In this document: positions 1-64,000 of the stretch, in pieces | How positions within the stretch are numbered: the first letter of the stretch is position 1 | How the letters are laid out: the number at the start of each line of letters is the position of its first letter | Assembly (NCBI GenBank): GCA_963933925.1 | Contig: CAWVWU010000001.1 | Coordinates: 1,231-65,230 of the forward strand | Direction of reading: 5' to 3' | DNA length: 64,000 bases | Source: an uncultured Puniceicoccaceae bacterium | GTDB lineage: Bacteria > Verrucomicrobiota > Verrucomicrobiia > Opitutales > Opitutaceae | Translations under genes and position numbers: made by a program | Notes under the pieces: model-generated | Database searches by the model: none | Seen by the model: only the letters and a program-made list of their open reading frames with translations | Told to the model about the DNA's origin: nothing

Positions 1-259
1 GCTCCACAAGGTCTAGACTATAGGCAGGGCTTTTCGGTTTGAAGATCAAACCATCATATTGCTTGTAGCCTTGGGCTACGGGGTTCCAGCAAATGCCTTT
101 GATGTTGTAGGCTTCGCCGCTGACCGCCAACCGTCCGTTACTTATCTCGACGTTTGAATTTTCCGGTGAGACAGATCTCGTGTCTCCAGTGTTACACGCG
201 GTGAGTAAAACTATAATCGGTAAGAAATAGAGAGGGATGGGAGCGAAAAGGAGTTTCAT
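1..259 (-). CDS. Lipoprotein, probable glycoside hydrolase (GH2/TIM-barrel-like N-terminus); runs off the left edge
   Basis: Manual translation from ATG 259: MKLLFAPIPLYFLPIIVLLTAC (lipobox) ...NGRLAVSGEAYNIKGICWNPV..., open to position 1; not in the ORF track. Confidence 0.5.
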   Translation of the reverse strand, partial: MKLLFAPIPLYFLPIIVLLTACNTGDTRSVSPENSNVEISNGRLAVSGEAYNIKGICWNPVAQGYKQYDGLIFKPKSPAYSLDLVE

Positions 260-626
260 GACTGCATATATAGATTGCATTAAATCGCGCCTAAAACAAG
301 GAAATTGATGAACAGTATAACATTTAGTTTTAAACGGCGAGGATGGTGAGGAGTGATCCGGCTGTTATTAGCTACGCCATCTCCGCTTCGTTTCGTCTCA
401 CTGCGTTCGTTGGGGTGGTCTCCCGCATGCGGGATCGGTACTCGTTGATACGCCGAGACTAGATGGTGAGGGGGAGGGATGGAGCCCGACGTCGCGTGAC
501 CTACGAAGTTACCGAATATACTTATGAGTAGGTGGAGTCTTATTTAATGACATATTATTCTTAAGAGATTCAGCTGAATTGTACTTTCTGTGGACTTGAT
601 AGAGCCGCTTAAGTGAGGCCATTCCT

Positions 627-643
627 GTCTGACCCCTTTTGCG
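627..643 (+). repeat. J motif copy 1 (short)
   Basis: GTCTGACCCCTTTTGCG, about 70 nt from the stop of the 712-870 ORF. Confidence 0.5.
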
Positions 644-711
644 GGCTGTCCCGCAATCGATAGAAGCAGCTAAGGCGTTTTATCCAATTCCTGGGATAAG
701 GATAGAATGGT

Positions 712-870
712 TCACTTAGCGGAACTCCGTTCTTCAGAGTTCTGGCTACTTTCGTTGCTAGGCTCGTTGTCTTCAGTCGACTTTTGGTTGGCTATGGTGT
801 GGATCAATATTCCACCTCCAAAAATGAAGCAGACGATACACCCAATTACAAATAGTGTTAGATCACCCAT
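712..870 (-). CDS. Small single-TM protein (52 aa)
   Basis: Manual translation MGDLTLFVIGCIVCFIFGGGILIHTIANQKSTEDNEPSNESSQNSEERSSAK*; its ATG overlaps the end of the upstream ORF (AATGGGTGA), suggesting translational coupling. Confidence 0.55.
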   Translation of the reverse strand: MGDLTLFVIGCIVCFIFGGGILIHTIANQKSTEDNEPSNESSQNSEERSSAK

Positions 871-1051
871 TTCGCCTCCCAGTTAAAAAGAGCGTTCCTG
901 CTGCGCAGATCGAAGGCACCCAAATGCCCACGTATATGCCCTGTTGCTTGTTGCCGGTAAACCAAAGGTAGTTTGCCAGAATGAATGAGATGAATGCCGC
1001 AGCGAAGAAATACATTTTGGCGTTCTTGTCTGGATCAGATCGTTTTTTCAT
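863..1051 (-). CDS. Small two-TM membrane protein (62 aa)
   Basis: Two hydrophobic segments around WFTGNKQQGIYVGIWVPSI. Confidence 0.65.
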   Translation of the reverse strand: MKKRSDPDKNAKMYFFAAAFISFILANYLWFTGNKQQGIYVGIWVPSICAAGTLFLTGRRNG

Positions 1052-1174
1052 AATTTCAATTATAATCTCTACTTTAATTTAGAACTTTTCAGGAAGAATC
1101 TCACTCGTCGAATTCAGCGAAACGAGTATGGTTAAATTGAGCTCGGAAACAGCAGCAGTTGTTGTTATTGTTGG

Positions 1175-1540
1175 TCACTGCAAAACCAATACCACTACTA
1201 AAGCAGCTAACATTGAAGCCGCGGGCATGCTTTTCTTCAGCGGGTCGCGAATTTTAATATGAGCGACCAGCGCACCTAAAAGTAGAGTAGACATTCCTGC
1301 TGCTGCGAAGGGTGTTACTTCCTGTATGCCTATGCCCACAACGAGCAGAAGGGCAAATAAGAGCTTCGCAGAGCCGACAGTAACGAGAGTCCAACGAGGC
1401 AAGCCATATTCTTCGAACTCCTCCCTCATGTTGGTGGCGTTTCCGCCTCTCCAGGGAGTCGATTTGTTTAATCGGAGTGTCCAAACATTGATTACAGTCA
1501 GTGCAGCGCCGACTTGCAGAAAAATCTCTATTGGTTCCAT
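1175..1540 (-). CDS. DoxX-family membrane protein
   Basis: Four TM segments; MREEFEEYGLP...VGSAKL pattern typical of DoxX-like proteins. Confidence 0.75.
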   Translation of the reverse strand: MEPIEIFLQVGAALTVINVWTLRLNKSTPWRGGNATNMREEFEEYGLPRWTLVTVGSAKLLFALLLVVGIGIQEVTPFAAAGMSTLLLGALVAHIKIRDPLKKSMPAASMLAALVVVLVLQ

Positions 1541-1849
1541 ATTAATCCTATTGCTCCTGAGTTATGAGTTCAAATACTGTTCTTTGAAGCACTAAAGTAA
1601 CTAATAAGCTTCATGAACAAATATTGAATCTACTATGACTATAACAACAAGGCAATTAGGAGCTCAAAACTATCTATAAGTGGTTCATAAGTGATCCATG
1701 ATAGGTGGATTGTGGAGTCTCAAGGCCGATTCTCGATTCGCAGAAGATGACATGTGAGAAAGGGCATACGGCAAAAATCAAATTGATTTCGGTGACCAGA
1801 TCGTATCAGGCCCTACATTATTGAGGACGGTCTTTTTATTCTAAAAGGT

Positions 1850-1944
1850 GGAGATTGTATTTTGGGATGCTTTGATCGAGGGCGACTCTTTTGTCTTTGT
1901 CGGGGTGATTAGGTCTTGTTCGAAAAAAATGGGGGAGTGAGTGG
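1850..1944 (+). repeat. Repeat C copy 1 (degenerate gene-end remnant)
   Basis: GCTTTGATCGAGGGCGACTC(T/A)TTGTCTTTGTCG...GTGATTAGGTCTTGTTCGAAAAAA..GGGGGAGTGAGTGG shared with 8342-8435. Confidence 0.85.
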
Positions 1945-2000
1945 ATCGAACCGAAAATTGACATTTGATCTATTTCTACCCCTTCATTTTGATTTTTGAA

Positions 2001-2014
2001 GTCTGCCCCTTTTG
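2001..2014 (+). repeat. J motif copy 2 (short)
   Basis: GTCTGCCCCTTTTG, 10 nt from the stop at 2024. Confidence 0.45.
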
Positions 2015-2023
2015 GGAGGGGTG

Positions 2024-2506
2024 TTAGCGGGTTTTGGGATTCGTTAGTAGGCGAAAGATTAGGGCGTGTGATACGAGGAGGAAGGGGACGAGTATGGCGG
2101 GGATGAAGAAGGTGGACCCCATCATTTTGACGGCTCCTAGATATGTGCCGATACTGACTGCGACGATGAGGTCGGCGGTTCCCACGATATTGAATACCCA
2201 GATCGCGGGATTGGCCCAGTGTCGCTTAGTGCGTAGAGCGTAGATCGCGATGAATGCCAACACTGCACTTAAGAGATCACCATAGGCGGTGGGATTGGCG
2301 AAGGTCGTTGGTAGGGGACTGGCGGTTACTCCTGGGATGAGGAAGGAAAGTCCTATGTAACGGAATGTATGCGGAAGTATTAGGATGACGAGGGCGCTTT
2401 CTGGGGTGATTTTTCGCAAAGCCGGCAATGCGTACCACTTGGCTATGAAGCCGTAAGCGATAAAACTGAAGAGGAAACAGATCGGTAGGATGAGGTCTAA
2501 TGGCAT
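2024..2506 (-). CDS. Hypothetical multi-pass membrane protein
   Basis: About five TM segments, PHTFRYIGLSFLIPG / AYGDL motifs; ATG at 2506 preferred over the track start at 2545. Confidence 0.7.
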   Translation of the reverse strand: MPLDLILPICFLFSFIAYGFIAKWYALPALRKITPESALVILILPHTFRYIGLSFLIPGVTASPLPTTFANPTAYGDLLSAVLAFIAIYALRTKRHWANPAIWVFNIVGTADLIVAVSIGTYLGAVKMMGSTFFIPAILVPFLLVSHALIFRLLTNPKTR

Positions 2507-2590
2507 GGCAATGAATTTGTTTTTGGTTAAATGATGTATATACAACTAATGGTGAAAAAGTGGATGTTGTTGGTTGTGAAAGGGGACGCA

Positions 2591-3067
2591 TTAATCGGCG
2601 TCCTGAAGCGCGGTGTAGCTGAGGTGGATGCCTTCGGTGCCTTCGGATCCGAGGGTCTTTTGAACCTGAGCTTGGGCTTCTTGCCAGAGAGGAAGGGCTT
2701 TGAGTAGGAGCTTCTTGCCTTTGGGGGTTACGCTGAGCTGCTGGCTGCGTGCGCTTTCGCCGGGGGCAACGTCTATATAGCCGAAGGCCTCAAGGCGGTT
2801 GATGTTGCGGCTGAGGGTGGATTTTTCGAGTCCGAGTTTCTGGGACAGTTCTTTGGGGGAGACAGTTCTGAGGCGGGTGATCGCGACGATTAAGGTGAGT
2901 TGGTTGCCTGTGATATTGAGTTTACTCAAGGCCGTGTCGTAGATGGCCGTAAGCTGACGACCTACACATCGAGCTCTCAGGCCGAGGCATTGCTCGGCGA
3001 TCTGCTTGGCTGCTTTCTCTAGGCTGCGTTCGGTAGATTGTTTCATGCTCATTGGTTGTAGATACAA
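2591..3067 (-). CDS. MarR-family winged-HTH regulator
   Basis: CLGLRAR...YDTAL...ELSQKLGLEKSTLSRNINRLEAFGYI...LTPKG. Confidence 0.85.
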   Translation of the reverse strand: MYLQPMSMKQSTERSLEKAAKQIAEQCLGLRARCVGRQLTAIYDTALSKLNITGNQLTLIVAITRLRTVSPKELSQKLGLEKSTLSRNINRLEAFGYIDVAPGESARSQQLSVTPKGKKLLLKALPLWQEAQAQVQKTLGSEGTEGIHLSYTALQDAD

Positions 3068-3197
3068 CTAACGCGGCGATTGCAAGGTTGATTGCGTGGG
3101 TTTTTTCTTTGTCTTGGCTTTTCAAAACCTTCTAAGAGGCACTTTGGGTAGGGAAGGGCGGGGAATAAGTTGAAGTCGATGACTATCAATATAGAAA

Positions 3198-3220
3198 TAT
3201 CAATAAGCACAGTCTGGCCC
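3198..3220 (+). repeat. J motif copy 3
   Basis: TATCAATAAGCACAGTCTGGCCC, near-match to 7990-8013; 38 nt from the lactonase stop. Confidence 0.6.
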
Positions 3221-3257
3221 GAATGGCGCTCACTTAAGCGACTTTTCGCTTAGGAAG

Positions 3258-4370
3258 CTAGTTCCTGAACAGGATGCAAATCGAGCCCGGAACGCTGATG
3301 ATATTTCGGGTTTGGAAAGTGAGTCCTCCGGTGTCCTGGTCGATTGCAAATACGGCAACTGTATTGGAGTGCTGACCGGCTGCGAGCAGCCATTTTGCAC
3401 TCGGGTCGAGATTGATGTTTCGTGGGAAGGACCCGCGAATGGCTTCCACTTCAAGGACCTTGAGTTGACCCGTTTTGGGGTTGGCTTGGTATACGGTGAC
3501 AGTGTCGTTTCCTCGGTTGGCGGAGTAGACGAATTCGCGATTGGGGTGGACTAAGATTTCTGAAGCCGAATTGAACGCTTCCTTATCCTTAACTTCTTCG
3601 CTTAAAGCCGCGGTAGTCGAACGCATCTGGGCTGTTCCGGTATTAGCGTTGTAGGCGAAAGTGGTGACGGATAGGGTGAGCTCGTTGAGTAGGTATATGA
3701 ATTTTCCGTCTGCTGAGAAACGCATGTGGCGAGGTCCGGAACCCGGAAGCGCTTGGATGTGACCATGAGGCACGATAGAGGGTGTGTGAGTATCCACTTT
3801 ATAAACAATAATCTGGTCTTTGCCAAGATCGGGTACGAACGCGAATTTCCCATCTGGCGAGTAGCCAGTCCAGTGAGGGTGAGGTGAATCTTGGCGTCTC
3901 TTGACGACTTTCGAGCCGCCTTCGTGTTTTATTAGTTGGCCCCGCGGTTCAATCGAGCCATCTGCAGCAATCGGAAAGAGGGCGACGGAACCGCTTCTAT
4001 ATTGGGCGGTAAGGAGGAACTTGCCCGATGGGTGAACGGAAATGTGGGCCGCGCCGCCGTTGCCGATCGCTTCGGTATTCAGAAGGGTGAGTTTGCCAAC
4101 AGAGTCGATTGAATAGGCAGCGACGCAAGGTTCGCCATCGTTGGCGACCGCATAGAGGTGGGACTGTTTAGTATCCATGGCAAGGAATCCAGGAGAACCG
4201 ATTTCAGCAGCTACGGCTGCTGAGCTAAGCTTGCCGCTTTCGGTGTCCAATGTCGCCTGGTAGATGCCCTTTGAATTGCTTCCGCTAGTGCCAAAGTAAA
4301 CATCAACGACTTTGGCCGATACTGGGATTGAAAGTGAAAGGGTGAGTGAAAGTAAGAGTAGATTTCGCAT
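3258..4370 (-). CDS. pgl: Secreted lactonase family beta-propeller (6-phosphogluconolactonase-like)
   Basis: Signal peptide; RQDSPHPH, PDLGKD, GSGPRHMRF, NRGND, GSFPRNINL motifs. Confidence 0.85.
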   Translation of the reverse strand: MRNLLLLSLTLSLSIPVSAKVVDVYFGTSGSNSKGIYQATLDTESGKLSSAAVAAEIGSPGFLAMDTKQSHLYAVANDGEPCVAAYSIDSVGKLTLLNTEAIGNGGAAHISVHPSGKFLLTAQYRSGSVALFPIAADGSIEPRGQLIKHEGGSKVVKRRQDSPHPHWTGYSPDGKFAFVPDLGKDQIIVYKVDTHTPSIVPHGHIQALPGSGPRHMRFSADGKFIYLLNELTLSVTTFAYNANTGTAQMRSTTAALSEEVKDKEAFNSASEILVHPNREFVYSANRGNDTVTVYQANPKTGQLKVLEVEAIRGSFPRNINLDPSAKWLLAAGQHSNTVAVFAIDQDTGGLTFQTRNIISVPGSICILFRN

Positions 4371-4478
4371 GATGTGACTGGATTTTGGTTGGGGTGTGAT
4401 AGGAAAGTCGAAACAAGGACTTCGATCGTATTACAATTGATTGTGGGACGTCTCTTGTCTCCGGGCCCTTTTCGTTTT

Positions 4479-4521
4479 TGTTATAACATTACGAGAGGGC
4501 TCCTTTTGCAAGTGAAGCGAG
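4479..4521 (+). repeat. J motif copy 4
   Basis: TGTTATAACATTACGAGAGGGCTCCTTTTGCAAGTGAAGCGAG, preceded by GGGCCCTTTTCGTTTT as in copies 8 and 9. Confidence 0.8.
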
Positions 4522-4578
4522 TCCCCCGATTCATGATTTAAGGAGCGAGCTTCACTCCCTAGGATTTGAGTTCGGTGA

Positions 4579-4734
4579 TCAGATCATGATGGCTGTGGTC
4601 TCTTTGGTAAGAGGAAAACTCTTCCCTTGGGGAATTACAAAGTAGCCCTTGGTGGCATTTAGGGTGTTGAAACTTTCGGTGAAGCCACGGCCGGGGTGCT
4701 CGCAAGACGTTTTTGTAGAGTTGTCTGGAGTTAT
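4579..4734 (-). pseudogene. C-terminal gene remnant, possibly of a DUF4143-type ATP-binding protein
   Basis: Manual translation ...RGFTESFNTLNATKGYFVIPQGKSFPLTKETTAIMI*; family resemblance recalled from memory only. Confidence 0.3.
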
Positions 4735-4859
4735 CGAAGAGTCATTAAAGTGGCAAATTCGGAATAGATTCCTAAAAAGCGAGATTTAATAATCTGATTA
4801 GGGAGCAAGGAATGGTGTGGGGTAGGTGAGGACTTTGTCTCGTTTGGCTTCCGGTAAAA

Positions 4860-5942
4860 TTAGTCGAGAAGCTTTCTTTCGCGTTGAAGCTCTGCTTTGA
4901 GTTCTTCTTCGCTTGGTAGAATGGTACGGTATTTTGATGCAAAGAGTTGCTCGTTTTCTTTGAGGACAGAGTATTGCACCATGGTTTCGTCTTTATCGGC
5001 ACAAAGAATAATGCCGATCGTGGGGTTGTCGTCTTCACCGCGTTTGAGATCGTCGAACATGCGAACATACATGTCCATTTGTCCAATGTCCTGATGCTTC
5101 AGTTTTTCGGTTTTCAGGTCGAGTATTACGAAGCATTTTAGCAGGTAATTGTAGAAAACGAGATCGATATAGAAGTGGCTTGTCTCGGTGCTGATACGCA
5201 TTTGACGGGCGACAAAGGAAAAGCCACCGCCCAGCTCCAAGAGGAATTTTTGCAGATCGTTGATCAGTGCAGTTTCAAGTTCCTTTTCGTGGGTGCTCGG
5301 GTCCTCGGGGAGATTTAGAAACTCCAGAATGTACGGGTCTTTGAGGTGGGAGAGTTTCGCTGTTTTGCCTTTCGTCGAGGAATCCGAGGATTGAGTGGAG
5401 AGCAAGCGTTGGAATGACTGTGTCTTTATCTGGCGTTCCAGCTCTCTGACGCTCCAGTTGTTTTTCTTCGATTGTTCGAGGTAGTAGGTTCTAGCACTCT
5501 CGTCTTTCTCCCTCATAATGAGGCAGTTGTGACTCCAGCTCAATTCGCTAGACAGTGTGTAGCGAATTCCTTTTTCCGGGCAGCTAAGAAAGAACTGCCG
5601 CATATTTCTAAGATTCGCGAGGGAGAAGCCTTTGCCAAATTCAGTCGTTAGATTTTTAGAGAGTTCTTCGAGGGTTCGTTTGCCATAACCTGCTTTGTCT
5701 GAGCCGCCTTGCTCCTCTTTTACGATGCGTTCACCAACGCACCAATAGGCGCCTACCATCCTGGAGTTGACGGCTTGGACGGCTTGGTTACGTGCGTGAT
5801 CTAGAATCTCTCGGATTTCTGAGAAGAATTCGTTGGCATCGCTGGTTGGTGATTCTCGTTCATGATTGCTGGTGGAAAAGGTTACAGAGCTACCGAGGAA
5901 TACTTGATAGATGTAGTCGATCGCTTTGCGAGCAGTGGTCAA
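4860..5942 (-). CDS. yhcG: YhcG/DUF1016 PD-(D/E)XK nuclease
   Basis: AYWCVGERIV, LSWSH, WSVRELERQI, KDPYILEFL, FYIDLVFY, DIGQMDMYV, PTIGIILC; true start may be downstream of 5942. Confidence 0.9.
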   Translation of the reverse strand: MTTARKAIDYIYQVFLGSSVTFSTSNHERESPTSDANEFFSEIREILDHARNQAVQAVNSRMVGAYWCVGERIVKEEQGGSDKAGYGKRTLEELSKNLTTEFGKGFSLANLRNMRQFFLSCPEKGIRYTLSSELSWSHNCLIMREKDESARTYYLEQSKKNNWSVRELERQIKTQSFQRLLSTQSSDSSTKGKTAKLSHLKDPYILEFLNLPEDPSTHEKELETALINDLQKFLLELGGGFSFVARQMRISTETSHFYIDLVFYNYLLKCFVILDLKTEKLKHQDIGQMDMYVRMFDDLKRGEDDNPTIGIILCADKDETMVQYSVLKENEQLFASKYRTILPSEEELKAELQRERKLLD

Positions 5943-6055
5943 GCATTCCTTGACAACTGAATCTATCGCGGGGGCTTGTGTGAAAATGGACTAATTCTAT
6001 CGTTTGTTTCCCGCTCTCGTAAACGCACAATTCAAGGAGCGAGCTTCCCATTTGC

Positions 6056-6550
6056 TTACCTCCACTTGTAGGTTGTTTTCTCTTCGATTGTGAGGTCTGA
6101 CTTTAAGCTGAGAGATTGCATGAAGGTTGTCAGTTCTGTCTCTGGTATTTTGTTTTTGGGGATAATCAGATTGGCGGCTTGTTTTAGTTTTATAAGAAAC
6201 AGGTTCTCAAGTTCGGTGAGTGATTCTAGGGCTGTGTACTTGATACTTCCGTTGCTTTCGGGTGTTTCAGAGTAGAGGGTATCATCTTCAATGCGAAGTA
6301 TTGCTTCGAGTTCGATCAGACCTTTTTTAGTCTCGGCAATATGCTTTTTGAAGTGTCTTCGGTACTTCCACCTCAGGAGAGGGTTACTGACAACCAACCA
6401 ACCAATCGCTGCACTTGCAAAGCCTATGGCTAATCCCGTTTCGTTGTTGGCGAAGGCGAATGCACTGATACCCGCGTAGATTACGATGCCCCATATTTTC
6501 GATCGTGTTCGTTGAGACCGATGCGTTTTCGTGATGGTCGAAGAGTACAT
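6056..6550 (-). CDS. YcxB-family membrane protein
   Basis: Two TM helices, then ELENLFLIKLKQAANLIIPK; paralogous to 21282-21830. Confidence 0.6.
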   Translation of the reverse strand: MYSSTITKTHRSQRTRSKIWGIVIYAGISAFAFANNETGLAIGFASAAIGWLVVSNPLLRWKYRRHFKKHIAETKKGLIELEAILRIEDDTLYSETPESNGSIKYTALESLTELENLFLIKLKQAANLIIPKNKIPETELTTFMQSLSLKSDLTIEEKTTYKWR

Positions 6551-6600
6551 TTGAAAGTGAATATCTGCACCCTTTGTTGGGCTCTTGTGGTCATGTCGCC

Positions 6601-6790
6601 TTCGGCTCGGTAGCCACCCCGCAGCCCTTCGACAAGCTCAGGCTCTGCGACAAGCTGTCGACTACGTCGATCTCGGATGAACCGAGACGAGGCATCACTG
6701 CAAACAAACGCTTCGCGCTTCGGGGCTTGATGAATCGCAAAATAGTGTATCGAAGCAAGCTTCGAGGAATGAACCCAGTTGCGATTCAAG
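6601..6790. repeat. Cluster of REP-like short palindromic elements
   Basis: CCCTTCGACAAGCTCAGG, TCTCGGATGAACCGAGA hairpin, CGAAGCAAGCTTCG palindrome. Confidence 0.45.
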
Positions 6791-6951
6791 GAGATCGGCT
6801 TCGCTTAAGCTATATTTGATTTCTTGGCTCATGTTTGTAATTGCTGATTAAGGTGTGCTTTTTTTCGAGAGGGTTATTTTCATGGCAAAGCATGAAGGTG
6901 GTTTTTGGGGGCGGATCGTGGAGAAGGGTGTTGGGGTGTTTGGGGCCTAAA

Positions 6952-6992
6952 TGTCAAACATTACGACCTGCCCGCTTTGCGAGTGGAGCGAG
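6952..6992 (+). repeat. J motif copy 5
   Basis: TGTCAAACATTACGACCTGCCCGCTTTGCGAGTGGAGCGAG, preceded by GTTTGGGGCCT; 23 nt from the rsuA stop. Confidence 0.8.
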
Positions 6993-7014
6993 CCCCCCCC
7001 CCCCGGTGTTAGGT

Positions 7015-7713
7015 TTAGGGATTTGGATTTGAGAAGGACTGCACTTCATCGTTTGTTAGAAATCGCCAGTCTCCGAGGGGGACGTCGAGTGATATCTCCC
7101 CGATTTTCTCGCGGTGCAATGAGATGACTCGATTACCGACGGCTGAGAACATGCGTTTGACCTGGTGGTATTTACCTTCGGTGATCGTTAATCTAGCTTC
7201 TTTCGGACCAAGGATTTGTAAGTTTGCTGGTAGAGTTAATTTGGATTCGCCTTGTAGTTGAAATCCACTCTTAAACCGTTCGATCAAGCCTTCCGTTAGA
7301 TCTCGAGATAGACCGACACGATACACTTTCTGACAGTTATTCGCTGGTGTGATAATATCGAATGTCCAACGACCATTGTCGGTGATCAGTACTAAACCCG
7401 TGGTATCGGCATCCAATCGCCCGGCTACATGTAATTCTGAAACCTTCTCGATCTCCAAGGAATTGAAGAGAGACGGATAGGCTCCATCGGCATTCGAGCA
7501 AATCGTGCCCGAGGGTTTGTGCATCAGAAGGTAACGGAAGCTCCGCGTTTTCAGTAATGTGCCATTGAGAGTGATCGTATTATTCTCGTGCACCTGTGCA
7601 GCCTCGTCAGTGATCGTATCACCATTGACCTTCAGTTGGCCATTGTGGATGCATTGAACCGCTTCAGACCTCGTGTATTCGGTACTTTTGCAAACAAATC
7701 TATCTAGGCGCAT
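7015..7713 (-). CDS. rsuA: 16S rRNA pseudouridine(516) synthase
   Basis: N-terminal S4 domain MRLDRF; HKPSG, AGRLDADTTGL catalytic Asp, EGKYHQVKRMF. Confidence 0.9.
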   Translation of the reverse strand: MRLDRFVCKSTEYTRSEAVQCIHNGQLKVNGDTITDEAAQVHENNTITLNGTLLKTRSFRYLLMHKPSGTICSNADGAYPSLFNSLEIEKVSELHVAGRLDADTTGLVLITDNGRWTFDIITPANNCQKVYRVGLSRDLTEGLIERFKSGFQLQGESKLTLPANLQILGPKEARLTITEGKYHQVKRMFSAVGNRVISLHREKIGEISLDVPLGDWRFLTNDEVQSFSNPNP

Positions 7714-7738
7714 GAGAAGGGTTTTTTCCTGTGGGAAT

Positions 7739-7756
7739 TGAAGATTGAAGGGTGAG
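7739..7756 (+). repeat. TGAA-led heptamer repeat
   Basis: TGAAGAT TGAAGGG TGAG upstream of rsuA. Confidence 0.4.
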
Positions 7757-7820
7757 CTCTTCGATGGGCTCAGGATCTACGAGGGTGTGTTTTTTTTAAC
7801 CACGGAAGGGGTGCTGTGAA

Positions 7821-8017
7821 TTTTTTAACCGCCCATCCGCTATGCGGATTCGAGGACGCTGAGAGGGGGAGGTACTCTGATTTTGGGATCGAATCTTCAA
7901 TTTGTAATTTTCATTTACCGCTTGGTGGTGTTTTTCGGGGGCGGTGTATTGATTCGAAACTGACTCTTGAGATTGTTCCGGAGACATTATGTCAATAAAC
8001 ACAGTCTGAGCCCTTTG
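7821..8017 (+). repeat. Direct repeat B copy 1 (ends in J motif copy 6, 7990-8017)
   Basis: Ungapped match to 8529-8725 (offset 708); I count 7 mismatches over the first 178 nt. Confidence 0.95.
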
Positions 8018-8340
8018 TAGCCTACGGCGATAGTGGCGGATGGGTTGTAGTGAGCGGTATGGTAGTTTTTGCTGTCGGCGGCAGTTATTCGAAATTTTCG
8101 AACAACTGAATCTTCGGAGAGTTCATTGTCTTCGAAGATCTTCTTGATGTGATAGTTGATGGTGTGCGTTTTGACGTCGTAGAGCTCTCCCATCATCTTT
8201 TGGCTGAGCCAGATGTCTTCGTTCTCGTAGATCGCTTCGACGCCGCCTTCGCCAGTGGCGGCAATGAAGGTTAGGTACTCGACGGCTGAGGAGCGAACGA
8301 TGGAGGCGGGCTTCTTCTTTTTGTCGGGATCTTTGCTCAT
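7987..8340 (-). pseudogene. rhuM: RhuM-family (virulence RhuM-like) gene, 3'-truncated
   Basis: SSAVEYLTFIAATGEGGVEAIYENEDIWLSQKMMGELYDV...VRKFRITAADSKNY...AVGYK, then leaves homology inside J copy 6. Confidence 0.8.
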
Positions 8341-8341
8341 G

Positions 8342-8435
8342 GGAGGTTGTGTTTGAGGAAGCTTTGATCGAGGGCGACTCTATTGTCTTTGTCGAGGGTG
8401 ATTAGGTCTTGTTCGAAAAAAGGGGGAGTGAGTGG
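8342..8435 (+). repeat. Repeat C copy 2
   Basis: Matches 1850-1944; minus strand reads ...FFEQDLITLDKDNRVALDQSFLKHNLP*, with the stop overlapping the rhuM ATG (ATGA). Confidence 0.85.
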
Positions 8436-8528
8436 GGGAGAGTCGAAAAATGGACCTTCGATGTTTGAGTCCTTTCTTGTCAGGCGGTGACTTTGCTCAG
8501 TACAGGTCAGGATCTGCGAGTTGTGCTA

Positions 8529-8725
8529 TTTTTTAACCGCCCATCCGCTATGCGGATTCGAGGACGCTGAGAGGGGGAGGTACTTTGATTTTGGGATCGA
8601 ATCTTCAATTTGTAATTTTCAATTACCGCTTGGTGGTATTTTACGGGGGCGGTGTATTGATTCGAAACTGACTCTTGAGACTGTTCCGGAGATATCATGT
8701 CAATAAGTACAGCTTGCCCCCTTTG
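8529..8725 (+). repeat. Direct repeat B copy 2 (ends in J motif copy 7, 8698-8738)
   Basis: Ungapped match to 7821-8017; continues CGAGTGCAGGGAG. Confidence 0.95.
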
Positions 8726-8787
8726 CGAGTGCAGGGAGCACTTTAAGCGTTACTTATGTCAATGGATCGTATGTTGGATATTTGGTG

Positions 8788-9762
8788 CTATTTGTCGCAG
8801 CATTTTTTGTATTTCTTTCCGCTACCGCAGGGGCAGGGGTCGTTGCGACCGACTTTGGGGGTGTCTCTAATGAAGGGTTGGTTGGAGGTCTCAGTAGGTG
8901 TGGAAAATGTGGGAAGGGGTTCCTCGTCGAAATTGTCCTCTTCGAGGTCTTTGTCTTCATCGAGATCGGTATCTTTGAATATTTCGTCGTAGAACTCTTT
9001 TTCTTTTTTAGCGGAGGCTTCGGTGAAGCAGTGCCAGGTTGAGAGTTCTTCGTGGGGGTGTTTTAGGAGGCGAAAAGTATTATCGGGAGAGTCTATTGGA
9101 TCCTTCTTTTGGAAGGCTTCTTCTATCTGTTCTTGGGAGTAGAAAGGCATGAAAGGGAAGCCTATTTCGTATTGGTCTTTTATGTGGGGGATGTGCTCTT
9201 CGATGAGAAAGGAGGTGGAGAGCTGTATGGCTGTGTTGCGGAGAACTTCGGGGGCGTCTTTGAGGGTGGATGTGTAGAGAGAATCTAAGTACGAAGTGAG
9301 GATGTCTCGGGAGATTTGTTTGTGGTGATGCAGGATGCCGATGGCACCGAGGGCGGCACTTCGGGAGTATTCGGTGACCCCGTCGTCGTCGACAAGAGCA
9401 TAGAGCTCTAGGGGTGAATCGAAGAAGCAGGCTGCCAGGATTTTGTCGAAGCCTTCACTTATAATGTCGTCGAATTCGTCTTCGGCTTCTTGGCTGTGGG
9501 CTATTTTCGAGAGGACGGTGCGGGCGGAGGTTTCTTTAAAGTGGCCAAGGAGATAGAAGGCGTAGAAGTGAAGCATGTAGTCGTCTTCAAATAATTCGTC
9601 GGGGTCTTCGAGTAGACTGCGTTCGAGGGCTTTGATGAGGTGGGGGATCGCTTCATCTTTACGATCGATGACGGCTTGAATATCATCTGCGGGATAGGGC
9701 CGTTTTAGGGAATAGATTTTTTGAAGGAAATCCGGGAGAGATTCGTAGAATTCTAATGGCAT
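8788..9762 (-). CDS. DUF1186-domain protein with C-terminal SEC-C motif
   Basis: [17 protein letters not shown]-terminal domain, acidic linker, [20 protein letters not shown]. Confidence 0.8.
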
Positions 9763-9988
9763 GGGATGTGGATGGTAAAAGTGAATGAGAAGCGTTTGTA
9801 GGGGATGAAAGCAAATGGAACGAGATCGTCAATGAGGACTGCGGTTTTTCTATGAGGGGAAGAGCCTTTAAATTGAGATCATTTGTGTGAGTAGAGCGAG
9901 TTTGGAAAGGATTTGGGGGCATTGGCCATTACCGAAATGCGCGGGATTGATTTGGAGGTGTAAGATCCGTCGTCTCTCTATCGAGCTT

Positions 9989-10080
9989 CAGTCTTCGCTC
10001 AAAGAGCTACGCCCCGACAGGATGCCGAGACTGGGAGAGATTTGGTTTCAGATTTCGCTCTCTGAGCTACGACCGACAGG
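9989..10080 (+). repeat. Two tandem REP-like units, 60 nt apart
   Basis: CAGTCTTCGCTCAAAGAGCTACGCCCCGACAGG (9989-10021) and CAGATTTCGCTCTCTGAGCTACGACCGACAGG (10049-10080). Confidence 0.7.
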
Positions 10081-10194
10081 GTGCTATTGTTTTAACAGCT
10101 GAGGAGGCTAAGGGTCACGGAGGATCTTGATTCGGTTGCGGTTTTGGGGGAACCACGGATTGAGACGGATGTGGGTTTGAGCCTTTGAGAAAGG

Positions 10195-11199
10195 CTATTT
10201 GGATAGGTTATTTATTTCTGCTTCTAGTTCAGTTAATCCGGCAACGATTTTTTCAAACGATGGACGCCGCCCGAAGATCATATCCTGCATGGCTGAATAA
10301 TCTTTGCCCATTGCGTTGAGAATATTGCTTGGCGGTATTAGTTTAAAGGTGCTCGGTTTTGCGGCATCATAGTTTGCCCAGGTTCTCGGGTAGAATCTCT
10401 TCTTAAAAAGAACCACATCATGCAGAAGGGGTAAGTTGCCTAACGCGTCCGACTTCAGCTGTTTATCTGAAGCCATCAGATGGAGGTCGTAATAGTGTCG
10501 GGAGTATCGCTCGGGAATGACTGAAGATTCGGGGCGGTGCGCTTCGTGATGTAGGATAGTCGCCTTTTCCCAGAAGGTGCGTTCGGCATCGATTGCACGA
10601 ACAGGGCAGATCGGGTCGTCGAATTGATCTGGGAAATCCTCGGCAGCGTAGGGTGTAATCGTATGCTCCGAATGCGGCAGCCAAGATGCCAATGGACCGA
10701 TTTCCAATTGAATGTATGGCAAAAGGCCACTCGTATCCACTGTATGAGGATAGGCAATGCGAACGACATGCCCTTGATCCTTTTCACCGGCTTTCACTTC
10801 CAGTTCGCAATGCGAGCCGAGTGCGTCTCTCAGGAGCGGCAACATTTTTTTGGTGATATGCTCCCGGGCCTTTTCGTTCAGCTCCTCATTGAGCTTTTGC
10901 TGTTTCGTCTTTGACCGTTCACCCATCGGGTCTTGTTCGCCGCTCGCTATTCTCCAATCTAGAACCAAGTCGATGTCTTCGGAAAAGCGGTCGATGAGTC
11001 CGTAGACCTTCGATAGGCTGGTGCCGCCTTTGAAGATTAGTTGTTTTGAAAGCTCTGGGTGCTCGAACAAGTGCTTCAGCGTCCAGCAGACCCAGAAGTC
11101 CTTTTCCACGATGGCACTCGTTCCCATTCCGCGCTGTTACGCCGTCACCATAAACAGTTCATTGCGATCTTTCGCCGAGAGTGCCGCAACGCGATTCAC
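10195..11199 (-). pseudogene. abiEii: AbiEii-family nucleotidyltransferase toxin with in-frame TAA at codon 21
   Basis: GTG start 11199 overlaps the antitoxin TGA; MNRVAALSAKDRNELFMVTA*QRGMGTSAIVEKDFWV...FKGGTSLSK...RFSEDIDL...ERTFWEK...RHYYDL. Confidence 0.85.
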
Positions 11200-11807
11200 G
11201 ATGCGTTCTCCTTGGCTATGGTTCGTATGATATCAGACACCCAAGCGGGAGCCGTTTTTGTGTCTCGAAGGATTTTATCCCACTTGGGCGAGGTGATCGC
11301 GTCCTGAAGCTTCTTTCGAATGCCTGCAGTGATGCGATCTTGTCCCAAAGCCTTTAGCGCCTGAACGACTAGTTCGCTTTCGCCGTGTTTGAATCCGGAT
11401 TCTTTTAAGATCCGTTTTTTGAATGCCAGTTCTCGTTTTCCGATCGCAAAGGTTTTACTGGGCCCATCGGACAAGTAAATTGCTTGAGCTGGAACCTGTG
11501 TTGAAAGTCCCAGAATATTGAGTGCTGTATTTTCAGAAGGCTGTATGCGCCAACCCGATTTGCGTGCCAGGGCCTGGGCTACTTGCTTAATATCTGGTTC
11601 CATCGGACCGTTGATCAGTTTGCTTGTTCGAGGGTAGTCGTATAAGCCGAGCAGTACCCTTCGAATCGTCCCCTTGGCTTCCAAGTTCGTCAGCGCCTTG
11701 CGGGCAGAATCGTCGCTTCCAATATCCAAAAAATCGTTTTTAGAAAATGCCCAACCCCTATGATTGGCATAAATTCTCTTAACTATCTTGTTTTCAATGG
11801 ATTCCAT
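11196..11807 (-). CDS. AbiEi-type antitoxin (DUF6088-like)
   Basis: N-terminal HTH (ARKALTNL...IRRVLLGLYDYP), ALNILGLSTQVP; coupled to AbiEii. Confidence 0.8.
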   Translation of the reverse strand: MESIENKIVKRIYANHRGWAFSKNDFLDIGSDDSARKALTNLEAKGTIRRVLLGLYDYPRTSKLINGPMEPDIKQVAQALARKSGWRIQPSENTALNILGLSTQVPAQAIYLSDGPSKTFAIGKRELAFKKRILKESGFKHGESELVVQALKALGQDRITAGIRKKLQDAITSPKWDKILRDTKTAPAWVSDIIRTIAKENAS

Positions 11808-11902
11808 CGTTTTAATATGGTCTAAAAATTCACAGATTGCACGGCTATTTTGTGAAATTATTTAAGCGATTTTATACGGAGGATGGAGCCTGCGGTAAAT
11901 GA

Positions 11903-11930
11903 TGAATTATGAATGCTGAGGTCTGAGTTT
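11903..11930 (+). repeat. TGAA-led heptamer repeat x4
   Basis: TGAATTA TGAATGC TGAGGTC TGAGTTT. Confidence 0.6.
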
Positions 11931-12020
11931 TGTTTAGGTGTATTTTCAGAGGTGTTTCAATTGAGGGGGGAGGTGTTTTTTGTCTAGAAATTACCTTGGG
12001 AGCGGTGGGTTTGGAGGTTT

Positions 12021-12401
12021 AGAACCGTCCCGCTTAGGGGGAAATGCGAATACATGCGTACCGAGGCTGTAAGCCGACACATGAGGATCCCGCATGCGGG
12101 AGACGAAATATGATGAGGATGTTTTTGTTTAACCGTCCCGCTTAGCGGGATAAACTAAAGGCAGATTAGAAATTTGGTGGTTTTTTAACCGCCCATCCGC
12201 AATGCGGATTCGAAGACGCTACTTCGACTTTGCTCAGTACAGGTAAGGTCGCGAAGATTGAGAAGTGTTTTGGGGATTTCTTAGGTTGTGCTATTTTTTT
12301 TGACCACGAATTAGACGAATTAGACGAATCTTGATGTGGTTGTTATGGTTGTGTGTTTTTAACCGCTAAATTCACTAAAGGACGCTAAGGTCGCAAAGAG
12401 G
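12021..12401 (+). repeat. Array of five AACCRC + 9-10-nt periodic elements, three with nested hairpins
   Basis: Units at about 12021, 12127, 12181, 12290 and 12348, e.g. GACCACGAATTAGACGAATTAGACGAATC. Confidence 0.7.
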
Positions 12402-12606
12402 TATGTTTCTTTCTCTGGTTGTGGGTGTTTGCCCGTGCGTCGCCCTTTGGGATATGCAGGGTTCGAGCTTTGCTCGAAGGGGGTGAAGATGATGTCCATC
12501 GACGCACTTCGTTTGCTGCTTCGACTGAGCTCAGCACAAGTCAGGATTTTCGAGAGGGTGATCTGTTGGGCTTCTTTGCTTTGAAAATGTTCTTGGACGC
12601 TTTGGT

Positions 12607-12731
12607 GGGTGTCGTGTTCTTTGAGTTCTTTGGAGAGGATTAGGCGGTAGCGGGGATCAAGGCGATAGTTTGGGGCCTTTCGTTTTTTGTTATAACATTA
12701 CGAGCTGGCTCCTTTTTGCGAGCGGACCGAG
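12607..12731 (+). repeat. Direct repeat A copy 1 (ends in J motif copy 8, 12688-12731)
   Basis: ...TTTGAGTTC.TTGGAGAGGATTAGGCGGTAGCGGGGATCAAGGCGAT.GTTTGGGGCCTTTCGTTTTT..., matches 14389-14511. Confidence 0.95.
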
Positions 12732-12814
12732 TCCCGACCTTGTTTTACCTCAAGTATTATAGCCAAGGTTTCTCGCGAACGTTCAGGGAGTTCATCTTTT
12801 GAACTGAGTGCGTA

Positions 12815-14200
12815 TTAAGCTACGGAATCCAAAGTAGAAGTGATCGCGTCTAGGTTTTTCTGGGCGGTTTTGCGGAGGTCGGAGAACAGGTGGGCTTCTG
12901 CGATGAAACGGGACCAGAATCGTTGGGCAGCTTGAGCAGCGGGGATCCAGGTTGGGAGTTCTTCGGGGCGTGGAGGGTGGACTTCGATTGGGCGAGTGGG
13001 GAGGTCGCCGGTGCGTTGAGGAGCGTACCGCATCGGTAGCATGTCGTAAATGGGACAGAGCTTGAGGGGGAGTTCTGGAGTTAGGAAGAGGCTGAGGTTC
13101 CCTAGATGTCTGTCGGAGTTGCCAATGAGGCGGCCAAAGTGGTCGAAGGTGGCTATGTGGTCGGCGTCGGTTTGGCTAAGCCAGGATTTCTGGACGAGGG
13201 TTTGAGATGAGAGTGTCCAGGATTGGTCGAGTGGCTCGCCGAGTCCAGCGAGGACGGTGCGTAGCATGAGTGTGGGGATGCGGCCGTGACGTCCTGATCG
13301 GTCGAAGCGTTCGACCTCGAGAAAGGTTCGCTGATTTGTCGGGACAAATTCTGTCAGAGGGCTGGGTAAGCCAATATTGGCAAGTTCTTCGGAAGCGATG
13401 GCTTCGGCTTTTAGGAGGTCGGCCCAACGGCGACCTGCATCGGTTTGGAGTGAGCCGGAGAATTTTACGATTACGTGGCGGAAGCGATCGTCTGAGGTAC
13501 GAATGCAGGCTGTTAATTTGGGTTGTTCTCCGCCGGCGGAAGAGTTGGGGAGGTCGTCTCCTTCAGATATGTTGTGAGCGATGAGTTCGTAGCTTCTTCT
13601 TCGGTCGGCTTCGTCAATGAATGGGGACTGACTTTTAGCTTGGAGGAAAGTGTCTATCGCTTGGCCGCCAAGGATGAAATGTCCTGGGGTATCGTTGCCG
13701 TGTGAGAGGATTGCGGTAAGGGCTTCGTCGATATTCCAGTTTTCAGGATTGGTCCCGATCCTGAGAGTTGGGCCATGGGTGTGAGCGAGCAGGCGGCCGA
13801 GGTAGCCCTGTGGTCGCATGTCGTCTAGAAACCATGGGAGGTCAGGAAATAGATGGGGGTGGTCCTCGCCGTTGAGGAGGTAGGCGTAGTCTTCATTATT
13901 CCCTTTCGGCTCAAGATAGAATTCGCCTTGATGGAGTGCATGGAGTGTCGCAGCTACCTGTGCCTGGCCGGTCTTGTCGATTTGGTAGAGGTTCCAGCTC
14001 GAGTCCTTGTCGTTGAGACGCCGTTGGAGGGCGTAGCGGGCTCGGCGTGTTCGGCCGATTCGGAGGATGTTTTTGGAGGCTCCGAGTGCTCGGGAAACGG
14101 TGGGCTGGCTAACCCCTAGCTGGCGGGCGATGTCCGATGAGGACATTGAGCCTTGGCTGGCGAGGAGGCGTTCGATGGGTATTGTGTGTTTTTGATTCAA
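12815..14200 (-). CDS. yjjJ: HipA-like kinase with N-terminal HTH (YjjJ/HipH type)
   Basis: N-terminal HTH (DIARQLGVSQPTVSRAL), PWFLDDMRPQGYLGR, SSAGGEQPK, VKFS, ERFDR, GNSDRHLGN, PIYDMLPM. Confidence 0.85.
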   Translation of the reverse strand: MNQKHTIPIERLLASQGSMSSSDIARQLGVSQPTVSRALGASKNILRIGRTRRARYALQRRLNDKDSSWNLYQIDKTGQAQVAATLHALHQGEFYLEPKGNNEDYAYLLNGEDHPHLFPDLPWFLDDMRPQGYLGRLLAHTHGPTLRIGTNPENWNIDEALTAILSHGNDTPGHFILGGQAIDTFLQAKSQSPFIDEADRRRSYELIAHNISEGDDLPNSSAGGEQPKLTACIRTSDDRFRHVIVKFSGSLQTDAGRRWADLLKAEAIASEELANIGLPSPLTEFVPTNQRTFLEVERFDRSGRHGRIPTLMLRTVLAGLGEPLDQSWTLSSQTLVQKSWLSQTDADHIATFDHFGRLIGNSDRHLGNLSLFLTPELPLKLCPIYDMLPMRYAPQRTGDLPTRPIEVHPPRPEELPTWIPAAQAAQRFWSRFIAEAHLFSDLRKTAQKNLDAITSTLDSVA

Positions 14201-14388
14201 AATGAATAAAACTATGAATAGTTTAAGTCACTTATAGTCAATGATAATAGAGCTATATATGTATGTTATATGAATAGATTATTGAAGAAATGATATTTCC
14301 TCCCTTTGGAACATAAAAAATGTGCAAACGTACATTTTGAAACAAGACATTCGACGATCCTCTGACTGCCCGTGTAAGGGCTGGTACG

Positions 14389-14511
14389 GGGTGTAGTGCT
14401 CTTTGAGTTCCTTGGAGAGGATTAGGCGGTAGCGGGGATCAAGGCGATCGTTTGGGGCCTTTCGTTTTTGTTAAAACATTACGACCCGACCCCTTTTGCG
14501 AGCGGAGCGAG
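14389..14511 (+). repeat. Direct repeat A copy 2 (ends in J motif copy 9, 14469-14511)
   Basis: Matches 12607-12731. Confidence 0.95.
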
Positions 14512-14597
14512 CCTCTGCGTCGAGAGTTCAGACTCGTGCCAGGATTTGAGGGGCTGTTGCCGGTCGGTTGCCATCTATCAAGATTTAAGAGCTGTCC

Positions 14598-17500
14598 CTA
14601 TTTTTTTGGGAGTCGAGAAAGAGACGGTGGATTGGGGGTCTTGTAGTATACTTCGCAAATGGGGATTCCCCATTCTGTTTGGTGGAGAGCGTTTTTGGCA
14701 TGGTCGTTCTCTCCGTCGCTGGATTTCCTGATGTGGATTCCAATGACGGTCACTTTCAGGATACCATCGATCCGTCTACGCCAGTTTTCGACTCCTTTTC
14801 TGGATAGACAGGCGACCGTTATGCCCTCGTCGTTCCTTATTTCAATTCGGACCTGTTCCTCAGGTGTCGAATAAGAATGTAAGTGAACGAGCTCGTTGGT
14901 TTGAAGTCTCTCTATTGCTAGCAGGCTTCCGTTTCCGTTCCGGCGTGTAGCCGCGAAATCGATCCACAGTTCGTCTAGGCTTAGCAGACTACATCTAATT
15001 TCGAGCTTATCTGCGGATGATCGATCGGTGTCTATTCGTCGTTCGATCGTGTCAGGAGAAACTATTTCTTCGACGAATCTGTTTCCGGATTCATTGAGCC
15101 GAACGATGGCCAAAGATTTTTTAGCGCGCGTCATCGCCACGTAGAAGATTCGCCGCTCTTCCTCGATCTCACGCCGGGAGTTCGTTCTTGGGTTCCAGGC
15201 TCCGTCCAGAATGAATACGTGATCGAATTCGAGGCCCTTTGCCTTGTGGGCAGTCGATAGCCGAACGCCTTCGCGGGAGGAGTTTCTGTCCTTCTCGGTA
15301 ACCATTTCGCTAAAGAAAAGGTCTATGTCGGCTACCCGTTGTTCGGTTCCTCCAGTTTCGCCGTAAAACGAGCTCGCGATACTTTCGAGGACTTGTCCAT
15401 GGGGGTCGTTCAGGTCGTTGGTTGAAAGGAAATCCCGAAGCTTCTCCTGAAGCTGTACTCCAGTCCAGAATTCGTCTCTCTTAGCCTTTAGGGACTCGAT
15501 CCAGCGATGGATCGTCCTTGCCCGCCTGAGTCTAGGCATGCCCTCTTCCCCGAGGATCGCGACGGCCACGCCGGCGTCCTCCAGGATCAGTCGCACAATG
15601 GTCAGTGCCTGGTTGGTGCGGGCGAAAACGCAGAAGTCTTTCCAATCAGCATCCACTAGGATACCCTTGAGGCGGAATATCTCCGCAACGCAGGCTTCCG
15701 CTTGGTGCACTCTACCATCGGCTTCGATAATCTGTACCCGTCCTTTTGCGATCGGATCTAGTTCTTCCAGTATCCCGCCAGCGTGCTCGGCTCGCCGATC
15801 TCGATTCCGCTGGATGGGGTATTCGATCTTCATCCGATCCTTGTTGAGCGAAATCAGATGATTGGAAGCAGCTATGATATTTTCGGTCGATCGGTAGTTC
15901 TCGATTAGGTAGTGACGTTCGATGAAACTCGACTCGTTACCACCTTCGCCAACGCTATTTGCGTAGTCCGTTTCGTAGCGGCGTATGAATTCGACGTTCG
16001 CTCCCGCGAATCCGTATATGCTCTGGTCGTCATCGCCGACTGCCATGATGCTTAGCTTGTCCTCTTCCGATTCCTTCGACTTTCCCGCGATGAGGGAGAC
16101 CAGTTCGTATGCGTCCGGCCCGATGTCCTGGTATTCGTCTACGAGGATGTGGGTGAGGTTTCCGACCAGCTTTTCGCGGAATTCGTCCGCCTCCATTCCG
16201 ATCGGCACCTCTTCGCTTTTCAGCATTCGATTGGCCGCAGGGATAAGCTCTTCGAATGAAAGTTTTCCATCTCCTACTCCTTCGTCGAGGTCGGCCATGG
16301 TTCGGCCTAGGATCTTCAGGGCCAAGCCGTGGAAGGTCTGAATCGTAACCGCCGAGGCATCCTTTTCAACAAGTCCCCAAAGGCGGCGGCGAATATCGAG
16401 CGCCGCGAATCGGTTGAAGCACAGAATGACGATGCCTTGGCCTCTCACTCTGTCCACGCGTAGCAACCACGCGCACCTATGTACGATAACGCGCGTCTTG
16501 CCTGAGCCAGGACCGGCTAGAGTGAGAATGTTATTCCGCTCCCGAGAGGCGACAATAGCCTGTTGTTTGGGATTGCCGAGGCTTTCGTAAATCTTGCGGT
16601 AGGACTCTATTCCTGTCGCATACTCCAGATACTTTTCCTTTCCCGTAAAAAACCGTTTGATGAACCGGTCGCCCTCCATTCGGAAGTACTCTTTAATGAA
16701 GTGCAGATGCGTCCCGATTTCCTTGATGCCCTTGTTGGCATACTCTCCGATAATGTGGACTTGCAGGATCTTCTCCACGAAATGTACTGCGAGCGGTGCA
16801 TAGTCTCCGTTGGTAAACAAGCGCGCCCGTCGCCCTTTTTTGTGATCCTTCAGGTACAAGGTCATGGCAGAGGTGATGAGCGACTTGCCCTGCTGCAGCT
16901 CTATGACCTTGCTGTCGTGCATCCAAAGCAACGCGTGGTGCAGCGCTTCCGGAAGGCTCTTAACTTGCTTGGCAATTCCGGACAAGTCTCCGACCACATG
17001 ATCGACGAGCTCCGATTCGCTAAACGAAACGATATCGTCCGGTCTTGTTTCGTGCTTAGATTGTAGCAGGTCGAGTATCAGAGCCGCGAGATCCCTTCGG
17101 ATCGCCGAGAGGCGAAGTACTTCGTCCCATGTGCTCCGGAGAAGGAACTTCATCGTATCGGATGAGGATTGGCTGACTTCGACTCCCGGTATGCCGTTTT
17201 CGAGTTTGGTCCAATCGTCTCTAAGGTACTTGACCGTTCTCCCTAACGTATCGGCGTGGGACCGAAGCCCGCTTCGGCAAAGCGCCTCGTTCGCCTTGCG
17301 AAGGTTCAGAATACAGGCGCCATCCACTGCAGGTTCCTCGACTTGCATGAGCTTAATAAGCGCGGCTTCCAGTTGCGAGAGGAGCAGGAGCTTCTTCGAC
17401 GGGCTTTGGTTTCCTGATTGTAGAAACGCAGTGAAGAGCAGGTCCTTCTTCAGCAGCGCTGCTTCGGGTTTCGCCATCTCGTTCAAGACCCGGAATACCA

Positions 17501-19901
17501 CGGTATTTAAACTTGTGATACGCGGGTCTCGCTTCTTCGCCCGTTCGAATTCCTGCTGCATCTCCTCTATTTGAGAAAACTGGCTCAGTTCGGAGCTTTT
17601 GTTCTCAGGCATCTCGAAGAACTGCTCCATCACAGCCATCCACAGCCGGTTCTGTTCGATGGTCAGGTTCAGCCTATGAATCCTTTCCCTTGCTTCTTCC
17701 TGGTCCCTGACGAGCGCTCTTGCTTGAAAAACGCGAGAGCGGTTCTCCCGCCGTTCGAGGAAGTCCTGGCGTTCCAGCAAGGCGATCGCGGTTTGAGTCT
17801 TCGTCTTTCGATTGCCGCCCTGTTCTCCGTCGAAGGAAATGCCGCTCGACGATTTGCTCGACAGGATTTCGTCAACGGTCAGCACGATCGCGCCGTTTTC
17901 GTCCGACCTCGCGCTTCGGATCGTTCTCCAGATTATCTGGATGTCCTTTTTGGTTATCTTAGAGAATGCTACGAAGCTGTGCTGAGTTTCGAGGTCTCCC
18001 TCGTTGAAGAGCAGGATGCATTCTGCTTCCGCCCCGTCCCGGCCGGCTCTGCCAGCTTCCTGAAGGTAGTTCTCCAGCGAGCCAGGTGAATCCACGTGAA
18101 TGACATAGCGAATATCCGGCTTGTCCACTCCCATTCCGAACGCGTTGGTCGATACGATGATCTTAAGCGTTCCACCGAGGAATCCTTCCAGAATTTGCTT
18201 CTTTTCCTCGGATTCCAGTCCGGCGTGATAGGCCTTGGCTTTCCATCCCTTGAGGCAAAGGTTCTCCGCGTATTCCTGCGTTGTGGCGCGGGTTGCGGCG
18301 AATATAACGACCGATCCCTTGTCTTCATAGACTGGAATCTCGCCGTAGTAGCTTGAAAGGATTTCAACTACCCTTTGCTGTTTGGCCGAAGAGTTAACGC
18401 TTTCGACTGTATAGTTAAGGTTGTCTCTGTCCGTACCGCCATCGTTCAGGGCGATCTTTACCCCAAGCTCCGTTTCGAAATGGGAGCAGATGTCATCCTT
18501 GACATCCTTTTTGGCGGTTGCTGTCAGGGCCATTATTATGGGGCAGTCCAACCCTTGCTCCTCGGCAAGCTTGCGGATGAATTTGGCAGCATAGAGGTAG
18601 TCCGGGCGAAAGTCGTGGCCCCACTTGGAAAGACAATGGGCCTCGTCGAAGATCCAGAAGGCGATCTCGCGATTCTTGATTGCATTCCTAAAGGCGTTGC
18701 TGCGCAACTGTTCCGGCGCCACATAGATCAGGCCGACGCTGCCGTGGGAGATGTCGTGCAGGCACGCCTGGCGTTCGAGAGGGGTCAGCATGCCGTAGAG
18801 GGCGTTGCAGTGCAGGATACCAACGCGGCTTCTCAGATTCTCCACTTGATCCTTCATCAAGGACTGTAGTGGCGAAACGATGACCGAAAGCGCCCCGGTG
18901 CATTCGTATCGATGGAGAGCGGGTATTTGGAAGCAGATCGATTTGCCGCCGCCAGTCGGTAAAATAGAGAGGCTCGATTCCCCTTGCATAGCGATAGCTA
19001 CGATCTGTTCCTGCAGGCTCTTGTCCGGCTCTCCCGGGACGCAAGGTTCAGCCCGAAATGAAGGGAAATGGAAATAGCGTTGCAGGGACTTGGCCGGCGA
19101 ATGCATCTCCGAGCAGTAGACGCATTCCGCCAAACCGCAGTGGACGGTACGAACGGCGTGCAGGTAGCCCCGAATCTTTGGAAAGCGGTGGCAGAGCCAG
19201 TAGGGAAGGACTGAATCGGCTCCGGCCACGTTAAGCCAGGAGTGTATGAATCCGTAGACGAGGTAGTCTTCGGGTTCAGCAATGCTCGGCAGGTTTTCGT
19301 GGCAGCACCTGCCGTAATTGAGGGACTTGAAACTCGCTATAAAGCTCGTGCTTTGGCAATCTGCTTCGTCGCCTTGGGCGGTAGTCGGCTCTTGCGAGCC
19401 TAGGAGTTTAAGCAATCTAGCGGTACCTGGAAGCCCAGCCGCGAGGAAAGTCGTCGCGTAGAATCCTAGGTCGACCGGGCTGGACTTGGATAGCGCGATG
19501 ACGCACTCTTGCAGCACTTTGGAGCAGCAGGTTGAATCCGCGACGGGATCGTTGCGGGAGGCGCTGACAAGTTTCCCTTCCTTTACAAGTGCATGGTAAG
19601 GTTTCTTGGGAAACGCCAGCGGCGATAGCAAAAGCGTATCCAATCGCTTTTCTTTCATTATGCTTCCGAATGGAGTCTTCTCCAGAAGTGGGAAATCGTG
19701 GAGCAACGAATTATGCCCGCATACGAAATCCGCTTCGTTGGCCCAGATTCGCAGGATAGGCAACGCTTCCTGGACCGCTTTGGCATTGCTCGCCCTCAGT
19801 GGCTTTCGATCTCCGAATACAGCGCCTAGTCCGTAGATCGTACCTTCGTCACTGGTTTCTATATCGAGAAATAGGATACGTTCAATTGCTGGATTCATCA
19901 A
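14598..19901 (-). CDS. Multidomain DnaQ-like exonuclease + RecQ (SF2) helicase + UvrD/Rep (SF1) helicase fusion, 1767 aa
   Basis: FLDIETS/GHNSLLHD (DEDD-like); PTGGGKS, DEAHC..WGHDFRPDY, TATA, QEAGRAGRDG (RecQ); AGPGSGKT, VDEYQD, GDDDQSIY, NYRS, STAHKAKGLEF, YVAMTRA (UvrD). Confidence 0.9.
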   Translation of the reverse strand: MMNPAIERILFLDIETSDEGTIYGLGAVFGDRKPLRASNAKAVQEALPILRIWANEADFVCGHNSLLHDFPLLEKTPFGSIMKEKRLDTLLLSPLAFPKKPYHALVKEGKLVSASRNDPVADSTCCSKVLQECVIALSKSSPVDLGFYATTFLAAGLPGTARLLKLLGSQEPTTAQGDEADCQSTSFIASFKSLNYGRCCHENLPSIAEPEDYLVYGFIHSWLNVAGADSVLPYWLCHRFPKIRGYLHAVRTVHCGLAECVYCSEMHSPAKSLQRYFHFPSFRAEPCVPGEPDKSLQEQIVAIAMQGESSLSILPTGGGKSICFQIPALHRYECTGALSVIVSPLQSLMKDQVENLRSRVGILHCNALYGMLTPLERQACLHDISHGSVGLIYVAPEQLRSNAFRNAIKNREIAFWIFDEAHCLSKWGHDFRPDYLYAAKFIRKLAEEQGLDCPIIMALTATAKKDVKDDICSHFETELGVKIALNDGGTDRDNLNYTVESVNSSAKQQRVVEILSSYYGEIPVYEDKGSVVIFAATRATTQEYAENLCLKGWKAKAYHAGLESEEKKQILEGFLGGTLKIIVSTNAFGMGVDKPDIRYVIHVDSPGSLENYLQEAGRAGRDGAEAECILLFNEGDLETQHSFVAFSKITKKDIQIIWRTIRSARSDENGAIVLTVDEILSSKSSSGISFDGEQGGNRKTKTQTAIALLERQDFLERRENRSRVFQARALVRDQEEARERIHRLNLTIEQNRLWMAVMEQFFEMPENKSSELSQFSQIEEMQQEFERAKKRDPRITSLNTVVFRVLNEMAKPEAALLKKDLLFTAFLQSGNQSPSKKLLLLSQLEAALIKLMQVEEPAVDGACILNLRKANEALCRSGLRSHADTLGRTVKYLRDDWTKLENGIPGVEVSQSSSDTMKFLLRSTWDEVLRLSAIRRDLAALILDLLQSKHETRPDDIVSFSESELVDHVVGDLSGIAKQVKSLPEALHHALLWMHDSKVIELQQGKSLITSAMTLYLKDHKKGRRARLFTNGDYAPLAVHFVEKILQVHIIGEYANKGIKEIGTHLHFIKEYFRMEGDRFIKRFFTGKEKYLEYATGIESYRKIYESLGNPKQQAIVASRERNNILTLAGPGSGKTRVIVHRCAWLLRVDRVRGQGIVILCFNRFAALDIRRRLWGLVEKDASAVTIQTFHGLALKILGRTMADLDEGVGDGKLSFEELIPAANRMLKSEEVPIGMEADEFREKLVGNLTHILVDEYQDIGPDAYELVSLIAGKSKESEEDKLSIMAVGDDDQSIYGFAGANVEFIRRYETDYANSVGEGGNESSFIERHYLIENYRSTENIIAASNHLISLNKDRMKIEYPIQRNRDRRAEHAGGILEELDPIAKGRVQIIEADGRVHQAEACVAEIFRLKGILVDADWKDFCVFARTNQALTIVRLILEDAGVAVAILGEEGMPRLRRARTIHRWIESLKAKRDEFWTGVQLQEKLRDFLSTNDLNDPHGQVLESIASSFYGETGGTEQRVADIDLFFSEMVTEKDRNSSREGVRLSTAHKAKGLEFDHVFILDGAWNPRTNSRREIEEERRIFYVAMTRAKKSLAIVRLNESGNRFVEEIVSPDTIERRIDTDRSSADKLEIRCSLLSLDELWIDFAATRRNGNGSLLAIERLQTNELVHLHSYSTPEEQVRIEIRNDEGITVACLSRKGVENWRRRIDGILKVTVIGIHIRKSSDGENDHAKNALHQTEWGIPICEVYYKTPNPPSLSRLPKK

Positions 19902-19952
19902 TTCGAGGAAACGATAGTGTGAAAAACTAGACGCGATAAGGAGGTTGGTTCT

Positions 19953-20966
19953 TCAACGATCATTTGAAGTGGATGGGTGTGGGATGCACGCTGCTTTGGT
20001 TGGTTTCAGTTTTTTGATGGCCTCGCGTAGGTATTTGAAGTTTATGTTTTCTCCTTCGAACATTGGGTATCTAACTCCATCGATGGTGATGCTAAATTTC
20101 TTTTTTGATAAATCGCACTGGTAGGTCGCCTTACAGGTAATCGTTTCGCTTACATTAGTGTGATCCAAAATATAAGTACGAATACTGTTTAGAGCATCTT
20201 TGAGTGGGGTTATTGTCGTGTTGTTCGTTGCTGAAGTATATTTAGATCTATTCTCTTGGACCTGAAAAAAGATAGAAATCACAATTGCGGCTTCTTTGGG
20301 TTTTTCTTGTTTGAGTAGTCTTCCAACGAGTTCTGTTGAACCTATTAAAAAGAGTATCTCTTCGACGGATTTAGAGTTGGCGTGGAAGTCTGTTGCTCGT
20401 TCCTCTATGGAAAGAAGACGTCTTGCTGCTTCGAATTGTTGTTTCCCAAAGCCCGATCCATTAAACAAATCGTGATTAATATCGTTGATTTTTAGGAAGA
20501 ACGTGTTGCGTGCCAGCGAGTGCTCGTAACTGAAACGCAATGTAGCATCTTCGTCTATTTTAAGCGTCTTTGTCAGAAATTCATTTATTGCACCCGCTAG
20601 ACTAATAGCCGGCATTATAGATAGGATATTGAGAGACGGCCGTTTTGAAGAAATCTTTCCGAATCTTGCATCGAAGTCTTGTTGATAGAAGTGTGCTAGG
20701 ATCGCACTTGCTCTAATCGCTGCGGAAGCATCACCTTTCTTAAGAAGGTCTGAGACGAGGTCGAATACTCCATGAAAGAAGAGAACAGCCTCCGTGTTCG
20801 TTGGCTTTTCATCGCGTTTGATTTCTGTCTTGGGAACTTGCTTTGGTTTGTTTTGCTTTGGTGGTTCTTTATCGAGCTGGATTTGACACTTTGGGTTTGT
20901 TATGACGAGGACGATTGAGATCGGATGGACGACGTAAGCCCTTCCACTAAAAGCTCTTTCTATCAT
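19953..20966 (-). CDS. Hypothetical protein with two-fold internal domain duplication
   Basis: 337-aa ORF, visibly AT-rich, 52 nt upstream of the helicase fusion; repeated units starting EAVLFFHG and EEILFLIG; start uncertain. Confidence 0.65.
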   Translation of the reverse strand: MIERAFSGRAYVVHPISIVLVITNPKCQIQLDKEPPKQNKPKQVPKTEIKRDEKPTNTEAVLFFHGVFDLVSDLLKKGDASAAIRASAILAHFYQQDFDARFGKISSKRPSLNILSIMPAISLAGAINEFLTKTLKIDEDATLRFSYEHSLARNTFFLKINDINHDLFNGSGFGKQQFEAARRLLSIEERATDFHANSKSVEEILFLIGSTELVGRLLKQEKPKEAAIVISIFFQVQENRSKYTSATNNTTITPLKDALNSIRTYILDHTNVSETITCKATYQCDLSKKKFSITIDGVRYPMFEGENINFKYLREAIKKLKPTKAACIPHPSTSNDR

Positions 20967-21251
20967 GTGTGTGCCACTATTAGTTTTTGGGCACTTCCCG
21001 GTGGTGTTGTATTATCTATACCTTTTGTTGTGTTTGGGGCGATGGCCTATCCAACCATTGTGCTATTCTGGCTCGGTATCTTGTGTGGTTTTGTCGGTCT
21101 AGTGGGTATATTGAAATACGGGCGGAAGGGGCTTTTGTGGAAAAGTTTAGCCGGGGTTTTTATACCTGTTTTTGTGTTTATCTGTGCTGTGACCAGTTTC
21201 GCGGATTCGTTGGATGGTTTTATGGACAATTTTAAAGAAGGAATTGATTGA
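20925..21251 (+). CDS. Small membrane protein
   Basis: Three hydrophobic segments; start uncertain because it overlaps the divergent ORF by 42 nt. Confidence 0.5.
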   Translation: MDDVSPSTKSSFYHVCATISFWALPGGVVLSIPFVVFGAMAYPTIVLFWLGILCGFVGLVGILKYGRKGLLWKSLAGVFIPVFVFICAVTSFADSLDGFMDNFKEGID

Positions 21252-21281
21252 GCAATAAGGGCTCTTTTGTTCTTCCGGGGG

Positions 21282-21830
21282 CTATTTCCAGGGGCGGGTG
21301 CTGTCGTTGGTGATGGGGCGTGTGCTTTGTTGAGAGAGAGTTTGGATAAAGGCGTCTAGCTCGCCAGATATGATACCGTCTTTGGGGATCATTATGGAGT
21401 TGGTGTTCTCTAGGTTAACGAGGTAAAGACTTTTTATTTCGGTAATGGATTGGATTGACGCGAATTGGGCGGTGCCGCCGAGGTTGAGTTCTTGGGAATT
21501 AAGGCCAGTCGCGTCGAGGGAGAGAGTGGCTTCGACGCCGATGTTGGAGCCTTCCATTTTGTGTATTTGCTTTTTGAAGTGTTGGGTGAAGCGCCAATGG
21601 GTGTACTTCTTGTTGAAGATAAACCAGAGGCCGCAGTAGAAGAGCAAGCAGGCGGACATGGTGGTTTCGCCGCGGATAAAGGCGAAGAATCCGAGGAGTG
21701 CACCGAGCAGAATCGGGAGTAGAAGAGTGCGAAAGCGTTGTTGGCAATGACTTGGAATTAGGAGCGTGGTGTACATCTGAAACTCGAGGTAGTCGGTTTC
21801 GGTAAGACTGTATCGAATTGAGGAAGTCAT
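21282..21830 (-). CDS. YcxB-family membrane protein
   Basis: YSLTETDYLEFQMY, two TM helices, EIKSLYLVNLENTNSIMIPK. Confidence 0.7.
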   Translation of the reverse strand: MTSSIRYSLTETDYLEFQMYTTLLIPSHCQQRFRTLLLPILLGALLGFFAFIRGETTMSACLLFYCGLWFIFNKKYTHWRFTQHFKKQIHKMEGSNIGVEATLSLDATGLNSQELNLGGTAQFASIQSITEIKSLYLVNLENTNSIMIPKDGIISGELDAFIQTLSQQSTRPITNDSTRPWK

Positions 21831-22172
21831 GAATGGGAGAAATAGGAAATTCGTTTCGAGTATGGGGCGTGGGGTCGTTGTACCTGTATTTTTATAACCT
21901 TTTGGGGTGGGTTGATTCTAATCCGATGATCAACCATGCACAATTCGCTTTCTTTATAACTCGGGCTGTTGAGCTTGAAAACGTGCCATGCTTTCGGAGT
22001 TCGTCGAATGACGATTGGAATTTGTTAAGGGGAATTGATCTGGGTATTCACTTCAAGGTGGATACCTGTTTTTTTTGTGGCGTTGGCGACGTGGTCGTCG
22101 GCGTTCTCGTGAGAGGGGCAGCCTTCGGCAGGACCTCTAACTAGCAGAGCTAGTTAGAAGTCTTGGCGAAAC

Positions 22173-22529
22173 TGGTGGAGGTGGCGGGAATTGAACCCGC
22201 GTCCCTCGAGCCTTTGCGCAAGGCGTCTACATGTTTGTCTTCGTTTTTATTCTCGCTAATACAGACGCGACGAAACCGCGCTTCTGTATTCGCTAGCCCA
22301 CTGAGGAAGTACGATTTAGGCGCAGCAGATAGCCACCTAAACTATGCTCGTTGTCGTCGCTCCACTCTACCTAACGAGTATCAGTAGGGGAACGTAGCTG
22401 AACTAAGCAGCTAGAGGCATTTCTTCAAATGTGCCATTTAGTTTTTTTGATGGAAGATTAAAGAGGCCAACCATCATCCTCTACATGCAGCCAGACGCTC
22501 CAACAAAAGGTCGAATCCAGAACACCCCC
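22173..22529 (-). ncRNA. ssrA: tmRNA
   Basis: 5' GGGGGUGUUCUGGAUUCGAC; 3' GACGCGGGUUCAAUUCCCGCCACCUCCACCA; tag ORF 22435-22403 encodes GTFEEMPLAA*; 357 nt. Confidence 0.97.
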
Positions 22530-22555
22530 AGTAGCGAGCAGAGCTCGCGAAAGTA

Positions 22556-22583
22556 TGAATATTGAAGTGTGAATTGTGAAATT
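22556..22583 (+). repeat. TGAA-led heptamer repeat x4
   Basis: TGAATAT TGAAGTG TGAATTG TGAAATT, just 5' of tmRNA. Confidence 0.65.
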
Positions 22584-22721
22584 CAGACTTCGACTTGTTG
22601 TGAGATACCGCTTTCGCGGTAGTTTGACTTGTGGTCAAAGAACGTAAAAGAGAGATAATCGCGCGTGTTTTGGTGGAAATCAAGGTTGATTACGTGCGAG
22701 GATGTTTATTTATTTTGTGTA

Positions 22722-24209
22722 ATGGCAACTGATACTTCCCCTGATCTTCTTTCCTCTGTCGCTAATTATTTTTCTCGTGCGTGGGAGGTGGCCTCGGGGC
22801 CGTTTAGCTCTGAGAACCTCATGGTGGAGCTGGGGGCGATTGGAGGGGCGTTTGCCTTGGCGATTGTACTCTCACTGGTGTTGAGGCCGCTGTGTAATCG
22901 AATTACGGAGGCTATCGAGGAGCGGGATGACTGGATCGAAGGGATTGTTGATTGGCTGAGTGATAATTTGTTTAGGCTATTGCTGGCGTGTCTGTTGTGG
23001 TCGGCGTCGCTGGCGTTGGATTCGCATAGTGTGGGGTCGGTGGTTGTGGTTTCAGTCCCTGCGGAGTCTAGTGAAGCGGTGGTGACGGCTGCTGAAGGTG
23101 GGGCGGTGTTGGTTGAGCAGGGGCAGTCGATTCCGGGAGGGACCCGAGTTGTGGAGCGGAATTTTCTCTTGATTCGTGCGTTAGCGAGTTTGGCTACTTT
23201 GTTCTTTGTGTCGGGGGCACTGCCAACGCGAATGCTTTCGACTGCCTATTTTAAGGTATTCTTTTTTGTTTTGGCGATCGGACTTGTGTTGAATTTGGTG
23301 GGCCTTTGGGTACCGGTTCGAGACGGATTGAACGAGATTAAGCTGTTGCCAGTGAGTGAATCGACTGAGACGCGCGTTACGGTGCTGTCGTTGTTGAAGG
23401 GGATTTTGGCCATCATGTTGATGATACCTGCGTGTCGTGGGCTTTTGTCTCTTTTGGATCGTCGTGTTGAGAAGATGGACGCGGTTTCGCCTGTATTGCG
23501 TGTTCTGATTTCCAAGTTTATCTCGGTCTTAGTCATTATTTTGGCGGTGCTGTTTGGAATTAGCTCCTTGGGTGTTAATTTGTCTGCTTTGGCGGTGCTT
23601 GGTGGTGCGGTTGGTTTAGGACTAGGGTTTGGTTTTCAGAAGGTGGTTTCGAATTTGATTAGTGGGGTGATTTTGTTGACGGATCGGTCGATTAAGCCGG
23701 GCGATGTAATCGAAGTGGGTACGACCTATGGGTGGATCAATAAGTTGAGTGCTCGTTATGTGTCGGTGTTAACTCGGGATGGAACGGAGTTTTTGATACC
23801 GAACGAGACATTGATTACGGAGAAGGTGACTAATTGGTCGTTCAGTGATGATCGGGTGCGGGTGCGGGTGAAGTTTGGAGCATCGTATAATGCTGATCCG
23901 CGCGAGGTTATGGCTATGGCAGTTGAGGCGGGCAGGGCTTGTAAACGTGTTATTCCGGAGAAGGAACCAGTGTGTTGGATGCTTGGCTACGGTGATAGTT
24001 CGATAGATTTTGAGTTAAGAGTTTGGATACGTGACCCTGCAGAGGGGATTGGTAGCTTACGTAGTGAGATATTGTTACGACTTTGGGATATGTTTAAGGC
24101 GCGTGGAATTGAGATACCGTTTCCACAGCGTGATTTGCATATTCGTAGTGGGCTGCCGGCGAAAGGGGTATCTCGTGAAGAGTTTGGATCCACGAATAAA
24201 CGCCGATAG
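22722..24209 (+). CDS. mscS: MscS-family mechanosensitive channel
   Basis: GAVGLGLGFGFQKVVSNLISGVILL.DRSIKPGD, IPNE, GDSSIDFEL, IEIPFPQRDLH; ATG 22722 preferred. Confidence 0.9.
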   Translation: MATDTSPDLLSSVANYFSRAWEVASGPFSSENLMVELGAIGGAFALAIVLSLVLRPLCNRITEAIEERDDWIEGIVDWLSDNLFRLLLACLLWSASLALDSHSVGSVVVVSVPAESSEAVVTAAEGGAVLVEQGQSIPGGTRVVERNFLLIRALASLATLFFVSGALPTRMLSTAYFKVFFFVLAIGLVLNLVGLWVPVRDGLNEIKLLPVSESTETRVTVLSLLKGILAIMLMIPACRGLLSLLDRRVEKMDAVSPVLRVLISKFISVLVIILAVLFGISSLGVNLSALAVLGGAVGLGLGFGFQKVVSNLISGVILLTDRSIKPGDVIEVGTTYGWINKLSARYVSVLTRDGTEFLIPNETLITEKVTNWSFSDDRVRVRVKFGASYNADPREVMAMAVEAGRACKRVIPEKEPVCWMLGYGDSSIDFELRVWIRDPAEGIGSLRSEILLRLWDMFKARGIEIPFPQRDLHIRSGLPAKGVSREEFGSTNKRR

Positions 24210-24336
24210 ACACGGGATTTGTTGGCTTGTGTTTTTCTTGCTCACGAAGTTCACGAATATGCACGAAGACTGTGGGGGAGAATCAACACGGATATTATTG
24301 GGGCACTGTAACCTTTCCTGAATGTGGCGATGAGCC

Positions 24337-24365
24337 AAAAAAAAGACGCCCGGGTGGGCGTCTTG
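24337..24365 (-). terminator. Rho-independent terminator of mdh
   Basis: AAGACGCCC-GGGT-GGGCGTCTT hairpin with a U-run on the minus strand. Confidence 0.8.
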
Positions 24366-24395
24366 AAATGTTTGATTGGGTTGCGTCTTCTCTTA

Positions 24396-25376
24396 TTAGA
24401 GGAGGTCGCTGACCATTACCTTCTCTTCGCTGAGTTCGGCTTCGGTGGCTTTCGCTTTTTCGAGGCTGAAGTCATTGAGTTCTAGGCCTTCAACTACGGA
24501 TAGTTTTTTGCCGTCACTCTTCATTGGGTAGGAGTAGATGAGTCCCTTCTCGATGCCGTATTGACCATCTGAGCAAATGCCTACGCTGAACACATCGTCG
24601 GCTGGAGTTGGCGTAATAATTGAGCGTACAGTGTCGATTGCCGCGTTGGCAGCAGACGCAGCAGATGAGAGGCCACGTGCCTTGATGATCGCGGCACCGC
24701 GTTGTTGTACGGTTGGGATAAAGCTATCCTTGAACCATGCATCATCTCCGATGACTTCGGTGGCTGCTTTGCCGCCGATCTTTGTTTCGAAGTAATTGGG
24801 GTACATGGTTGAGGAATGGTTACCCCAGATTGCGAGATTCTTGACTTCGGTCGTGTCGACACCTGCCTTGATGGCGAGTTGTGACTTGGCGCGATTTTCG
24901 TCGAGCTTGGTCATCGCGAACCAACGATCCTTAGGAATGTCGGGTGCGTTGTTCATGGCGATCAAGCAATTGGTATTACAAGGATTGCCAACAACGAGGG
25001 TGCGGATGTCCGAAGCGGCGTTCGCTTGGATTGCCTTACCTTGGGAGGTGAAAATCTTACCGTTAATTCCTAGAAGGTCGGCACGTTCCATTCCCGCTTT
25101 GCGGGGTACGCTTCCAACAAGGAGTGCCCAGCTTGCGCTGTCGAATCCTTCGTTTACATCACAGGTTGGTACGATTCCTTTGAGGAGGGGAAATGCACAG
25201 TCTTGGAGCTCCATGACTACGCCTTCGAGGGCTTTCATGCCAGGCTCGATTTCAATCAGTCGTAATATGACTGGTTGATCGGGGCCTAGTAGTTGTCCCG
25301 ACGCAATGCGGAACAGCAGGGAATAACCAATTTGACCGGCGGCGCCGGTCACTGCAACGTGGACAGGTTGTTTCAT
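24396..25376 (-). CDS. mdh: Malate dehydrogenase
   Basis: [48 protein letters not shown]. Confidence 0.97.
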
Positions 25377-25508
25377 AGCTTTGGGAGGTTATGAGTCTTG
25401 CTTATAGAATGCGATTAAAAACTCCCCTGCTTAGGGAGTTCTTAACGTGTGCTTTTAACTTAGATAAGCTTGGGTTATAGGTATCCATCAATAACCCGAT
25501 TTTAAGGC

Positions 25509-26600
25509 TTATGCTTTGGCGAAGCGTACTTCTAGGCTTTTGTATGCTTTGGTTACGGATTCTTCGGTCGTTGCCCAATCGATACATCCGTCTGTTATAG
25601 AGACGCCGTATTTAAGATTTTCCTTGGGAGCTGGGAAAGATTGGTTGCCGGTTCCGAGGTTGCTTTCGATCATCGTACCGGTGATGGCGTTGTTGCCATC
25701 GGTGATTTGCTGGATGACCTCTTCGAAGACAGCGGGTTGGCGTTGTGGATCTTTTGAGCTGTTGGCGTGGCTGCAGTCGACCATGATTGTTGCCTTGAGG
25801 CCTGCCTTTTCGATTTCTTGCACGGCTTTATTCACGCTGGCTGCGTCGAAGTTGGGCCCGTCTTTTCCTCCACGTAGAACGACGTGGCAGTCAGGGTTAC
25901 CGTTAGTCGTTACTTCGGAGGCTTGGCCTTGGGTGTTGATGCCGAGGAAAGTCTGTTTGTGGCTTGCGGCCTTAATAGCGTTGATTGCTACGGGGAGTCC
26001 GCCATCTGTGCCGTTTTTGAAGCCTACTGGCATGGAGAGTCCTGAAGCCATTTGGCGGTGAGTCTGTGACTCAGTGGTGCGGGCTCCGATCGCGGACCAT
26101 GAAACGAGGTCTGCGATGTACTGGGGAGTGATTGGGTCGAGAAGCTCTGTCGCGGTGGGGAGTTTGAGGTCGATGACTTGGCGTAGAAAGACTCGGGCGA
26201 CCTTGAGTCCCTTGGTGATGTTGCTACTGCCGTCGAGGTCTGGATCCATGATAAGCCCCTTCCAGCCGATGGAAGTACGTGGCTTTTCGAAGTAGACGCG
26301 CATCACAAGAAGAATGCGGTCTTTTATCTTCTCGTTTAGTTCGGCGAGCTTCTTGGCGTAGTCGAGACCAGCTTCGGTGTCGTGAATGGAGCAAGGCCCT
26401 ATTACTAGAAGGAGACGTGGGTCCTCTCCGAATATGATGCGTCTGATCTCTTCGCGGCTTTGGTTGATAAACTCCGCCTGTTCTTCGGTTTTCGCGATTT
26501 CGCCCATGAGCGAATCTGGAGTAGGAAGAGCGATCGTTTCGATCACGTTTATGTCTGAGGTCTTGTTCACTGTTCCGATAGTTGGAAGAGTGTGAGACAA
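25509..26600 (-). CDS. 3-deoxy-7-phosphoheptulonate (DAHP) synthase, class I-alpha (AroF/G/H type)
   Basis: GPCSIHD, RVYFEKPRT.IGWKGL, IGARTTESQTHR, GFKNGTDG, DCSHANS, SITDGC; TTG start. Confidence 0.95.
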   Translation of the reverse strand: MSHTLPTIGTVNKTSDINVIETIALPTPDSLMGEIAKTEEQAEFINQSREEIRRIIFGEDPRLLLVIGPCSIHDTEAGLDYAKKLAELNEKIKDRILLVMRVYFEKPRTSIGWKGLIMDPDLDGSSNITKGLKVARVFLRQVIDLKLPTATELLDPITPQYIADLVSWSAIGARTTESQTHRQMASGLSMPVGFKNGTDGGLPVAINAIKAASHKQTFLGINTQGQASEVTTNGNPDCHVVLRGGKDGPNFDAASVNKAVQEIEKAGLKATIMVDCSHANSSKDPQRQPAVFEEVIQQITDGNNAITGTMIESNLGTGNQSFPAPKENLKYGVSITDGCIDWATTEESVTKAYKSLEVRFAKA

Positions 26601-26652
26601 ATTTCAAACAGGAAGTTGCACAGTTATCAGGAAATTGCTGGTATTTGGGCAG

Positions 26653-26744
26653 AAAAAAGGCGGATCGCCTACCCCTAAGCGATCCGCCACTCGTTTTCTT
26701 AGTTACCCCAAATTCTCGCTAGGCGAGAAAGTGTTAAAATTCAT
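26653..26744 (-). promoter_or_regulatory. Candidate transcription attenuator: leader peptide plus terminator upstream of DAHP synthase
   Basis: Leader ORF 26744-26703 MNFNTFSPSENLG*; terminator GGCGGATCGC-TTAGGGGTAG-GCGATCCGCC-TTTTTT (26688-26653) in the 5' region of the gene. Confidence 0.55.
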
Positions 26745-26812
26745 TGACGGCTTTAATTACGCAGGGCTTGGTCTCTGTCAATGAATTATCCAAATATTTT
26801 ATAAAAAAAGTG

Positions 26813-27748
26813 ATGAAAGAGAGTTTAGACCGATATTTTTACAAACCAAAGGGGTTACTAAGGGTATTTGGGCCTGACGCAGCGGGATTTCTGCAAGGAC
26901 AGTTTAGTAATGATCTCTCTGGAGAGGCTGGAAAGTGTGTTTATGGATATTGGTTGAATCGTAAGGGGAAGGTTTTGGCTGATAGTTTTGTTCTGAAGGA
27001 GTCTGAGGAAACGTTTTGGTTGGTGAGTTATGAGTGTTTATCAGCTGTGATCGCAGAGCGGCTGGATTCCTATATTATAATGGACGATGTCGAAGTGGAG
27101 ATTTTGTCTGAGGCATATGGAGCGTTTTCGGTTTGGGGTGAGGATTTGGAATCTGCTGCTTTGCCTAATGAAGTTGATGTGCCGGCACAGGGTGAGTTTT
27201 CGAGTTTCGAAGGAGGGTTTTGTTTTCGAGGCGTTCGTGGAGGAGGTTTTCCTTCGATTGAAATCGTTCAGATTGCTGATTCTGGGGCGAGTGTCCTTGA
27301 TGTTTTGGCACGGGATCCAGGTATTCATGATTTGACTTCGATGGATGTAGATAATTTTTCGATAGTAGAGGATCGTCCAATTCCTCCACGTGCGTTTGGC
27401 GAGACTGATTTGCCGCAAGAAACGTCAATGGGAATTGATGCGATTTCATATAATAAGGGCTGTTATTTGGGGCAGGAAGTTATGGCTCGAATAAAGTCGA
27501 TGGGGCGAGTTCGTCGTCAGCTCATTCCCGCACAGTTGAATGGGCTTATTTCTGTTGGGACAGAATCCCGTGAGGTGAAAAGCTCGGCTGGAATAAAAGT
27601 CGGTGATTTCAGGGCCTTGACGAATGATGGGGTGGATACATATGGCTTTGTGATGCTTAAGTCTGGCCAGAGATTGGAGGACTGTCATCTAGAAGGACTC
27701 TCAGGGAATTTTGTGTCTTTAAGAGAGTATGGGGCTGAGGACATATAA
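26813..27748 (+). CDS. ygfZ: YgfZ/GcvT-like folate-binding protein
   Basis: DAAGFLQGQFSND, LNRKGKVLAD, ISYNKGCYLGQEVMAR; ATG 26813 preferred. Confidence 0.9.
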   Translation: MKESLDRYFYKPKGLLRVFGPDAAGFLQGQFSNDLSGEAGKCVYGYWLNRKGKVLADSFVLKESEETFWLVSYECLSAVIAERLDSYIIMDDVEVEILSEAYGAFSVWGEDLESAALPNEVDVPAQGEFSSFEGGFCFRGVRGGGFPSIEIVQIADSGASVLDVLARDPGIHDLTSMDVDNFSIVEDRPIPPRAFGETDLPQETSMGIDAISYNKGCYLGQEVMARIKSMGRVRRQLIPAQLNGLISVGTESREVKSSAGIKVGDFRALTNDGVDTYGFVMLKSGQRLEDCHLEGLSGNFVSLREYGAEDI

Positions 27749-27975
27749 TGACGCGGGAAGAGGAAATTGAGAGATTGGCTCAGGTGTTTGTGAATTTGGG
27801 TACGCAGAGCGAGCAGGGTGTTGTGATGGCAAAGCAGATGCTGAAGCGCGCAGATCAGCTGTCTGAAGAGCGCTCGATCCCTAGGACGGAGGCTCTCGAT
27901 CACCTCATGAAGGTGTTAATTGCGGGGCGAAAAGGGGAGTCATACCCCTCAAATGGCGATTTTAGGGACTCTTAG
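27748..27975 (+). CDS. Hypothetical helical protein (75 aa)
   Basis: ATG shares its A with the ygfZ stop (TAATG); MAKQMLKRADQLSEER. Confidence 0.7.
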   Translation: MTREEEIERLAQVFVNLGTQSEQGVVMAKQMLKRADQLSEERSIPRTEALDHLMKVLIAGRKGESYPSNGDFRDS

Positions 27976-28102
27976 GGCAAAAAATAGCATTTTTTTTGGG
28001 TCTTCGAATACAATTCCATTGACGCCCAACGTGTAGGGGATTCGCTAGAGACTGTTTTGTACATCTTCGTACCCCTTACTTAATTAATTAATATCTTAAT
28101 AT

Positions 28103-28417
28103 ATGAATAAGTCCGAATTAGTTGCTGAAATCCAAAAGAACCTAGGTGATTGCTCAAAAGCTGAAGCTGAAAAGGCATTGGCCGCGGTTACCAGCTCAAT
28201 CAAAACCGCTGTTAAAAAGGCAGGAAAAGAAGTTAAGCTTCGTGATCCTGATTCTAAGGCAGCTGTTGCTATCCAGATCATCGGGTTTGGTACGTTCTCC
28301 GTTACTAAGCGTGCTGCTCGTTCTGGAATCAACCCACTCACTAAGGCTCCTTTGAAGATCAAGGCGAGCAAGGCAGTTAAGTTCAAAGCGGGTGCAGGTC
28401 TTAAGGATCAGCTCTAA
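28103..28417 (+). CDS. hup: HU-family DNA-binding protein with an insertion
   Basis: MNKSELVAEI, IGFGTFSV.KRAARSGINP.T, IKASKAVKFKAGAGLK. Confidence 0.93.
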   Translation: MNKSELVAEIQKNLGDCSKAEAEKALAAVTSSIKTAVKKAGKEVKLRDPDSKAAVAIQIIGFGTFSVTKRAARSGINPLTKAPLKIKASKAVKFKAGAGLKDQL

Positions 28418-28445
28418 GCTTTATTCTTTGTAATAATTTTTTGGA

Positions 28446-28477
28446 AACCCACGGTGTTATACCGTGGGTTTTTTTTT
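28446..28477 (+). terminator. Rho-independent terminator of HU
   Basis: AACCCACGGT-GTTAT-ACCGTGGGTT followed by a T-run. Confidence 0.9.
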
Positions 28478-28803
28478 GTGTATCGATGGGGTCTTATGCT
28501 TGGATTTGTGTCAAATCGACGAATACGGAAGACTTGAATCCGAGGGGGCTATTGCTGTTTGAATTTTCGACAGAGAGAAGGCTGCTGATCGTTTGTTTAA
28601 AACGTGAATGGATGGCTATAAAGTCGGATCTTTAAATGAGTGAAATTGGACTTTTTTGAAACGGCACTTGCGATGCATTTTGAGCTACGAAGGGTCAGCT
28701 AAAGACGCGACGTTTCGCGAAAGTAGCTTTCTTCATTGTGGTGATGTGCGTGTGGAGAAAAACGGTGGGGGCTAGTGCTCTTTCTTGAAAGAGGGTGTTC
28801 ATT

Positions 28804-29700
28804 CTAGGTGAGGAGTTCAGCGACAAGTTCGAAGTACTTGTCTACTTCGGTTTCTAGAAAAAGGAGATAGACGAGTGCACCAGCGGCTAGCATGGGTCCG
28901 AAGGGAGTTCTTACACCAACTATCTTGTTTTCGTTTTCCTCGGTTTTTGGCTTCTTTTTAAGAAGCAGTTTAAAGGGGAGATAGACCATTAAGGCTATGG
29001 TGCCGATTGCTGCTCCTCCGAATAGAGCAAATACGGCTCCTTGCCAGCCGGCGAAAGCACCGATTGCTCCGAGGAGTTTGACATCTCCGAAGCCCATAGC
29101 CTCCTTTCTCAGGATGACTTCAGCTGTGAGGGCGAGCCATAGGATGAGCCCGGACCCGATGAAGAGTCCCGTGATGGCGTCGGTGAATGAGCGAATGCAG
29201 GCGACAGAGAAAGGTTCGACTGAGTGGCCATGTAACGCGGGGATGAATGCTGAGAGTAAAATTCCGAAAAATGCGGTGCCGATTGAGAATCGGTCGGGGA
29301 TTTCCATGGTATCCCAATCGATGAAGCTGGCACAGACCATAAGAGATATGAAGAACATGATGCAGGCTGCTTTGGCTGCGGGGAGTTCAATCCATGCGAA
29401 TAGGAATAAGGCTCCGGTGAGGGCTTCAACCATGGGGTAGCGGATGGAGTAGGGCTGCTTGCAGCAGCGTGCTCGGCCGCGAAGGATAAACCAACTGAGA
29501 ATGGGGATGTTGTCGTAAGCGGCTATCTTCTTGCCACAGGAGCAGGTCGAGCCCGGGTGAACTATCGATTTTTTAGCAGGTATCCTGTAGATGCATACAT
29601 TGAGGAAGCTACCAACGATCGCTCCAAATATGAAGATCATGACTTGGAAGAACCAGGGGAACTCGGCGTTAACCGTTTGAAAGTCTTGTATTAGGGACAT
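28804..29700 (-). CDS. pilD: Prepilin peptidase / N-methyltransferase
   Basis: GSFLNVCIYRIP, DNIPILSWFILRGRARCC, IDWD, MGFGDVKL, PFGPMLA. Confidence 0.92.
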   Translation of the reverse strand: MSLIQDFQTVNAEFPWFFQVMIFIFGAIVGSFLNVCIYRIPAKKSIVHPGSTCSCGKKIAAYDNIPILSWFILRGRARCCKQPYSIRYPMVEALTGALFLFAWIELPAAKAACIMFFISLMVCASFIDWDTMEIPDRFSIGTAFFGILLSAFIPALHGHSVEPFSVACIRSFTDAITGLFIGSGLILWLALTAEVILRKEAMGFGDVKLLGAIGAFAGWQGAVFALFGGAAIGTIALMVYLPFKLLLKKKPKTEENENKIVGVRTPFGPMLAAGALVYLLFLETEVDKYFELVAELLT

Positions 29701-29715
29701 CTAATTGGGGAGGGG

Positions 29716-30636
29716 TTAGCTGATGGTGCTGCGTGCAGCGTCGAGCATGGTTTCGGTGCGTGGTTCGACGCCGGTCCAGTGACTGAGGGACTTGGCACCT
29801 TGGAAGGCGAGCATTGTGAGTCCGTTTGCGGCATTGCCGCCTTGGTTTGTTACGGTCTCCATTAGTTTTGTCATTGGGGGATTGTAGACCATGTCGTAGA
29901 GGTCGATGGCAGACGAAAGTGCTCCGGCGTTCAGGGGGAGGGGGTCGTCGGGCTTCATGCCGAGGGACGTCGCGTTGATCATGAGAGCGTGACTCGGGAT
30001 CTGGAATTCTGGATCAGTGGGGGCTGAGCCGCTGATTTTTACGTGTTCTGCTTGGGGGAGACATTTGATCGATTTGATGAGAGCGGAGAGTCGATCTTGG
30101 TTACGGTTTATGATGTGGAGGCGGGAGCAATTGCTTTGCAGGCATTGCACTGCGGCGGCTCTAGCGGCGCCCCCTGCTCCGAGAAGGACGACGGAGCTGC
30201 CGGAAATTGTCCGGCCAAGTTCTTGTTTTATACCGGCCTCAAGGCCATAGCCGTCTGTATTGAATCCAATGTATCCATCGCCTGAGAGCATTAATGTGTT
30301 GATGGCACCGATTGGTTGTGCGGCAGGGTCGATGGATTTTACGCCGTCGATGGCGATGGTTTTGTGTGGAACCGTGAGATTTATACCATGAAAGCCTTTT
30401 TTTCTAAAGAGAGGGAGACTTGTTAAGAGTTTTTCTGGTGGGACTTCGAAGCGGAAGTAGCGCCAAGTCTTGAAGCGTGGGTCGGCTTCGCTTAGTTCCG
30501 CGAGCACTGTATTGTGCATGATCGGACTGATGGAATGTCGGATCGGGTAGCCGAGGACAGCTAGGCTGGTGCCGCTGAAATTCCATTGATTGAGGTCGTC
30601 GAGAGTGTAAGTGGCTTCAGAGTCGTAGTTCTCCAT
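29716..30636 (-). CDS. aroE: Shikimate dehydrogenase
   Basis: GYPIRHSISP.MHN, GINLTVPHK, NTDGYG, GAGGAARA, INATSLG, DMVYNP. Confidence 0.92.
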   Translation of the reverse strand: MENYDSEATYTLDDLNQWNFSGTSLAVLGYPIRHSISPIMHNTVLAELSEADPRFKTWRYFRFEVPPEKLLTSLPLFRKKGFHGINLTVPHKTIAIDGVKSIDPAAQPIGAINTLMLSGDGYIGFNTDGYGLEAGIKQELGRTISGSSVVLLGAGGAARAAAVQCLQSNCSRLHIINRNQDRLSALIKSIKCLPQAEHVKISGSAPTDPEFQIPSHALMINATSLGMKPDDPLPLNAGALSSAIDLYDMVYNPPMTKLMETVTNQGGNAANGLTMLAFQGAKSLSHWTGVEPRTETMLDAARSTIS

Positions 30637-30687
30637 TCGCGATCAACGCAAACCTAAGGGCATCCTGCGAGCGAGAAAAAAAGGCGT

Positions 30688-31548
30688 TTAGAATCCGTTG
30701 TGATTGCGATCTACTGTTTGGAATTCACTCACGAAGCGTTGAAAGGTTTGTGCGAAATCTGCTTGTCCGGCTTGGTTGTAGTGACTGACGAGATTGCGGC
30801 AACTGCGGCAGAGGATTTCTCTGATGGTGGTGGGGACGAGTACGCTTGGGTCGGTTATGAAGCCGATTGTGCCGTTGTTTTGGAGGAGTTCTTCTCCGGT
30901 CCAGAGTTTGCCGCTATCGAATGGATCGATAAAGAGGGCTTGGGGCGTTTCGTAGCATCCGACAATGAAGTGTCCCGGGATGGCGACGCCTTCGAGGTCG
31001 AGTCCTAATCTACCGGCTACTAGTATATAGAGGATGGACAGACTTATTGGTAGTCCGGTCTTTTGTTTAAGAATCTCTGGGAGAAAGCTGTTTTTGGGGT
31101 TGGTGTAGTCTTCTCGATTTCCACGAAATTCCATCTCGTGGAAAAGGATTCGATTTATGACGAGGAGTTTGTCGCGTGGGCTGGCCGGTTCGATGAGGAG
31201 TTGACGGCAGCGGAAAGCAATTTGATCGAGGGACTTGCAGACGTCGCCGGTGGCTAGGCTGCGATTGGCGATGCGGAGGCTTCCGCTTTCGAGTTCATAG
31301 CGTTCGGACTGGATGAATTTGATGAACTCGGAGATTGGGTTATCTTTATCGAGTTCGGAGAGAAACCAACGTGCGTGCCAGCTCAAGAGTCGATTTGGGC
31401 GTTTTGCGATGGTATTGAGGAAGTCGAATCCTTGGGGTCCCATACGAATGAATTCGTCAATAAGTTGGGTCCTCACCCACGGTGAGGGATCGTCGATCAG
31501 ATCGAGTAAAGCTTCTTCGCGTTCGATTGTTAGACTACCGTTTCGCAC
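30688..31548 (-). CDS. SirB1 / transglutaminase-like (Transglut_core2) protein
   Basis: FRGNREDYTNPKNSFL, GLPISLSILY, GVAIPGHF, FIDPF. Confidence 0.8.
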   Translation of the reverse strand: MRNGSLTIEREEALLDLIDDPSPWVRTQLIDEFIRMGPQGFDFLNTIAKRPNRLLSWHARWFLSELDKDNPISEFIKFIQSERYELESGSLRIANRSLATGDVCKSLDQIAFRCRQLLIEPASPRDKLLVINRILFHEMEFRGNREDYTNPKNSFLPEILKQKTGLPISLSILYILVAGRLGLDLEGVAIPGHFIVGCYETPQALFIDPFDSGKLWTGEELLQNNGTIGFITDPSVLVPTTIREILCRSCRNLVSHYNQAGQADFAQTFQRFVSEFQTVDRNHNGF

Positions 31549-31794
31549 GATTTAGATTATCGTTGAGTGGAATTTCTTTCGCAACCTCAATGACTTCTAA
31601 AGCTTGTAAATTGCCGTAAATTACGGATGTCCGAAGGGACGAGTGAGTCTATTGGTATGGGGAATTAGGCAGTGCTACTCACAAAATTGATAAAATTTCG
31701 TTAGTCGATTTTAGAAACCGAAAATGCTGTCGATGTAATGAACAAGGAATCATCCAAACTCTAATTAAGAAAGGAATCTTAACTCTAAAAGGGC

Positions 31795-32004
31795 ATGGAA
31801 CAGCTCTATCCATTAAATATCATTGAACGGCGTTTTCCGGTTTTGCGCGAGCAGCGCGAAAAAGCGGAACGCGAAGCAGTCGATGGAAATTCGCGAATGC
31901 AGCAAGGACCCGAGGAATCGGAGGTCGGTGATGAACCGGGCTTATATTCCAGTCTCCCTTATGAAGGGGGAGAGGCGGGAAAGCACTTAAACACTTTGGC
32001 TTGA
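31795..32004 (+). CDS. Possible small hypothetical protein
   Basis: AAAGGG just before the ATG; charged sequence; overlaps the convergent receiver gene by 18 nt. Confidence 0.3.
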   Translation: MEQLYPLNIIERRFPVLREQREKAEREAVDGNSRMQQGPEESEVGDEPGLYSSLPYEGGEAGKHLNTLA

Positions 32005-32400
32005 AAGCGTTGCACTAGAAAATTTCTCGACTCCCGCGGTTAGCGTGTCGACAAAACTCATCGAATGGAATGGTTTAGAAATCATTCCAGCGATTCTTCT
32101 GTGTCCGATTCGGTCGTGCATTTCGTCTGAACCGCAGCCGCTTATTAGAAAAATGGGCAGGTCGTCTTTTATTAGGGTTAGTTCGTCAAATAGTTCTTCT
32201 CCTCGCTTGCCTCCTAGATTGAGATCAATGATCGCTGCTGAGATGGATCCTTTATTGTGGGATAGGATCTCTATTGCTTCGTCCGAATTGGATGCGATTG
32301 ATACGGCTTTTTTGCGTACCTCAAGGAGCGTCTTTAGTAGCGTTCGCATTCCTTCGTCGTCGTCGACGACCAAATATGTTTCGTGGTCGGTAGTTAGCAT
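31987..32400 (-). CDS. Stand-alone response regulator receiver domain
   Basis: LVVDDD, IIDLNL (phospho-Asp), LISG, ISKPF. Confidence 0.85.
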   Translation of the reverse strand: MLTTDHETYLVVDDDEGMRTLLKTLLEVRKKAVSIASNSDEAIEILSHNKGSISAAIIDLNLGGKRGEELFDELTLIKDDLPIFLISGCGSDEMHDRIGHRRIAGMISKPFHSMSFVDTLTAGVEKFSSATLSSQSV

Positions 32401-32734
32401 AGAGTATGTTCTCTAGAGTATCGGAGCGAGTGCTCTAATGTTTATGACGAATTTGGTAAAAAGGATTGAATCAACCGGATTTCACGGATGATAGCGTTCA
32501 TCCTCTTTGGAAAACCCTGTAAAAAGCAGAATTACTGAAAAGGGAAAAGCGTTTAACGTTTTTTTGCAATTCGAAACTGTAGCATGAGGCGTGGATTGTG
32601 AATTTTTCTACGTTTAGAGGGTATGTTGGTATTTTGATCGTGTTGGGAAGCAGGATACGGTTGTGTTTACCTGTTCTTTTCGAACCGCATGGGTTGTCTC
32701 CCTAAAATGGTTTGCTTTTCGAGCGGTGGAGAGA

Positions 32735-33403
32735 ATGCTCCGACTAATAGTGAGGAAGAAGGCAAAGATTTTAGGATTGGGTGGAGCATTTGTATTGCTT
32801 GGGATTGCGGTGCTTCTCTTTTATTTGGAGGAGATAATGGCTTTCGACCTCGAAGCGTTTAAGGAGTTGATTGTCGGTTATGGTCCGTTGCCCTTTTTTG
32901 GTGTTATGTTTGTGGCCTTGTTTTTCGGATCACCAGTGACGCCGTTTCTCGTATTGGCTGGGATCTATGGTTTGGAAGTAGCTATTACGGGCTGTCTCTT
33001 TGCCATTACGTTAAATGTAATGTTGACTTGGTTCGTATCTGGGAGGTGGCTACGACCGTTCTTTGAACGTCTTGTCGAACGATTTGGTTACAAAATCCCT
33101 CATTTTAGAAAGCGTGATATGATTCAGGCTGGTGTCCTTATCCGTCTGACTCCGGGGCTTCCGTTTGTGCTACAGAATTATTTACTGGGATTGGCTCGGA
33201 TGCCCTTCAAGTGGTACCTGATTGTTTCGCTACCGATTGTTTATATAATGGATGTGAGTGTCATTTTGTTTGGTGATGCTCTATTGCGCGGAGATGTCGG
33301 GGTTATCGTCGTGGCGGTATTCTTGATACTGATGATTAGTTTCCTTGTGCGCGTGGTCCACAATCGATTGAAGACGAAGGATTTGGAATCGCAGTTGGGA
33401 TGA
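32735..33403 (+). CDS. VTT/DedA (TVP38-like) membrane protein
   Basis: LIRLTPGLPFVLQNYLLG; ATG 32735 preferred. Confidence 0.8.
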   Translation: MLRLIVRKKAKILGLGGAFVLLGIAVLLFYLEEIMAFDLEAFKELIVGYGPLPFFGVMFVALFFGSPVTPFLVLAGIYGLEVAITGCLFAITLNVMLTWFVSGRWLRPFFERLVERFGYKIPHFRKRDMIQAGVLIRLTPGLPFVLQNYLLGLARMPFKWYLIVSLPIVYIMDVSVILFGDALLRGDVGVIVVAVFLILMISFLVRVVHNRLKTKDLESQLG

Positions 33404-34746
33404 ATTTTGAGGATCAGTTCGAGGATGATTCTAAAACCGTTTCTGAATACACTCGGGCGATCAAAGGTGTTTTAGAGAAGGGAATCCCGCCCGCCTGGGT
33501 CCGGGGTGAAATCTCTAATTTCCGCAAGCAGGCGAGTGGTCATCTGTATTTCAGCTTAAAGGATTCAGGGAGTCAGTTGCCTGCGGTTATGTTTCGCGGG
33601 AATGCGACACGTTTGGGTTTTGAGGTTGATAACGGAGTTGAGGTTTCGGCTTTTGGAGAGTTGAGCGTCTATGAACCTCATGGGCGTTATCAGTTTATCA
33701 TCCGAGGGATGGAGGAGAGTGGTTCGGGGCGATTGCACCGAGCATTTGAACAATTAAAGAAGAAACTTTCGGCGGAGGGTCTTTTTGATGCGGATCGCAA
33801 AAAGACATTTCCTTCGCTTCCTCTTCGGGTGGCGTTTGTAACTTCGCCTAGCGGAGCGGCTGCTCAGGATTTTATCCGAATTCTAAAGCGTCGTGAATGG
33901 GGTGGGAGTTTGACGATTATTCCGGCACGCGTTCAAGGGCGAGAAGCTGCTGATGAGATTTGCTCTGGGATTGAGTTTGCGGAGAAGTCGGGGCTTTTCG
34001 ATCTCGTCGTTATTGGACGTGGTGGCGGGAGTCTTGAGGACTTGTGGTGTTTTAATGAGGAGCGGGTGGCTCGAGCGGTGGCAGCTTGTGGGCTTCCGAT
34101 CGTTTCGGCTGTGGGGCATGAAATCGATTTTACTTTGTCCGATTTTGCAGCGGATGTTCGGGCGGAGACGCCTTCTGCTGCTGCGGAATTGCTGACGAGT
34201 GCTTACTTGGAGAAATTGGAACGCCTTGAAAATGCGGCGATAGATTTTGAAGAAGGTGCCGAGGCCGTTTTGAGAGATCGGGCGTTAGTGCTGGAGCGTT
34301 TGTTGAATCGTTTGAAGGGGTCGGCTCCGTTTGACTTGGTTGAGAAGTGCTTTCTGCGCTTCGACGATATTTCGAACCGTCTCGAAGCGGTAGCGGAGAG
34401 TCGTTTGTCGGGGAAGGGGCGTCGTTTGAATGCTCTGGGATCGCGTTTCCTGATGAATGATCCGTCGGCTCGGATTGAGTTGACTAGCTCTCGCTTGGAT
34501 GGACTGAAAGAACGTATGAATGCGATCGTTGACCGTGAGTTGGTGAAGCGATCGAATTCTTGTGCGTCTCTGGGGAATTCTTTGAAAATGTTGAGTCCGC
34601 AAGCTATATTAGATCGCGGATTTTCAGTGCTTACTGGGAAAGACGGTGGGGTGTTGTCTAAGATGTCTGATCTCCAAGGTGAGACTCAGGTTAAAGCGAC
34701 GTTAAGTGATGGCAGCGTGTCTTTGGATGTGCGCCCGGAGAATTGA
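33400..34746 (+). CDS. xseA: Exodeoxyribonuclease VII large subunit
   Basis: WVRGEISNF..SGHLYFSLKD, GRGGGSLEDLWCFNEE, SAVGHEIDFTLSDF.AD.RAETPSAAAE. Confidence 0.95.
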   Translation: MNFEDQFEDDSKTVSEYTRAIKGVLEKGIPPAWVRGEISNFRKQASGHLYFSLKDSGSQLPAVMFRGNATRLGFEVDNGVEVSAFGELSVYEPHGRYQFIIRGMEESGSGRLHRAFEQLKKKLSAEGLFDADRKKTFPSLPLRVAFVTSPSGAAAQDFIRILKRREWGGSLTIIPARVQGREAADEICSGIEFAEKSGLFDLVVIGRGGGSLEDLWCFNEERVARAVAACGLPIVSAVGHEIDFTLSDFAADVRAETPSAAAELLTSAYLEKLERLENAAIDFEEGAEAVLRDRALVLERLLNRLKGSAPFDLVEKCFLRFDDISNRLEAVAESRLSGKGRRLNALGSRFLMNDPSARIELTSSRLDGLKERMNAIVDRELVKRSNSCASLGNSLKMLSPQAILDRGFSVLTGKDGGVLSKMSDLQGETQVKATLSDGSVSLDVRPEN

Positions 34747-34970
34747 TTTTTAGTTAGGCGTTGAGCTTCACTTGCACTGATGAAGATTATCCGTGGCGAG
34801 AGGCCATTTCATTTGATTGGTGGCATTCTTGAAGTAGATTTTGACGATAGGGCTCTGCTGCGTGCTCCCGCGGAATGCGGGATCACGCCCTACCTACGAC
34901 GGACTAAGTGAAAATGGTCTAGAAACAAAATCGCCTCGATGGGTGAGAATCGAGGCGTTGAAAAAATGTG

Positions 34971-35372
34971 TTATGCGGCTTTTGAAATTTCGTCCAAAAT
35001 CCGTGACGCGAGTGGGACGTTGGAGACTTTGAGGATGAGGCGTGAGGAGGCCCCTTCGTCGTCGACCGTGGCGTAGACGTAGTCGATATTAACTCCGGAA
35101 GATGCAAGGAGGCGGGTTATTTCTGCGAGGCGTCCTTTACTATCTTGAAGCCGGATCGAGATGATTTGTTCCTGTTGGGTATCGTATCCTTTTCCGAGCA
35201 GAAATTCAGTGCTTCCGATCGGGTCGCAGGTTGTTAATCTCATGACGCCGGAGTCGAGAGAAACTGAGCGAATGTGGAAGCCGGCATTGGAGAGTTCTTC
35301 ACTGATGTTAGCGATTTGTCCGAGTTCGTCTTTTAGGGTGACGGAAAGCTGCGTTTCTATTTCAAATTTCAT
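34971..35372 (-). CDS. Tandem ACT-domain protein
   Basis: QLSVTLKDELGQIA; DSKGRLAEITRLLASSGVNIDYVY. Confidence 0.8.
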   Translation of the reverse strand: MKFEIETQLSVTLKDELGQIANISEELSNAGFHIRSVSLDSGVMRLTTCDPIGSTEFLLGKGYDTQQEQIISIRLQDSKGRLAEITRLLASSGVNIDYVYATVDDEGASSRLILKVSNVPLASRILDEISKAA

Positions 35373-35630
35373 GGGGGTGGATAAGAGCGGATTGTGAATT
35401 GAAGCGTTGCTTCGTCCTCAAAAATAAAAAAGTCGGAATCGATTGATTCCGAAGGGAAGTTAAGTGCCTAAGGGAAAATCTTAACAAGTCAAGAGATGGG
35501 AATAGAGAGCAGCAGGCGTCTGGGTGTGATTTAGGAGCAGGGAGATCGGTTAAGCTTATCGTGTTTAAGAGGATATGAGAAACAACAATAGGGGCTAATA
35601 TTTTCTAAATATCCTTGAAGGCGATTGGGG

Positions 35631-37415
35631 TTACCCTGGAGTTCGATTGGGCTTTTTGAGATTGGAAAGGGATTCTGCGAGGCCGCCGCTCCGGTTTCGT
35701 TTGAGCCATGTTGTTTCAAATTCCCGGCAGAGGTTATCGAGTTCTATTTGGGAATCTGGAGTAGGCCACGGGGTAGTGCTTTTGAGGGCGATGCCTTTGT
35801 GGCAACTGAATAGGAGTAGGTTGGTTGCGAGTGCGAGTTCGTTCTTTAGGAGGGCTTCGTGAGAAATTATAGGACTGATGGCTGCTAGGTTGTCCTGGAT
35901 AGAGGAGAGTTCTTTAGAGACTGATTCGAGAGCTTTGAGTGAAAAGGGTGCGAGGAATTCGTATGCTTCTTCGGGGGGAAGGAAGAGGTTACGGTTGAGT
36001 GGGGTGGCATTTTCGAGGTCGACCTTTAGGGGGTTGTTAACAGTGCCGAGGCGTTGGATGATTTCTAGGAATGCTGGGTTGTTAGTCTGTAGGAGAACTT
36101 CGTTAACAATGAGGCTGTGGTCTTGGTTATGTTCTGCTTTGAAGTTCCATCCGAGGAGAGCGGCCTGTGCGATGGCGGGGTAACTGAAGAGCTGGGCTTG
36201 GTGGTGGCCGAGGTCTCCCCAGTCGGTGAGAAGGAAACCGATGGCGTTGTTGTGGATTCCTTGCTCTAGGGCTTCGTTGACATTGCGGATCGAGTTGTCC
36301 CAGCGTCCGCCGATGCTGTTCCAGGTGGAAGTTCCGGGGGCGACGTAGTAGGGGATTTTGGCGTCGCGGAATTTGCGGCACTGTTCCTCGAAGGGATGAC
36401 CGGCTTCGTATCCCCAGAGGAGAGCGGTTGTGCCGTCGGGAAGTTCGTTAATGAGGCTGGGGTCTTCGAGGATTATGTCCCCCCAGAAAAGGCTGGTTTT
36501 GCCGCGAGCAGCGACGAGGGATTGGACTTGTTTTAGGAATTCGAGGTAGACGCGTTGTTTGCTTGTTTGCTCGACCTGGGGTTTACTCCAGCCTTGGCCG
36601 AGTTCCCAGGGTTCATCTCCTCCGATGTTGAATTGGGTGCTGCGGAAATTGGGGAGAAATTCGTCGAAGAGTTTTTCGAGGAATTCGAGGGAAGCGTCGT
36701 TTGGTTTTAAGGTGCTACCAAAGGGGCGTTTTCCAGAGATGGGGTGGATGAAGCCGTCGGGGCATTCGGCGAGGTGGAGGTAGTTCTCGTGTTTGAGCCA
36801 GCGTTCGAAGTGGCCGAAGGTATTTTGGTTGGGGACGAGCTCGATGAATTGTGCGGCACAGGCGTCGTCGATTTTTTGGATCTCTTCGGCTGTGTAGGGG
36901 GAGGCGTCTTGCCAGACTTCTTGGTGTTTTCTGTAGGCGAAGGTGTGCTCGGTATAGAGTTGGAGCTGGGTGTAGCGGAGGGCGGCCAGTTGGGAAATGA
37001 GTTCAAAAATGGAATCTAGGCTTGGGACTTTGCAGCGACTGATGTCGAGCATGAAGCCTCGGTTTGGGAGGTCGGGGCAGTCGTTGATTTCCAGGCAGGG
37101 GAGTTGACCGGTTGGGGTTTGTTTAACGAGTTGGGCGAGGGTTAGAAGTCCGTAGTGGAGACCTTGTTCGCTAGGGCTTGCGAGCGAGACGTTGGTTGGA
37201 GTTATGGAGAGGTGGTAGCCTTGTGGTTTGGATTGCTTGGTGTCTATGAAAAGGGATACTGTGCTGGCTTGGGTGTGTAGGGGATCGTTGAATGTGTCTA
37301 TTTTGTTTTGTAGGAGCTCGTTAGTGCTGAAGTTTGCTTCGGCACGAAGACTTGTGTAGGTGAATAGTTGTGACGCATCGATGGTGATCGACTGAGGTTT
37401 GGGGTAGAGTTGCAT
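35631..37415 (-). CDS. GH20-family beta-N-acetylhexosaminidase
   Basis: RGFMLDISR, QLYTEHTF, PNQNTFGH, GGDEPW catalytic DE pair, TDWGDLGH. Confidence 0.85.
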   Translation of the reverse strand: MQLYPKPQSITIDASQLFTYTSLRAEANFSTNELLQNKIDTFNDPLHTQASTVSLFIDTKQSKPQGYHLSITPTNVSLASPSEQGLHYGLLTLAQLVKQTPTGQLPCLEINDCPDLPNRGFMLDISRCKVPSLDSIFELISQLAALRYTQLQLYTEHTFAYRKHQEVWQDASPYTAEEIQKIDDACAAQFIELVPNQNTFGHFERWLKHENYLHLAECPDGFIHPISGKRPFGSTLKPNDASLEFLEKLFDEFLPNFRSTQFNIGGDEPWELGQGWSKPQVEQTSKQRVYLEFLKQVQSLVAARGKTSLFWGDIILEDPSLINELPDGTTALLWGYEAGHPFEEQCRKFRDAKIPYYVAPGTSTWNSIGGRWDNSIRNVNEALEQGIHNNAIGFLLTDWGDLGHHQAQLFSYPAIAQAALLGWNFKAEHNQDHSLIVNEVLLQTNNPAFLEIIQRLGTVNNPLKVDLENATPLNRNLFLPPEEAYEFLAPFSLKALESVSKELSSIQDNLAAISPIISHEALLKNELALATNLLLFSCHKGIALKSTTPWPTPDSQIELDNLCREFETTWLKRNRSGGLAESLSNLKKPNRTPG

Positions 37416-37421
37416 CGGGCT

Positions 37422-38138
37422 TTAAGAGCGTTCTGGGCAAAGACGTTTTATGAGGCTGGGAAATTGAGTGATCGAGCCGAGTTCGTGGAAGCGATCGTTG
37501 TCGGTCGGTGGGGAATCGACGCGTTCGTGTTGCCAGGTGAGGCGGTAGGGGATGTGGACTGCGTGCCCGCCGAGGTCGAGGATGGGGAGGCAGTCGGATT
37601 TGATCGAGTTTCCGACCATGAGGAATTCTTCGGGGGAGATGTTGTTGCGTTGGAGGACGCGGGCGTAGTCTTCGACCTTTTTGTCGGAGACGACTTCGAT
37701 GTGATCGAAGCAATGGGCGAGACCGGAGCGGGCTATTTTGCGCTCTTGGTCCCGGAGGTCACCTTTTGTGATGAGGATGAGGTGGTGGGTTCTTGAGAGT
37801 TCTTGTACGACTTCGTTTACTCCGTCGAGAAGTTCAACGGGGTGGTTGAGCATATCCTTGCAGCGTTGGATAAGGCGGTGGATTTCTTCGACATCAATTT
37901 TACCTTCGGTGAGGCTGATGGCGGTTTCGATTGATGATAGGGTGAAACTTTTTATACCGTATCCATATATATCGAGATTTTTCATCTCGGTTTCGAAGAG
38001 GCGTTTTTCGACCGTGTCGGCGTCGTGATACTCGGAAAGGAGTTCGCAGTAGGCTTTGTGGTGGTCTTCGAAGATGTTTTCGTTGTGCCAGAGCGTGTCG
38101 TCGGCATCGAGACCTATGGTGGTGATTGGGCGTGTCAT
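37422..38138 (-). CDS. HAD-superfamily hydrolase
   Basis: GLDADDTLWHNE, ITKGD, MVGNSIKSD; ATG 38138 overlaps the truC TGA (ATGA). Confidence 0.85.
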   Translation of the reverse strand: MTRPITTIGLDADDTLWHNENIFEDHHKAYCELLSEYHDADTVEKRLFETEMKNLDIYGYGIKSFTLSSIETAISLTEGKIDVEEIHRLIQRCKDMLNHPVELLDGVNEVVQELSRTHHLILITKGDLRDQERKIARSGLAHCFDHIEVVSDKKVEDYARVLQRNNISPEEFLMVGNSIKSDCLPILDLGGHAVHIPYRLTWQHERVDSPPTDNDRFHELGSITQFPSLIKRLCPERS

Positions 38139-38854
38139 GGCGATAGTTCGGTGAGCTCGAGGATCTTTTGAAAGTCTGTGGCGACGGGGCACTGTATGTC
38201 GATCGCTTCTTCGGTGAAAGGATGAGTGAATTCGAGTCGAGTGGCGGCGAGCATGAGGCGGATGAAATCGTAACGTTCTCGGAGGATCAAGTTGAGTGTG
38301 TTGTCGCCGTGGCGGGTGTCTCCGATGATTGGGTGGTGGATGTGGTCGAGGTGGCGACGGAGTTGGTGACGTCGTCCCGTCTTAGGGTGTAGTTGGACGA
38401 GGGAGTAACGGGTGGAGTCGTAACGGCCCGTTGAGTAGGGGAGCTCGGATTGAGCGAGGGTGGTGAAGGCGGTTTGGGCTTCTTGGCTCGCTTCGTGTTT
38501 GTTGGGTCCTTTGAAGTCGTTGAGTTTACGAAGAGGATGGTCGATGAGGCCTTCTTGGGGGGAGTGGCCGCGGACGATTGCCCAATAGGTTTTAGTGAGT
38601 TCGCAGGCTTCGAATTTTCGTTTAAGGGCGACCATGGCTTCGTGGTCGAGGGCGAACATAAGGAGGCCTGAAGTGGGGCGGTCTATGCGGTGGACGGGAT
38701 AGACGGGGGTGCCCAGCTGAGCGTGGAGGGTTTGAAGTGCGATGGGGGCGTCATCTTTGGCCGCGATATCGCTGCGGTGGACGAGCATGCCCGCTGGCTT
38801 GTGAATCGCGACGTAACGGTCGTCTTGATACGCAATTTCTAGAGGGTCGGGCAT
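38135..38854 (-). CDS. truC: RluA-family pseudouridine synthase, TruC-like
   Basis: HKPAGMLVHRS, VHRIDRPTSG, PKTGRRHQLRRH, IIGDTRHG. Confidence 0.8.
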   Translation of the reverse strand: MPDPLEIAYQDDRYVAIHKPAGMLVHRSDIAAKDDAPIALQTLHAQLGTPVYPVHRIDRPTSGLLMFALDHEAMVALKRKFEACELTKTYWAIVRGHSPQEGLIDHPLRKLNDFKGPNKHEASQEAQTAFTTLAQSELPYSTGRYDSTRYSLVQLHPKTGRRHQLRRHLDHIHHPIIGDTRHGDNTLNLILRERYDFIRLMLAATRLEFTHPFTEEAIDIQCPVATDFQKILELTELSP

Positions 38855-38868
38855 TTGGGTATCATGTT

Positions 38869-39017
38869 GGTGCTATTTGTTTTTTTAACCACAAAAGGCA
38901 CAAGAATCACAAAAGATTAGGTTGTGCTTTTGTTTAACCGCTGAGAATTCGGAGAGTTTCTTGGGTTGTGCTCTGTATTTAACCGCTAATGAATGCCAAT
39001 GGATGCGAATGTTTTTG
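38869..39017 (+). repeat. Tandem array of three GGT(T)GTGCT..TTTAACCRC + periodic-tail units
   Basis: Units 38869-38919, 38920-38963 and 38964-39017. Confidence 0.75.
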
Positions 39018-39024
39018 GGTGTGG

Positions 39025-40041
39025 TTATTGGTCGTGAGGATTATTAGAGATAGGGTTGCCCGCTTTAAGGCGATTGGCCTCTATTTGTTGCCAGTGGTAG
39101 AGACTGCCGTCTTTGCCCTTTTTGAGTGATTTCCAGAGTGCCTTTTCGTCGCGTTTTTGGAGCTCGAAATCTCTGAGGCCGTGGGTGTCGCAGCTGAGGA
39201 GCTTTGTGTAGCCCTTGAATTGTCGAGGGCGGCCGATTACCCGGCTGTTTCCGCTCGCGGTTTGTTGAGAGGCGTTTGGATCCGCTTCGAGTGCGATGAA
39301 GCTGTAGGGGAGGCTTCGGAGATCGATGTTCATGATGCGGGCGAAGTGCGACCATTCGCCTTCAGTGAATGCTTCCACTGGGGAGGGGGCGAAAAAGTGG
39401 CACCAATGGCGGCCGTTGACTTCGTCAAGGAGGGGGCACTGGGCAGCGTGCTCGCAGGGAGCGAGGATGCGGAAGCGGTCACGGAGCAGTTCGCGTTGTT
39501 GGACCAGCATACGGCTGCTGTCGTAAGTGCCCGGCTCGACCCATAGGATTTGCTTGGCTCGGGCGGCGAGATTTGAAAGGGATTGGCGGCTATCGTAGGC
39601 GAGTTCGTTGAGCACGTGGCTGGCGACGAAAAGAGCTCCATCGGCCACTTCAAAGAGATCGTCCTCGGTCGCGATGATTACCTTTACGTGAGGGTGGGCC
39701 TCTTCAATTCGAGCTTTAGCGAATGATTTTGCGAGGGGAGAGTGGTCCCAGAGGGTGACCTCTTTTATTTGTTGGGCTTCGTCTTCGTCGAGGATGGTGA
39801 GAGTCGCGATTCCGGTGCCGCAGCCCCAATCGAGCAATTTGTCGCAGTTGAGCTGCCAGCCTTTTTGCTGGGCTTGGCGGATGGCGGCTTCCCATTTCCA
39901 GCCAATTCGTGCGGCGAAGAATCGGTGGTAGTGCTCGAGATCGTCCTCCGAGGTCCAATAGGCCCCCTGGGTACGTGCGGTGCTGATGAAATTTTGCCTC
40001 AATCTGTCGAGGATTTGCCAATCTGTAACTGTGCTGCTCAT
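39025..40041 (-). CDS. Rsm22/METTL17-like SAM-dependent methyltransferase
   Basis: LDWGCGTG, SHVLNEL, VEPGT, APCEHAAQCPL...WCHF, FKGYTKLLSC. Confidence 0.8.
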   Translation of the reverse strand: MSSTVTDWQILDRLRQNFISTARTQGAYWTSEDDLEHYHRFFAARIGWKWEAAIRQAQQKGWQLNCDKLLDWGCGTGIATLTILDEDEAQQIKEVTLWDHSPLAKSFAKARIEEAHPHVKVIIATEDDLFEVADGALFVASHVLNELAYDSRQSLSNLAARAKQILWVEPGTYDSSRMLVQQRELLRDRFRILAPCEHAAQCPLLDEVNGRHWCHFFAPSPVEAFTEGEWSHFARIMNIDLRSLPYSFIALEADPNASQQTASGNSRVIGRPRQFKGYTKLLSCDTHGLRDFELQKRDEKALWKSLKKGKDGSLYHWQQIEANRLKAGNPISNNPHDQ

Positions 40042-40090
40042 GGAAGGAGCGAATAGTTGGCAGATTTTTGGCGTCTGTCGATAGGGGAAA

Positions 40091-40125
40091 TGAAGATTGA
40101 TTTGTGAATGTTGGGTAGTGAAATT
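40091..40125 (+). repeat. TG-led heptamer repeat x5
   Basis: TGAAGAT TGATTTG TGAATGT TGGGTAG TGAAATT. Confidence 0.55.
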
Positions 40126-40184
40126 CTTTTGAGGGAATCGTTCTTGAAATGGATCAAGAGGCTGTCTTGATCGTTTTTCAGATA

Positions 40185-41924
40185 ATGAAAACGATTTGGC
40201 GTGTCTCGGGATTTCTTTTTAAGTACAAGTGGCTGTTTTGGTTGACCATAGGTTTGGCGATCGGGAGTACGCTCTTTGCTATGTCAGTTCCACTGGTGAT
40301 TCGTCATATATTTGACGAAATCGTTAAGCCGAAGAAGTTGGATCTGTTGCCGTGGGCTGTGGTTGCTTTGGCCTCGTGCTATTTGTTTGGAGAGATGCTT
40401 AATTCGTTGCGAATACGCGTTAATAATACGGTTGAGCAGAAGGTGTTGATCGATTTAAGAAAGGCTCTGCATGATAAGCTACTCATTTTACCGATTGGTT
40501 TTTTCGATAATCGTAAGTCTGGGGATATCGCTTCTCGGGTAATCGAAGATGTTCAGGAGGTGGAACGCGTTATTCTGGATGGATCAGAACAAGGGAGTAA
40601 GGCGTTGTTGATGGTTTTCGGCGTGTCGGGGATCATGTTCTATTTTGAGCCCTTACTCGCGACCCTGATGGTTTTGCCGATTCCATTGATGTTGGTGATG
40701 TCGCGCATCCATTTTATTGTAACGAAGAAGAATTGGTCTAAAGTGCGTGAAAGTTCAGGGGCATTGAATTCGTTGTTGATTGAGGACATTCAAGGAAATC
40801 GTTTGATTAATTCATTTGGTCTTCAGGAGCGGGAACGTAGCCGATTTATGGCTCAGGCTCTTGAGTTGAAGGAGCGTACTTTGAAGGCGATGTATCGTTG
40901 GTCGATCCATGGGCCGAGTACGAATTTTATCGTAAGTCTTGGTATGGTCGCGGTTGTTGGGTATGGGGGGTACTTGCATGGGGTCGATCCAGTGGCGTTT
41001 ACAATGGGGGAGTTTGTCATGTTTTTCTCTTTTTGTTCTTTGCTCTATATGCCCTTGAATCAATTGAACGGGTTGGTTCATCTTTTTGCGGCGGGTAAGG
41101 CTTCTGGGGAGCGCGTATTTGAGCTGCTTGATTATCCGGTAGATATTGAGAATGTAGATACTCCTGAGACGTTTCCTTCGGGATTGTTGAAAATGGAATA
41201 TCACGATGTGAATTTCCAGTATGCGGGGCGCGATGAATTGTTGAGCGAATTTAGCTTGGAGCTTCCGGCAGGGCAAGTTACCGCCTTGGTGGGGCATACG
41301 GGGGCAGGGAAGTCGACAGTGGCGAACTTGTTGCAGCGTTATTATGATGTGACTTCTGGGTCGGTTACTATAAACGGAATCGATGTCCGAGAGTTGGCTC
41401 TTGAGGATTTGCGTAAGAATATTGGAGTTGTGGCTCAGGATCCGTTTCTTTTCGATGGATCGATTCGAGATAATTTATTGCTCGCGAAGGAAGATGCTTC
41501 AGCTGAGGAATTGGAAAACTCACTTCGAGGAGCGGCGGCGTGGGAGTTTGTTGAGGACTTACCCGAGAAGATGGATACGCTTATTGGAGAGCGTGGGATT
41601 CGCTTGAGTATGGGCGAGAAACAACGTTTGACGATTGCCCGCGTGATTTTGAGAAATCCGCCTTTGGTAATTCTAGATGAGGCGACCTCAAGTGTGGATA
41701 CGTTAACGGAAGCGAAAATTCAGGAGGCGGTGAATGCTTTGGTTAAGGAGCGAACTACTTTGGTGATCGCTCACCGTTTATCTACAGTTAGCCGGGCGGA
41801 TCAGATCGTTGTTCTCGAGAAGGGAAGAATTGCGGAGAAGGGATCGCATTCGGAGTTGCTAGCTTTGGACGGCCACTATGCGAGATTGTGGAAGACGCAG
41901 ACGGATCAAATTCCTGAGGGGTGA
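40185..41924 (+). CDS. ABC exporter, fused permease/ATPase (MsbA-like)
   Basis: TM domain; GHTGAGKST, LSMGEKQR signature variant, ILDEATS, IAHRLST. Confidence 0.92.
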   Translation: MKTIWRVSGFLFKYKWLFWLTIGLAIGSTLFAMSVPLVIRHIFDEIVKPKKLDLLPWAVVALASCYLFGEMLNSLRIRVNNTVEQKVLIDLRKALHDKLLILPIGFFDNRKSGDIASRVIEDVQEVERVILDGSEQGSKALLMVFGVSGIMFYFEPLLATLMVLPIPLMLVMSRIHFIVTKKNWSKVRESSGALNSLLIEDIQGNRLINSFGLQERERSRFMAQALELKERTLKAMYRWSIHGPSTNFIVSLGMVAVVGYGGYLHGVDPVAFTMGEFVMFFSFCSLLYMPLNQLNGLVHLFAAGKASGERVFELLDYPVDIENVDTPETFPSGLLKMEYHDVNFQYAGRDELLSEFSLELPAGQVTALVGHTGAGKSTVANLLQRYYDVTSGSVTINGIDVRELALEDLRKNIGVVAQDPFLFDGSIRDNLLLAKEDASAEELENSLRGAAAWEFVEDLPEKMDTLIGERGIRLSMGEKQRLTIARVILRNPPLVILDEATSSVDTLTEAKIQEAVNALVKERTTLVIAHRLSTVSRADQIVVLEKGRIAEKGSHSELLALDGHYARLWKTQTDQIPEG

Positions 41925-42064
41925 GGGGAGGTTTTTCGAATGGCTATGTTTTCCTATTTTTATAGACAGAGTTACAACTTTTCTGTTTTTGTGAATTACC
42001 GGATGGGTCCTCGAGGCGATTATTGAGCCTCTCCCGACCGAATTTATTTGTGAGGCGAAGCAAT

Positions 42065-43375
42065 ATGGCAGCAGAAAGAGTTGGAATGATGAGGCGATTG
42101 ATTACCCGTGGAGTGGCTGTTCTTTCAATTCTTTTCATTGGAGGATGTGCGACTAAGAGTTCGATGACGCTTATGCCAACGCCAGTTCTTTATGAAGCGG
42201 ATGGACTAGAGCCCTTTTCGCACATTACGGATTCGTTGCGTACCCCGTTGACGAACGTGTTCTATGCGACAAATCGTGCACATCGGGCTCACGACAGCGG
42301 TAAACCTTATGGCAATGGCGTCGAGGACGAGTTGCACCTTGGTCGTGCTGCTGTGCGGATTGGGGAGCCCCATTACTCGTGGGATGATGTTGTCCAGGTT
42401 TCACTTTTCAATCCTCCCGAAAGTAAAGTCCCAGTGTTTCTAGAAGAGGTAGCTCATTGGGGCTCGGTTACGCACCGGGCTTCTGACGATATCGTCACTT
42501 GGCAGGAGGAAAGTCACGAGCAGTTTATCGCAGAGATCAATACTGAGCTGAAGCTTCACCCCGACCGGGAGATAATGCTGTATGTGCACGGTACCAAGAC
42601 CCCGTTTAATCTAGGGGTATCTATGGCCGGCGAAATCGATCACTTTGCCGGCAAGGACTTTGTTGGCGTTGCGTTCTCGTGGCCGGCACATCACAACATT
42701 CTCTATTACCTGTCCCGAATCGACGTGCACCGCGCCCAGCATTCAAGCGAAGCACTGCGTGACCTGATTCGTTTATTGGCCGAGAAAACGGTGGCGAACC
42801 GCATCAATGTGCTTTGCTGGTCGGCAGGTGGCCGGGTGGTGTCTAAGGCGTTGTTTGAGCTCAAGGAACGCCACCCCGAGCTGGATCGGCAATCGCTGAA
42901 GGATCGTTACCGTATTGGTTCTGTGGTGTTCGCCGCGGCCGATGTTGAGGTGGACCGGTTCATGGAGCGTCTTCCGGCTGCCAGCGAGATCGCGGAGCAA
43001 GTGGTGATCACGGTGACTGACGAAGATGTTGCTCTCAATGCAGCCAAAAAGTTTATGTATGGTCCAGATCGGATTGGTACAGTCGAAGCTGAACAAGCGG
43101 AAATCGATTTCATTGAGAGTCACCATCTGAAAAACGTCGAAATTGTCGACGTTTCTCATGGCCGGGAAAAACGCGGTTTCGATATTAATGGGCATCACTA
43201 TTGGTACCGGCACCCTTGGAGCAGTAGTGATATTATTCTGTTAATGCGTACCGATCTCTCCCCTGCCGATCGGGGGTTAAGCCCCTCGGGGATCGAGGGA
43301 CTTTGGTATCTAGATCCCGACTACCCGAGCAAGGTCCGTGCGGCAGCTCGCTCTGAGTTGGGTGATACATGGTAG
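42065..43375 (+). CDS. DUF900-family alpha/beta hydrolase lipoprotein
   Basis: Lipobox IGGC; FYATNR, LYVHG, FSWP, LCWSAG nucleophile elbow, FAAADV; start could be 42086. Confidence 0.8.
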   Translation: MAAERVGMMRRLITRGVAVLSILFIGGCATKSSMTLMPTPVLYEADGLEPFSHITDSLRTPLTNVFYATNRAHRAHDSGKPYGNGVEDELHLGRAAVRIGEPHYSWDDVVQVSLFNPPESKVPVFLEEVAHWGSVTHRASDDIVTWQEESHEQFIAEINTELKLHPDREIMLYVHGTKTPFNLGVSMAGEIDHFAGKDFVGVAFSWPAHHNILYYLSRIDVHRAQHSSEALRDLIRLLAEKTVANRINVLCWSAGGRVVSKALFELKERHPELDRQSLKDRYRIGSVVFAAADVEVDRFMERLPAASEIAEQVVITVTDEDVALNAAKKFMYGPDRIGTVEAEQAEIDFIESHHLKNVEIVDVSHGREKRGFDINGHHYWYRHPWSSSDIILLMRTDLSPADRGLSPSGIEGLWYLDPDYPSKVRAAARSELGDTW

Positions 43376-43478
43376 CCTGTTTCGATCCAGAGCGTTCCTG
43401 TCAAACGACTAGAACATTAGAATGCTGATCTACTATTTCGATGAGGTTCGAAAGGACCGGATTGACAACGTGAAATGG

Positions 43479-44024
43479 TCAATTGGGAATTATATTGGTG
43501 GGGGTGCCGTCTATGGTGGATTGGTTTTTTTCTTTCCAGTAGTTGGTGATACCTTCGTCGCCTTTGGCGTCGGACCATTTGCGGAGGGTGTCGCGTTCGC
43601 CTTGTAGTTCCATTAGAGGGACGGCGTAACCGCAGGAGGTTTGAACGGTGTCGATATCGACAATGAATATTTGACGCTTCCCGTGTTGTTCGTTCCAGAG
43701 AGAACTATATTGGTTCCATTCCTTGTCGTGTGTATGGAGTACTTTGGCGGTGCCGTAGACGCGTAGGATGAGAGGGGCCTTTTCGAAGGAGCACCACATG
43801 ATGGTCATGCGTTCGTTCTCTTGGATGTGTCCGGCGGTTTCGTTCCCACTTCCTGTCATGTTGAGCCAGGCGATACGTTTTGGAGCGAGGACCTTTAAGC
43901 TGTCCATGCCTTTGGGCGATAGGTTGATGCGACCTTCTTCGAGAGCGGTGGCTACGAAGAAAATCGCTTGTTTGTCGATGAATGCAGTGTGCTTTTCTGT
44001 GAGTTCAGGGAATTGTTCGGCCAC
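43479..44024 (-). CDS. Pyridoxamine 5'-phosphate oxidase-like FMN-binding protein
   Basis: FFVATA, NLSPKG, TGSGNET, VQTSCGYAVP; GTG 44024 preferred. Confidence 0.85.
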   Translation of the reverse strand: MAEQFPELTEKHTAFIDKQAIFFVATALEEGRINLSPKGMDSLKVLAPKRIAWLNMTGSGNETAGHIQENERMTIMWCSFEKAPLILRVYGTAKVLHTHDKEWNQYSSLWNEQHGKRQIFIVDIDTVQTSCGYAVPLMELQGERDTLRKWSDAKGDEGITNYWKEKNQSTIDGTPTNIIPN

Positions 44025-44053
44025 GGCTTGAAGTGTGAAATGGAAATTGGGGG

Positions 44054-44663
44054 TTAGCCTGCTTTGCTGGAGGCGGCCCAGATGTTGATGTCGCCTTCTT
44101 TTGCGTAGTGGTCGATTGCGGCGAGCTCTTCGGAAGTGAAGGTTAGGTTGTTGAGGGCTTCGACGTTTTCTTGGATTTGGCTGGGCTTGCTTGCTCCGAT
44201 GAGGGCTGTTGTTACGACGGGGTCGCGGAGTACCCAAGCGAGGGCCATTTGAGAGAGGGTTTGACCGCGTTTTTCTGCGATTGAATTGAGGCCTCGGATA
44301 CGTTCGATATTCGCTTCGCTGAGGAAACCGTCTCGGAAGGAGGGGGCTCCGCTGGCTGCACGTGAATCTTCCGGGACTCCTTTGAGATATTTGTCGGTGA
44401 GCATTCCTTGAGCGAGCGGGGAAAAGACGATGCTTCCCATCTTGGCTTCTTTCATTGCGTCCATTACATCGCCTTCTATCCAGCGGTTGAGCATGGAGTA
44501 GGAGGGTTGATGGATGAGGCAGGGAGTGCCGAGGTCTTTAAGAATCGCTGCGGCTTCGCGGGTCTTTTGAGCAGAGTCCGAGAGAAAGTGCGGGAAGCTG
44601 GAGGCCGCTGTTGCCGCAGCGGCGGTAAGTCATGGAGTCGTAGCGATTGGAAGCAGGTGTCAT
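44054..44663 (-). pseudogene. Aldo-keto reductase (YghZ/GPR type) with a large internal deletion and frameshift
   Basis: MTPASNRYDSMTYRRCGNSGLQLPALSLGL joined out of frame to AQKTREAAAILKDLGTPCLIHQPSYSMLNRW...FSPLAQG.LT.KYL. Confidence 0.85.
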
Positions 44664-44670
44664 AGGATAA

Positions 44671-44691
44671 TGAATGGTGAAAAGTGAAATG
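44671..44691 (+). repeat. TGAA-led heptamer repeat x3
   Basis: TGAATGG TGAAAAG TGAAATG, immediately upstream of the AKR start. Confidence 0.6.
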
Positions 44692-44902
44692 GAGAGAGGG
44701 TTTAACTGAAGAATGTAATGATTACATGTCTTGTCACATTGTTCCCCGAGTGTCGATCTCTGGTCTTGGTAGGAGAAACGGAGTGACGAATGAAATGACA
44801 TTTTTATCGCAAAATAATGCGAATTTTTAAGACGAAGCCGAGGAAGACCGGCTTCGTTACTTCCACTAGACCAATGTTCCCCCCGAGGCCAAGGCTATGT
44901 CG

Positions 44903-46406
44903 CTATAGGGCTCTTTTTGGGGCGGGGATTCGAATTTTTTGAGTGAGGTCGGTTCCCGGGCCGATTGAGGGCCAGGGGAGATCGCCCCAGAAGTCTGGTT
45001 TTTGGGTGAAATAGATGGAGGCTGGGAGGGGAGCCTCGTCGGTCGGATCTTTGTGGTCGGGCTTGGAGAGGGTTATGTTCTCTAGGAGGCTTGTGTGGTG
45101 AACGGTGATGTTGGGTTGGATCGTACCTTCTATGAGAACGTTTCCGATAATCCTCATATGGTGAGAATGGTCGCGAACTTTTATGTAGGTGAGGACTTGG
45201 TTGCGGAAGAAGGTGGTGTCAGGGCCAATGGGTCCCCAGTGGTCGGCGATGTCGATGTATTCGACGATGTTGCCCTCGAAGAGGTTTTGGTAGGGGTAGT
45301 GGCCGTGTAGGGATATATCGCAAATGAGGGGTTTGTCTAACGGGGTGCGACGACGGGTGTGGGAGTAGTTGTAGGCGAATACGTTTCCATTGGATCCTTT
45401 TTTTGCCATCATGGAGTGGCGAAGGTCGTGAAGGATGTTGTCGATGTAGAGGCAGTCGACCGCCATGTTTCCGGCAACCATTCCGTATCCGTTTCCGCCT
45501 GATCCGTAATTGAATCCGTGACTGACTTCGGTGCCTTGAACGGTGATGAATCGACTGTGGTTTACCCAAATATGACCGCGAGACGCCATGTATGATTTGC
45601 AGTCTTTTACCCACGAGTTTAGGGCATTTTCGAAACCAATGGCACTGTCTGTTGAAGGGTCGATGCGTTCAATACTGAGGTTTTCAACGCCTGCATTTTC
45701 CACGGGAGTGATCTTTCGGATACGTGGATTGAGTTCGAGATAGTAGTTGAGACGAAGAGGAGTATCTATGCTGATGCCTTCCTCGGTGATGTTGGTGATT
45801 GTGATGATCTGTGCGAGGGATTGTTGACCGTAGCTTTTGTTCCAGCGACTTTCTGTGTACATGAGGTGGGGATCGTTTTCTGAGAAAACTTCGATCATGT
45901 CGCCGATTTCGAGTCCCACTCTTTGGTCGGTTGCGAGGAGGGAGTCGCCTTTGTAGTGGATCTTAGAGAGAGGGCGACCAACGGCCTCCATTTGACCTTC
46001 GAATCTGATTGAGCCATGAGCGGGGCGTTCCGGCAGGGAATATTTCGTCGGGAAGGGTTAAGTTAAAACGAAGGTGGGTTCCTTGGGATCCTCTAAGAAC
46101 GGTACCACTCCTCATTTTAAGATGTTGAGTGAGTTCGTAGGTTCCTTCTGGGAGGAGTACGGCACCGGGAATCTTGATAGAATCGAGTGCGTCTTGGATG
46201 CAACCAGCGGGATCGTCGGATTTCGTGAGCTTTTCTTTCGAAATCGAAATCTGAGTCGCGACCGTGGGGATGCCTCCTCGAACGCCAGCGTCCCACTTCG
46301 GGAGGTCTTCAAATTTCCATGGTGGTGGAATTATCGGTGCTGCGATGGAACTTAGAGGGAGTGATCCGATGAGGAAGGATAGAGTCGCTAGAATTGAAAA
46401 ACGCAT
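44903..46406 (-). pseudogene. Secreted pectate-lyase-like beta-helix protein split by a +1 frameshift
   Basis: Signal peptide, DAGVRGGIP, IQDALD, LLPEGTY, VLRG in frame 1; continues HGSIRFEGQMEAV in another frame after the C4 run at 46022-46025. Confidence 0.7.
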
Positions 46407-46635
46407 AATTGACAAATTTGCGGTGAATTCGGCGTTTTTCAAGTCAGGTCGGCTCGAATATTGGGAGATGAGGACTTAGACGTATTTTTTAAATGAAGTG
46501 GAGGTGCTGTGGACTGTGTTCGGGTGTTGGTGCTTTCAATTTCATTACCTGGTTGCGAATGGTATGCGGATATTGCCGTGCTACCTCGTTTGGTTGTGGT
46601 GGGTGCCGACGTAGCGTCAGCGTTCCAGGGTGGGA

Positions 46636-49600
46636 CTATTTGATTTGGTAGACTTCGGCGAGTGCGATGCCTTCTCCGGATTTGTTTTGGACGATGACCG
46701 TGTAAAGTCCTTCGGGGAGTTGAACGAATAGTGCGGCGTCTTTTGATTCTTTTTGGAGTTCCATGGCTCCGACGTAGTCGGAGGAGACTTCGGCGAGGGA
46801 AGCAGAGTCACTCAGTTGCCAATCATCGTTGGTTCCTACGAGTTCGAAACCGCCTTCAGGCAACATCCGAAATACCGAGAGAATTGGGTCCTCGAGGTAT
46901 TCAATGACGCCATGCTCAGAAAGGGTAGGACCTACTGCACGAATTAGCAGTGTGGTGGGATCTGCACTTTCTAAGTAGAAGCCTGCAATGAGAGAACCTT
47001 CGTCGACTGAGCTCACATGTGCTCTGGTGGAGATGTTTAAGAGATTTTCTCCGTAGATTTCTGCGAGGGCGATATTTGAAGAGCTGCCCTCTGGGTAGGT
47101 GATCGCAGTGTATGCTCCCGGTGCCAAGGTAGTGAGTTCGGCGGCGTCCTTTGAGTTTTCATCCAGGTCGAAAGCTCCGCGTTCGAGGGAAGCGGCTTTT
47201 ATGGATCCTGCGTTTGGGCTTTCGTTCCAATTGTCATTTCCGATGATCATTGGATTTTCTGAGCTGGTATCCTCGTTGAATTGATAGAGTTCGAATCGAG
47301 GGTTTTCTTCGAAATTCGCGATGTTTTGGTTGGCTAGGCTAGGGCCGACGCTGCGGATTAGGATGTTTGAATCCTCGTCGCCGTCGATCACGAAGCCTGC
47401 GATAGTGAGGCGTTCGCCTTCGCCTAGTTTACTTCGGGAGGACAGATTGAGTAGGCCTCGTTCCGGCTTTAGATTGTTGGTCATCCGTTGGACTTTGAGG
47501 AAGGATTCGAGGCCGACGCGGGCACCGAGTTTGCGTCCGATGAAATCGTCTGCGGGGACGTGGATTCCGCCGTAGAGTCGAGACTCTCCTGCTTCGTCGG
47601 CAGCGTCGTAGTAAGTGGCCCATTGTAGGACGAGGTCTTCGCTGGGCCCCGCTTCGAATTCTAAAAATCCGTTTTTAGGGAATGTGTATTCGCCGAGTCC
47701 TCCCGGGAAGAAGGGGGATCCTGTGAGTAGGGTGAGGACTTCGGCCCCGGCACGGCTGAAGGTACTGTGTCCTGAAACGTATGCGGCAAATGCGGGTGTG
47801 ACGAAGGTGCTTCGCTGGTAGGGGAACCAATCGATTGCGAGAATCCAGTCGACGCCCCCGACTTGTGTGTAGTGGTCTTCTGGTTCGCCGGCCCACGATA
47901 GGATGGCGATTTCGCCAATATGGTCGGCGAGGTGATCATGTCTCCCTCCTGATGCGGCACTGTTATCCGTGATGACTTCGATTAGATTTTCAATGAGAGG
48001 TAGACCGTTTTCGCTGTATGAGGGGAGGGAGGAGTCTGTTGACTGTCCAAAGCCTCCCATGTAGCGGATCATTGATATTGGTCGGCTGTAGTCGTATTGG
48101 CGTTTTAATGTCCATGCGGCAACCGCACCATCGTGCATCGCTCCGTTGAGGGTGAGGTAGGCACGGATTTCCCATTCGAGAGGATTTATTTCGTCGCCTT
48201 GACCTGCGAAGCGGCGTTCGAAGTCGGGGTGTTCGGATATTTGATTTAGGAGGGTGTTCCAATGGCCTGGAGGCGTTTCGGAAGCTGGGCCGTCTGCCCA
48301 AAATTCTGCGAGGATGCGTCCGTAGTCCGCTCGCTTTACGCTATTCTCTGCGTAGGGCTGCATTGTCGTGGGATTGAAGGCACGTCCTTGTCCGTTGTTG
48401 GTGGCAAGGTCGTTGTTGAGATGAGCTCCGGGGGAGATGTCGATGTATTCACCATCTGACGGGTCGAGGGCAGCTGAGTAGCGGATGACCTCGACTACGG
48501 CATCTACGAATTCCTGATGAGTGTCGCCGCCGAACTGAGGGGGAGCACCCGGGTCGATCGCGATCGTATTTGAGGAGGTCTTGGAAATCGCGAAGGTGTC
48601 GACTTCTCTCCAGTTGACGCCGAGGAAGGTTTGAATGGATTCGCCTACTTGGATGCCGTTTTGAAGGACTAGGTATTCGAAGGCGAGAGGTTGCCAGCGA
48701 TTGAGATCGACCATGTCGGTACCGCTGAGTTCGAGGAGAAGTTCCTCGTTTATGGCTTCGTATCCGCTGGTGTCGGCATAGCCATTTTCTTCATTGGATC
48801 CGTCTTGGAGGGCGATTTCAAGGATGGTGGTACCGATGCGATTTCCGATCGCTTCCGCTGTATCTCCGATAATTCCTTGGTTTGTTGGATCGTATCCAAG
48901 CTGTTCCATCAGCCAGGTGAAGCCAAAGAGGGAGGAGTCCTTGCCGGGGCTATTTTTGTAGCGCTCGCTGAGTACGCGGAACGTAGCGTAGCTGATGACC
49001 TTTTTCTGGAATGCTTGGCGTTCTTGTTCGTCTGTCGGTACCTCGAACTCTTCTTTGACGAATGCCGGTTCGACCTCTAGCCATGCATTGTGTTCGCAGG
49101 CCCAATAGGCATCCCACATGGCAGCGGAGGTGTGGTAGAGGTTTCGGCTGTGGACGGTGGGATCTGGATAGTCTTTGCGGATTGCGTCGAGGAGAAAGTC
49201 GTTCCAGAGGCGGGCTACAGTGTGGCTTGATACGTCGAGACTGGTGGAGACGGTGGCTTCCGCTGAATAGGTGGTTCCTTTTGAATTGATGAATTTGGCA
49301 CGATAGCTTCCCGCGTCATATGGGGTTAGCTTTTTGATGTGAAAGGTTGCTCCCGTGGCTCCTGGGATTGGGACTCCGTCCTTTTCCCAGACGATTACCG
49401 GTGCGGGTTGTCCATTGCCTTCGGCAAAGAGATCGAGTCGATCACCGACTGAAAAGGATCCGCCGACAGGGGCGGTCGTGACTGTGGGTACGAATTGTTC
49501 GACGAATTGTTCGACGAGGTTCAGTACTTGGTTGGCTGCGGTGTCTGTGAGCGTTTGTACGACGCCTGAGGGCCATGTGACTTCGATGGTGTCCGCGACA

Positions 49601-51096
49601 GATGCGGTACCGAGTCCGAAATGGAGGTAGGGTTCGCGTTGGCCGATGTAGGCGTTGGTTGGGTTGTAGAGGTGGGTCTGCGTTTTGTCTCCGGTAGTGA
49701 GCTTTACGATGCAGCCGTATCCATCTCGGTTGGCAACTGTGCCTTGGAATGAGAGTCTGAGGTAGTTGTTTCCGTTTGTGGAGGCGTCACTTTGGTAGAG
49801 GATAGGGTGATCACCGGTGTTGGTGATAAAGAGGTCTTCGTCGCCATCCTTTTCATAGTCAAATACGACAATGGCTTTTCCTAGCTTTCTATCATTAATT
49901 CCTGAGCCGATTGTTTTGTTGATGAACGTTCCATCTGATTGCTTGACTAAGAGGGTTGTTGGATCGTCAACGGCATCAACATAAGGGTTGGTGTCGGGAT
50001 TTGTCCCCGCTGAGACAATCGATCCGTTTGTTACTATGAGGTCTGGATCTCCGTCGTTGTCGTATTCGAAAAACGAGGCACCCCAGCCCCAATCTGTACG
50101 TGCAACTCTAGCCTCTGTAGCTGATTCTCTGAATCGTCTGTTTCCTAGGTTTTTGTAGAGCTTGTTCCCGGTGTGAGTTCCATCGCGGACATTAGAGAAG
50201 CGGTCATAGATGGAGGTTATGAAAATATCCAGTTTGCCGTCTTGGTCGTAATCGACGATGGCTACACCCATCCCGTTTTCGTCTAATCCCATTCCTGAGG
50301 CGTCGGTGCTTTCGGTGAAGGTTCCGTTGCCATTGTTCCAGTACATCTGGCTGGTTCCGAAGTCTGAGACGAGTACCAGATCGGGCCATCCGTCACCATC
50401 AAGGTCTCCCCACCCACTAGAGAAACCAAAGTGCATGTTTCGACTTTTGGGTTGGGTTAGGCCTGCTTGTTCTGTCACGTTTTCGAAGTGGGCGGCTTGA
50501 TCCTCTCCTTTATTGTGCAAAAGCACGGAGTGCTTTACATTGTCAGCATTACTCGGAACTCCCCACTCGGAGACGTAGATGTCTAGGTAGCCATCGAGAT
50601 CAAAATCAACAACGCCCACGCTGAATCCACGGTGTGGCTCTAGGGTCGTTTCTATTGCAGCTCCCCGTGACAGGGCTTCTTCTGAAAAGACTCCCGCACC
50701 GTTGTTGATGAATAGATAGTAGCGGTTCCCTAATACGGGAATTATAAAAATGTCTTGGTCGCCGTCGTTGTCGAAGTCTCCTGTGCCGAATCCACCGACG
50801 TCTTGCACACTGCTGATTCCTCGAGTCGAGGCTTCTTCGCTGAAGGTGCCATCGCCTTGGTTTAAAAAGAGGAGGGGGGAGGCGTTGGCCCTTGCTGTTA
50901 GGATGTCTGTGTATCCATCTCCGTTTACATCGACAGCCGTCGCTCCCGCGTGCTTTGAGCTCTTAGATTCTGACTGTAAATGGTCTAGGCCGGATTCGAC
51001 AGTTATGTCGCTGAAATTGGCCAGAAGGTTGGATGGTATAAGCAGGCTGCTTGTAAGGAATAGATAAGTTGTTAGTTGAAGGAAAGGAGGGCGCAT
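46636..51096 (-). CDS. Secreted FG-GAP/CRTAC1 + ASPIC-UnbV + Ig-like + vanadium-dependent haloperoxidase + Opitutae-type C-terminal domain
   Basis: DVNGDG/DFDNDGD repeats; LHFGLG..IEVTWPSG; WEKDG..DAGSY; K....RP (WTLKRQYDYSRP), YVSGHS, SRLYGGIH; LLNLSSR/LLNISTR. Confidence 0.85.
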   Translation of the reverse strand: MRPPFLQLTTYLFLTSSLLIPSNLLANFSDITVESGLDHLQSESKSSKHAGATAVDVNGDGYTDILTARANASPLLFLNQGDGTFSEEASTRGISSVQDVGGFGTGDFDNDGDQDIFIIPVLGNRYYLFINNGAGVFSEEALSRGAAIETTLEPHRGFSVGVVDFDLDGYLDIYVSEWGVPSNADNVKHSVLLHNKGEDQAAHFENVTEQAGLTQPKSRNMHFGFSSGWGDLDGDGWPDLVLVSDFGTSQMYWNNGNGTFTESTDASGMGLDENGMGVAIVDYDQDGKLDIFITSIYDRFSNVRDGTHTGNKLYKNLGNRRFRESATEARVARTDWGWGASFFEYDNDGDPDLIVTNGSIVSAGTNPDTNPYVDAVDDPTTLLVKQSDGTFINKTIGSGINDRKLGKAIVVFDYEKDGDEDLFITNTGDHPILYQSDASTNGNNYLRLSFQGTVANRDGYGCIVKLTTGDKTQTHLYNPTNAYIGQREPYLHFGLGTASVADTIEVTWPSGVVQTLTDTAANQVLNLVEQFVEQFVPTVTTAPVGGSFSVGDRLDLFAEGNGQPAPVIVWEKDGVPIPGATGATFHIKKLTPYDAGSYRAKFINSKGTTYSAEATVSTSLDVSSHTVARLWNDFLLDAIRKDYPDPTVHSRNLYHTSAAMWDAYWACEHNAWLEVEPAFVKEEFEVPTDEQERQAFQKKVISYATFRVLSERYKNSPGKDSSLFGFTWLMEQLGYDPTNQGIIGDTAEAIGNRIGTTILEIALQDGSNEENGYADTSGYEAINEELLLELSGTDMVDLNRWQPLAFEYLVLQNGIQVGESIQTFLGVNWREVDTFAISKTSSNTIAIDPGAPPQFGGDTHQEFVDAVVEVIRYSAALDPSDGEYIDISPGAHLNNDLATNNGQGRAFNPTTMQPYAENSVKRADYGRILAEFWADGPASETPPGHWNTLLNQISEHPDFERRFAGQGDEINPLEWEIRAYLTLNGAMHDGAVAAWTLKRQYDYSRPISMIRYMGGFGQSTDSSLPSYSENGLPLIENLIEVITDNSAASGGRHDHLADHIGEIAILSWAGEPEDHYTQVGGVDWILAIDWFPYQRSTFVTPAFAAYVSGHSTFSRAGAEVLTLLTGSPFFPGGLGEYTFPKNGFLEFEAGPSEDLVLQWATYYDAADEAGESRLYGGIHVPADDFIGRKLGARVGLESFLKVQRMTNNLKPERGLLNLSSRSKLGEGERLTIAGFVIDGDEDSNILIRSVGPSLANQNIANFEENPRFELYQFNEDTSSENPMIIGNDNWNESPNAGSIKAASLERGAFDLDENSKDAAELTTLAPGAYTAITYPEGSSSNIALAEIYGENLLNISTRAHVSSVDEGSLIAGFYLESADPTTLLIRAVGPTLSEHGVIEYLEDPILSVFRMLPEGGFELVGTNDDWQLSDSASLAEVSSDYVGAMELQKESKDAALFVQLPEGLYTVIVQNKSGEGIALAEVYQIK

Positions 51097-51289
51097 TATC
51101 TATATTCTCGATGGATTTGAATCAGGAACGGCCTTACTTGGCGAAAGGGCCGGCAATCTGGATATACTTATTTAAGTTTTATAACCGCGAATAAATGCAA
51201 ATAGATGCGAATGTTTTCGGGTTATGAGGGGGTGGCTATCGTTATGCGATCAGAGTATCGGGAAGTTACTGCTTCTACGATAGAGGTTT

Positions 51290-51324
51290 AAAAAAAAGAA
51301 CGGCGCCCTTTTGAGGCGCCGTTC
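51290..51324 (-). terminator. Rho-independent terminator of the TBDR gene
   Basis: GAACGGCGCC-7 nt-GGCGCCGTTC hairpin with a U8 run on the minus strand. Confidence 0.9.
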
Positions 51325-51360
51325 AGGTTTAAAAAACAAACTATACTAAGCGCTCACGAA

Positions 51361-54300
51361 TTAGAATGAGAATGTATTTGCGAGTGTCCACGTTCTTTGT
51401 GGAGCAATACGAGATGTCGCAGCCGATCCGTCTACACTTACTGTAACAGGGATCAATTCTTCCTTAGCAGTTACGTTGCTAATGTTGAGCTGAATCTTCC
51501 AATCCACCTTGTCAGAAAGGTTGATTGTGTAGTTCGCCCAAAGGTCGAGAGCTGTCTCTGCGGGACCGTAATATGGCTTATTGATGTTGTACATTTCGTC
51601 TCCAATTTCGAGGCCAAATTCCTCGATAGCTTCGGCCGCGAGTGTTCCTTCGTATCCCACTGCTACCTTGTCTTGCCAGCGAATCGCTCCACCGACATTG
51701 AGACCTTTAAGACCCCCTTCATCGAAGCTGTAGTTGGTGATCAAGTTTGCTCTCCACTTACGGAGTTCCGGAACTCCAGCTCTGTTGATGAGAGCACTTG
51801 CAAGGTAGTTGGCGTAGAATTCCTGACCGTACTTGGCTTGAAGCGTTTCCCAGTTTGAGTTTTGGCCGTTGTACAACATTACTTGTCCGTAATCACCTTT
51901 ATACAGATCCCAACGTTCCTTTACATAACCCGCGTAAGAGCCTGCTATGTTGAAGCGTTGTGCGTCGACCTTTGCAGCGTTGAGCATGATGTTCCAGTTC
52001 TTTGTAGGTTGGTAGAAGAGTTCGTACTCTGTACCTTTGGAAATGAAGTCACTGGTAACCGAGAAGTTTGCAGGTTCGCCCTGCCATGCAGCTGCCTGAT
52101 CGGGCCCGCCCCAAGTATCATTACCTGTAAGATCATCAAAACGTTGATTCCAGAATTGCTCGATATCGGTGCTTGGTCGATTAGCTGGATCGAAGATGGT
52201 GGCAATTGCAGCTTCTTGTCGTGATAACGCAGCAGCTACTGTTTCGTCGGCGTTTGGCTCATATCGGAGAACTTCGATAGCTGGGTCGATATACGTATTT
52301 ACGTACTGCCCGCCTGTATCTGGATTTATACGAGCGACTTCCACACCATCCTCTGTATCGAAGATAGGACCAAGCGGATGATTTGGGTCTGTATCCATTG
52401 CGAAGTTTGCCTCGAAGCCATGAGTGCCATTTATCGTCTGTAAGGCACTCCAACGACCCACGCCTTCTCCAAATCCAATCATGTATGAATTGGCAATTGA
52501 AGAACCTGATAGCGTTGCGTTCTTAACGCTGGTTTCGTATCGATTGATCTTGAAGTGTAGCTTATCGTCGAGAGCTGAGATGGTTAGTCCGAATTCTTCA
52601 GTTTCTCCTGTTTGATTTGGAACAGCGACCCCATCGATACCGAGACGACTCGCATCTGGTCTGAAGTTTTCTGAATTAGCGTAGGACAAGCTCAACTGCG
52701 TTCCTCCGAGGGCTTCAGTTACAGATTCCGGTGCGTGAAACACTACACTGTAGGTGCTTGTGGTTTCGCTCACTGAATTGTAGGTTGCCCCATTGGAACT
52801 TGCTTCTGCTTGAGAAGCACTTCCTGGTAGATTCCATCCGCTTGCATAGGGAAGAACAGTACCTGACCCTGCCTCCGGACCTTCGGGAGCAGCACCCGCA
52901 TTGGATGAATCGACAGAGTCTTTACGTACCGCAACCATTGGGACAACGAGACCGTCGAACAACCAACTCTGCCATATGAGAGCTGTGGATTCGACTTCAT
53001 TTCTAGCCTTGTTTGCTCGTTTGTAAATGGAACCGATATCTCCGTTGTCGTAACTCGATACGGTGAAAGGAGTTACTACGCCACCGTCAGTGATGATGGT
53101 TTGTGGTTGGTCGCTCCTGTGCGGGACAAGGTTGTAGCTGATCGGCTGAATGTTTGCTCCAGCTGCAGAGCTCATTCCTGACAGATCGTCGCTTAAGTAG
53201 ACCAAGTTTGAAAGGTAACGCGCCGCTCCATCAATTGATCCGGCATTGATGCCATTGGAAACATTGCGGACCCACGTCGTATTGAGTCTGTCGATTTTTT
53301 GGCTAGAATAGAGACCGGTGAACAAGTGACGACCGAGGAATCCTAGAGAGTCACTATCTGAGTCTGCAAAGTCGTAGTCATAAAATCCGGTTACGCGGAA
53401 TGTATCTCGATCTGTTGCGTTATTTCTATTGTTTTGAGATTCGCCTCCAGCGATGGCTCTTCCAGCATTAGGATTAGCAGTTCCGTCTGGAAATACTGAT
53501 ACTATATCAACGGAAATTGCCTGTCCCCAGTTATCCATGATGTTTACTTGACCATCTTGGTATTCTTGGCTGTCGAAGCCCACTTCGAGACCGAGGGTAT
53601 CATCCATCCACATGTGGGAATAGGTGAGGTTGTAGGCTGTCCAATCTTGCCATTCTTTCTTGTTGGGACCATCGAGCATATGGTTGTAGAAGTCGAAGAT
53701 GGATGCGTCTGAAAGTGTTTTGCTCTTGTAGCCTCCAATTTTTGAGAAGGGGAGTCCTGCACTCGCTGCGGCATCAGTCGCGTCGTCAATACCGAGGTAA
53801 TTTTGACCATCTGCAACCGCCATCACGTATCTTGATGGTGTGCCTGATCCGTCATAGATTGCAATCGGACCGTTGAAGATACGACCGAGGGCCTCGTTTC
53901 CGATGTAATTGCTTCCTGGACGTTCAGAGGAGGCGTATTCGCCGATTTCCGTGGCAGTGAAAGTGTTCTTGTACAATTCACCATTCGCAGAGTCGAACCA
54001 AGGAGTGATACGGTCAATCGGCGGGATATTACGAGGGCGATTCGCCTCGATTTCACCATCTTCGAAGTTGGCCGTCAATTTACCGTGAGAACTATCTGTT
54101 TTCAGGAAGTCTGGTGTCCATTGAGCAGATAGGAAAAAGCGGCTGTTTTCTTCGTATGCTTCTTTTTGTTGAAAGCCTTTGTCTGATTCTAGGGCTGAGA
54201 AGCGAATTGCCAATTGGTCTTGAATTAAGACTTTGTTGTAGTCGAAGGTGCCACGCGTTGTTCCGTCATTTCCGAAATCAATCCCTGCAGTTCCTTGGTC

Positions 54301-54873
54301 TGTAAATATAGCTGTCTTGAGACCTGCATTGATAACACCTGCTGGGCTTCCTAATCCGAAGAGAATGGAGTTCGCACCACGATTAATATCGATGCGATTA
54401 ACGTTGAAGGAATCCCAAGGGATGTCCGTGGCGTAGAAATTACGTGCGCTATCGGCAGCGGCTAGACCACGTATGCGATTTGCATTACTTGGGTTTCTTC
54501 GTTGATCGTCGCCGTCAACACGACTTCCGTCGCCTCCACCTGCGAAGTTTCCTTGTGATCCTCCGACCTCGGTACCGAGTGTATAGAGGAGGAGAGACTC
54601 ATTGTCTGTGGCTCCCGTATCGTCGAGGAACTCTTCGGTTACGACCGAAATTGCTGATCCGATATCTTTCAAGTCAGTGCGAAGACGTGTACCAGCGAGA
54701 GTGCTGGTGGCACGATAGCCGACGTCTTGGCTTGAATCGACTTCGAAAGGAGAGAGCTGGAATACTTCAGAAGCATCCTCGCTGGCATTGTCCTGCGAAT
54801 ACGCGTAGGGTGCGATGAACGGTAAACCCAAGGCTAAGAAGCTGAGGTTCCGTTTGTTGATAACTTTTTTCAT
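51361..54873 (-). CDS. TonB-dependent receptor (Opitutae type)
   Basis: FQLSPFEV, GYRATSTLAGTRLRTDLKD, RIDINRGANSILFGLGSPAG, C-terminal NTFSF; ATG 54873 preferred. Confidence 0.92.
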   Translation of the reverse strand: MKKVINKRNLSFLALGLPFIAPYAYSQDNASEDASEVFQLSPFEVDSSQDVGYRATSTLAGTRLRTDLKDIGSAISVVTEEFLDDTGATDNESLLLYTLGTEVGGSQGNFAGGGDGSRVDGDDQRRNPSNANRIRGLAAADSARNFYATDIPWDSFNVNRIDINRGANSILFGLGSPAGVINAGLKTAIFTDQGTAGIDFGNDGTTRGTFDYNKVLIQDQLAIRFSALESDKGFQQKEAYEENSRFFLSAQWTPDFLKTDSSHGKLTANFEDGEIEANRPRNIPPIDRITPWFDSANGELYKNTFTATEIGEYASSERPGSNYIGNEALGRIFNGPIAIYDGSGTPSRYVMAVADGQNYLGIDDATDAAASAGLPFSKIGGYKSKTLSDASIFDFYNHMLDGPNKKEWQDWTAYNLTYSHMWMDDTLGLEVGFDSQEYQDGQVNIMDNWGQAISVDIVSVFPDGTANPNAGRAIAGGESQNNRNNATDRDTFRVTGFYDYDFADSDSDSLGFLGRHLFTGLYSSQKIDRLNTTWVRNVSNGINAGSIDGAARYLSNLVYLSDDLSGMSSAAGANIQPISYNLVPHRSDQPQTIITDGGVVTPFTVSSYDNGDIGSIYKRANKARNEVESTALIWQSWLFDGLVVPMVAVRKDSVDSSNAGAAPEGPEAGSGTVLPYASGWNLPGSASQAEASSNGATYNSVSETTSTYSVVFHAPESVTEALGGTQLSLSYANSENFRPDASRLGIDGVAVPNQTGETEEFGLTISALDDKLHFKINRYETSVKNATLSGSSIANSYMIGFGEGVGRWSALQTINGTHGFEANFAMDTDPNHPLGPIFDTEDGVEVARINPDTGGQYVNTYIDPAIEVLRYEPNADETVAAALSRQEAAIATIFDPANRPSTDIEQFWNQRFDDLTGNDTWGGPDQAAAWQGEPANFSVTSDFISKGTEYELFYQPTKNWNIMLNAAKVDAQRFNIAGSYAGYVKERWDLYKGDYGQVMLYNGQNSNWETLQAKYGQEFYANYLASALINRAGVPELRKWRANLITNYSFDEGGLKGLNVGGAIRWQDKVAVGYEGTLAAEAIEEFGLEIGDEMYNINKPYYGPAETALDLWANYTINLSDKVDWKIQLNISNVTAKEELIPVTVSVDGSAATSRIAPQRTWTLANTFSF

Positions 54874-55521
54874 AATGTATATATGTAGCAAGTTTAGGTT
54901 TTTAGGTTGGGGGGTTATTGGACTAGATATTTGATCTAGGAAATTGTGGAAAGAATCAGGGTACAGTTATCCTGTGCTGACTGTTTATTGGGGTTGTTTT
55001 GTAAGACGAAGGTCTCGTTAAGTTTTTTAAAAATAGGTAAAGTTGTAGTATTGATTGAACGTTATTGGATTGGTCTGTTCTCACAATTCGCTAATCATTC
55101 GTATATAAGAGTAACCTGTTTTAGAGGGGTAAAACTTTAAGAGTGGTTTTTGTAGGGGAAAACGAACTATAAAAAATGGGTTTAAGGCGACGGGGTTGAA
55201 CTCTTTGTAGGGCTGTTCTTGAGGTCTTGTGTCGGGATATTCCCTTGTGTGGCATTAGAGTAGGAGTGCTTTTACGATTTGGGAGTCGAATGTTAGTATA
55301 TGGGGTTCTGTGAATTGAATATATTGGGGCAATTGTGTTTGAAATGATTCAGGGAAGGTTTTGGGGCTTAAGAATATTATTGGGGCTTGTTGGTTGGTCT
55401 GTATTTCTAGAAGAGTAGCTTCTTGGTTATGCTGTTGTGGGCTCGTTTTACTACTGTTGGTGTAAGCTTTTATTTGTATGTAAAATCGTGATATATTTCT
55501 GATGAAATAAATGATTTTGTT

Positions 55522-56616
55522 CTATCTCGCTTTTGTTTTTGTGGATGGGAGGAACACGTTACGTGTTATGTTTGGTGAGTTGTTCAGCTCCCATGGTTGA
55601 AGTTCGATCCAGCTGGGGTCGACGAGAGTCATGTTGTGGGAGTCGGAGGTGCCGCGTTGGAAGGTGTTAATCTTTCCTACGACTTGGTCGACTGCAGTGC
55701 GACCGACTCTATTGTGGTTTTGGTCGATCCCCCCGTAGGTGCGGGTGTTGTCATCGGCGTCTAGAGTTACGAAACGGCAATCGTGGCCGAGGGCTTCAGT
55801 GGCTTGCCAGGCACTCACGTCCAGGATGTTCCAGTTGCTCATTAGGGCATCCAAATTGTACTTGATGCAGTATTCTCTGACTTCGTCGTTGAGAGATTGC
55901 ATCTCTTTTACTTTAAAGACGAGAGGGGGGATCTTTTTGCTTGTTTCGTAGTTACGCTGTCCGATGTAGAACCCTCCAGTGAAGAGGTTTCGTGTGTGGA
56001 TTTCATCGTGTTCTGCGACTGCGAGGCCAATGCGTTTGATTCCGCGTTCCTGTAGTTTGCGCATTGCCATTCGAACAGCGAAGAGTTGGTTGCTGAGGAC
56101 GGCGTCGACTTCGAGGTCTACGGGGAGGAGATTGATTTTTACAGTCGAGTAGGCATCCCAATCGAGTTGGATGTCTGTATTAATATAGCTAAAAGCACTA
56201 AGAATGAGGCCAGGGATGGCACGTGTCTTTAATACGTTATCGAGTCCTTTGGAGCGTTGATAGTCACGACCATACCAGAAAATGTCTAAGCTATAGCCCA
56301 GTTCGTTGGCACGTTCGCGGGTGCTTCTGATGAGTTGTTCGTGTACGTGGCTTTCTTTGAGATGGGCTTCGCTGGCGAGGTTTATTACGAGGCCGAGAGA
56401 GTGGGCAGTTGGGGTGCTTTTTACCCGTTCGCGGTAATTGTTGAGAGCAGTGAGAGCGGGATCGGGACGATAGCCCATGCGAGTCGCGAGTGCTTTAATA
56501 CGCGTGCGTGTTTCCTCGGGAAGGCTGGGGTGATCTCTCAGTGCTAGAGATACTGTGGTTTGATGAACGCCTGCTTCAAGGGCGACATCTTTCATTACGA
56601 TGCGTTTGGGTGACAT
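55522..56616 (-). CDS. LacI-family transcriptional regulator
   Basis: MKDVALEAGVHQTTVSLALRDHP...MGYRPDPAL. Confidence 0.9.
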   Translation of the reverse strand: MSPKRIVMKDVALEAGVHQTTVSLALRDHPSLPEETRTRIKALATRMGYRPDPALTALNNYRERVKSTPTAHSLGLVINLASEAHLKESHVHEQLIRSTRERANELGYSLDIFWYGRDYQRSKGLDNVLKTRAIPGLILSAFSYINTDIQLDWDAYSTVKINLLPVDLEVDAVLSNQLFAVRMAMRKLQERGIKRIGLAVAEHDEIHTRNLFTGGFYIGQRNYETSKKIPPLVFKVKEMQSLNDEVREYCIKYNLDALMSNWNILDVSAWQATEALGHDCRFVTLDADDNTRTYGGIDQNHNRVGRTAVDQVVGKINTFQRGTSDSHNMTLVDPSWIELQPWELNNSPNITRNVFLPSTKTKAR

Positions 56617-56741
56617 AGGAAAGGGGTAAGGTTGAAGTGTTTGATTTTTGAGTTGGAGAACTACGCCTCGCAGGTGTTGTGCGAGGCGTAGCAGCCACTA
56701 ACTACTCTAACAAAAGAGAATTAAGGTAACTGGGGGGCGTT

Positions 56742-58157
56742 TTAAGATTCCGCTCGTCGTTTAGATAGTTCTCTTTCCATCTGTTTTTCGAGACGGCCGT
56801 CGATGCCGTAGGTCAGTACTATGATACTTGCGAGGAGGGCGATGCCGGAGGGTATGATCGAAATCATGTAGCGTAGACCTTGTATTGTCTCCGGGGATTG
56901 CTCGATATTGGCGACAAAGCCGTAGTAAGTAAGAAGGTAGCCTGCGAAGGCAGGGCCGATGGCCCAGCCCATCTTTTGCGAAAAGGTACCGGCAGAGAAG
57001 GTAAGTCCTGTGAAGCGTCGGCCGAATTTCCATTCAGAATAGTCAGCCGTATCTGCGATCATCGACCAGAATAGGGGCATTAGTGGACCCAGTAGGAATG
57101 AGGTGATGATCTGTATTGAAAAAATTAGTATGATGTCGCCTGCTTCTGCGAAATAGAAACATGCGGCAACGAAGGCACTGATTACGGTCAAGGCGAAGTA
57201 AGCGTTTCGCTTGCTACCGAAGAAGCGTGTCCACTTATTGGTGAAGGTGAGGCCAATTAGGGTGGCGACTGTGCCCAGTACATTGAATAGAGTGGCGAGT
57301 TTTGCGAATCGGCCTCCGTCTTCTACCTGACCCACAACGTAATATTTAAAATAGTAGAGGATTGCTGCATCGCGCAGGGCCATCCAAATGACGGTGCTGA
57401 CTCCGATGAATATTATGGCAACCCACGGTTTGTTTTTAACAAGCTGTGAGAGGTCTTTCTTGAAATCGCTTTTTTGATCTTTTGGGGGTTTTACGCGTTC
57501 TTTGGTGGAACGGAATGTGAAATAGAACAGGGCAGCTGCACAGAGCCCGTATAGAGTCATTGTCTTGACGTAGCCTGCTTGAGTTTCTGTTTCGCCGTCT
57601 CCGAGTTTTATGACGAGGAATAGGATGGTCCCTTGTACTACTATGTTTGCGGCGAATGCACCGACAAAGCGAAATGAGGCGAGCTGACTGCGTTGCTCTG
57701 AGCTCGGAGTCATCACTCCCATGAGTGCACCGTAGGGAATATTGATCGCGGTGTAGAAAATCATGGCGATGGAATAGGTCGCGTAGATGTAGATGATTTT
57801 CCATAGAGGGCTCCAATCTGGGATGGTGAAGATTGAAATGCCGCTTAGTACGAAAGGGACGATCATCCAAATGAGCCAGGGACGAAATTGACCGTGAGGG
57901 GATTTTGTGCGGTCGGCGAGAATCCCCATCAGGGGATCGTTGGCGGCGTCGAAAATTCGGGATGCGAGCATCATGGTGCCGATTACTGCGGCTCCGATTC
58001 CCATGATGTCGGTGTAGAAAAACATCAAAAAAGATGAGAACACCTTAAAGTAGAAAACCGAGGCCATGTCTCCGGCACCGTAACCGAGCTTTTCGATTAT
58101 CGATAACTTTTCGACCTTTGGAGACTGGTTGGTTGGGTTGGGGGAACTTGAATGCAC
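56742..58157 (-). CDS. GPH-family glycoside:cation symporter (MFS)
   Basis: EKLGYGAGD, DAANDPLMG..ADRT, INIPYGAL, ADTADYSEWK. Confidence 0.92.
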   Translation of the reverse strand: MHSSSPNPTNQSPKVEKLSIIEKLGYGAGDMASVFYFKVFSSFLMFFYTDIMGIGAAVIGTMMLASRIFDAANDPLMGILADRTKSPHGQFRPWLIWMIVPFVLSGISIFTIPDWSPLWKIIYIYATYSIAMIFYTAINIPYGALMGVMTPSSEQRSQLASFRFVGAFAANIVVQGTILFLVIKLGDGETETQAGYVKTMTLYGLCAAALFYFTFRSTKERVKPPKDQKSDFKKDLSQLVKNKPWVAIIFIGVSTVIWMALRDAAILYYFKYYVVGQVEDGGRFAKLATLFNVLGTVATLIGLTFTNKWTRFFGSKRNAYFALTVISAFVAACFYFAEAGDIILIFSIQIITSFLLGPLMPLFWSMIADTADYSEWKFGRRFTGLTFSAGTFSQKMGWAIGPAFAGYLLTYYGFVANIEQSPETIQGLRYMISIIPSGIALLASIIVLTYGIDGRLEKQMERELSKRRAES

Positions 58158-58600
58158 GGTAGTTTAATGGGGTTTGGATAGGTCATGGGGCGGGCTGATT
58201 GAGGTGGGAACTCAATCGTTAATTTGCCGTAAAGAAGCTAATAGCAAATTACTATTAAGAAAGAACCACAAGACAAGCTCTTACATAATAGTGCGTGTTC
58301 CGAAATTTTGAGTCTCCCCGCGGTTTTCCGAGGAGAAGCTCTCTTAGAGATCGTTAATTAAATAGGCTTCTTAGTATGTTCGTATCTTTTTCGACCAAAT
58401 TCACCGGCGGTTGCGGGATCATTTGCTTCGCCCTCTTCGCTTCGCTATGTGGATGTGCCATTTGGCACCCTTCAAATAGCAATCCGCTACGTTGATTGAA
58501 GAATCTAATTCAGCTACTCGTGGAGAGTTTATTAACGGTCTCTTAAATAAGAGCACTGGCTCGCTTTAATTTTTCTCTATCCGCTTTCAGGTTAAGGCAT

Positions 58601-60007
58601 ATGGAATTTCCAAAGACATTTGCCTGGGGTGCCGGAGCCTCGAGTTATCAGATCGAAGGTGCAGCGTTTGACGGAGGAAAGGGCTTGTCGATTTGGGACA
58701 AGTTTTGCCAGAGCCCGGGGAAAACGTACCATGGTCAGCGTGGTGATGTGGCTTGTGATCACTACAATCGGTTCGAAGGCGATGTCGCCTTGATGAAGGA
58801 GATTGGTTTGCAGGCGTATCGTTTTTCAGTGAGTTGGCCTCGGATCATGCCAAAGGGGTATGGTAAGGTGAATGAGGAGGGACTCGATTTCTACGATCGA
58901 TTGGTTGATAGCCTTTTAGCGGCGAATATTGATCCTTGGATTACGTTGTATCATTGGGAGTTGCCATGGCAGTTGCACCTTGAGGGAGGCTGGTTGAATC
59001 CGAGTATTTCGGATCGTTTTGCTGAGTATGCTGCAGTGGTTGCGAATCGTTTGTCGGATCGTGTGACGCGTTGGATCACTATAAACGAGGTCCAGGTTAT
59101 CGTTGGACTCGGTTATGGGAGTGGCCTTCATGCTCCGGGGCTTAAGCTTTCTCTGCATGAGATGCTTCAGGCCGGTCATCATGTGTTGTTGGCTCATGGT
59201 AAGGGGACGCAGGCGTTGCGTGCAAATGCGAAGCAGCCGATACTAATCGGAGGGGCTCCAGTGGGAGTCGTTGCCCGTCCACTGACTGAGTCGCCTGAGG
59301 ATATCGAAGCCGCTCGAATGGCTACATTTGATGTAACACCACCCAAGAGTACGGAGCCGGCTGAGATGCAGAATGGTATTTGGAATAGTGCTTGGTGGAT
59401 GGATCCTATGTTTAAGGGCGAGTATCCGGAAAGTGGATTAGACGCGTATCGTGAGCATTTGCCTGAGATGGCGGATGGCGATATGGATATCATTCATCAA
59501 CCTTTGGACTTTCTCGGCGCGAATATTTATCATGGTCGTACGATTAAATCTGACGGCGAGGGTGGCTACTCCGTTCTTAATATGCCTGATGGCAGCCCGT
59601 TGACCACTATGGGATGGGATGTTGTTCCCGATGTTCTGTATTGGGGAAGTAAGTATTTGTATGAGCGTTATGGGAAGCCGATTGTGGTTACTGAAAACGG
59701 TACAGCGGTTACGGATATTCCTGACGAGAATGGTGAGATTATCGATTCGGCTCGTTGTTCCTACCTCAAAGAGCACTTGAAGGGGTTTGCACGAGCGTCT
59801 TCTGAAGGGATTGATTGTCTCGGCTATTTCCATTGGTCGATTATGGACAATTTCGAATGGGACCGTGGCTTTTCGCAACGCTTTGGACTCGTGTACGTGA
59901 ATTACCAGACTCAAGAGCGGATTATGAAGCAATCGGCGAAGGAGTACCGGGATATTATTGCGAGCAATGGTGCTTTGTTAAGCGGCAAGAGTTCGGTTCA
60001 GGTATAG
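58601..60007 (+). CDS. GH1 beta-glucosidase
   Basis: SSYQIEGA, YRFSVSWPRI, LYHW, TINE acid/base, VTENG nucleophile, WSIMDNFEW. Confidence 0.95.
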   Translation: MEFPKTFAWGAGASSYQIEGAAFDGGKGLSIWDKFCQSPGKTYHGQRGDVACDHYNRFEGDVALMKEIGLQAYRFSVSWPRIMPKGYGKVNEEGLDFYDRLVDSLLAANIDPWITLYHWELPWQLHLEGGWLNPSISDRFAEYAAVVANRLSDRVTRWITINEVQVIVGLGYGSGLHAPGLKLSLHEMLQAGHHVLLAHGKGTQALRANAKQPILIGGAPVGVVARPLTESPEDIEAARMATFDVTPPKSTEPAEMQNGIWNSAWWMDPMFKGEYPESGLDAYREHLPEMADGDMDIIHQPLDFLGANIYHGRTIKSDGEGGYSVLNMPDGSPLTTMGWDVVPDVLYWGSKYLYERYGKPIVVTENGTAVTDIPDENGEIIDSARCSYLKEHLKGFARASSEGIDCLGYFHWSIMDNFEWDRGFSQRFGLVYVNYQTQERIMKQSAKEYRDIIASNGALLSGKSSVQV

Positions 60008-60238
60008 AGTGCTGGTTCTGTTCGGCGGTGCGATTGAGTACTGCCTAGGGGGGATCCGTTTTTTTTGGCAGGCATGTCCGTCGACCAGTGTTTTGAATGT
60101 TTATTGAGGTTCTTGGAAAGAGAGAACTTCTGTGTCTGCTATTCTGATAAGTGGAGGGGGAGTTTAAAAATTGTTAGATTTAGTCGTGTATGATTTGAGG
60201 CGTTGACCTGTTGTGGTGAATTGTTATGAGTTGTACTC

Positions 60239-60730
60239 ATGATGAATCCCCTTCGATGTGCTTTGTTTGCCCCTTTTCTTTGAGTCTTATCGACGCTTTT
60301 TGCTGATGTTTCGGATGAGCAGAGAATTCTAGAAATAGATGGGGCTTGGGAGAAGGCGTTCTTAATTAATGACATCACCTTTTTTGAGGAGAATTTGCAC
60401 CCCGGTTTTGTATGGGTGCATAATCACGTGGAGAGCGTGCAGGAAGGGAGGGAGGCGATTCTTGCAAAGTTAGGTCAGAATCAAAAACGTGACTTAGGGG
60501 TACCGGTAGAGGATCTTGGAAGTCGAACACCACGTGATGTGAAGGTCGTTGTCGGGGAGAATTCTGCGATTACCTATGGTTTTTTAATAAAGGCGTATTC
60601 TAAGAGGGTCTTGGCGAAGGGAAAGGAATCGTCTGATTCTGTTACTTATCACTTTATGCGCACTTACAGTAAGATGGGCGATCGGTGGTTGTTGTTGGGC
60701 AATCACACGATGCAAGTTCCAGAGGAGTGA
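60239..60730 (+). pseudogene. Secreted NTF2-like (DUF4440-like) protein with in-frame TGA in the signal peptide
   Basis: MMNPLRCALFAPFL*VLSTLFADVSDEQRILEIDGAWEKAF..., in frame with the track ORF 60395-60730; TGA at 60281-60283. Confidence 0.6.
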
Positions 60731-60861
60731 GGGGACGAGCTGACTTGGGCTTTGAAGTGTCCGTCGGGACGACGGACGCTACCATTGGGTTGTGAAGAAA
60801 TGGGGTCGAATATTTGATGGTACCTGGTTTTTTGGTGGGGGAGGCGATGTTCTTTATCGTC

Positions 60862-61050
60862 CTATCGGAACTGGTTGGCGGCTGGGAGGTATTCATAGTC
60901 TGATTCTGCGAGGCGTTGGCAAAGTCTTTCCTGGTCGACGTCGTGAGACTTGCAAAGTTCTTCGAGGGATTCGAAGTGGTTTCGTAATGCGGTGTTCACT
61001 ACTCCGATGAGGAGATTCGGGTCCATTGTGTATACTCGTGTCCAGTCCAT
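60862..61050 (-). CDS. DUF4250-family small protein
   Basis: MDPNLLIGVVNTALRNHFESLEELC...YEY...NQFR. Confidence 0.8.
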   Translation of the reverse strand: MDWTRVYTMDPNLLIGVVNTALRNHFESLEELCKSHDVDQERLCQRLAESDYEYLPAANQFR

Positions 61051-61102
61051 TGTTTGTGTTTTGAGATGATCGAAGTAAAATTTGTCGTTTTTTTGGCGGT
61101 CG

Positions 61103-62374
61103 TTAATCGAGTTGAGCCTTCCAAAGGCCTAGAGCGGGATTACTAATGTAAAAGATCTCTTCACCATTGATGATGTTCCAGCCGTCTTTCAATGTTTCCC
61201 ATTGATAGAGGTGCGACGTTTCTTGGAAGGGAGTGTAGTGGAAACCGACACCTTCGATCTCTTCTTGTGTCATCCCATCTCCAGGACAATAGGTGATGGT
61301 GAAGCGACCATTGCTCGTTCCTTTAATCAGGTGTCCGGCTGCGGAAAGTTTATTCGCTAAATCTGGATCGTCTTTGGCTGCTTGTAGTGTTTTGTCGGTA
61401 CCGCGGTAGCCGTGTCTCCGTATCAGTCGATCGATGTCGGGGTCTTCGCCGAATGTTTCAAGTCCGGGAGCCAATATAATCAGTTCCCCTTGATTGGCGA
61501 TAGCCATGCAGGTTCGATAGATTGATTTGTTCCCCAGCCATGTACTGGTGAACTTTTCAGGGTCTAAATAGACAATGCATTTTTTGATCGGGCGAGGAAG
61601 GTGGATTATATTTATCGCTTTGCTGAGATCGCAGGCTTGCGAGTACGTTTCGTAGTCGTCCCCGATATACAGGCCACGCATTACGAGGTCGTCTTCCTCC
61701 TTACCGATGACGGTGAGGATGAATTGAAGGTTAACTTTGTCTCTGACAAATTCATCGTAGCCTTTGTTGAGGGCACGGCGTACTGGGGTATTGGTTTCTC
61801 CAATAATGTTTTCCATGCCGCAGACTGCTCCGAGAAAATGCGACTTGTGGATGGTATCTCCACCGCCAGTTCCGATAAGAATGTTTTTCGTGTAGTTGGC
61901 CATGCCAATTACTTCGTGCGGAACGACTTGGCCGATGGAAATTATGAGGTCGTATTCTCCTTCGATAAGCTCTTTGTTAACACCGATTCCCATACTATAG
62001 GAGAGCTTTCCATTTGATATTTCTGAAATATAATCACCTGAAAGTTCTCCGAGGCGAACGACGTCTTCCTTCCATAGATGAGGTAAAAAATGGTCGTAGG
62101 GAATATCTGGTCCGAACATCTTGCGGCATTTTTCCTCGGACATAGGAAAGTGGGTGCCCAATGCTGGCATTATTCGAACATAAGATTTCGTCTTAAAATT
62201 CTCGTAGAGGTAGGCCGTTATTTCGCCCGCTTTGGAGTTGAGGCGAGTGATGTCGGGTGGAAGTAATAGCAACCGCTTGATGCCGCGATTTCGTGAAATA
62301 AGGTTATCGAGGTGGGCCTTGAGTTCGCTTTCGGAAATTATGCGTTCAGGACCGCCGTCCGATAGGATTTGCAT
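61103..62374 (-). CDS. Lactate racemase (LarA)-superfamily protein
   Basis: PPDITR, PALGTH, VVPHEVIGMANYTKN, IHKSH, IILAPG. Confidence 0.8.
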   Translation of the reverse strand: MQILSDGGPERIISESELKAHLDNLISRNRGIKRLLLLPPDITRLNSKAGEITAYLYENFKTKSYVRIMPALGTHFPMSEEKCRKMFGPDIPYDHFLPHLWKEDVVRLGELSGDYISEISNGKLSYSMGIGVNKELIEGEYDLIISIGQVVPHEVIGMANYTKNILIGTGGGDTIHKSHFLGAVCGMENIIGETNTPVRRALNKGYDEFVRDKVNLQFILTVIGKEEDDLVMRGLYIGDDYETYSQACDLSKAINIIHLPRPIKKCIVYLDPEKFTSTWLGNKSIYRTCMAIANQGELIILAPGLETFGEDPDIDRLIRRHGYRGTDKTLQAAKDDPDLANKLSAAGHLIKGTSNGRFTITYCPGDGMTQEEIEGVGFHYTPFQETSHLYQWETLKDGWNIINGEEIFYISNPALGLWKAQLD

Positions 62375-62548
62375 AGGAGTATCTTTACTTCGTTTGTAGA
62401 GCCACCTGCTCTTTAGATCCAGATTCGTGTTAGTAGAATCGAATGACTAATATCTATGGCGAAGGGTCGCATCGCTTGTTTCTGCGTTTTTGATTAGAAT
62501 GACGAATCGTTAGCTCTCGTGACCGGTTATTGCGAGATGATCCCCCAG

Positions 62549-63898
62549 TTAGTGTCCTCCGTCTATTCGTGAAACCAAGAAGGGTAGGAGTGTAATGCTG
62601 TAGATGATCAGAGCGTAGAGTAGAGTCTTATTTACTGTGGTAGAAGTTATTTTCCTGCGAACAAGCGTCATTTCCATATTGTGGTCTTGGAGGTCTTTAA
62701 GAGTCCTTGTTATGACGTAGAGCACTGGGAGAAATAGGGATAGGATAAAGCGATTCCCGATCGCGATGGGGGCGTACCATGCGTATAAGCTAAAATAGGC
62801 TGCAAAATACGACGAAATAAATCCTATCGTGGCCAGTGATCTAAGGTTGATCTGTGACCTTATGCGGGCCGAGTTTGCTGAAATGATGCCTCCAATAAGT
62901 AGGCTGTAGATTAGGATGAAATAGGAATAGCCATAAGTGACAAAGCCTACGCCGAGGGTTTGGATGGCACCTGTTAGATAACGTAGAGAGATCTGAGAGA
63001 GTGAATGTTCTTGGAGGTATTTTAGAGGGCTTGGGATTTCGTCGGCTGGCATATCGGGCCACGAGAATCTATCGTTGTAGGCTCTGGTGCCTTCCTTTGC
63101 CTCATCCCATGAGTCGTACCACATGTAGAACGTCGAGTTGACGTTGTAGAAATAGTGGCCGGTCATTTCTTTGCTGTTATTTATGTAGGGGAATATGACT
63201 GCGAGGTAGGTGGAGCCTATTAGGAGGGCACAAAGGACCCCTGAATGTTTCCAATCGAAGTTGTTTTTTTGGGGCTTAGCTGTTTCTCGATTTTTCCATC
63301 GGATGGCACTTGAGATGAGTATCCAAAAGACTCCTAGTAAGAGGCATGGGAGGACTGAAGCTTTTGTGAGGTGCCCTAGGCCGGCGATTGACCCGGTCGT
63401 GATGGCGAGTATCCAGTTTGGATTTTGTATGAGTCGATAAATCAGAACGAAGAGAAGAAACGAAAATCCATAAAAAATGGTCTCTGTCTGAAAATAGGGA
63501 GCTTTGAATGCGAAAACGCTCAGGAGTGCGATGAGGGAGGGGACGAGTGCGAATTCGAAGGAGGCATCTTTTCGAAATATAAGAAAAGCGATGAGTGTGA
63601 CGAGTAGGGCAGATATGATTCCAGCATTTTTTCCCCGCTCGAAGAGGGTTTGGTCGCTCATTTCCTCGTCGTAGAGAATGCTCATGAACATTGGGTAGAG
63701 AGGCATTCTGTTGCGGCCGCCGACGTAGTTGTAGTCTGAGGCAACTAACTCCTTGGAGTAGTTCATGTAGGCAGACTGGTCGTAGGCGTCTCGATCGGTG
63801 TTGATGAAATGCGACTGATGCTGCGCTCCCCAAATATAGAGGGAAATGGCGGCGAGTCCGACGAACCAATACTTTAGCTTTACCAATTTATCTCTCAC
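62549..63898 (-). CDS. Multi-pass membrane protein, GT-C/PMT-like glycosyltransferase candidate
   Basis: DQSAY, RMPLYP, QTETIF, LTKASVL pattern with many TM helices. Confidence 0.55.
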   Translation of the reverse strand: MRDKLVKLKYWFVGLAAISLYIWGAQHQSHFINTDRDAYDQSAYMNYSKELVASDYNYVGGRNRMPLYPMFMSILYDEEMSDQTLFERGKNAGIISALLVTLIAFLIFRKDASFEFALVPSLIALLSVFAFKAPYFQTETIFYGFSFLLFVLIYRLIQNPNWILAITTGSIAGLGHLTKASVLPCLLLGVFWILISSAIRWKNRETAKPQKNNFDWKHSGVLCALLIGSTYLAVIFPYINNSKEMTGHYFYNVNSTFYMWYDSWDEAKEGTRAYNDRFSWPDMPADEIPSPLKYLQEHSLSQISLRYLTGAIQTLGVGFVTYGYSYFILIYSLLIGGIISANSARIRSQINLRSLATIGFISSYFAAYFSLYAWYAPIAIGNRFILSLFLPVLYVITRTLKDLQDHNMEMTLVRRKITSTTVNKTLLYALIIYSITLLPFLVSRIDGGH

Positions 63899-64000
63899 GG
63901 TGTTCTTTGGTGAATAGAGCAGCCTCTCTGATTTACAATGAGAAATCGTAACTCCATTTCGCCTAGAGAGGTGCGGCTTTCATAGCAATTTTTTATCTCT

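Follow-up and report, generated by a model that had tools for sequence, protein, structure and literature searches.

Co-oriented direct repeats at the module borders of a strain-variable island near ssrA in an uncultured Puniceicoccaceae bacterium

The DNA analyzed here, 64,000 nt of contig CAWVWU010000001.1 and referred to as the window, comprises a strain-variable accessory/defence region (the island), the tmRNA gene ssrA, and 42 kb of core. The island carries the following modules: (i) lactonase, (ii) YhcG nuclease and YcxB, (iii) RsuA-like, (iv) RhuM-N, (v) DUF1186, (vi) AbiEi/Eii, (vii) YjjJ/HipA, and (viii) helicase; several of these units consist of two genes. The initial annotation had described a cassette-like array delimited by nine co-oriented motifs, termed J. 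The relevant features are listed below.

1-21440, no strand: strain-variable accessory/defence region with every J copy (depth 0 in runs X2 to X4; Pfam and PADLOC gene content); it continues beyond the left window edge
608-626, plus: one arm of a REP-like palindrome, directly before J1; matches the palindrome of an X2 contig
627-643, plus: J1, short, left-half-like, GTCTGACCCCTTTTGCG; nhmmer E 2.2; weak
2001-2014, plus: J2, short, GTCTGCCCCTTTTG; nhmmer E 4; 68% identical to J1 over 22 nt; weak
3197-3220, plus: J3, consisting of a class B left half alone, ATATCAATAAGCACAGTCTGGCCC; differs from the class B 20-mer by 1 mismatch
3221-3239, plus: right arm of a REP-like palindrome, fused to J3; 0 mismatches; full palindrome in an X2 contig, depth 15.6
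4463-4521, plus: J4, full class A (GGGCCC..TGTTATAACATTACGA-N7-CCTTTTGCAAGTGAAGCGAG); nhmmer E 3.2e-9; blastn to J8 and J9
4542-4550, plus: possible remnant of the right half alone, GGAGCGAGC, 8 nt ahead of a minus-strand stop; weak
6036-6044, plus: possible remnant of the right half alone, GGAGCGAGC, 11 nt ahead of the YcxB stop; weak
6939-6993, plus: J5, full, left part a class A/class B hybrid; nhmmer E 4.8e-10 and alignment
6993-7004: 12-C tract directly after J5; the public contigs L001 and L002 stop at J5
7820-8017, plus: first copy of the 198-nt repeat, with J6 (7989-8017, a left half alone) at its end
8528-8739, plus: 198-nt repeat copy 2, running into full J7 (8697-8739; nhmmer E 1.5e-7)
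9884-9900, plus: decayed right half, TGTGTGAGTAGAGCGAG, in the DUF1186/AbiEii spacer; 3 mismatches to the right-half pattern
12607-12731, plus: J8 with 81-nt left flank, left member of a 125-nt pair; nhmmer E 3.8e-9
14389-14511, plus: J9 with 81-nt left flank, right member of the 125-nt pair; nhmmer E 3e-10
22173-22529, minus: tmRNA gene ssrA, 3' end toward the island; ARAGORN and Rfam, 153.6 bits

The J motif is real but mixed. All nine sequences are present where they had been annotated; five are strong and two truncated, whereas J1 and J2 are not significant, in agreement with the annotation's own caveat that these short copies are individually weak. A nhmmer profile derived from the long copies J4, J5, J7, J8, and J9 (E 3e-10 to 1.5e-7) matched all five (plus strand, 4485-4521, 6957-6992, 8703-8738, 12694-12731, and 14475-14511) and nothing else significantly on either strand of the 64 kb. 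J3 and J6 have a 20-nt left half in common with J7 (3 matches at ≤3 mismatches versus 0.01 expected); since they share this half and J6 lies within the 198-nt repeat, they are, judged from their sequences, truncated true homologues of J that lack the right half. The J1-type 17-mer gave 2 matches versus 0.17 expected, and J1 and J2 may plausibly be J copies, although weak ones that are not significant singly. The right half, TTTGCGAGYGGAGCGAG, gave 9 matches at ≤3 mismatches versus 0.63 expected, among them the additional decayed copy at 9884-9900. The 14-mer AAGGAGCGAGCTTC at the 4542-4550 remnant recurs at 6033-6046, and we consider this remnant weak because the shared 14-mer may be chance in 22 kb.

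The motif is also longer than first described: class A copies begin at (TTT)GGGGCC, and J8 and J9 share a further 81 nt on the left that are 95% identical. The unit is thus a 45- to 70-nt direct repeat with up to 80 to 170 nt of additional shared left flank. Its right edge is sharp and common to the copies (...GAG/YCCC), whereas its left extension is ragged. The copies are 14 to 32% diverged, with a variable central 7 nt, and are modular, having a class A or class B left part and a right half that is present or absent.

The seven solid copies all fall in the intergenic DNA of the island (5.7 kb) and none in that of the core (6.4 kb), for which the chance is 0.47^7, or ~0.005. No J was found in the 42 kb of core, including all its spacers between minus-strand genes, and profile and right-half searches detected none to the right of the tmRNA gene, as had been noted. 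Within the island, each spacer between functional units holds one J or J remnant, and there is none inside the MarR, AbiEi/Eii, or helicase pairs. The genes between copies are mutually unrelated according to Pfam and PADLOC. The distance from stop codon to J is 23, 50, 84, and 87 nt for J5, J7, J8, and J9, respectively, close to the annotated values, and J6 overlaps the end of the RhuM-like ORF, as described; for J4, however, the CTA at 4559 (a putative gene remnant) lies ~38 nt away and not 58 nt. The distance from J to the next start codon is variable (109 to 880 nt). All copies are on the plus strand, with no inverted copy in the profile search. This co-orientation is real but confounded, because all neighboring genes are on the minus strand.

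GTDB species genomes, plasmids, phages, and relatives' islands yielded no J, nor, except for the window's own sequence, did JGI metagenomes. At J, Rfam 15 gave nothing at E ≤5, and in the window only the tmRNA reached the gathering score. J is a private repeat family of this strain-variable island.

Strains were compared using contigs assembled from reads at 2 to 6x coverage. A sister strain with a core ~99% identical lacks essentially all of 1-21,400; read depth over 1-21440 is 0 in X2 to X4 and 3 to 6x over the core. The 730 nt adjoining ssrA (21,440-22,172) are common to the island-free strain. The visible strain difference is loss or replacement of the whole region and not of J-to-J units. 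In the sister-strain run X2, 8600-8788 (the J7 module) occurs as a single-copy contig, 100% identical and without its neighbors. Circles or deletions joined at J did not show up in the contigs, a result of little weight at 2 to 6x. Sequence similar to J8/J9 at ≥80% is absent from the sister strain. Run X1, which holds this strain, contained no further J-like contig, and X2 to X5 contained none at ≥80%, both results being indicative only at this low coverage. Other repeat families crowd the island spacers, and some of them occur in multiple copies in the sister strain (8529-8567, depth 12 to 35; 3214-3250, depth 15.6; 6577-6790, 22x), and J1 and J3 consist in part of a different, palindromic, multi-copy, REP-like repeat.

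Two modules are bracketed by direct repeats ending in J. The RhuM-N module lies between 198-nt repeats (7820-8017 and 8528-8725, 93% identical), whose homology ends at ..CCCTTTG within the end of the RhuM-like ORF, and the YjjJ/HipA module lies between 125-nt repeats (90% identical); the members of the pairs are only 0.7 and 1.8 kb apart. Their flanks are 95 to 96% identical, whereas the J cores are only 73 to 84% identical (96% and 73%, respectively, for the 198-nt pair), and every core resembles some other copy at least as well as its partner (J6-J3, 85%; J9-J5, 86%). The alignments thus indicate that parts have been exchanged within J. In addition, YjjJ is homologous to relatives at the DNA level over no more than its ORF and 42 nt upstream (12844-14242), so that J-bearing spacers do not travel with the gene; the conserved YjjJ operator sits inside the YjjJ unit. 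Another duplicated fragment, the third (1850-1944 = 8342-8435), has its end precisely at the start codon of RhuM. Only J7 is flanked by direct repeats of 8 nt and carries inverted arms of 13 nt.

The reading that we favor, if only tentatively, takes J for the recombination joints left as modules accreted in tandem. Modules would have been added side by side, each by a single crossover (Campbell-type insertion) at a spacer carrying J; every such event would duplicate the spacer and leave one copy on each side of the newcomer. The copies would afterwards decay and swap parts, and deletions would truncate some of them (J3, J6, J1, and J2). The sharp right edge and ragged left extension suggest that the crossover or end is defined, in which case a sequence-specific enzyme encoded elsewhere would have to act in trans; ordinary homologous recombination could also use the long repeat pairs. 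The repeats themselves are observed, as are their confinement to the island, their location where modules meet, the bracketing of two modules, their mosaic make-up, and the variability of the region between strains; that recombination at J built the array, and by which enzyme, we infer. Of the original proposal, a junction between independently acquired modules is consistent with the module borders, the confinement of J to a region missing from the sister strain, the bracketed modules, the mosaicism, and the J7 module found alone; its integron and HUH specifics are not supported. Several points count against joints: (i) the divergence of J and its variable central 7 nt are unlike freshly used att sites, (ii) a single orientation is expected of anything tied to transcription where genes lie on one strand, (iii) ssrA-targeting integrases leave copies of the ssrA 3' end and J is not such a copy, and (iv) there is no recombinase or transposase in the 64 kb, and the strain difference concerns the whole region.

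The absence of a canonical attC and of an integrase had been annotated correctly. No R'' (RYYYAAC)/R' (GTTRRRY) pair 50 to 150 nt apart occurs on either strand of 1-22172, and in the 64 kb there was no tblastn match with two Puniceicoccaceae integrases, IntI1, or XerD and no Y1 transposase gene, the IntI1, XerD, and Y1 queries being approximate. The window thus lacks an HUH gene, as stated, and neither a recombinase, a transposase, nor a remnant of either was detected in its 64 kb. As to folding into a single-stranded hairpin, z-scores were -1.8 to +0.9 in seven J regions (-1.3 to +0.05 for the strong copies); no inverted repeats or palindromic organization are consistent across the copies, and RNAalifold found no conserved structure on either strand. 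With R''/R' cores, hairpin, and conserved structure all absent, J as attC was rejected. The array does resemble integron cassette arrays or CALINs as defined by IntegronFinder (PMC4889954) in its co-orientation, in having one repeat per unit downstream of the ORF, in its unrelated cargo including defence genes, and in having no integrase nearby. Cassettes, however, are compact, mostly promoterless, and single-ORF, whereas J units bring along 110 to 880 nt of upstream DNA, and several of them comprise two genes. Similarly, REP/BIME elements with RAYT (Y1 HUH) and IS200/IS605 ends share with J an extragenic, mosaic occurrence near gene 3' ends, and two J copies adjoin a REP-like palindrome, but J is not palindromic, is low-copy and island-restricted, and lacks the conserved hairpin that HUH/Y1 enzymes use.

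Among the alternatives, a transcription-linked regulatory cassette (a 3'-UTR/terminator, a protein-binding site, or a PeSL-like composite boundary element) is possible but rather unlikely; J would be repeated as each unit needs one, and recombination between copies would be a by-product. The narrow stop-to-J distance (23 to 87 nt) beside the variable distance to the next start, the orientation that tracks the gene strand, and, in class A, a plus-strand G-run...C-run pair around the TGTTATAACA palindrome followed by a T-run are in line with such a role. PeSLs of T4-type phages are composed of a sigma-70 promoter and a stable stem-loop, and recombination between their copies explains insertions, deletions, and replacements among close relatives (PMC2839356, PMC4122927). 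Like J, they are short, co-oriented intergenic repeats of hyperplastic genome regions that bound single genes; PeSLs also mediate module shuffling (PMC2839356). J, however, has no stable stem-loop, its fold z-scores being -1.3 to +0.9, and no sigma-70-like promoter or intrinsic terminator was detected at any copy, although the organism has canonical terminators elsewhere (51290-51330; the X2 ssrA variant). Core spacers between minus-strand genes do without J, and conservation is lower in the J cores than in their flanks, contrary to what is expected where a site is selected.

We regard as unlikely that J is a passive mosaic dispersed repeat (BIME/BOX-like or a decayed MITE) of the host or the island donor with no role in building the array. 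The abundance of other repeats in the spacers, the modularity of the copies, the fusion of J1 and J3 to REP-like palindrome arms, and the repeats and inverted arms at J7 would suit a dispersed repeat, but J-like sequence is single-copy or absent in the runs holding the same species and is missing from the core and the public genomes searched. Inverted copies and a general TIR/TSD structure are likewise absent, J7 being the only copy with such arms, and strict orientation with one copy per boundary is unexpected for random insertions. It is quite improbable that the copies merely remain from an ancestral spacer duplicated locally (through unequal crossing-over or slippage during replication), with genes replaced later and no dedicated mechanism involved: the two young, closely spaced repeat pairs (90 to 96%) and the fragment ending at the RhuM start codon fit, but the intervening genes are mutually unrelated, older copies share the J core alone with one sharp right edge, and the J7 module has a different context in another strain.

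For accretion with J at the joints, the position of the island suggests two comparisons. Prochlorococcus tycheposons are described as marine cargo-carrying elements that accumulate at tRNA/tmRNA genes and give rise to flexible islands (10.1101/2020.12.28.424599), and to that extent they resemble the marine J island in setting and cargo build-up. J itself has neither of two tycheposon traits, partial tRNA/tmRNA repeats and own integrases. Such integrases belong to tycheposon arrays, where the partial repeats serve as punctuation. Derivation of J from tmRNA was rejected, its alignment to tmRNA being no better than shuffles, and no ssrA 3' fragment occurs elsewhere in the window. Tandem ssrA islands and cis-mobilizable elements form by accretion (Dehalococcoides ssrA-GIs, PMC3146451; ICESt1-type CIMEs cited there). 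These resemble the J island in their strain-variable ssrA 3' region, in adjoining modules separated by co-oriented direct repeats, in the many modules without their own integrase, and in extra conservation on one repeat side. They differ in that J is not an ssrA 3' copy, the integration module is absent, the repeats are 14 to 32% diverged, and the DNA directly beside ssrA (21,440-22,172) is also present in the island-free strain. The classic form does occur in a relative of this organism (L025): the flank 3' of ssrA is a hotspot of integration there, with an integrase adjoining ssrA and a direct repeat of ssrA that is 23 nt long.

A single tmRNA gene (ssrA) was identified in the window by ARAGORN and Rfam:

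22173-22529, minus strand, tmRNA gene (ssrA), 3' end facing left

The genes to its right, including those for MscS, malate dehydrogenase, DAHP synthase and shikimate dehydrogenase, form a core that is syntenic with Puniceicoccaceae strain K14. Since MscS is 63% identical to its counterpart in K14 and 56-58% identical to those of Pelagicoccus, the organism is an uncultured marine Opitutales/Puniceicoccaceae-like verrucomicrobium, and the same sequence is found in public contigs of ENA and TARA marine metagenomes. To the left of ssrA, the minus strand carries 15 of the 17 called genes, and Pfam and PADLOC showed the genes of this island to be of the accessory or defense type:

DoxX, MarR and lactonase
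YhcG/DUF1016 nuclease (PADLOC PDC-S02) and YcxB
7015-7713, RsuA-like pseudouridine synthase
RhuM N-terminal protein, 117 aa (PDC-S05)
DUF1186 protein with SEC-C motif
AbiEi/AbiEii
YjjJ-type HipA
within 14598-20966, 1767-aa protein, a DEAD/RecQ-like (DpdF-like) helicase fused to a UvrD/GajB-like helicase

The helicase fusion is followed by a 337-aa protein that matched no Pfam or PADLOC model, and the two may form an undescribed two-gene defense system. GC skew was positive on the plus strand throughout the window (0.03 to 0.35 per 2-kb bin, irrespective of gene strand), the sole exception being the 16- to 18-kb bin (-0.04); most genes thus lie on the strand rich in C and run head-on to the one inferred to be leading.

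The initial annotation had described nine copies of a short repeat, J, in one direction (J1 to J9). The motif is real and co-oriented, and its copies are unequal. (i) A profile of the five strong copies (J4, J5, J7, J8, and J9) retrieved with nhmmer the same five alone in the 64 kb, all on the plus strand, at E values of 3e-10 to 1.5e-7. (ii) J3 and J6 are truncated homologues, both without the right half; a 20-nt left half is common to J3, J6, and J7 (3 matches versus 0.01 expected), and J6 lies inside a 198-nt stretch that is directly repeated at J7 (93% identity). (iii) J1 and J2 have no significance on their own. The sequence reported for the motif is present, and the true unit extends further. 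Class A copies (J4, J8, and J9) start at GGGGCC, J5 is a hybrid of left parts of class A and class B, the second type of left half, and J8 and J9 have 81 further nt on the left in common; the idea that this flank is the N-terminus of an integrase-like gene found no support. Common to all copies is a sharp right edge, at which ...GAG is followed by YCCC and beyond which nothing aligns, and the conserved arms AACATTACGA and CCYTTTGCGAGYGGAGCGAG flank a variable 7-nt center. When up to 3 mismatches were allowed, the right half gave 9 matches versus 0.63 expected. Additional traces were as follows:

9884-9900, extra decayed right half, in the sole large spacer that the initial annotation had left empty
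4542 and 6036, weak GGAGCGAGC remnants, immediately 3' of stop codons on the minus strand

J7 is flanked by two ATGTCAAT copies (an 8-nt direct repeat, 57 nt apart, within 8689-8762) and also lies between 13-nt inverted arms (ATAAGTACAGCTT and AAGCGTTACTTAT), a putative MITE-like footprint that occurs at no other J copy. Directly after J5 there is a tract of 12 C (6993-7004) at which three independent public assemblies break, owing either to a problem in assembling the homopolymer or to true heterogeneity:

contig L001, ends at 7004
TARA contig L002, ends at 6992
28.6-kb ENA contig, with the RsuA-like gene (7015-7713) last on that side according to its gene table

All seven solid copies (the five strong copies, J3, and J6) are located in the 5.7 kb of non-coding DNA of the island. 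No J was found in the 6.4 kb of non-coding core DNA in the window, which includes many spacers between minus-strand genes, in agreement with the initial annotation, which had noticed none to the right of the tmRNA gene; the chance of such confinement is 0.47^7, or ~0.005. Every spacer that separates functional units holds one J copy or remnant, and none is found within the membrane-protein/MarR pair, the AbiEi/Eii pair, or the helicase pair. Since it is the most economical reading, we tentatively favor, at somewhat less than even confidence, the view that the J copies are recombination joints of an island accreted module by module.

Outside the window, a pattern matching four window copies had no match in 185,579 GTDB species genomes, the JGI metagenomes contained no J except in a TARA contig of the window's own sequence, and blastn detected none in plasmids and phages. 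The ssrA island of a relative and the four loci with the closest YjjJ homologues likewise lacked J. In viral contigs, patterns for the class A and class B left halves returned nothing or AT-rich chance matches. The right half recurred as an exact 19-mer in 21 viral contigs, representing ~7 independent contexts versus ~3.5 expected from a rough estimate of the size of the viral collection, which is probably due to chance. One of these exact right halves, TTTTGCGAGCGGAGCGAGC, is in an intergenic region (4540-4640) of the gokushovirus contig L019 (an IMG/VR microvirus), where it adjoins the GNA-loop hairpins GCGGGC-GGA-GCCCGC and CGCGC-GAA-GCGCG. Because the right half adjoins GGA/GAA-loop hairpins there, analogy suggests that GCGAGC-GGA-GCGAGC in the J right half could form a mini-hairpin containing tandem G.A pairs.

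Several known identities for J were rejected. The analogy with integrons that had been drawn holds for a co-oriented array with one repeat per unit and for nothing beyond: no attC pairs (RYYYAAC...GTTRRRY at attC spacing) are present on either strand of the island, single-stranded DNA folds of the strong copies were no better than those of shuffles (z of -1.3 to +0.05), no consistent inverted repeat occurs across the copies, and the cassette anatomy differs. Cores, folding, and cassette anatomy thus rule out an attC. There is also no conserved RNA or single-stranded DNA structure, as the RNAalifold energies of both strands were -3 to -5 kcal/mol and included a covariation penalty, and Rfam had no match at J even at an E value of 5; the hairpin needed by REP/RAYT or IS200/IS605-type HUH enzymes is therefore absent as well. 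Neither a tyrosine recombinase nor a Y1 transposase, nor a remnant of either, was detectable in the window, which confirms the reported lack of an integrase and leaves the suggested RAYT/HUH enzyme unsupported. An att repeat derived from ssrA was ruled out, since no ssrA 3'-end fragments occur elsewhere in the window and J aligned to the tmRNA gene no better than shuffled J did. Resemblances to Tn3-type inverted repeats, Tn7 TnsB sites, and dif/pdif extended over a few bases only and came with no second end and no genes, so these identities were dropped.

The main rival explanation is that J is a transcription-linked boundary element resembling PeSLs (PMC2839356). Its tight spacing after stop codons speaks for such a role, whereas the J core is poorly conserved, J has no conserved structure, and neither a sigma-70-type promoter nor an intrinsic terminator was found at its copies, although the organism uses canonical terminators elsewhere; we consider this explanation unlikely, if a serious contender.

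Traces of recombination within the island bear on its proposed accretion. Two modules lie between direct repeats that end in J:

7820-8017 and 8528-8725, direct repeats around the RhuM-N module
12607-12731 and 14389-14511, direct repeats around the YjjJ module

Judged from sequence, such repeats appear to be the footprint of a single-crossover insertion and would also serve as a substrate for deletion. In both pairs the flanks are 95-96% identical and the J part 73-84%; for J6/J7, counted on the alignment, 169 nt of flank contained 7 mismatches, as did just 26 nt of J. In each pair, one member has a J part that is equally or more similar to that of a third copy (J6-J3, 85%; J9-J5, 86%). The J copies are mosaics with breakpoints at or in J; that J is nothing other than a passive mosaic repeat seems to us improbable. 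A third duplicate (96 nt, 91% identity) links 1850-1944 to 8342-8435, which lies immediately before the RhuM-like gene. Similarity ends precisely at the start codon of RhuM, and the first copy has no RhuM after it, again showing exchanges that respect module borders; an origin of J by local duplication is doubtful. The DNA homology of YjjJ to relatives ends at the ORF plus a 42-nt putative operator (12844-14242), so the gene does not bring the J-bearing spacers with it; J was also sought in the contexts of the YjjJ homologues and was not present. The 40 nt upstream of YjjJ/HipA (14203-14242) contain a near-palindrome, TGAATAAAACTAT..ATAGTTTAAGTCA, and are 92.5% identical in the relatives' loci L034-L036, versus 72% for the coding sequence, while a fourth locus, L037, aligns up to 14220 only; this is probably the autoregulatory operator.

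If the J copies are joints of an accreted island, the two bracketing repeat pairs would be young joints, marking RhuM-N and YjjJ as candidate recent insertions, and most other copies would be old, truncated, or recombined. Within the accretion reading, the common sharp right edge leads us to lean slightly toward a sequence-specific enzyme acting in trans over plain homologous recombination between spacers. A more specific proposal, in which an undescribed cassette-capture system has J as its recombination site, relies on a recombinase encoded elsewhere in the genome, and stacks co-oriented modules beside ssrA, is in our opinion very doubtful. Such a system would stack defense and accessory modules and would recognize J as a double-stranded sequence and not as a folded attC, the site being the arms AACATTACGA and CCYTTTGCGAGYGGAGCGAG with the variable 7-nt center. 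Islands beside tRNA and tmRNA genes hold much of the defense repertoire of marine bacteria, and the accumulation of integrase-less modules in flexible islands is poorly understood beyond a few model groups. Use of J by a dedicated enzyme would provide a second, non-attC route to ordered gene arrays and a handle for finding them in Verrucomicrobiota; as a scar or boundary element, J would still mark a clean, small example of module-by-module island growth.

Island variability among strains was assessed in metagenome runs, on contigs at 2-6x coverage, a depth too low to reveal rare joints; unit-by-unit differences were not visible on them. In three seawater runs of one study (X2-X4), which hold a sister strain, the core to the right of 21,440 was covered at 3-6x and ~99% identity, and depth was zero over 8,800-21,400 and nearly all of 1-8,500, so the whole region is flexible within the species; it runs past the left edge of the window. 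The 730 nt beside the ssrA 3' end (21440-22172) are kept at ~99% in the strain without the island, and the variable region therefore starts away from ssrA itself:

21282-21830, YcxB-like gene, with the adjoining spacer, retained segment beside ssrA

A second variant in X2 has a canonical terminator directly after ssrA. X2-X4 also contain a single-copy contig (8600-8788, 100% identity) in which J7 has 98 nt to the left and 50 nt to the right, the latter reaching the DUF1186 stop codon; neither RhuM nor DUF1186 is included. At least one J module thus stands in a different context in another strain; no further contig continues the X2 contig beyond 8788, and its end there may reflect a loss of coverage and not a branch. 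No contigs of X2-X4 matched the J8-J9 stretch at 80% identity or more, or J4 or J5 at 90% or more, and J is therefore probably not a genome-wide repeat of the species.

In contig L025, from a relative whose MscS is 71% identical, a tyrosine integrase directly follows ssrA, and the 23-nt ssrA end recurs 6.8 kb away, beside a second integrase:

2646-9789 of L025, 6.8-kb ssrA island, tandem arrangement, classic integrase island without J

The ssrA flank is hence an active integration site in the family; in strain K14, ssrA is at another location. The pattern of L025 matches that of the tandem ssrA islands of Dehalococcoides, which include integrase-less modules read as cis-mobilizable elements added by accretion (PMC3146451). 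In contrast to those islands, the repeats of the window are not derived from ssrA, and no integrase is left.

The island also contains other repeats. Short pieces at raised depth in X2-X4 (371-469, 3214-3250, 6616-6730, 8529-8567, and 12054-12087) are dispersed repeats of the host genome. Segment 6577-6790 is a dispersed element of high copy number whose interior varies: its depth is 22x in X1, the run holding the strain of the window, versus ~2.5x for the locus, 108-179 nt of the segment are missing from contigs, and X3-X5 contain variant copies. Two mechanical ORFs overlap the segment, 6481-6789 on the minus and 6574-6819 on the plus strand. A 40-nt repeat, TTTTTTAACCGCCCATCCGCTATGCGGATTCGAGGACGCT, has three copies in the island:

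7821-7860, 40-nt repeat
8529-8568, 40-nt repeat
12181-12220, 40-nt repeat

Its depth of 12-35 in the sister-strain runs, with the core at 3-6x, identifies it as a multi-copy host repeat. Spacers of the core contain related TTTAACCRC... elements (38883, 38936, 38981, and 51183), each of them on the plus strand. Finally, a REP-like palindrome, GCTTAAGTGAGnGCCATTC-CGACCTGGCCC-GAATGGCGCTCACTTAAGC, is found in full on an X2 contig (depth 15.6) and in the window as single arms only, fused to J3 (3214-3250) and to J1 (608-626).

Follow-up and report, generated by a model that had tools for sequence, protein, structure and literature searches.

The KOPS and Chi sequences are 5-8-mers that occur at high density through coding DNA, and the ORF-carrying intervening sequences of bacterial 23S rRNA genes present a small ORF in the loop of a long inverted repeat. 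The GxxExxY proteins (TIGR04256 / PF13366) make up a very large family for which, to our knowledge, no function is known. Closer to the sequences described below are the REP and REPIN repeats with their RAYT genes, and the BIME mosaics, which are short extragenic repeats of modular build, often clustered, that number in the tens to hundreds (PMC3116915, PMC3337134, PMC3333891). The IS200/IS605 elements, for which the term 'peel and paste' has been used (PMC5027513, PMC6006769), insert into the lagging-strand template with a bias of orientation (PMC5027513).

The repeats considered here lie in a 64,000-nucleotide stretch of an Opitutales genome (the window), for which a preliminary description had listed 15 to 16 plus-strand copies of a motif. 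Reading of all 16 positions bore out the list, with offsets of up to about 10 nt, as 13 clear and 3 degenerate copies, all on the + strand (Table 1). Each copy, or arm, consists of a head (T-run + AACCRC) followed by a tail. The arms are scattered among housekeeping genes, and all are intergenic except the copy at 24222, at the 3' end of a gene; the position 24189 originally given for it is doubtful, lying inside the 3' end of ORF 22665-24209. The arm at 7820..7868 is the start of a 197-bp module that recurs at 8521, the arm at 51172..51213 is flanked by a terminator-like hairpin (about 51290-51325) on one side and the next gene start on the other, and the AACAGC head variant of the 10094 copy is seen again on contig C222. 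The tail at 12285..12330 has a period of 9 at 0.71 identity, and the third unit of the tandem array (38964..39011) is 1 mismatch from a 23-mer, TTTAACCGCKAATGRAYGCKAAT, that occurs in several phyla. The arrays are not CRISPRs, as had been said at the outset: the heads vary in T-run length and sequence, no array exceeds 3 units, and the 'spacers' between heads come from a few recurring classes.

Table 1. Arms read in the window; the number in parentheses after a core is the position of its first base
Feature	Head	Tail	Coordinates	Strand
Arm, truncated	T8 + AACCAC (7798)	GGAAGGGGTGCTGTGA	7786..7816	+
Arm with insert module C	T6 + AACCGC (7827)	CCATCCGC-TAT-GCGGAT hairpin + GACGCTGAGAGGGGGAGG	7820..7868	+
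Arm with module C	GTTGTGCT-A-T6 + AACCGC (8535)	As at 7827	8521..8576	+
Degenerate arm	GTGCTATTGTTTT + AACAGC (10094)	TGAGGAGGCTAAGGGTCACGGAGG, GAG-type units	10081..10124	+
Arm, weak T-run	GAACCAC (10151)	GGATTGAGACGGATGTGG, GGAT-type units	10141..10176	+
Long composite arm	AACCGT (12023)	CCCGCTTAGGGGG + ACCGAGG...CGACAC module	12016..12110	+
Arm	TGTTTTTGTTT + AACCGT (12131)	CCCGC-TTA-GCGGG hairpin + ATAAACTAAAGGCAG	12121..12164	+
Arm with module C	T6 + AACCGC (12187)	CCATCCGCAATGCGGATTCGAAGACGC	12178..12219	+
Arm	GGTTGTGCT-A-T8 + GACCAC (12302)	Three 9-nt units, GAATTAGAC	12285..12330	+
Arm	GGTTGTGTGT5 + AACCGC (12361)	TAAATTCACTAAAGGACGCTAAGGTCGCAAAGAGG, AAG-type 9-nt units	12345..12401	+
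Degenerate copy, decayed head without AACC core	TTGTGTTTTTCTTGCT	CACGAAGTT CACGAATAT GCACGAAGA	24222..24272	+
Degenerate copy, without T-run	AACCGG (32473)	ATTTCACGGATGATAGCG	32470..32497	+
Three-arm tandem array, unit 1	GGTGCTATTTGT7 + AACCAC (38887)	AAAAGGCACAAGAATCACAAAAG	38869..38915	+
Three-arm tandem array, unit 2	GGTTGTGCTTTTGTTT + AACCGC (38936)	TGAGAATTCGGAGAG	38920..38956	+
Three-arm tandem array, unit 3	GGTTGTGCTCTGTATTT + AACCGC (38981)	TAATGAATGCCAATGGATGCGAATG, 10-nt units	38964..39011	+
Arm	AAGTTTTAT + AACCGC (51183)	GAATAAATGCAAATAGATGCGAATG, 10-nt units	51172..51213	+

A scan of the whole genome showed that the motif family is real, as had been proposed, both by its enrichment over permuted words and by its concentration in intergenic DNA. 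The words TTTTAACCGC and TTTTAACCAC occur 70 and 33 times, as against 3-16 times for 16 permuted or neighbouring control words, and intergenic DNA holds 59 matches to TTTTAACCGC where 60 composition-matched permutations average 1.5, an enrichment of the core of ~40-fold. With gene calls made by a crude longest-ORF method, 154 of the 246 unique head matches are intergenic (16% of the genome), a density ~9-fold higher there. The copies are clustered (index of dispersion 2.36), grade from intact to decayed and are enriched at contig ends, 15% of the arms lying within 300 nt of one. Their tails are modular, of about 8 classes, and the periodic ones repeat every 9-10 nt. The periodic tail of the preliminary description is real, with an autocorrelation peak at lag 9 (0.39 vs 0.25 shuffled) and a weak one at lag 10, but it is not universal: strong 9- or 10-periodicity is confined to 31 of the 154 arms, the others being decayed or having a non-periodic insert module between head and tail. 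The GGTTGTGCT sequence stands upstream of only about half of the heads and is species-specific, with 35 copies here and no more than 1 in any of 30 relatives.

The strongest feature of the arms, which the preliminary description had missed, is their near-total orientation on the G-rich strand. Unique intergenic arms are found 139 times on this leading strand and 13 times on the other (139/152; p = 8e-28), and chance matches inside genes show no bias (42:49). Exact words are divided 59:0 for TTTTAACCGC and 24:0 for TTTTAACCAC, all 83 on the G-rich strand; sixty composition-matched words were divided 21:71, so that composition predicts the opposite strand. The polarity persists in all arrangements of the flanking genes (24:4, 48:2, 19:2 and 24:4). 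Relative to the genes beside them the arms lie in either orientation, so that a role as a cis-acting leader or UTR is ruled out; they do not regulate the flanking genes in cis. The genes for EF-Tu, EF-G/S12, the S10 operon, IF2, DnaK, GroEL, AtpD, RecA and rpoB are carried by the G-rich strand. Read on that strand as 5'-T-run-AACCRC-tail-3', as for about 91% of head matches, an arm has the sequence of the lagging-strand template. In the complete genome of a relative (G004), 67 of 70 among the matches listed up to 2.08 Mb fall on the '-' strand, the skew there being mostly negative and flipping between 2.02 and 2.20 Mb; dnaA of this relative lies far from the skew-inferred origin, and our term 'leading strand' is therefore based on skew together with the orientation of highly expressed genes. 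Unrelated genomes divide solo arms 29:11 between the G-rich and the other strand (16:3 where absolute skew exceeds 0.08) and paired arms 23:19.

The copies in the window are single arms without a partner, and in the whole genome no more than 4 of the 233 matches lie within 600 nt of an inverted partner. When five window copies or arrays were folded as single-stranded DNA, no stable fold was obtained (z -1.1 to +1.0), in agreement with the earlier statement that they are not hairpins of the REP kind. A GATTKGGTTGTG stretch follows the tails, and its reading as a partner arm eroded by C-to-T changes was rejected, by eye only, because the stretch is alike after every tail class and a true decayed partner would be class-specific. 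The arms are thus short extragenic repeats like REP sequences, but they are unpaired and non-folding whereas REP repeats are imperfect palindromes that form hairpins, they are made of 9-10-nt tandem units and not of a single palindrome, and near-identical arms span phyla. Integron attC sites are likewise folded, unlike these solo arms scattered among housekeeping genes. With KOPS and Chi the arms share a location of more than 90% of copies on the leading strand, but they are heterogeneous modules of 35-90 nt, intergenic and clustered, and their matches inside genes are unbiased.

The link between such sequences and GxxExxY genes that was proposed with the first reading was confirmed, and the statement made there that the window contains no such gene also stands, none having been found. 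Two GxxExxY (TIGR04256) genes are present elsewhere in this genome, on contigs C294 and C198, both preceded by arms with the same grammar of head and units as the window copies. The C198 copy has matching inverted arms; the C294 copy has two convergent arms of different classes that do not match (z 0.9). In a sample of this genome and its relatives, matching inverted arms tightly bracket 12 of 15 GxxExxY genes (z 5-20), and in 11 of the 12 matched loci no more than about 4 nt separate the stop codon from the start of the 3' arm. One such cassette occupies the same gatA-gatB site in five genera, with arms that have diverged and yet still match. The window copies share the head and the 2-4-unit grammar of a GxxExxY-associated periodic-arm family but have no inverted partner; the arms at C294 and C198 flank a TIGR04256 gene. 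The number of GxxExxY genes in relatives does not follow the abundance of arms, and this genome has at least 154 arms for its 2 genes. The GxxExxY protein found no sequence match in the PDB, and our search of the literature brought up no account of arms surrounding these genes.

These arrangements recall several known elements. A small resident nuclease-type gene flanked by inverted repeat copies and an apparent persistence within lineages are shared with the REP/REPIN-RAYT systems (PMC3116915, PMC3337134, PMC3333891), but the gene here is a PD-(D/E)XK GxxExxY gene and not a Y1 HUH transposase. A link to RAYT or IS200 was rejected: the sole Y1-like ORF is a weak PF01797 match (24 bits, contig C129) without arms in its flanks. 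The strong replication-related orientation bias is a behaviour shared with the IS200/IS605 elements (PMC5027513, PMC6006769) and not a mark of membership; there is here neither TnpA nor TnpB, the solo arms lack subterminal hairpins, no tetra- or pentanucleotide target is defined, and mobility of the arms is putative. As with MITEs, which derive from DNA transposons by internal deletion, gene-carrying and gene-less versions with common inverted ends exist in other genomes, but the copies in this genome are one-ended, with no inverted partner and no target-site duplication identified. The 23S rRNA intervening sequences offer the ORF in an inverted-repeat loop, inserted into a host transcription unit; the sites here are intergenic, not rRNA helices, and the ORF is of another family, the four-helix-bundle gene TIGR02436 being absent from this genome.

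The repeat family is widespread and apparently undescribed. The 23-mer TTTAACCGCKAATGRAYGCKAAT, for which the estimated chance expectation is well below one match, recurs in over 118 stretches of DNA from Verrucomicrobiota, Planctomycetota, Desulfobacterota, Acidobacteriota, Spirochaetes, KSB1 and others, and the grammar of a head followed by CRC-led units recurs in the relatives G004 and G005 and in other phyla. At the TTTAACCGCKAATGRAYGCKAAT loci of other genomes, an inverted partner lies no more than 650 nt away from 41 of the 79 arms, and a GxxExxY ORF is contained in 6 of these pairs; inverted pairs in other genomes are either empty hairpins or tight brackets around GxxExxY (PD-(D/E)XK) nuclease genes. 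In the paired forms the T-run comes ahead of the stem and not after it, which sets them apart from intrinsic terminators. TTAA at both stem bases would fit a target-site duplication, but TTAA is its own reverse complement and so proves nothing; no direct repeat was identified at arms. Among relatives the distribution is patchy, with no enrichment in a same-genus genome (G001) nor in most members of the bacterial family. Comparison of presence and absence at the cores among three other assemblies, all identical (the arm at 38869..38915 included), revealed no insertion, excision or polymorphism; the nearest relative is too diverged for such a comparison, the closest flanking-gene homologue being 59% identical and the same-genus genome having 66-70% DNA identity with synteny lost.

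The window copies are gene-less single arms, and we lean towards the view that they are non-autonomous repeats of a REP- or MITE-like kind, linked to replication in their spread or survival, probably by way of single-stranded DNA. The complete form is an inverted pair of arms, each with a T-run, (A)AC(C)RC and 2-4 units of about CRCNRAK at 9-10-nt spacing, and the pair forms a hairpin that is empty or holds the gene for a GxxExxY PD-(D/E)XK nuclease of roughly 125 aa. In this Opitutales genome the family has grown to 154 copies or more, most of them unpaired and often in tandem, of modular build (a head, an optional insert module and one of several tail classes), and the solo arms occupy intergenic gaps as REP, BIME or MITE repeats do. 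The patchy distribution among relatives, the clustering and the gradation from intact to decayed copies would suit a selfish repeat. An arm appears to be copied, inserted or retained in a strand-specific manner linked to the replication fork; the likeliest route, on the model of IS200/IS605, would pass through single-stranded DNA of the lagging-strand template, with the GxxExxY nuclease as a candidate enzyme acting in trans. The absence of a hairpin from the solo arms counts against a transposition-like model, since every substrate of single-strand transposition known to us has one, and a model driven by the nuclease is weakened by the small number of GxxExxY genes, 2 as against at least 154 arms in about 8 classes.

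The polarity could instead come from functional selection and not from the mode of copying. Arms might, for example, be functional polar chromosome sequences (KOPS-, Chi- or ssi-like protein-binding arrays) that the replisome, a translocase or a recombination enzyme would read in a single direction and that selection would keep on the leading strand. The extreme polarity of the exact words, its independence of gene orientation, its reappearance in G004 and in unrelated genomes, the keeping of C-rich triplets despite the strong depletion of C elsewhere on the strand, and the 9-10-nt phasing, which would suit binding on one face of the helix, all speak for this, but we consider it unlikely for arrays that are intergenic only and clustered, that have about 8 unrelated tail classes and many decayed copies, that are not enriched in the same-genus genome or most of the family, and that elsewhere form unpolarised inverted pairs around a selfish-looking gene. 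Still less probable is a role of the arms as sRNA genes or promoters, small transcription units that would be co-oriented with replication in the manner of highly expressed genes. They do share the polarity of the ribosomal-protein and translation-factor genes, and TGCTATTTT in some heads resembles an extended -10 element; consensus scans, however, detected no sigma-70-like promoter or intrinsic terminator at any head, no Rfam match to arms appeared in 7600-12600 even at E <= 1 (tmRNA alone was returned at gathering score), and the sequences, heterogeneous and over 150 in number, have no stable fold and lie in mixed orientation to their neighbours.

The proposal of the preliminary description, which makes the arms vacant landing pads, or attachment sites, for GxxExxY cassettes, fares no better and strikes us as very doubtful. 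GxxExxY genes do lie directly behind such heads, and the unmatched arms of the C294 copy would be expected had a gene landed between two pre-existing arms. The copies that carry a gene, however, have two inverted arms hugging it whereas the window arms are single; the two arms of 12 of the 15 genes match and co-vary between loci like the ends of one unit; in the cassettes at the gatA-gatB site the arms have diverged but still match; arms far outnumber genes here; and at no core did an occupied site have an empty counterpart. We find it hardly credible that the pattern is an artefact in which the extreme strand skew has filled intergenic DNA with G/T-rich sequence of low complexity and no discrete element exists. 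The species-specific GATTKGGTTGTGCT-Tn stretch is indeed G/T-rich in line with the skew, but for core and tails a compositional origin is refuted by the strand preference of the permuted words, the core's roughly 40-fold excess over composition-matched words, the unbiased matches inside genes, the identical 23-mer in other phyla and the bracketing of GxxExxY genes by the same arms.

The arms have consequences for the handling of genome sequences: they break assemblies, they yield spurious low-complexity N-terminal extensions in predicted proteins, and they might be of use as markers of replichore orientation in draft genomes of Verrucomicrobiota. The almost perfect alignment of unpaired arms with replication, seen both in this genome and in unrelated ones, points to single-stranded DNA at the fork as the substrate. 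A bolder possibility, which we regard as speculative and rather improbable, is that the arms and the GxxExxY nuclease together represent an unrecognised kind of replication-coupled, single-strand mobile DNA without an HUH or DDE enzyme, in which a single arm would be the minimal unit and would be copied or retained only on the lagging-strand template. If true, this would explain why solo arms point with the fork across phyla and how they take over genomes with extreme strand asymmetry.

Reading of the previously listed positions and a rescan of the window yielded 13 clear copies of the element, each consisting of a T-run, an AACCRC head and a tail and referred to here as an arm, all of them intergenic and on the + strand, plus three degenerate copies; the rest of the window is made up of ordinary genes, the majority on the - strand, and one tmRNA gene. 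The interspersed family proposed in the preliminary description is real, and it is enriched throughout the 3.92-Mb source genome (G000, 362 contigs). The words TTTTAACCGC and TTTTAACCAC occur there 70 and 33 times, as compared to 3-16 times for 16 control words, and 59 of the TTTTAACCGC matches are intergenic, where 60 permutations of matched composition average 1.5. The pattern TTT(N)AACCRC has 246 unique matches, of which 154 fall into the 16% of the genome that a crude ORF map, with crude gene calls, leaves as intergenic. The arms are clustered (dispersion index 2.36), and 23 of the 154 are found no more than 300 nt from the end of a contig (5.5% expected), so that these repeats break up the assembly and the number of copies is an underestimate. 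Among relatives their distribution is patchy, with strong enrichment of the T-run, AACCRC and tail combination in two further genera of the bacterial family (145 matches vs 16 for a control pattern in the complete genome G004, and 99 vs 22 in G005) and none in the same-genus genome G001. The GGTTGTG spacer is species-specific, with 35 copies in G000 and at most one in each of 30 relatives.

Arms and neighbouring repeats in the window (core positions for arms)
Feature	Position	Strand	Remarks
Clear arm	7798	+	intergenic
Clear arm	7827	+	intergenic
Clear arm	8535	+	intergenic
Clear arm	10151	+	intergenic
Clear arm	12023	+	intergenic
Clear arm	12131	+	intergenic
Clear arm	12187	+	intergenic
Clear arm	12302	+	intergenic
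Clear arm	12361	+	intergenic
Clear arm	38887	+	intergenic
Clear arm	38936	+	intergenic
Clear arm	38981	+	intergenic
Clear arm	51183	+	intergenic
Degenerate arm	10094		core AACAGC
Degenerate arm	24222-24272		AACC core absent
Degenerate arm	32473		AACCGG, without T-run
Tandem arms	38869-39011		example
~197-bp direct repeat	7821-8017
~197-bp direct repeat	8521-8717
Short ORF	7987-8340		flanked by ~197-bp repeats
AACATTACGACC repeat	6940-6990
AACATTACGACC repeat	12688-12731
AACATTACGACC repeat	14469-14511
AACATTACGACC repeat	600-14500		other sites in this range
ORF	12815-14200		between ~125-bp direct repeats
Short modules	6620-6655		also in many G000 contigs

In the full listing of G000 copies, arms have a modular build of spacer, T tract, core, optional insert module and tail. 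The G/T-rich spacer GATTKGGTTGTGYT stands upstream of about half of the copies, the T tract measures 3-12 nt, and the core AACCRC has a minor variant, TACCGC. Examples of insert modules are CCATCCGC-N3-GCGGATTCGAG, ACCGAGG...CGACACTTGAG...GCGACGAA and GACGGAG..GGAGATGGCG.AGCAA, and the small tail repertoire comprises GCGAATGRAT (10 nt) and the 9-nt units CGCAAAGNN, CGCTGAGNN, CACAAAAGG and CACGGATNN. The 9-10-nt periodicity initially ascribed to the tails holds in part: their autocorrelation peaks at lag 9 (0.39 vs 0.25 for shuffled sequence), but only 31 of the 154 arms show a strong period of 9 or 10 nt. Tandem arms are frequent, with neighbours of different tail classes. A single arm in an Akkermansiaceae MAG (L085, ~4088, - strand) carries eight perfect tandem GAACGCGAAT units, so unit number can expand, probably via slippage. 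Both ~197-bp repeats of the window open with a module-C arm (AACCGC-CCATCCGCTATGCGGATTCGAGGACGC...), and longer duplicated blocks can thus have an arm at their 5' end.

Other repeats share these intergenic regions. One of them, AACATTACGACC...CC(T)TTTGCGAGCGGAGCGAG, is co-oriented but unrelated to the arms; in the window it is found immediately 3' of - strand genes, and copies of it form the ~125-bp direct repeats. Further short interspersed modules beside the arms, such as CCCTTCGACAAGCTCAGG and GGATCCGGCTTCGTT.CTCTACGCCGGGACA, suggest a larger intergenic repeat mosaic, as in BIMEs. On contig C129 (1160-1339, - strand), a 344-aa ORF with an HFH motif weakly matches Y1 transposases (PF01797); arms show no association with it.

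The link to GxxExxY genes given in the preliminary description proved correct, as did its observation that the window holds no such gene. Profile matches in G000 comprise two TIGR04256 GxxExxY nuclease genes, both outside the window, and no TIGR02436 gene. For the gene on contig C294, T6-AACCGC and a tail stand immediately 5' of the ATG, and a convergent AACCGC and tail come after the stop codon. Significantly matching inverted arms (z 5-20) were found at 12 of 15 GxxExxY genes sampled from G000 and relatives, and in 11 of the 12 the downstream arm begins within ~4 nt of the stop codon. Unit types vary by locus (CACGGAG, CACAGAG, CGCAAAG, CGCGAAG, CACAGAT). The gatA-gatB junction holds such a cassette in five genera (loci L026, L027, L030, L033 and L034 of G002, G016, G018, G008 and G015), with CACGGAG or CACAGAG units that are diverged between loci and two arms that match within each locus, a pattern that points to prolonged vertical inheritance in which the two arms have changed in concert.

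Among the matches listed, the head-and-tail 23-mer TTTAACCGCKAATGRAYGCKAAT occurs in >118 stretches, with hosts in the Opitutaceae, Akkermansiaceae, Limisphaerales, Kiritimatiellales, Planctomycetaceae, Pirellulaceae, Desulfobacterota, Solibacteraceae, Spirochaetes, KSB1 and others. An inverted partner lies within 650 nt of 41 of the 79 arms in the listed loci; most of the paired arms are short empty hairpins, and six enclose a GxxExxY ORF. Judged from these cross-phylum pairs and the inverted arms at GxxExxY genes, the window copies are arms of a family that spans phyla and that in its complete form is a hairpin, the loop being either empty or occupied by a nuclease gene; a literature search found no description of this family. 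The arms in G000 are solo, with an inverted partner within 600 nt for at most 4 of 233 matches, and five window copies or arrays folded no better than shuffled sequence. The earlier idea of empty sites or landing pads lacks support.

The solo arms are strongly polar with respect to replication. Strand asymmetry in G000 is very strong (per-contig GC skew mostly ±0.1-0.35, TA skew ~0.1-0.2; window GC skew ~+0.19), and of the unique intergenic arms 139 are on the G-rich strand and 13 on the other (p = 8e-28), a bias absent from chance matches within genes (42:49). The corresponding ratios are 59:0 for TTTTAACCGC, 24:0 for TTTTAACCAC, and 73:0, 33:0, 24:1, 22:4 and 9:2 for tail-only patterns; composition-matched words are oppositely biased (21:71). 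Polarity is equal in all four flanking-gene arrangements (24:4, 48:2, 19:2, 24:4), and arm density is ~2x between lagging-strand genes, with the amount of intergenic DNA equal. The G-rich strand is the leading strand; it codes EF-Tu, EF-G/S12, the S10 operon, IF2, DnaK, GroEL, AtpD, RecA and rpoB, and in all only 55% of coding DNA.

Over the first 2.08 Mb of G004, 70 matches are listed, 67 of them on the - strand; skew samples from this stretch are mostly below zero (-0.06 to -0.35), apart from one of 20 kb at +0.12. Nearly all remaining matches are on the + strand, and the sign of the skew changes between 2.02 and 2.20 Mb. Its rpoB is on the G-rich strand; its dnaA (31-1380) is far from the skew-inferred origin, 2 Mb from the negative-to-positive switch and near the opposite one. 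In a sugar-utilisation cluster at 1.13-1.15 Mb (RhaT, two solute-binding proteins, CoA-transferase, RuBisCO-like protein, four-carbon acid sugar kinase-like protein), most of the spaces between genes contain 1-3 arms antisense to the genes, with ~16 distinct arms in these 20 kb. Among 80 loci listed from unrelated genomes, solo arms are mostly G-rich-strand (29:11, or 16:3 at |skew| > 0.08) and sit in more strongly skewed contexts, while paired arms are unbiased (23:19).

Arms face both ways relative to genes, which excludes a cis-regulatory role, and neither a promoter or terminator reading, in scans, nor a known-RNA reading found support. It is possible that arms serve as functional polar sequences, but this fits poorly with their heterogeneity, decay, clustering and patchy distribution. 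We infer that they are non-autonomous REP/MITE-like repeats, generated or surviving in a strand-specific manner at the replication fork. No mobility events were seen against other assemblies of the organism, which are identical, and the nearest relatives are too distant. To our knowledge, IS200/IS605 elements are the one kind of mobile DNA in which a comparable polarity has been studied well. They excise from and insert into the lagging-strand template (PMC5027513), a preference resembling the polarity of solo arms. By this analogy, the active strand, exposed in single-stranded form, would be the one bearing T-run, AACCRC and tail, and the GxxExxY nuclease would be the obvious candidate enzyme. 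Single arms might be inserted strand-specifically, one-ended copying might start at the head, or former hairpins might lose one arm in polar fashion. What is new here, and can be tested, is the polarity of solo arms with respect to the replication strand.

Follow-up and report, generated by a model that had tools for sequence, protein, structure and literature searches.

General features of the locus

The window analysed here, a contiguous stretch of 64,000 nt, belongs to a metagenome-assembled genome (MAG) of an uncultured Puniceicoccaceae bacterium (designated G000; 3.9 Mb in 362 contigs, which break at repeats). Two relatives are referred to repeatedly, the complete single-contig genome G074 of the same order (contig C1) and the further relative G057. 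Between genes for an RsuA-like pseudouridine synthase and a DUF1186/SEC-C protein, a 5' fragment of the toxin-like gene rhuM is accompanied by two long direct repeats, each of which ends in the left arm of a short repeated motif termed J:

7015–7713, minus strand: RsuA-like pseudouridine synthase gene; J copy J5 lies 22 nt past its stop codon
7820–8017, plus strand: direct repeat copy 1, composed of a head (approximately 7821–7880; T-run plus AACCGC), a unique body and the J left arm J6t
7987–8017, plus strand: J6t, the J left arm of copy 1, ending CCCTTTG; right arm missing; tip CTGAGCCCTTT(G)/TAGCCTACGG, the latter being rhuM antisense
8011–8024, both strands: junction CCCTTTG/TAGCCTA, read on the minus strand as GGC TAC AAA G/GG CTC
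8018–8340, minus strand: rhuM 5' fragment, approximately codons 1–109, homologous to full-length RhuM
8341–8437, minus strand: 3'-end remnant of an upstream gene (..FFEQDLITLDKDNRVALDQSFLKHNLP and stop), its stop codon overlapping the rhuM ATG; second copy at 1850–1944
8528–8725, plus strand: direct repeat copy 2, with head, body and left arm as in copy 1; J7 arm at 8697–8725
8726–8739, plus strand: J7 right arm CGAGTGCAGGGAGC, of the GCGAGCG.AGCGAGCC motif family
8788–9762, minus strand: DUF1186/SEC-C gene; stop codon 49 nt from J7

The RsuA-like protein shares only 42 and 38 % identity with the genome's own two copies on contigs C47 and C83 and 44 % with the best match in a same-genus genome; its gene is an accessory extra paralogue rather than the housekeeping copy. 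Synteny of the window with the same-genus genome was too diverged to be informative. The remnant upstream of rhuM, provisionally labelled an "HNH remnant", could be matched neither to sequence preceding rhuM in nine relatives nor to an intact copy in G000.

The rhuM fragment and its junction

The ORF at 7987–8340 on the minus strand (117 aa) lies between the repeat copies, with its last eight codons in the J arm, directly followed by a stop. RhuM homologues were compared as open frames of 348–400 aa from nine genomes of the same order, and residues 1–109 share 66–77 % identity with the N-termini of these full-length proteins. All alignments stop at query residue 109 (..AVGYK), in agreement with the first-pass annotation, which had placed the end of RhuM homology at G-Y-K. 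Beyond this point the homologues read VNSERAVQFRKW, whereas the window reads GLRLCLLT and a stop, i.e. the J arm translated in frame. The Pfam RhuM profile (PF13310) is matched at positions 1–35 of 252 only, with 16.2 bits versus a cut-off of 33.7. Judged from these alignments, 8018–8340 lacks a complete RhuM domain and is the 5' fragment of a true rhuM gene, to be marked in the annotation as a pseudogene fragment. The 3' half of this gene is absent from the whole G000 assembly; a full-length rhuM paralogue, likewise matched by residues 1–109, is present on contig C125.

J similarity and RhuM similarity meet inside CAAAG, and the break is base-precise, so that the coincidence of the rhuM end with the J boundary claimed earlier holds. 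The native TACAAAG expected at this site was not found in the homologues: all nine read GGC TAC AAG GTN. Lysine codons within the rhuM fragment are evenly divided (6 AAA versus 6 AAG), and in G074 the sequence CTT(T/C) follows GACCC in 19 of 22 flanks of a related motif (see below), which bears on the question of whether AAG belongs to the element tip. If the tip itself supplies AAG, the native rhuM codon is unconstrained and the exact phosphodiester within C-A-A-A-G cannot be fixed; the joint is placeable only to within CAAAG. Of the crossover at CTTTG/CAAAG proposed earlier, CAAAG stands as a recurrent J boundary, with cleavage there as a putative step.

The junction at 8017/8018 is known from one MAG assembly only. 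The independent TARA Oceans scaffold TARA_B110000037_G_scaffold146892_1 matches window positions 8241–10653 at 100 % identity; since it begins 224 nt to the right of the junction, the latter rests on the G000 assembly alone. The match also places the MAG population in that public assembly.

The 198-nt direct repeats

The two repeats (7820–8017 and 8528–8725) are each 198 nt long, ungapped and 93 % identical, and their spacing of 708 nt is that given in the first-pass annotation. No more than these two occurrences were detected in the 3.9-Mb assembly. Their left edge is the start of the T-run plus AACCGC motif, which is itself dispersed (window 12181–12220 and five other contigs), and their right edge is CCCTTTG. 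Across this edge, the plus-strand sequence is ..GAGCCCTTTG/TAGCCTACGG in copy 1 and ..GCCCCCTTTG/CGAGTGCAGGGAGC in copy 2. Mismatches between the copies are unevenly distributed, with 7 in the first 170 nt versus 6 in the last 28 nt (Fisher p = 0.004), and a single recent duplication therefore fits poorly. Footprints of the miniature transposon K described below possibly account for the mismatch cluster, as the 11 nt duplicated by K coincide with the most-differing stretch. A coding function of the repeat was rejected; all seven differences in the body change a residue (frames compared by eye).

Distribution and properties of the J motif

Strict J copies, composed of left and right arm, number five, all of them in the window and in one orientation. 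J positions lie 22–87 nt past the stop codons of minus-strand genes. The left arm of approximately 30–50 nt ends in a C-run followed by a T-run (...GACCCC/GCCC-TTT(T)), and the right arm, GCGAGCG.AGCGAGCC, occurs in approximately 10 copies genome-wide in G000. The following copies and tips, written in plus-strand J orientation, complement those listed above:

4470–4521, plus strand: J4, full J, tip GGGCTCCTTTT/GCAAGTGAAGCGAG
6951–6993, plus strand: J5, full J (left and right arm), tip CTGCCCGCTTT/GCGAGTGGAGCGAGCC
8697–8725, plus strand: J7 arm, tip TTGCCCCCTTT/GCGAGTGCAGGGAGC
12679–12731, plus strand: J8, full J, tip GGCTCCTTTTT/GCGAGCGGACCGAG
14460–14511, plus strand: J9, full J, tip CGACCCGACCCCTTTT/GCGAGCGGAGCGAGCC
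J2: tip CTGCCCCTTTT(G)/GGAGGGGTG, 9 nt before a stop codon
Contig C70, second arm (C70b): tip CGACCCGACCCCTTTT/TATTCGACT-TACCAG...

Where J6t switches to rhuM, the full copies J4, J5, J8 and J9 continue GC(G/A)AG(T/C)G.A..GAG, as had been described for the other long copies. Strict J patterns yielded no match in 60 relatives or in the collections genome_contigs and metagenome_contigs, a looser pattern gave five matches in genome_contigs (chance level), and the motif of the relatives was found only with a relaxed pattern derived from the K-element flanks.

DNA and RNA folding of J on the gene strand revealed no consistent or significant structure, most copies folding no better than shuffled sequences; when five left arms were folded as an alignment, 4 weak pairs without covariation resulted (-0.38 kcal/mol), so that a conserved hairpin is not supported. 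A consensus scan detected no terminator at any J, Rfam reported only the tmRNA in the window and nothing in 7700–8800 even at E<=1, and att repeats derived from ssrA were not found. J as the 5' end of a gene was likewise rejected: a 110-aa frame downstream of J8 is without homologue among 1.8 billion representatives and shows no similarity to Y1 N-termini. Contig C13 carries a tandem of three partial J units (1942–2002; GACCCTTTGCGAGCG / GACCCTTTGCGAGCGAAGCG / ..CTGACTCCTTTCGCGAGCGTAGCGAGCC), followed by the motif GTTACCTATGTCAATGRRTCGTA, which is also found after J7 (window 8749–8771) and after the copy on contig C41.

A miniature transposon targeting the J arm tip

The sequence GCTTAAGTGAGTGCCATTC is located 26–36 nt from eight contig ends on seven contigs, and remnants of it were identified in the window and on C41. 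The sequence inside GCTTAAGTGAGTGCCATTC is of two kinds, representing the two ends of one element, here named K, with 19-bp terminal inverted repeats (GAATGGCACTCACTTAAGC). Its sites in G000 are:

Contig ends: C32 (both), C51, C62, C70, C83, C84 and C339
C41: 17175
Window 596–643, plus strand, formerly J1: K end remnant GCTTAAGTGAGGCCATTC (596–626; GCTTAAGTGAGTGCCATTC remnant at about 600–626), then CTGTCTGACCCCTTTTGCG
Window 3198–3256, plus strand, formerly J3: left-arm core CAGTCTGGCCC interrupted by K end remnant GAATGGCGCTCACTTAAGCGACTTTTCGC (3221–3256)

Three times, a contig end of one kind pairs with an end of the other, the first 11 nt being exactly reverse-complementary; these pairs reveal perfect 11-bp target duplications (CAGCCTGGCCC, ACGTTTGACCC and ACCTCTGACCC; consensus ..YTGRCCC). 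Every K flank is a J-type left-arm core, and in G000 and G074 alike the duplication ends at ..GACCC, at the tip of the arm. Further genomes of the order contain K-like inverted-repeat elements of 100–240 bp, which are flanked in this manner too. Neither the K interior nor any transposase gene attributable to K is present in the MAG. By its ends and duplications, K is evidently a multi-copy miniature transposon that targets the J arm tip and breaks the assembly. The copies at about 600–643 and 3198–3220, formerly counted as J, are consequently reassigned to K ends with their 11-bp target duplication, and a supposed fourth J-arm variant (J1, J3, the first arm on C70, termed C70a, and C41) was dropped for the same reason.

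At the contig end C62:18350, the arm tip adjoins the stop codon of an intact gene for a 748-aa glycosidase-like protein (..KLMLA TAA/AAGGGGTCAAACG). Homologues have frames of 751–755 aa; the element hence sits exactly at the gene end and leaves the gene undamaged.

A second gene truncated at the J tip

On contig C70, a left arm identical to that of J9 in 28 of 28 positions and ending at CCCCTTTT is directly connected to a damaged gene. The order is arm (GTTAAAACATTACGACCCGACCCCTTTT), TATTCGACT and a conserved membrane/TPR-like gene of which the C-terminal 149 residues are left (C70:1817–2299). Orthologues in three relatives comprise 280–299 aa and share 81–85 % identity; compared to them, only residues from about 135 onward are kept and approximately 135 N-terminal residues are lost, the start codon and the first 12 codons of the present ORF being supplied by the J arm. 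The missing 5' part was found nowhere in the G000 assembly. Judged from arm and orthologues, this truncation is independent of the rhuM case, and J is broken at the same boundary. Nine bases (TATTCGACT) intervene between the arm and clear gene homology, which counts against the transposon-end explanation given below. With the C70 arm ending here and the G074 copies diverging right after GACCCC plus T-run, this point recurs as a meaningful boundary of J.

A probably related element with a Y1 transposase gene

In G074, the K flanks read GTTAA(C/T)NTTTTGCGTTTGACCC, a motif (also written GTTAAYNTTTTGCGTTTGACCC) counted 22 times in G074 and 5 times in G057. A 1.36-kb G074 element, which carries a gene for a RAYT-like Y1 (HUH) transposase, has the sequence GGGGTCAAACGCAAAACATTAAC as its terminal inverted repeats. 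Two copies of this element align over approximately 1.36 kb and diverge immediately outside GGGGTCAAACGC... (GGGGTC...) and ...GACCCCTTTTTT; since similarity is lost just outside both tips, the motif represents the terminal inverted repeat of the Y1-gene element, the inverted ends being about 23 bp long. Four motif copies are located 36 nt upstream of the Y1 ATG (MPRKQRVEFPGAVYH..YIHLNPVRA; MPRKQRVEFPGAVYHIISRGN...), others follow directly after the Y1 stop codon in inverted orientation, and three pairs form inverted doublets of 74–90 bp:

G074 C1 1528750–1530700: example of a Y1 element
G074 C1 2528889–2528962: inverted doublet
G074 C1 2529837–2529926: inverted doublet
G074 C1 2679800–2681700: example of a Y1 element
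G074 C1 3193111–3193200: inverted doublet

With 46 matches to PF01797 (Y1_Tnp), G074 harbours an unusually expanded family of the TIRYT/RAYT-like type. At one G074 locus, an IS3 element interrupts a Y1 gene; in parallel, a short Y1 remnant (..QGRFKSLIVEPGKHWTDLVDYIRVEP..) lies beside an IS3-type OrfA fragment in G000 (C333:100–500). A small repeat, CTYGCTYCGCTYC-GTTGAGGTGTCG, has inserted into the right-hand inverted repeat of the 1.36-kb G074 element (alignment A4, columns about 1369–1420) and is also found at C70:11509 in G000; its reverse complement resembles the J right arm GCGAGCG.AGCGAG.

The J9 arm and the G074 motif share approximately 68 % identity over 28 nt and the same tip of GACCCC plus T-run. 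Their homology is argued from position, tip, K target and intermediates rather than from a statistic and is to be read as probable in this sense. An intermediate is provided in G000 by the reconstructed empty site C32/C62 (GACTTTTGACGTTTGACCCCTTTT, K removed), which closely resembles the G074 motif; as K targets the same tip in both genomes, the J arm and the G074 motif were treated as the same target.

The PF01797 search detected one Y1 gene in G000, on contig C129 (24.3 bits, above the cut-off). The encoded protein keeps the HUH motif (HFH in SNHFHVLV) and the catalytic tyrosine motif (AAYIDLNSV), and scores 54.7 bits with the NCBIfam model REP_Tyr_transpos (NF047646), below its 80-bit cut-off. 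The gene is flanked by 22-nt repeats resembling the left arm, which are direct rather than inverted and more divergent, and one of them runs straight into the J right-arm motif AAGCGAGCGCAGCGAGCC.

Origin of the rhuM junction

The analysis demonstrates the direct repeats and the point at which rhuM is truncated, the reuse of this tip at another truncated gene and, in a relative, a homologous motif serving as the inverted ends of a Y1-gene element. The explanation favoured here, and regarded as rather probable, takes the J left arm for the solo terminal repeat of mobile elements linked to RAYT-like Y1 (HUH) transposases, of the TIRtron/TIRYT kind, at the tip of which rhuM was destroyed. The end of J similarity (CTTT(T)G on the plus strand, CAAAG/GGG on the gene strand) would then be the physical outer end of the element. 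Either the element inserted in rhuM, with the element interior and the rhuM 3' half being lost later, or an adjacent deletion extended from the tip into rhuM; with the rhuM 3' half and the element interior both absent, insertion and deletion are indistinguishable. The Y1 enzyme would cut and join at the tip, and we infer this action as well as the order of events. The two 198-nt repeats may be viewed as co-oriented copies of one end module, one adjoining the 3' flank of the DUF1186 gene via GCGAGCG.AGCGAGC and the other adjoining rhuM codon 109; they are not products of cassette integration. Possibly the J right arm is a small element in its own right that lands beside these tips. The seven island copies are without exception solo arms of one orientation, a pattern that a simple inverted-repeat transposon leaves unexplained, and neither an inverted J partner nor a Y1 gene was detected in the 64-kb window. 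The co-orientation of the arms could reflect the strand bias typical of single-strand transposition, or else the cassette arrangement considered below.

An unlikely account, though one that retains some weight, is enzyme-independent illegitimate recombination (slippage, template switch or end-joining) at CAA(AG), which would have deleted the rhuM 3' half and left the coincidence with the J boundary to chance or to an effect of the A/T run. The 3–5 nt of possible microhomology at the joint (CAA or CAAAG), the surrounding graveyard of gene remnants and small repeats, and a window devoid of recombinase and transposase genes are in keeping with such a process, and the 198-nt duplication could likewise stem from a template switch. 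However, the boundary recurs within about one base at the C70 truncation and equals the element tip in G074, and the contrast of 7/170 versus 6/28 mismatches (p = 0.004) is unlike a single recent duplication. A chimeric join of MAG contigs at the repeat is very improbable. It could be suspected in an assembly of 362 contigs breaking at repeats, the more so as the TARA scaffold ends 224 nt short of the joint; copy 1, however, shows copy-specific sequence variants to either side of the joint, and as the joint is located at the repeat edge and not inside the repeat, k-mers spanning it must exist in the reads.

The reading of J as an attC-kind site of cassette crossover was rejected, and J is better read as a solo transposon end. 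In its more general form, J would be an integron-like cassette site at which a dedicated recombinase exchanges at CTTTT/G, and the rhuM joint a secondary site; this is judged improbable. In its favour, J copies of one orientation lie 22–87 nt beyond the stop codons of accessory, toxin-antitoxin and defence genes on the minus strand, and long direct repeats with J at their end enclose two units (hipA-like and rhuM'). Against this stand the lack of an R''/L''-L'/R' architecture, of GTTRRRY at the inferred exchange point and of a significant fold, as well as the lack of an IntI-like gene, all seven PF00589 genes of the genome being on contigs without J; att repeats derived from ssrA are missing too, and a transposon end is the simpler explanation of the arm. 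Only a small chance is given to the variant in which the island on the tmRNA side consists of arrayed single-gene cassettes moved by a RAYT/TIRYT-like HUH enzyme, with the J left arm as left end, GCGAGCG.AGCGAGC as right end and CAAAG/GGG as head-to-tail joint. If true, it would amount to integron-like gene capture by a single-strand DNA transposase instead of an integrase, and such a system would have produced the rhuM joint at a secondary site. Under the favoured explanation, the rhuM joint marks a transposon end within a decaying island of a marine member of the Verrucomicrobiota and does not represent a new recombination system.

Comparison with known systems

RAYT-like genes flanked by inverted repeats with the tip GGGGWSAS were described and named TIRtrons/TIRYTs by Di Nocera et al. 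2013 (PMC3733652), who found the repeats also dispersed as solo, dimeric and clustered copies. The present elements resemble this class in that inverted motif copies flank a RAYT-like Y1 gene at short distance, albeit in the relative G074 and not in the window. The TIRtron tip is matched in 8 of 8 positions by GGGGTCAG (J1, C41 and the first C70 arm) and in 7 of 8 by GGGGTCAA (G074), GGGGTCGG (J9) and GGGCTCAG (J6t). They differ in that the window contains only solo co-oriented arms, each just downstream of an accessory gene, that the G000 Y1 gene is flanked by direct and more divergent repeats, and that the 46 Y1 matches of G074 are far above the number usual for the class.

REPtrons, combining REP/REPIN sequences with a RAYT, are likewise associated with a Y1 HUH enzyme, which cuts single-stranded DNA beside the repeat (Nunvar 2010, PMC2817692; Messing 2012, PMC3479197; Quentin 2018, PMC6006769). 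REPs resemble J in being short and extragenic, in lying 3' of genes and in their link to a Y1 HUH enzyme that is domesticated or mobile; both are also hot spots at which rearrangements occur and other elements insert. Unlike REPs, J is not a GC-rich palindrome of 20–40 nt, possesses neither a GTAG or CGTC head nor a conserved hairpin, and is present in about 20 copies rather than hundreds. With attC sites and CALINs, J has in common co-oriented sites after promoterless accessory genes, a cargo of toxin-antitoxin and defence genes, and hybrid sites at a fixed exchange point; it lacks attC symmetry, the GTT exchange point and IntI, the break being at a CTTTT/G run and not at GTT. IS200/IS605 elements, which have no terminal inverted repeats and a TnpA of about 130–150 aa, are unlike the G074 element with its inverted ends, and the Y1 proteins of G000 and G074 measure about 330 aa. 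Deletions adjacent to transposon ends have one endpoint fixed at the tip and the other at an arbitrary position in a neighbouring gene, as with rhuM. The REP-targeting insertion sequences IS1397, ISKpn1 and IS621 use the repeat as specific target, as does K with the J tip; the enzyme classes differ, and for K no transposase gene was recovered.

Significance

To our knowledge, nobody has shown how TIRYT-type HUH enzymes act on their flanking repeats. Natural joints between an element tip and unrelated DNA, as described here, provide positional evidence for cutting and rejoining at a tip of GGGG/CCCC plus A/T run. The two tip joints found, each truncating a gene, indicate the oligonucleotides that a biochemist might use. 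The TIRtron/TIRYT class is already known and little studied, and the junction adds a further member to it. For the island, the picture is corrected: J sites are transposon ends, accompanied by a second small motif and by a third, miniature transposon which targets them, and not attC-like cassette sites.

Follow-up and report, generated by a model that had tools for sequence, protein, structure and literature searches.

Hip kinases of the HipH clade (clade X) are encoded by monocistronic genes, with an HTH (helix-turn-helix) module fused to the kinase in place of the HipB partner (PMC8262856). E. coli K-12 HipH, also named YjjJ (NF007297), and the hipH gene that we describe here share this organization: both are monocistronic, both combine an N-terminal HTH with a HipA-type kinase core that includes Gly-rich loop, catalytic, and Mg-binding motifs, and neither has a HipB or HipS gene adjacent to it (PMC8262856, PMC9948734). 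Our gene lies in a stretch of 64,000 nucleotides (64 kb), referred to as the window, and its product is ~36% identical to plasmid-borne yjjJ copies of E. coli. Compared with E. coli K-12 HipH, the window gene comes from a marine member of the Verrucomicrobiota, resides in a defence island linked to the tmRNA gene ssrA, and is bracketed by 125-nt repeats. HipH/YjjJ kinases are poorly understood single-gene toxins, and the three-box candidate operator found upstream of hipH would lead to a testable model in which the protein regulates itself through its fused HTH.

The repeats that bracket hipH belong to an array that can be compared with three kinds of described arrangements. Integron cassettes, including CALIN arrays, are likewise co-oriented and as a rule hold one gene apiece, with a short site of a related kind after each, and toxin-antitoxin and defence cargo is common among them; CALINs also resemble our array in having no integrase beside them. 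CIMEs (e.g., those of the ICESt1/St3 type) carry cargo between direct att-like repeats, have no recombination genes of their own, and occupy hot spots beside RNA genes. At tRNA and tmRNA sites, CIMEs and accreted elements can form tandem arrays that grow by repeated recombination at one site. The hipH locus has in common with CIMEs the repeat-flanked cargo devoid of recombination genes, the RNA-gene hot spot, and the tandem array, but its repeats do not reproduce the 3' end of ssrA and its units are much smaller, measuring 0.7-4 kb. Finally, REP/BIME sequences and IS200/IS605-derived PATEs are short lineage-specific repeats of 3' intergenic spacers that show neither target duplication nor terminal inverted repeats, and the target of IS608 sits next to the left end of the element. 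The junction sequence of our array, which we call J, is a short lineage-specific 3'-spacer repeat as well, and a fixed CAAAG stands 5' of its right half, as in the IS608 arrangement. In contrast to these elements, J has no strong hairpin, its copies in the window are few and point one way, and no RAYT or TnpA was seen. The repeat-bounded layout within an integrase-less, ssrA-linked array is a new variation on cassette-like and CIME-like arrangements.

The hipH product matched the NCBIfam equivalog NF007297 with 425.6 bits (cut-off, 401), its residues 13-458 aligning with positions 10-440 of the 446-position profile, and a HipA_C domain was recognized with E=1.7e-19. At the N-terminus, residues ~8-45 were matched by several winged-HTH models of Pfam, among which HTH_5 reached 22.8 bits against a cut-off of 22 and the others stayed below their cut-offs. 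The kinase motifs, comprising the Gly-rich loop AGGEQPK (residues 222-228), the catalytic GNSDRHLGN (360-368) with its D-x-H-x-x-N pattern, and the Mg-binding IYDMLP (384-389), line up with those of Legionella HipT(Lp) (8ezr). Judged by these matches, the gene is a bona fide YjjJ/HipH kinase whose HipA-type Ser/Thr kinase core is intact. No HipB or HipS gene was found beside it, no other family-matching ORF lies between the repeats, and the neighbors are a helicase gene and the abiEi/abiEii pair; this agrees with the first-pass annotation of the window, which had proposed a YjjJ-type kinase that lacks a HipB partner. The closest homologues, in Pelagicoccus and other Verrucomicrobiota, are 70% identical, and hipH here adds a new member to an established family. 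Plasmids seldom carry a HipH homologue (45 of 72,556 records), and none was found in the phage collection. In both GC and GC3, hipH was not distinct from its neighbors.

We found three TATTCAT boxes upstream of hipH (14270-14276, 14214-14220, and 14202-14208), together with a -35-like hexamer, TTGACT, at 14236-14241. Homologues of hipH in four other lineages (L003, L006, L035, and L036) have different surroundings (BREX genes, a hipBA pair, an arsenic-resistance cluster, or elsewhere), and all that is conserved among these loci is the ORF and ~90 nt upstream of it, including TTGACT and three TATTCA(T) boxes. Since the upstream segment is kept with hipH in four lineages while the DNA further out is different, the gene and its promoter make up a transferable unit. 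The TATTCAT boxes are probably an operator for the protein's own HTH, through which hipH would be autoregulated. Scans of promoters and terminators gave counts that were not above those in shuffled sequences. None of the hipH loci in the four lineages carries J, the extension that follows it in our repeats, or a comparable flanking repeat pair; that homologues 70% identical to the window protein are devoid of such repeats speaks against hipH being a recombination-bounded module.

The two direct repeats that flank hipH (Table 1) were recovered by a repeat search and by self-BLAST. They align over 125 columns with 90.4% identity (E=7e-41), are 125 and 123 nt in length, and start 1782 nt apart. 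A 30-mer from the repeat occurs in only these two places in the 64 kb, with 0 occurrences expected from 100 shuffles. Both copies are composite, consisting of a 44-nt J part at the high-coordinate end and an 81-nt extension (ext) thereafter, and ext is present in the window at these two places only. The J parts (J_a in the upstream copy and J_b in the downstream copy) are identical at 37 of 44 positions, with two 1-nt indels, and the ext parts at 76 of 81, corresponding to an increase from 84% in J to 94% in ext; the longest identical run shared by the two repeats is 37 nt. Between the repeats, we found one minus-strand ORF, hipH, with 188 nt upstream and 83 nt downstream of it and nothing else, which bears out the earlier statement that the repeats enclose only yjjJ and its upstream region. 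The upstream copy starts 86 nt past the stop codon of the gene for a 1767-aa helicase. Because similarity ends abruptly at both repeat borders, the repeats do not form part of a larger segmental duplication. The ext part contains an open frame, and we considered whether it is the remnant of a protein gene; this was rejected, as it had no Pfam match and no match at E<=0.001 in 1.84 billion proteins.

Table 1. Position, strand, and main attributes of the features discussed (window coordinates; R1, covariance model of J)
Feature	Position	Strand	Attributes
tmRNA gene ssrA	22173..22529	-	153.6 bits
Upstream repeat copy	14389..14511	-	J_a 14469-14511 + ext_a 14389-14468
J at upstream hipH repeat	14444-14522	-	R1 86.4 bits
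hipH upstream region, candidate promoter/operator	14201..14388	-	32% GC; ~90 nt kept in four other lineages
hipH (yjjJ) ORF	12815..14200	-	461 codons, TTG start
Spacer from hipH stop to J_b	12732..12814	-	83 nt; unique to the hipH locus
Downstream repeat copy	12607..12731	-	J_b 12688-12731 + ext_b 12607-12687
J at downstream hipH repeat	12662-12742	-	R1 81.2 bits
J copy 5	8680..8752	-	49 nt past DUF1186/SEC-C stop; R1 49.1 bits
J right half fused to truncated rhuM	7990..8017	-	shared CAAAG; below model significance alone, part of repeat 7820-8017
J copy 4	6934..7003	-	22 nt past rsuA-like stop, beside 12-nt G run; R1 68.6 bits
J left-half remnant GCTCGCAAAG	5924..5933	-	ycxB-yhcG spacer; unrelated sequence next
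J copy 3	4455..4532	-	between yhcG and lactonase gene; R1 81.0 bits
Island genes, part 1		-	YcxB-like protein, 337-aa protein of no named family, 1767-aa DEAD+UvrD helicase, hipH, abiEi/abiEii
Island genes, part 2		-	DUF1186/SEC-C protein, rhuM fragment, rsuA-like gene, second YcxB-like protein
Island genes, part 3		-	yhcG (PDC-S02), lactonase, MarR, DoxX

An arrangement of this kind could be an artefact of metagenome assembly, in which hipH was wrongly threaded between two copies of a repeat. The metagenomes are of low depth (2-4 in run X1), and J is a place where contigs often stop: L030, an independent contig, terminates at J copy 4, at 7004, and a Logan contig from X1 ends at 14518. However, the latter covers 14139-14518 colinearly and with 0 mismatches, starting within the hipH gene and reading across the entire upstream repeat, and the order helicase-hipH-abiEi is also present in two further records, including an independent ENA assembly. 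These observations make an artefact unlikely; moreover, the two copies differ at 12 positions and so do not represent one collapsed repeat. We therefore consider misassembly very improbable.

The reading that we favor, tentatively and at somewhat less than an even chance, is that hipH together with its promoter entered the island through recombination at J and ext, which left a copy on each side, and that it could be lost likewise. In this reading, the 1.78-kb unit is a complete monocistronic toxin-kinase module with its own promoter and three conserved TATTCAT boxes, and represents one of several units of a single or a few genes in a strain-variable island of accessory and defence genes that measures at least 21 kb and lies immediately 3' of ssrA. 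Its two repeats are copies of an island-specific junction sequence, composed of J and the 81-nt extension. A Campbell-type history seems most likely, in which a circle or segment that carried J-ext and hipH recombined with a resident J-ext, giving one copy per side. Repeats that are 90% identical and share a 37-nt identical run would also permit the loss of hipH as a circle of 1.78 kb. We take recombination within J or ext to have been homologous or driven by microhomology, and not catalysed by an integrase dedicated to cassettes. With an identity of only 84% between J_a and J_b, the event would be old, or the copies would be of separate origin.

To survey J copies in the window and in sister loci, we used a covariance model (R1) built from the long copies. 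Five copies were significant, all of them within a 10-kb part of the island, on the gene strand, and just after minus-strand genes; in four of the five, J starts 22-86 nt past the stop codon. The model had no match in the remaining 42 kb of the window or in the sister loci. Weaker J-like motifs reported in the first pass at 627, 2001, and 3198 failed to reach E<=10 with R1, and the one at ~3214-3250 turned out to be part of a different palindromic repeat. When J and ext were searched as exact patterns in the representative genomes of GTDB, in metagenome contigs from JGI, and in IMG/VR, only chance matches were returned. Against the module reading, the genomes, metagenome contigs, and viral contigs scanned had no second context for J-ext together with hipH.

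We then considered J as a structured site. On the gene strand, the two hipH repeats fold no better than shuffled sequences (z -0.64 and -0.37), and the same is true of the other strand (z +0.61 and -0.09); the alifold consensus of J is -1.6 kcal/mol, with 0 compensatory pairs. Hairpin scores of four of the five J regions range from z -0.1 to -0.6, and the sole region to outdo its shuffles is that of J copy 3 (z -3.4), owing to an extra inverted J-left fragment. J contains a 10-nt palindrome, located away from the breakpoints, and no other core with inverted arms. On the present data, we rejected J as an attC or other structured element on the grounds that its folding is no better than that of shuffles and shows no covariation, and that the only Rfam match in the window is the tmRNA. 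Whereas integron attC sites are defined by R''/L''-L'/R' boxes and structure, J has neither the boxes nor a significant hairpin or covariation, and its copies share sequence rather than structure; neither an R'' (RYYYAAC) nor an R' (GTTRRRY) box was found at the borders of the hipH repeats. In contrast to promoterless integron cassettes, hipH has a leader of 269 nt, from the J core to the start codon, with the conserved promoter/operator. Having looked for attC structure, a promoterless layout, and IntI and found none of the three, we conclude that the locus is not an integron cassette. Two other candidates were also rejected: inspected by eye, J has a dif-like left arm only and no XerD arm, which does not fit a dif/Xer site, and neither J nor ext is similar to the 3' end of ssrA (...ggttcaattcccgccacctccacca), of which J could have been a copy.

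The 125-nt J-ext could instead be a small repeated or mobile intergenic element, similar to a REP, MITE, or PATE, which landed independently on both sides of a resident hipH or was copied there by gene conversion; hipH would then come and go only as part of larger island segments. Both copies have the same sharp borders, as a discrete 125-nt element would have, and other families of short repeats abound in the island and across the remainder of the window, some of them at a depth of 12-16 in runs that cover the genome at 3-6x. In a relative from the coral-reef run X2, ext is partially duplicated in tandem, which suggests that ext is unstable by itself. The hipH homologue of lineage L035 is also bracketed, by REP-like repeats of 42-43 nt on both sides, which indicates that genomes rich in repeats can produce such an arrangement by coincidence, and the sole proven polymorphism concerns the whole island (see below). 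However, we found no terminal inverted repeats, target duplication, or significant hairpin in the 125-nt element, ext is present nowhere else in the 64 kb, and J is limited to the island and to one orientation. In addition, separate halves of J occur at junctions with truncated or different DNA, for which a recombination site is a better fit than an inserted element. We consider this origin of the repeats less likely than the module that we favor, but on a par with an excisable single-gene cassette; should J be no more than a repeat of local extent, there would be nothing unusual about the locus as a part of a variable island linked to the tmRNA gene.

The junctions in question are two, both outside hipH. 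A second repeat pair, 7820-8017 and 8528-8725, is 93% identical over 198 nt, with the copies 708 nt apart, and brackets the rhuM fragment, in line with the initial proposal that hipH is a second example of the RhuM architecture. Here, the truncated rhuM is fused at CAAAG to the right half of J, which is followed by its own 170-nt extension, and both recur 708 nt upstream, where J copy 5 heads the 198-nt repeat that is also found after the rhuM fragment; the geometry is as at hipH. The second junction came from the relative in X2, which is 95-97% identical to the window over its hipH contigs. In an X2 contig, the leader downstream of ycxB (29 of 30 positions identical to 5937-5966) runs into a full J, where the window has only the left-half remnant GCTCGCAAAG. 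The right half of this J is of the J_a type, that of the copy leading into hipH, with 2 mismatches in 48; the evidence for this junction consists of contigs of 170-250 nt at a depth of 2. In the same run, hipH and its upstream region were present and helicase contigs were absent. Both junctions place the switch within <=9 nt around GCAAAG, and J is the breakpoint in each. A shared switch at GCAAAG fits a preferred crossover point, and it also fits events mediated by homology or microhomology whose resolution falls in the most conserved stretch of J. Single genes may also have been acquired piecemeal in this region, as the rsuA-like neighbor is 87.6% identical in nucleotide sequence to genes in unrelated contexts and its homology ends at the limits of the ORF, a pattern that fits such acquisition.

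These junctions bear on a further explanation, namely that J is the site of a dedicated site-specific cassette system, with a recombinase encoded elsewhere and crossover in a GCAAAG(G) core. A J right half would open each cassette and a J left half would close it, and hipH would be one of these cassettes, comparable to an integron cassette or CIME with a different site. Two independent junctions, the rhuM'|J-right joint and the J-left|yhcG leader joint as compared with J-left|J_a-right in X2, point to the same <=9-nt segment of J, and the switch in identity between the hipH repeats, from J to ext, would be in keeping with a crossover there. J copies are co-oriented and follow stop codons, the hipH and rhuM' units each open with a J right half and an extension, with which the following unit opens again, and a sister lineage uses the 3' side of ssrA as an integrase-driven insertion site. 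On the other hand, there is no recombinase in the 64 kb, J is absent from all other genome, metagenome, and viral collections that we scanned, and it shows no conserved secondary structure and no core with inverted arms beyond its short palindrome, which lies away from the breakpoints. The significant copies are just five, and GCAAA is also the best-conserved part of J, where homologous or microhomology events would resolve too. We regard a dedicated system as unlikely. Its boldest form, in which J belongs to an undescribed, integron-independent cassette system that shuffles individual genes for toxins and defence in an array next to ssrA of marine Verrucomicrobiota, with crossover at GCAAAG, the recombinase elsewhere, and hipH as a live cassette that follows the helicase gene here and ycxB in the X2 relative, seems more doubtful still. 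If J is a true recombination site, it would offer a way to build arrays of single defence genes without the attC/IntI chemistry of integrons.

Returning to the module that we favor, we searched for traces of its mobility. Neither a circle junction nor an empty site with a single repeat was found for hipH in the contigs of any run; as the only runs with this locus reach a depth of 2-4x and are available as Logan contigs, little weight attaches to this negative result. A joint in X2 between 12650 and 14414 had the appearance of an empty site and was rejected, as it proved to be a contig with a partial internal ext duplication joined to the downstream region. ORFs of >=100 aa in the 64 kb held no integrase, resolvase, or transposase domains. 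The first-pass annotation had described an excisable single-gene cassette and had named, as observations that would count against it, missing circles and empty alleles and repeats belonging to a larger segmental duplication. The cassette-like part of this proposal gained some support from the J breakpoints at rhuM' and at ycxB/yhcG, whereas excision itself found none, with no circle or empty allele in the 2-4x contigs and no recombinase in the window. Together, these results leave the mobility of hipH unproven and make it a plausible recombination-bounded module.

The array as a whole forms part of a variable island that begins downstream of the ssrA 3' end, with minus-strand accessory genes from ~21.4 kb to the left end of the window (Table 1). 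Seawater runs X3-X5 contain a strain that is >99% identical to the window over 21442-30000. On positions 1-21441, the only contigs of these runs were short repeats present in multiple copies and a single 189-nt exact match at 8600-8788. The absence of 1-21441 from a strain that is >99% identical indicates that an island of at least 21 kb varies between strains as a block, and the only presence/absence polymorphism documented is that of this whole island of >=21 kb, not of hipH alone. The MscS and tmRNA neighbors place the window in a lineage without a close sequenced relative, the next-closest MscS being 71% identical. The closest sister lineage (L032) carries a tyrosine integrase gene, along with prophage-like genes, directly 3' of ssrA, which marks this site as a classical insertion hot spot.

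The minus-strand region upstream of hipH (window 14202-14276) carries a TTGACT hexamer along with three copies of a TATTCA(T) box. These elements are kept in five lineages (the window and the hipH-homologue loci L003, L006, L035 and L036), across which the HipH proteins share only about 70% identity, and the sequence further upstream is different in all five. The boxes and hexamer represent a candidate operator for the HTH domain fused to HipH. A 23-codon open reading frame next to them showed no conservation upstream of hipH homologues and may have arisen by chance.

Features located in the window and in the sister-lineage locus L032
Feature	Position	Strand	Remarks
rsuA-like gene	7036-7720		compared with contigs L037-L040
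23-codon ORF (MSCFKMYVCTFFMFQREEISFLQ)	14278-14349	minus	between ext_a (extension of the repeat upstream of hipH) and the candidate hipH operator
432-aa tyrosine integrase	L032, 8037-9789 region		directly 3' of ssrA

The coral reef run X2 contains a relative that is 95-97% identical, as measured over its hipH contigs. One 170-nt X2 contig fuses ycxB-downstream sequence to a full J, the 44-nt repeat motif, of the type found upstream of hipH (J_a; compare window 5924-5966 and 14456-14503). At this spot, the window holds only a 10-nt remnant of the left part of J. This junction raises the possibility that hipH may occupy a different array position in the X2 relative. Contigs also tend to stop at J: the independent contig L030 ends exactly at a 12-nt G run (6995-7006, end at window 7004) that adjoins J copy 4, and contigs from run X1 likewise stop at J_a's left edge (14518). 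These ends suggest assembly-graph branching at J copies. In seawater runs X3-X5, we found a strain with >99% identity to the housekeeping part of the window (21442-30000) but no contigs on the island (1-21441), except for short multi-copy repeats and one 189-nt piece. The latter matches 8600-8788 exactly and comprises J copy 5 and its flank, up to the DUF1186 stop codon.

In the nearest sister lineage, L032 (MscS 71% identical), genes for an excisionase-like protein, RNase H and a small terminase subunit come after the tyrosine integrase gene, as does a second integrase gene. This is a conventional ssrA-integrated element and bears integrases, whereas the window array is integrase-less.

The rsuA-like gene shares 87.6% nucleotide identity with genes whose contigs carry unrelated neighbors (a sulfatase), and the similarity stops at the ORF limits. 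No J was found on these contigs around the rsuA-like relatives. Relatives of the protein occur in Verrucomicrobiota (78-85%) and as far afield as Vibrio and Photobacterium (66-70%). From these comparisons, the gene looks like a single, horizontally acquired gene.

Other repeat families also occur. The J copy that the first-pass annotation had placed at about 3200 belongs largely to one of these: in the X3 strain, GCTTAAGTGAGCGCCATTCGGGCCAG (window 3214-3250) forms one arm of a multi-copy palindromic element and lies on a 118-nt contig with a depth of 15.6. At L035, REP-like direct repeats of 42-43 nt (2259-2340 and 4999-5163; 86% identical) flank the hipH homologue together with a response-regulator gene, an example of incidental bracketing by repeats.
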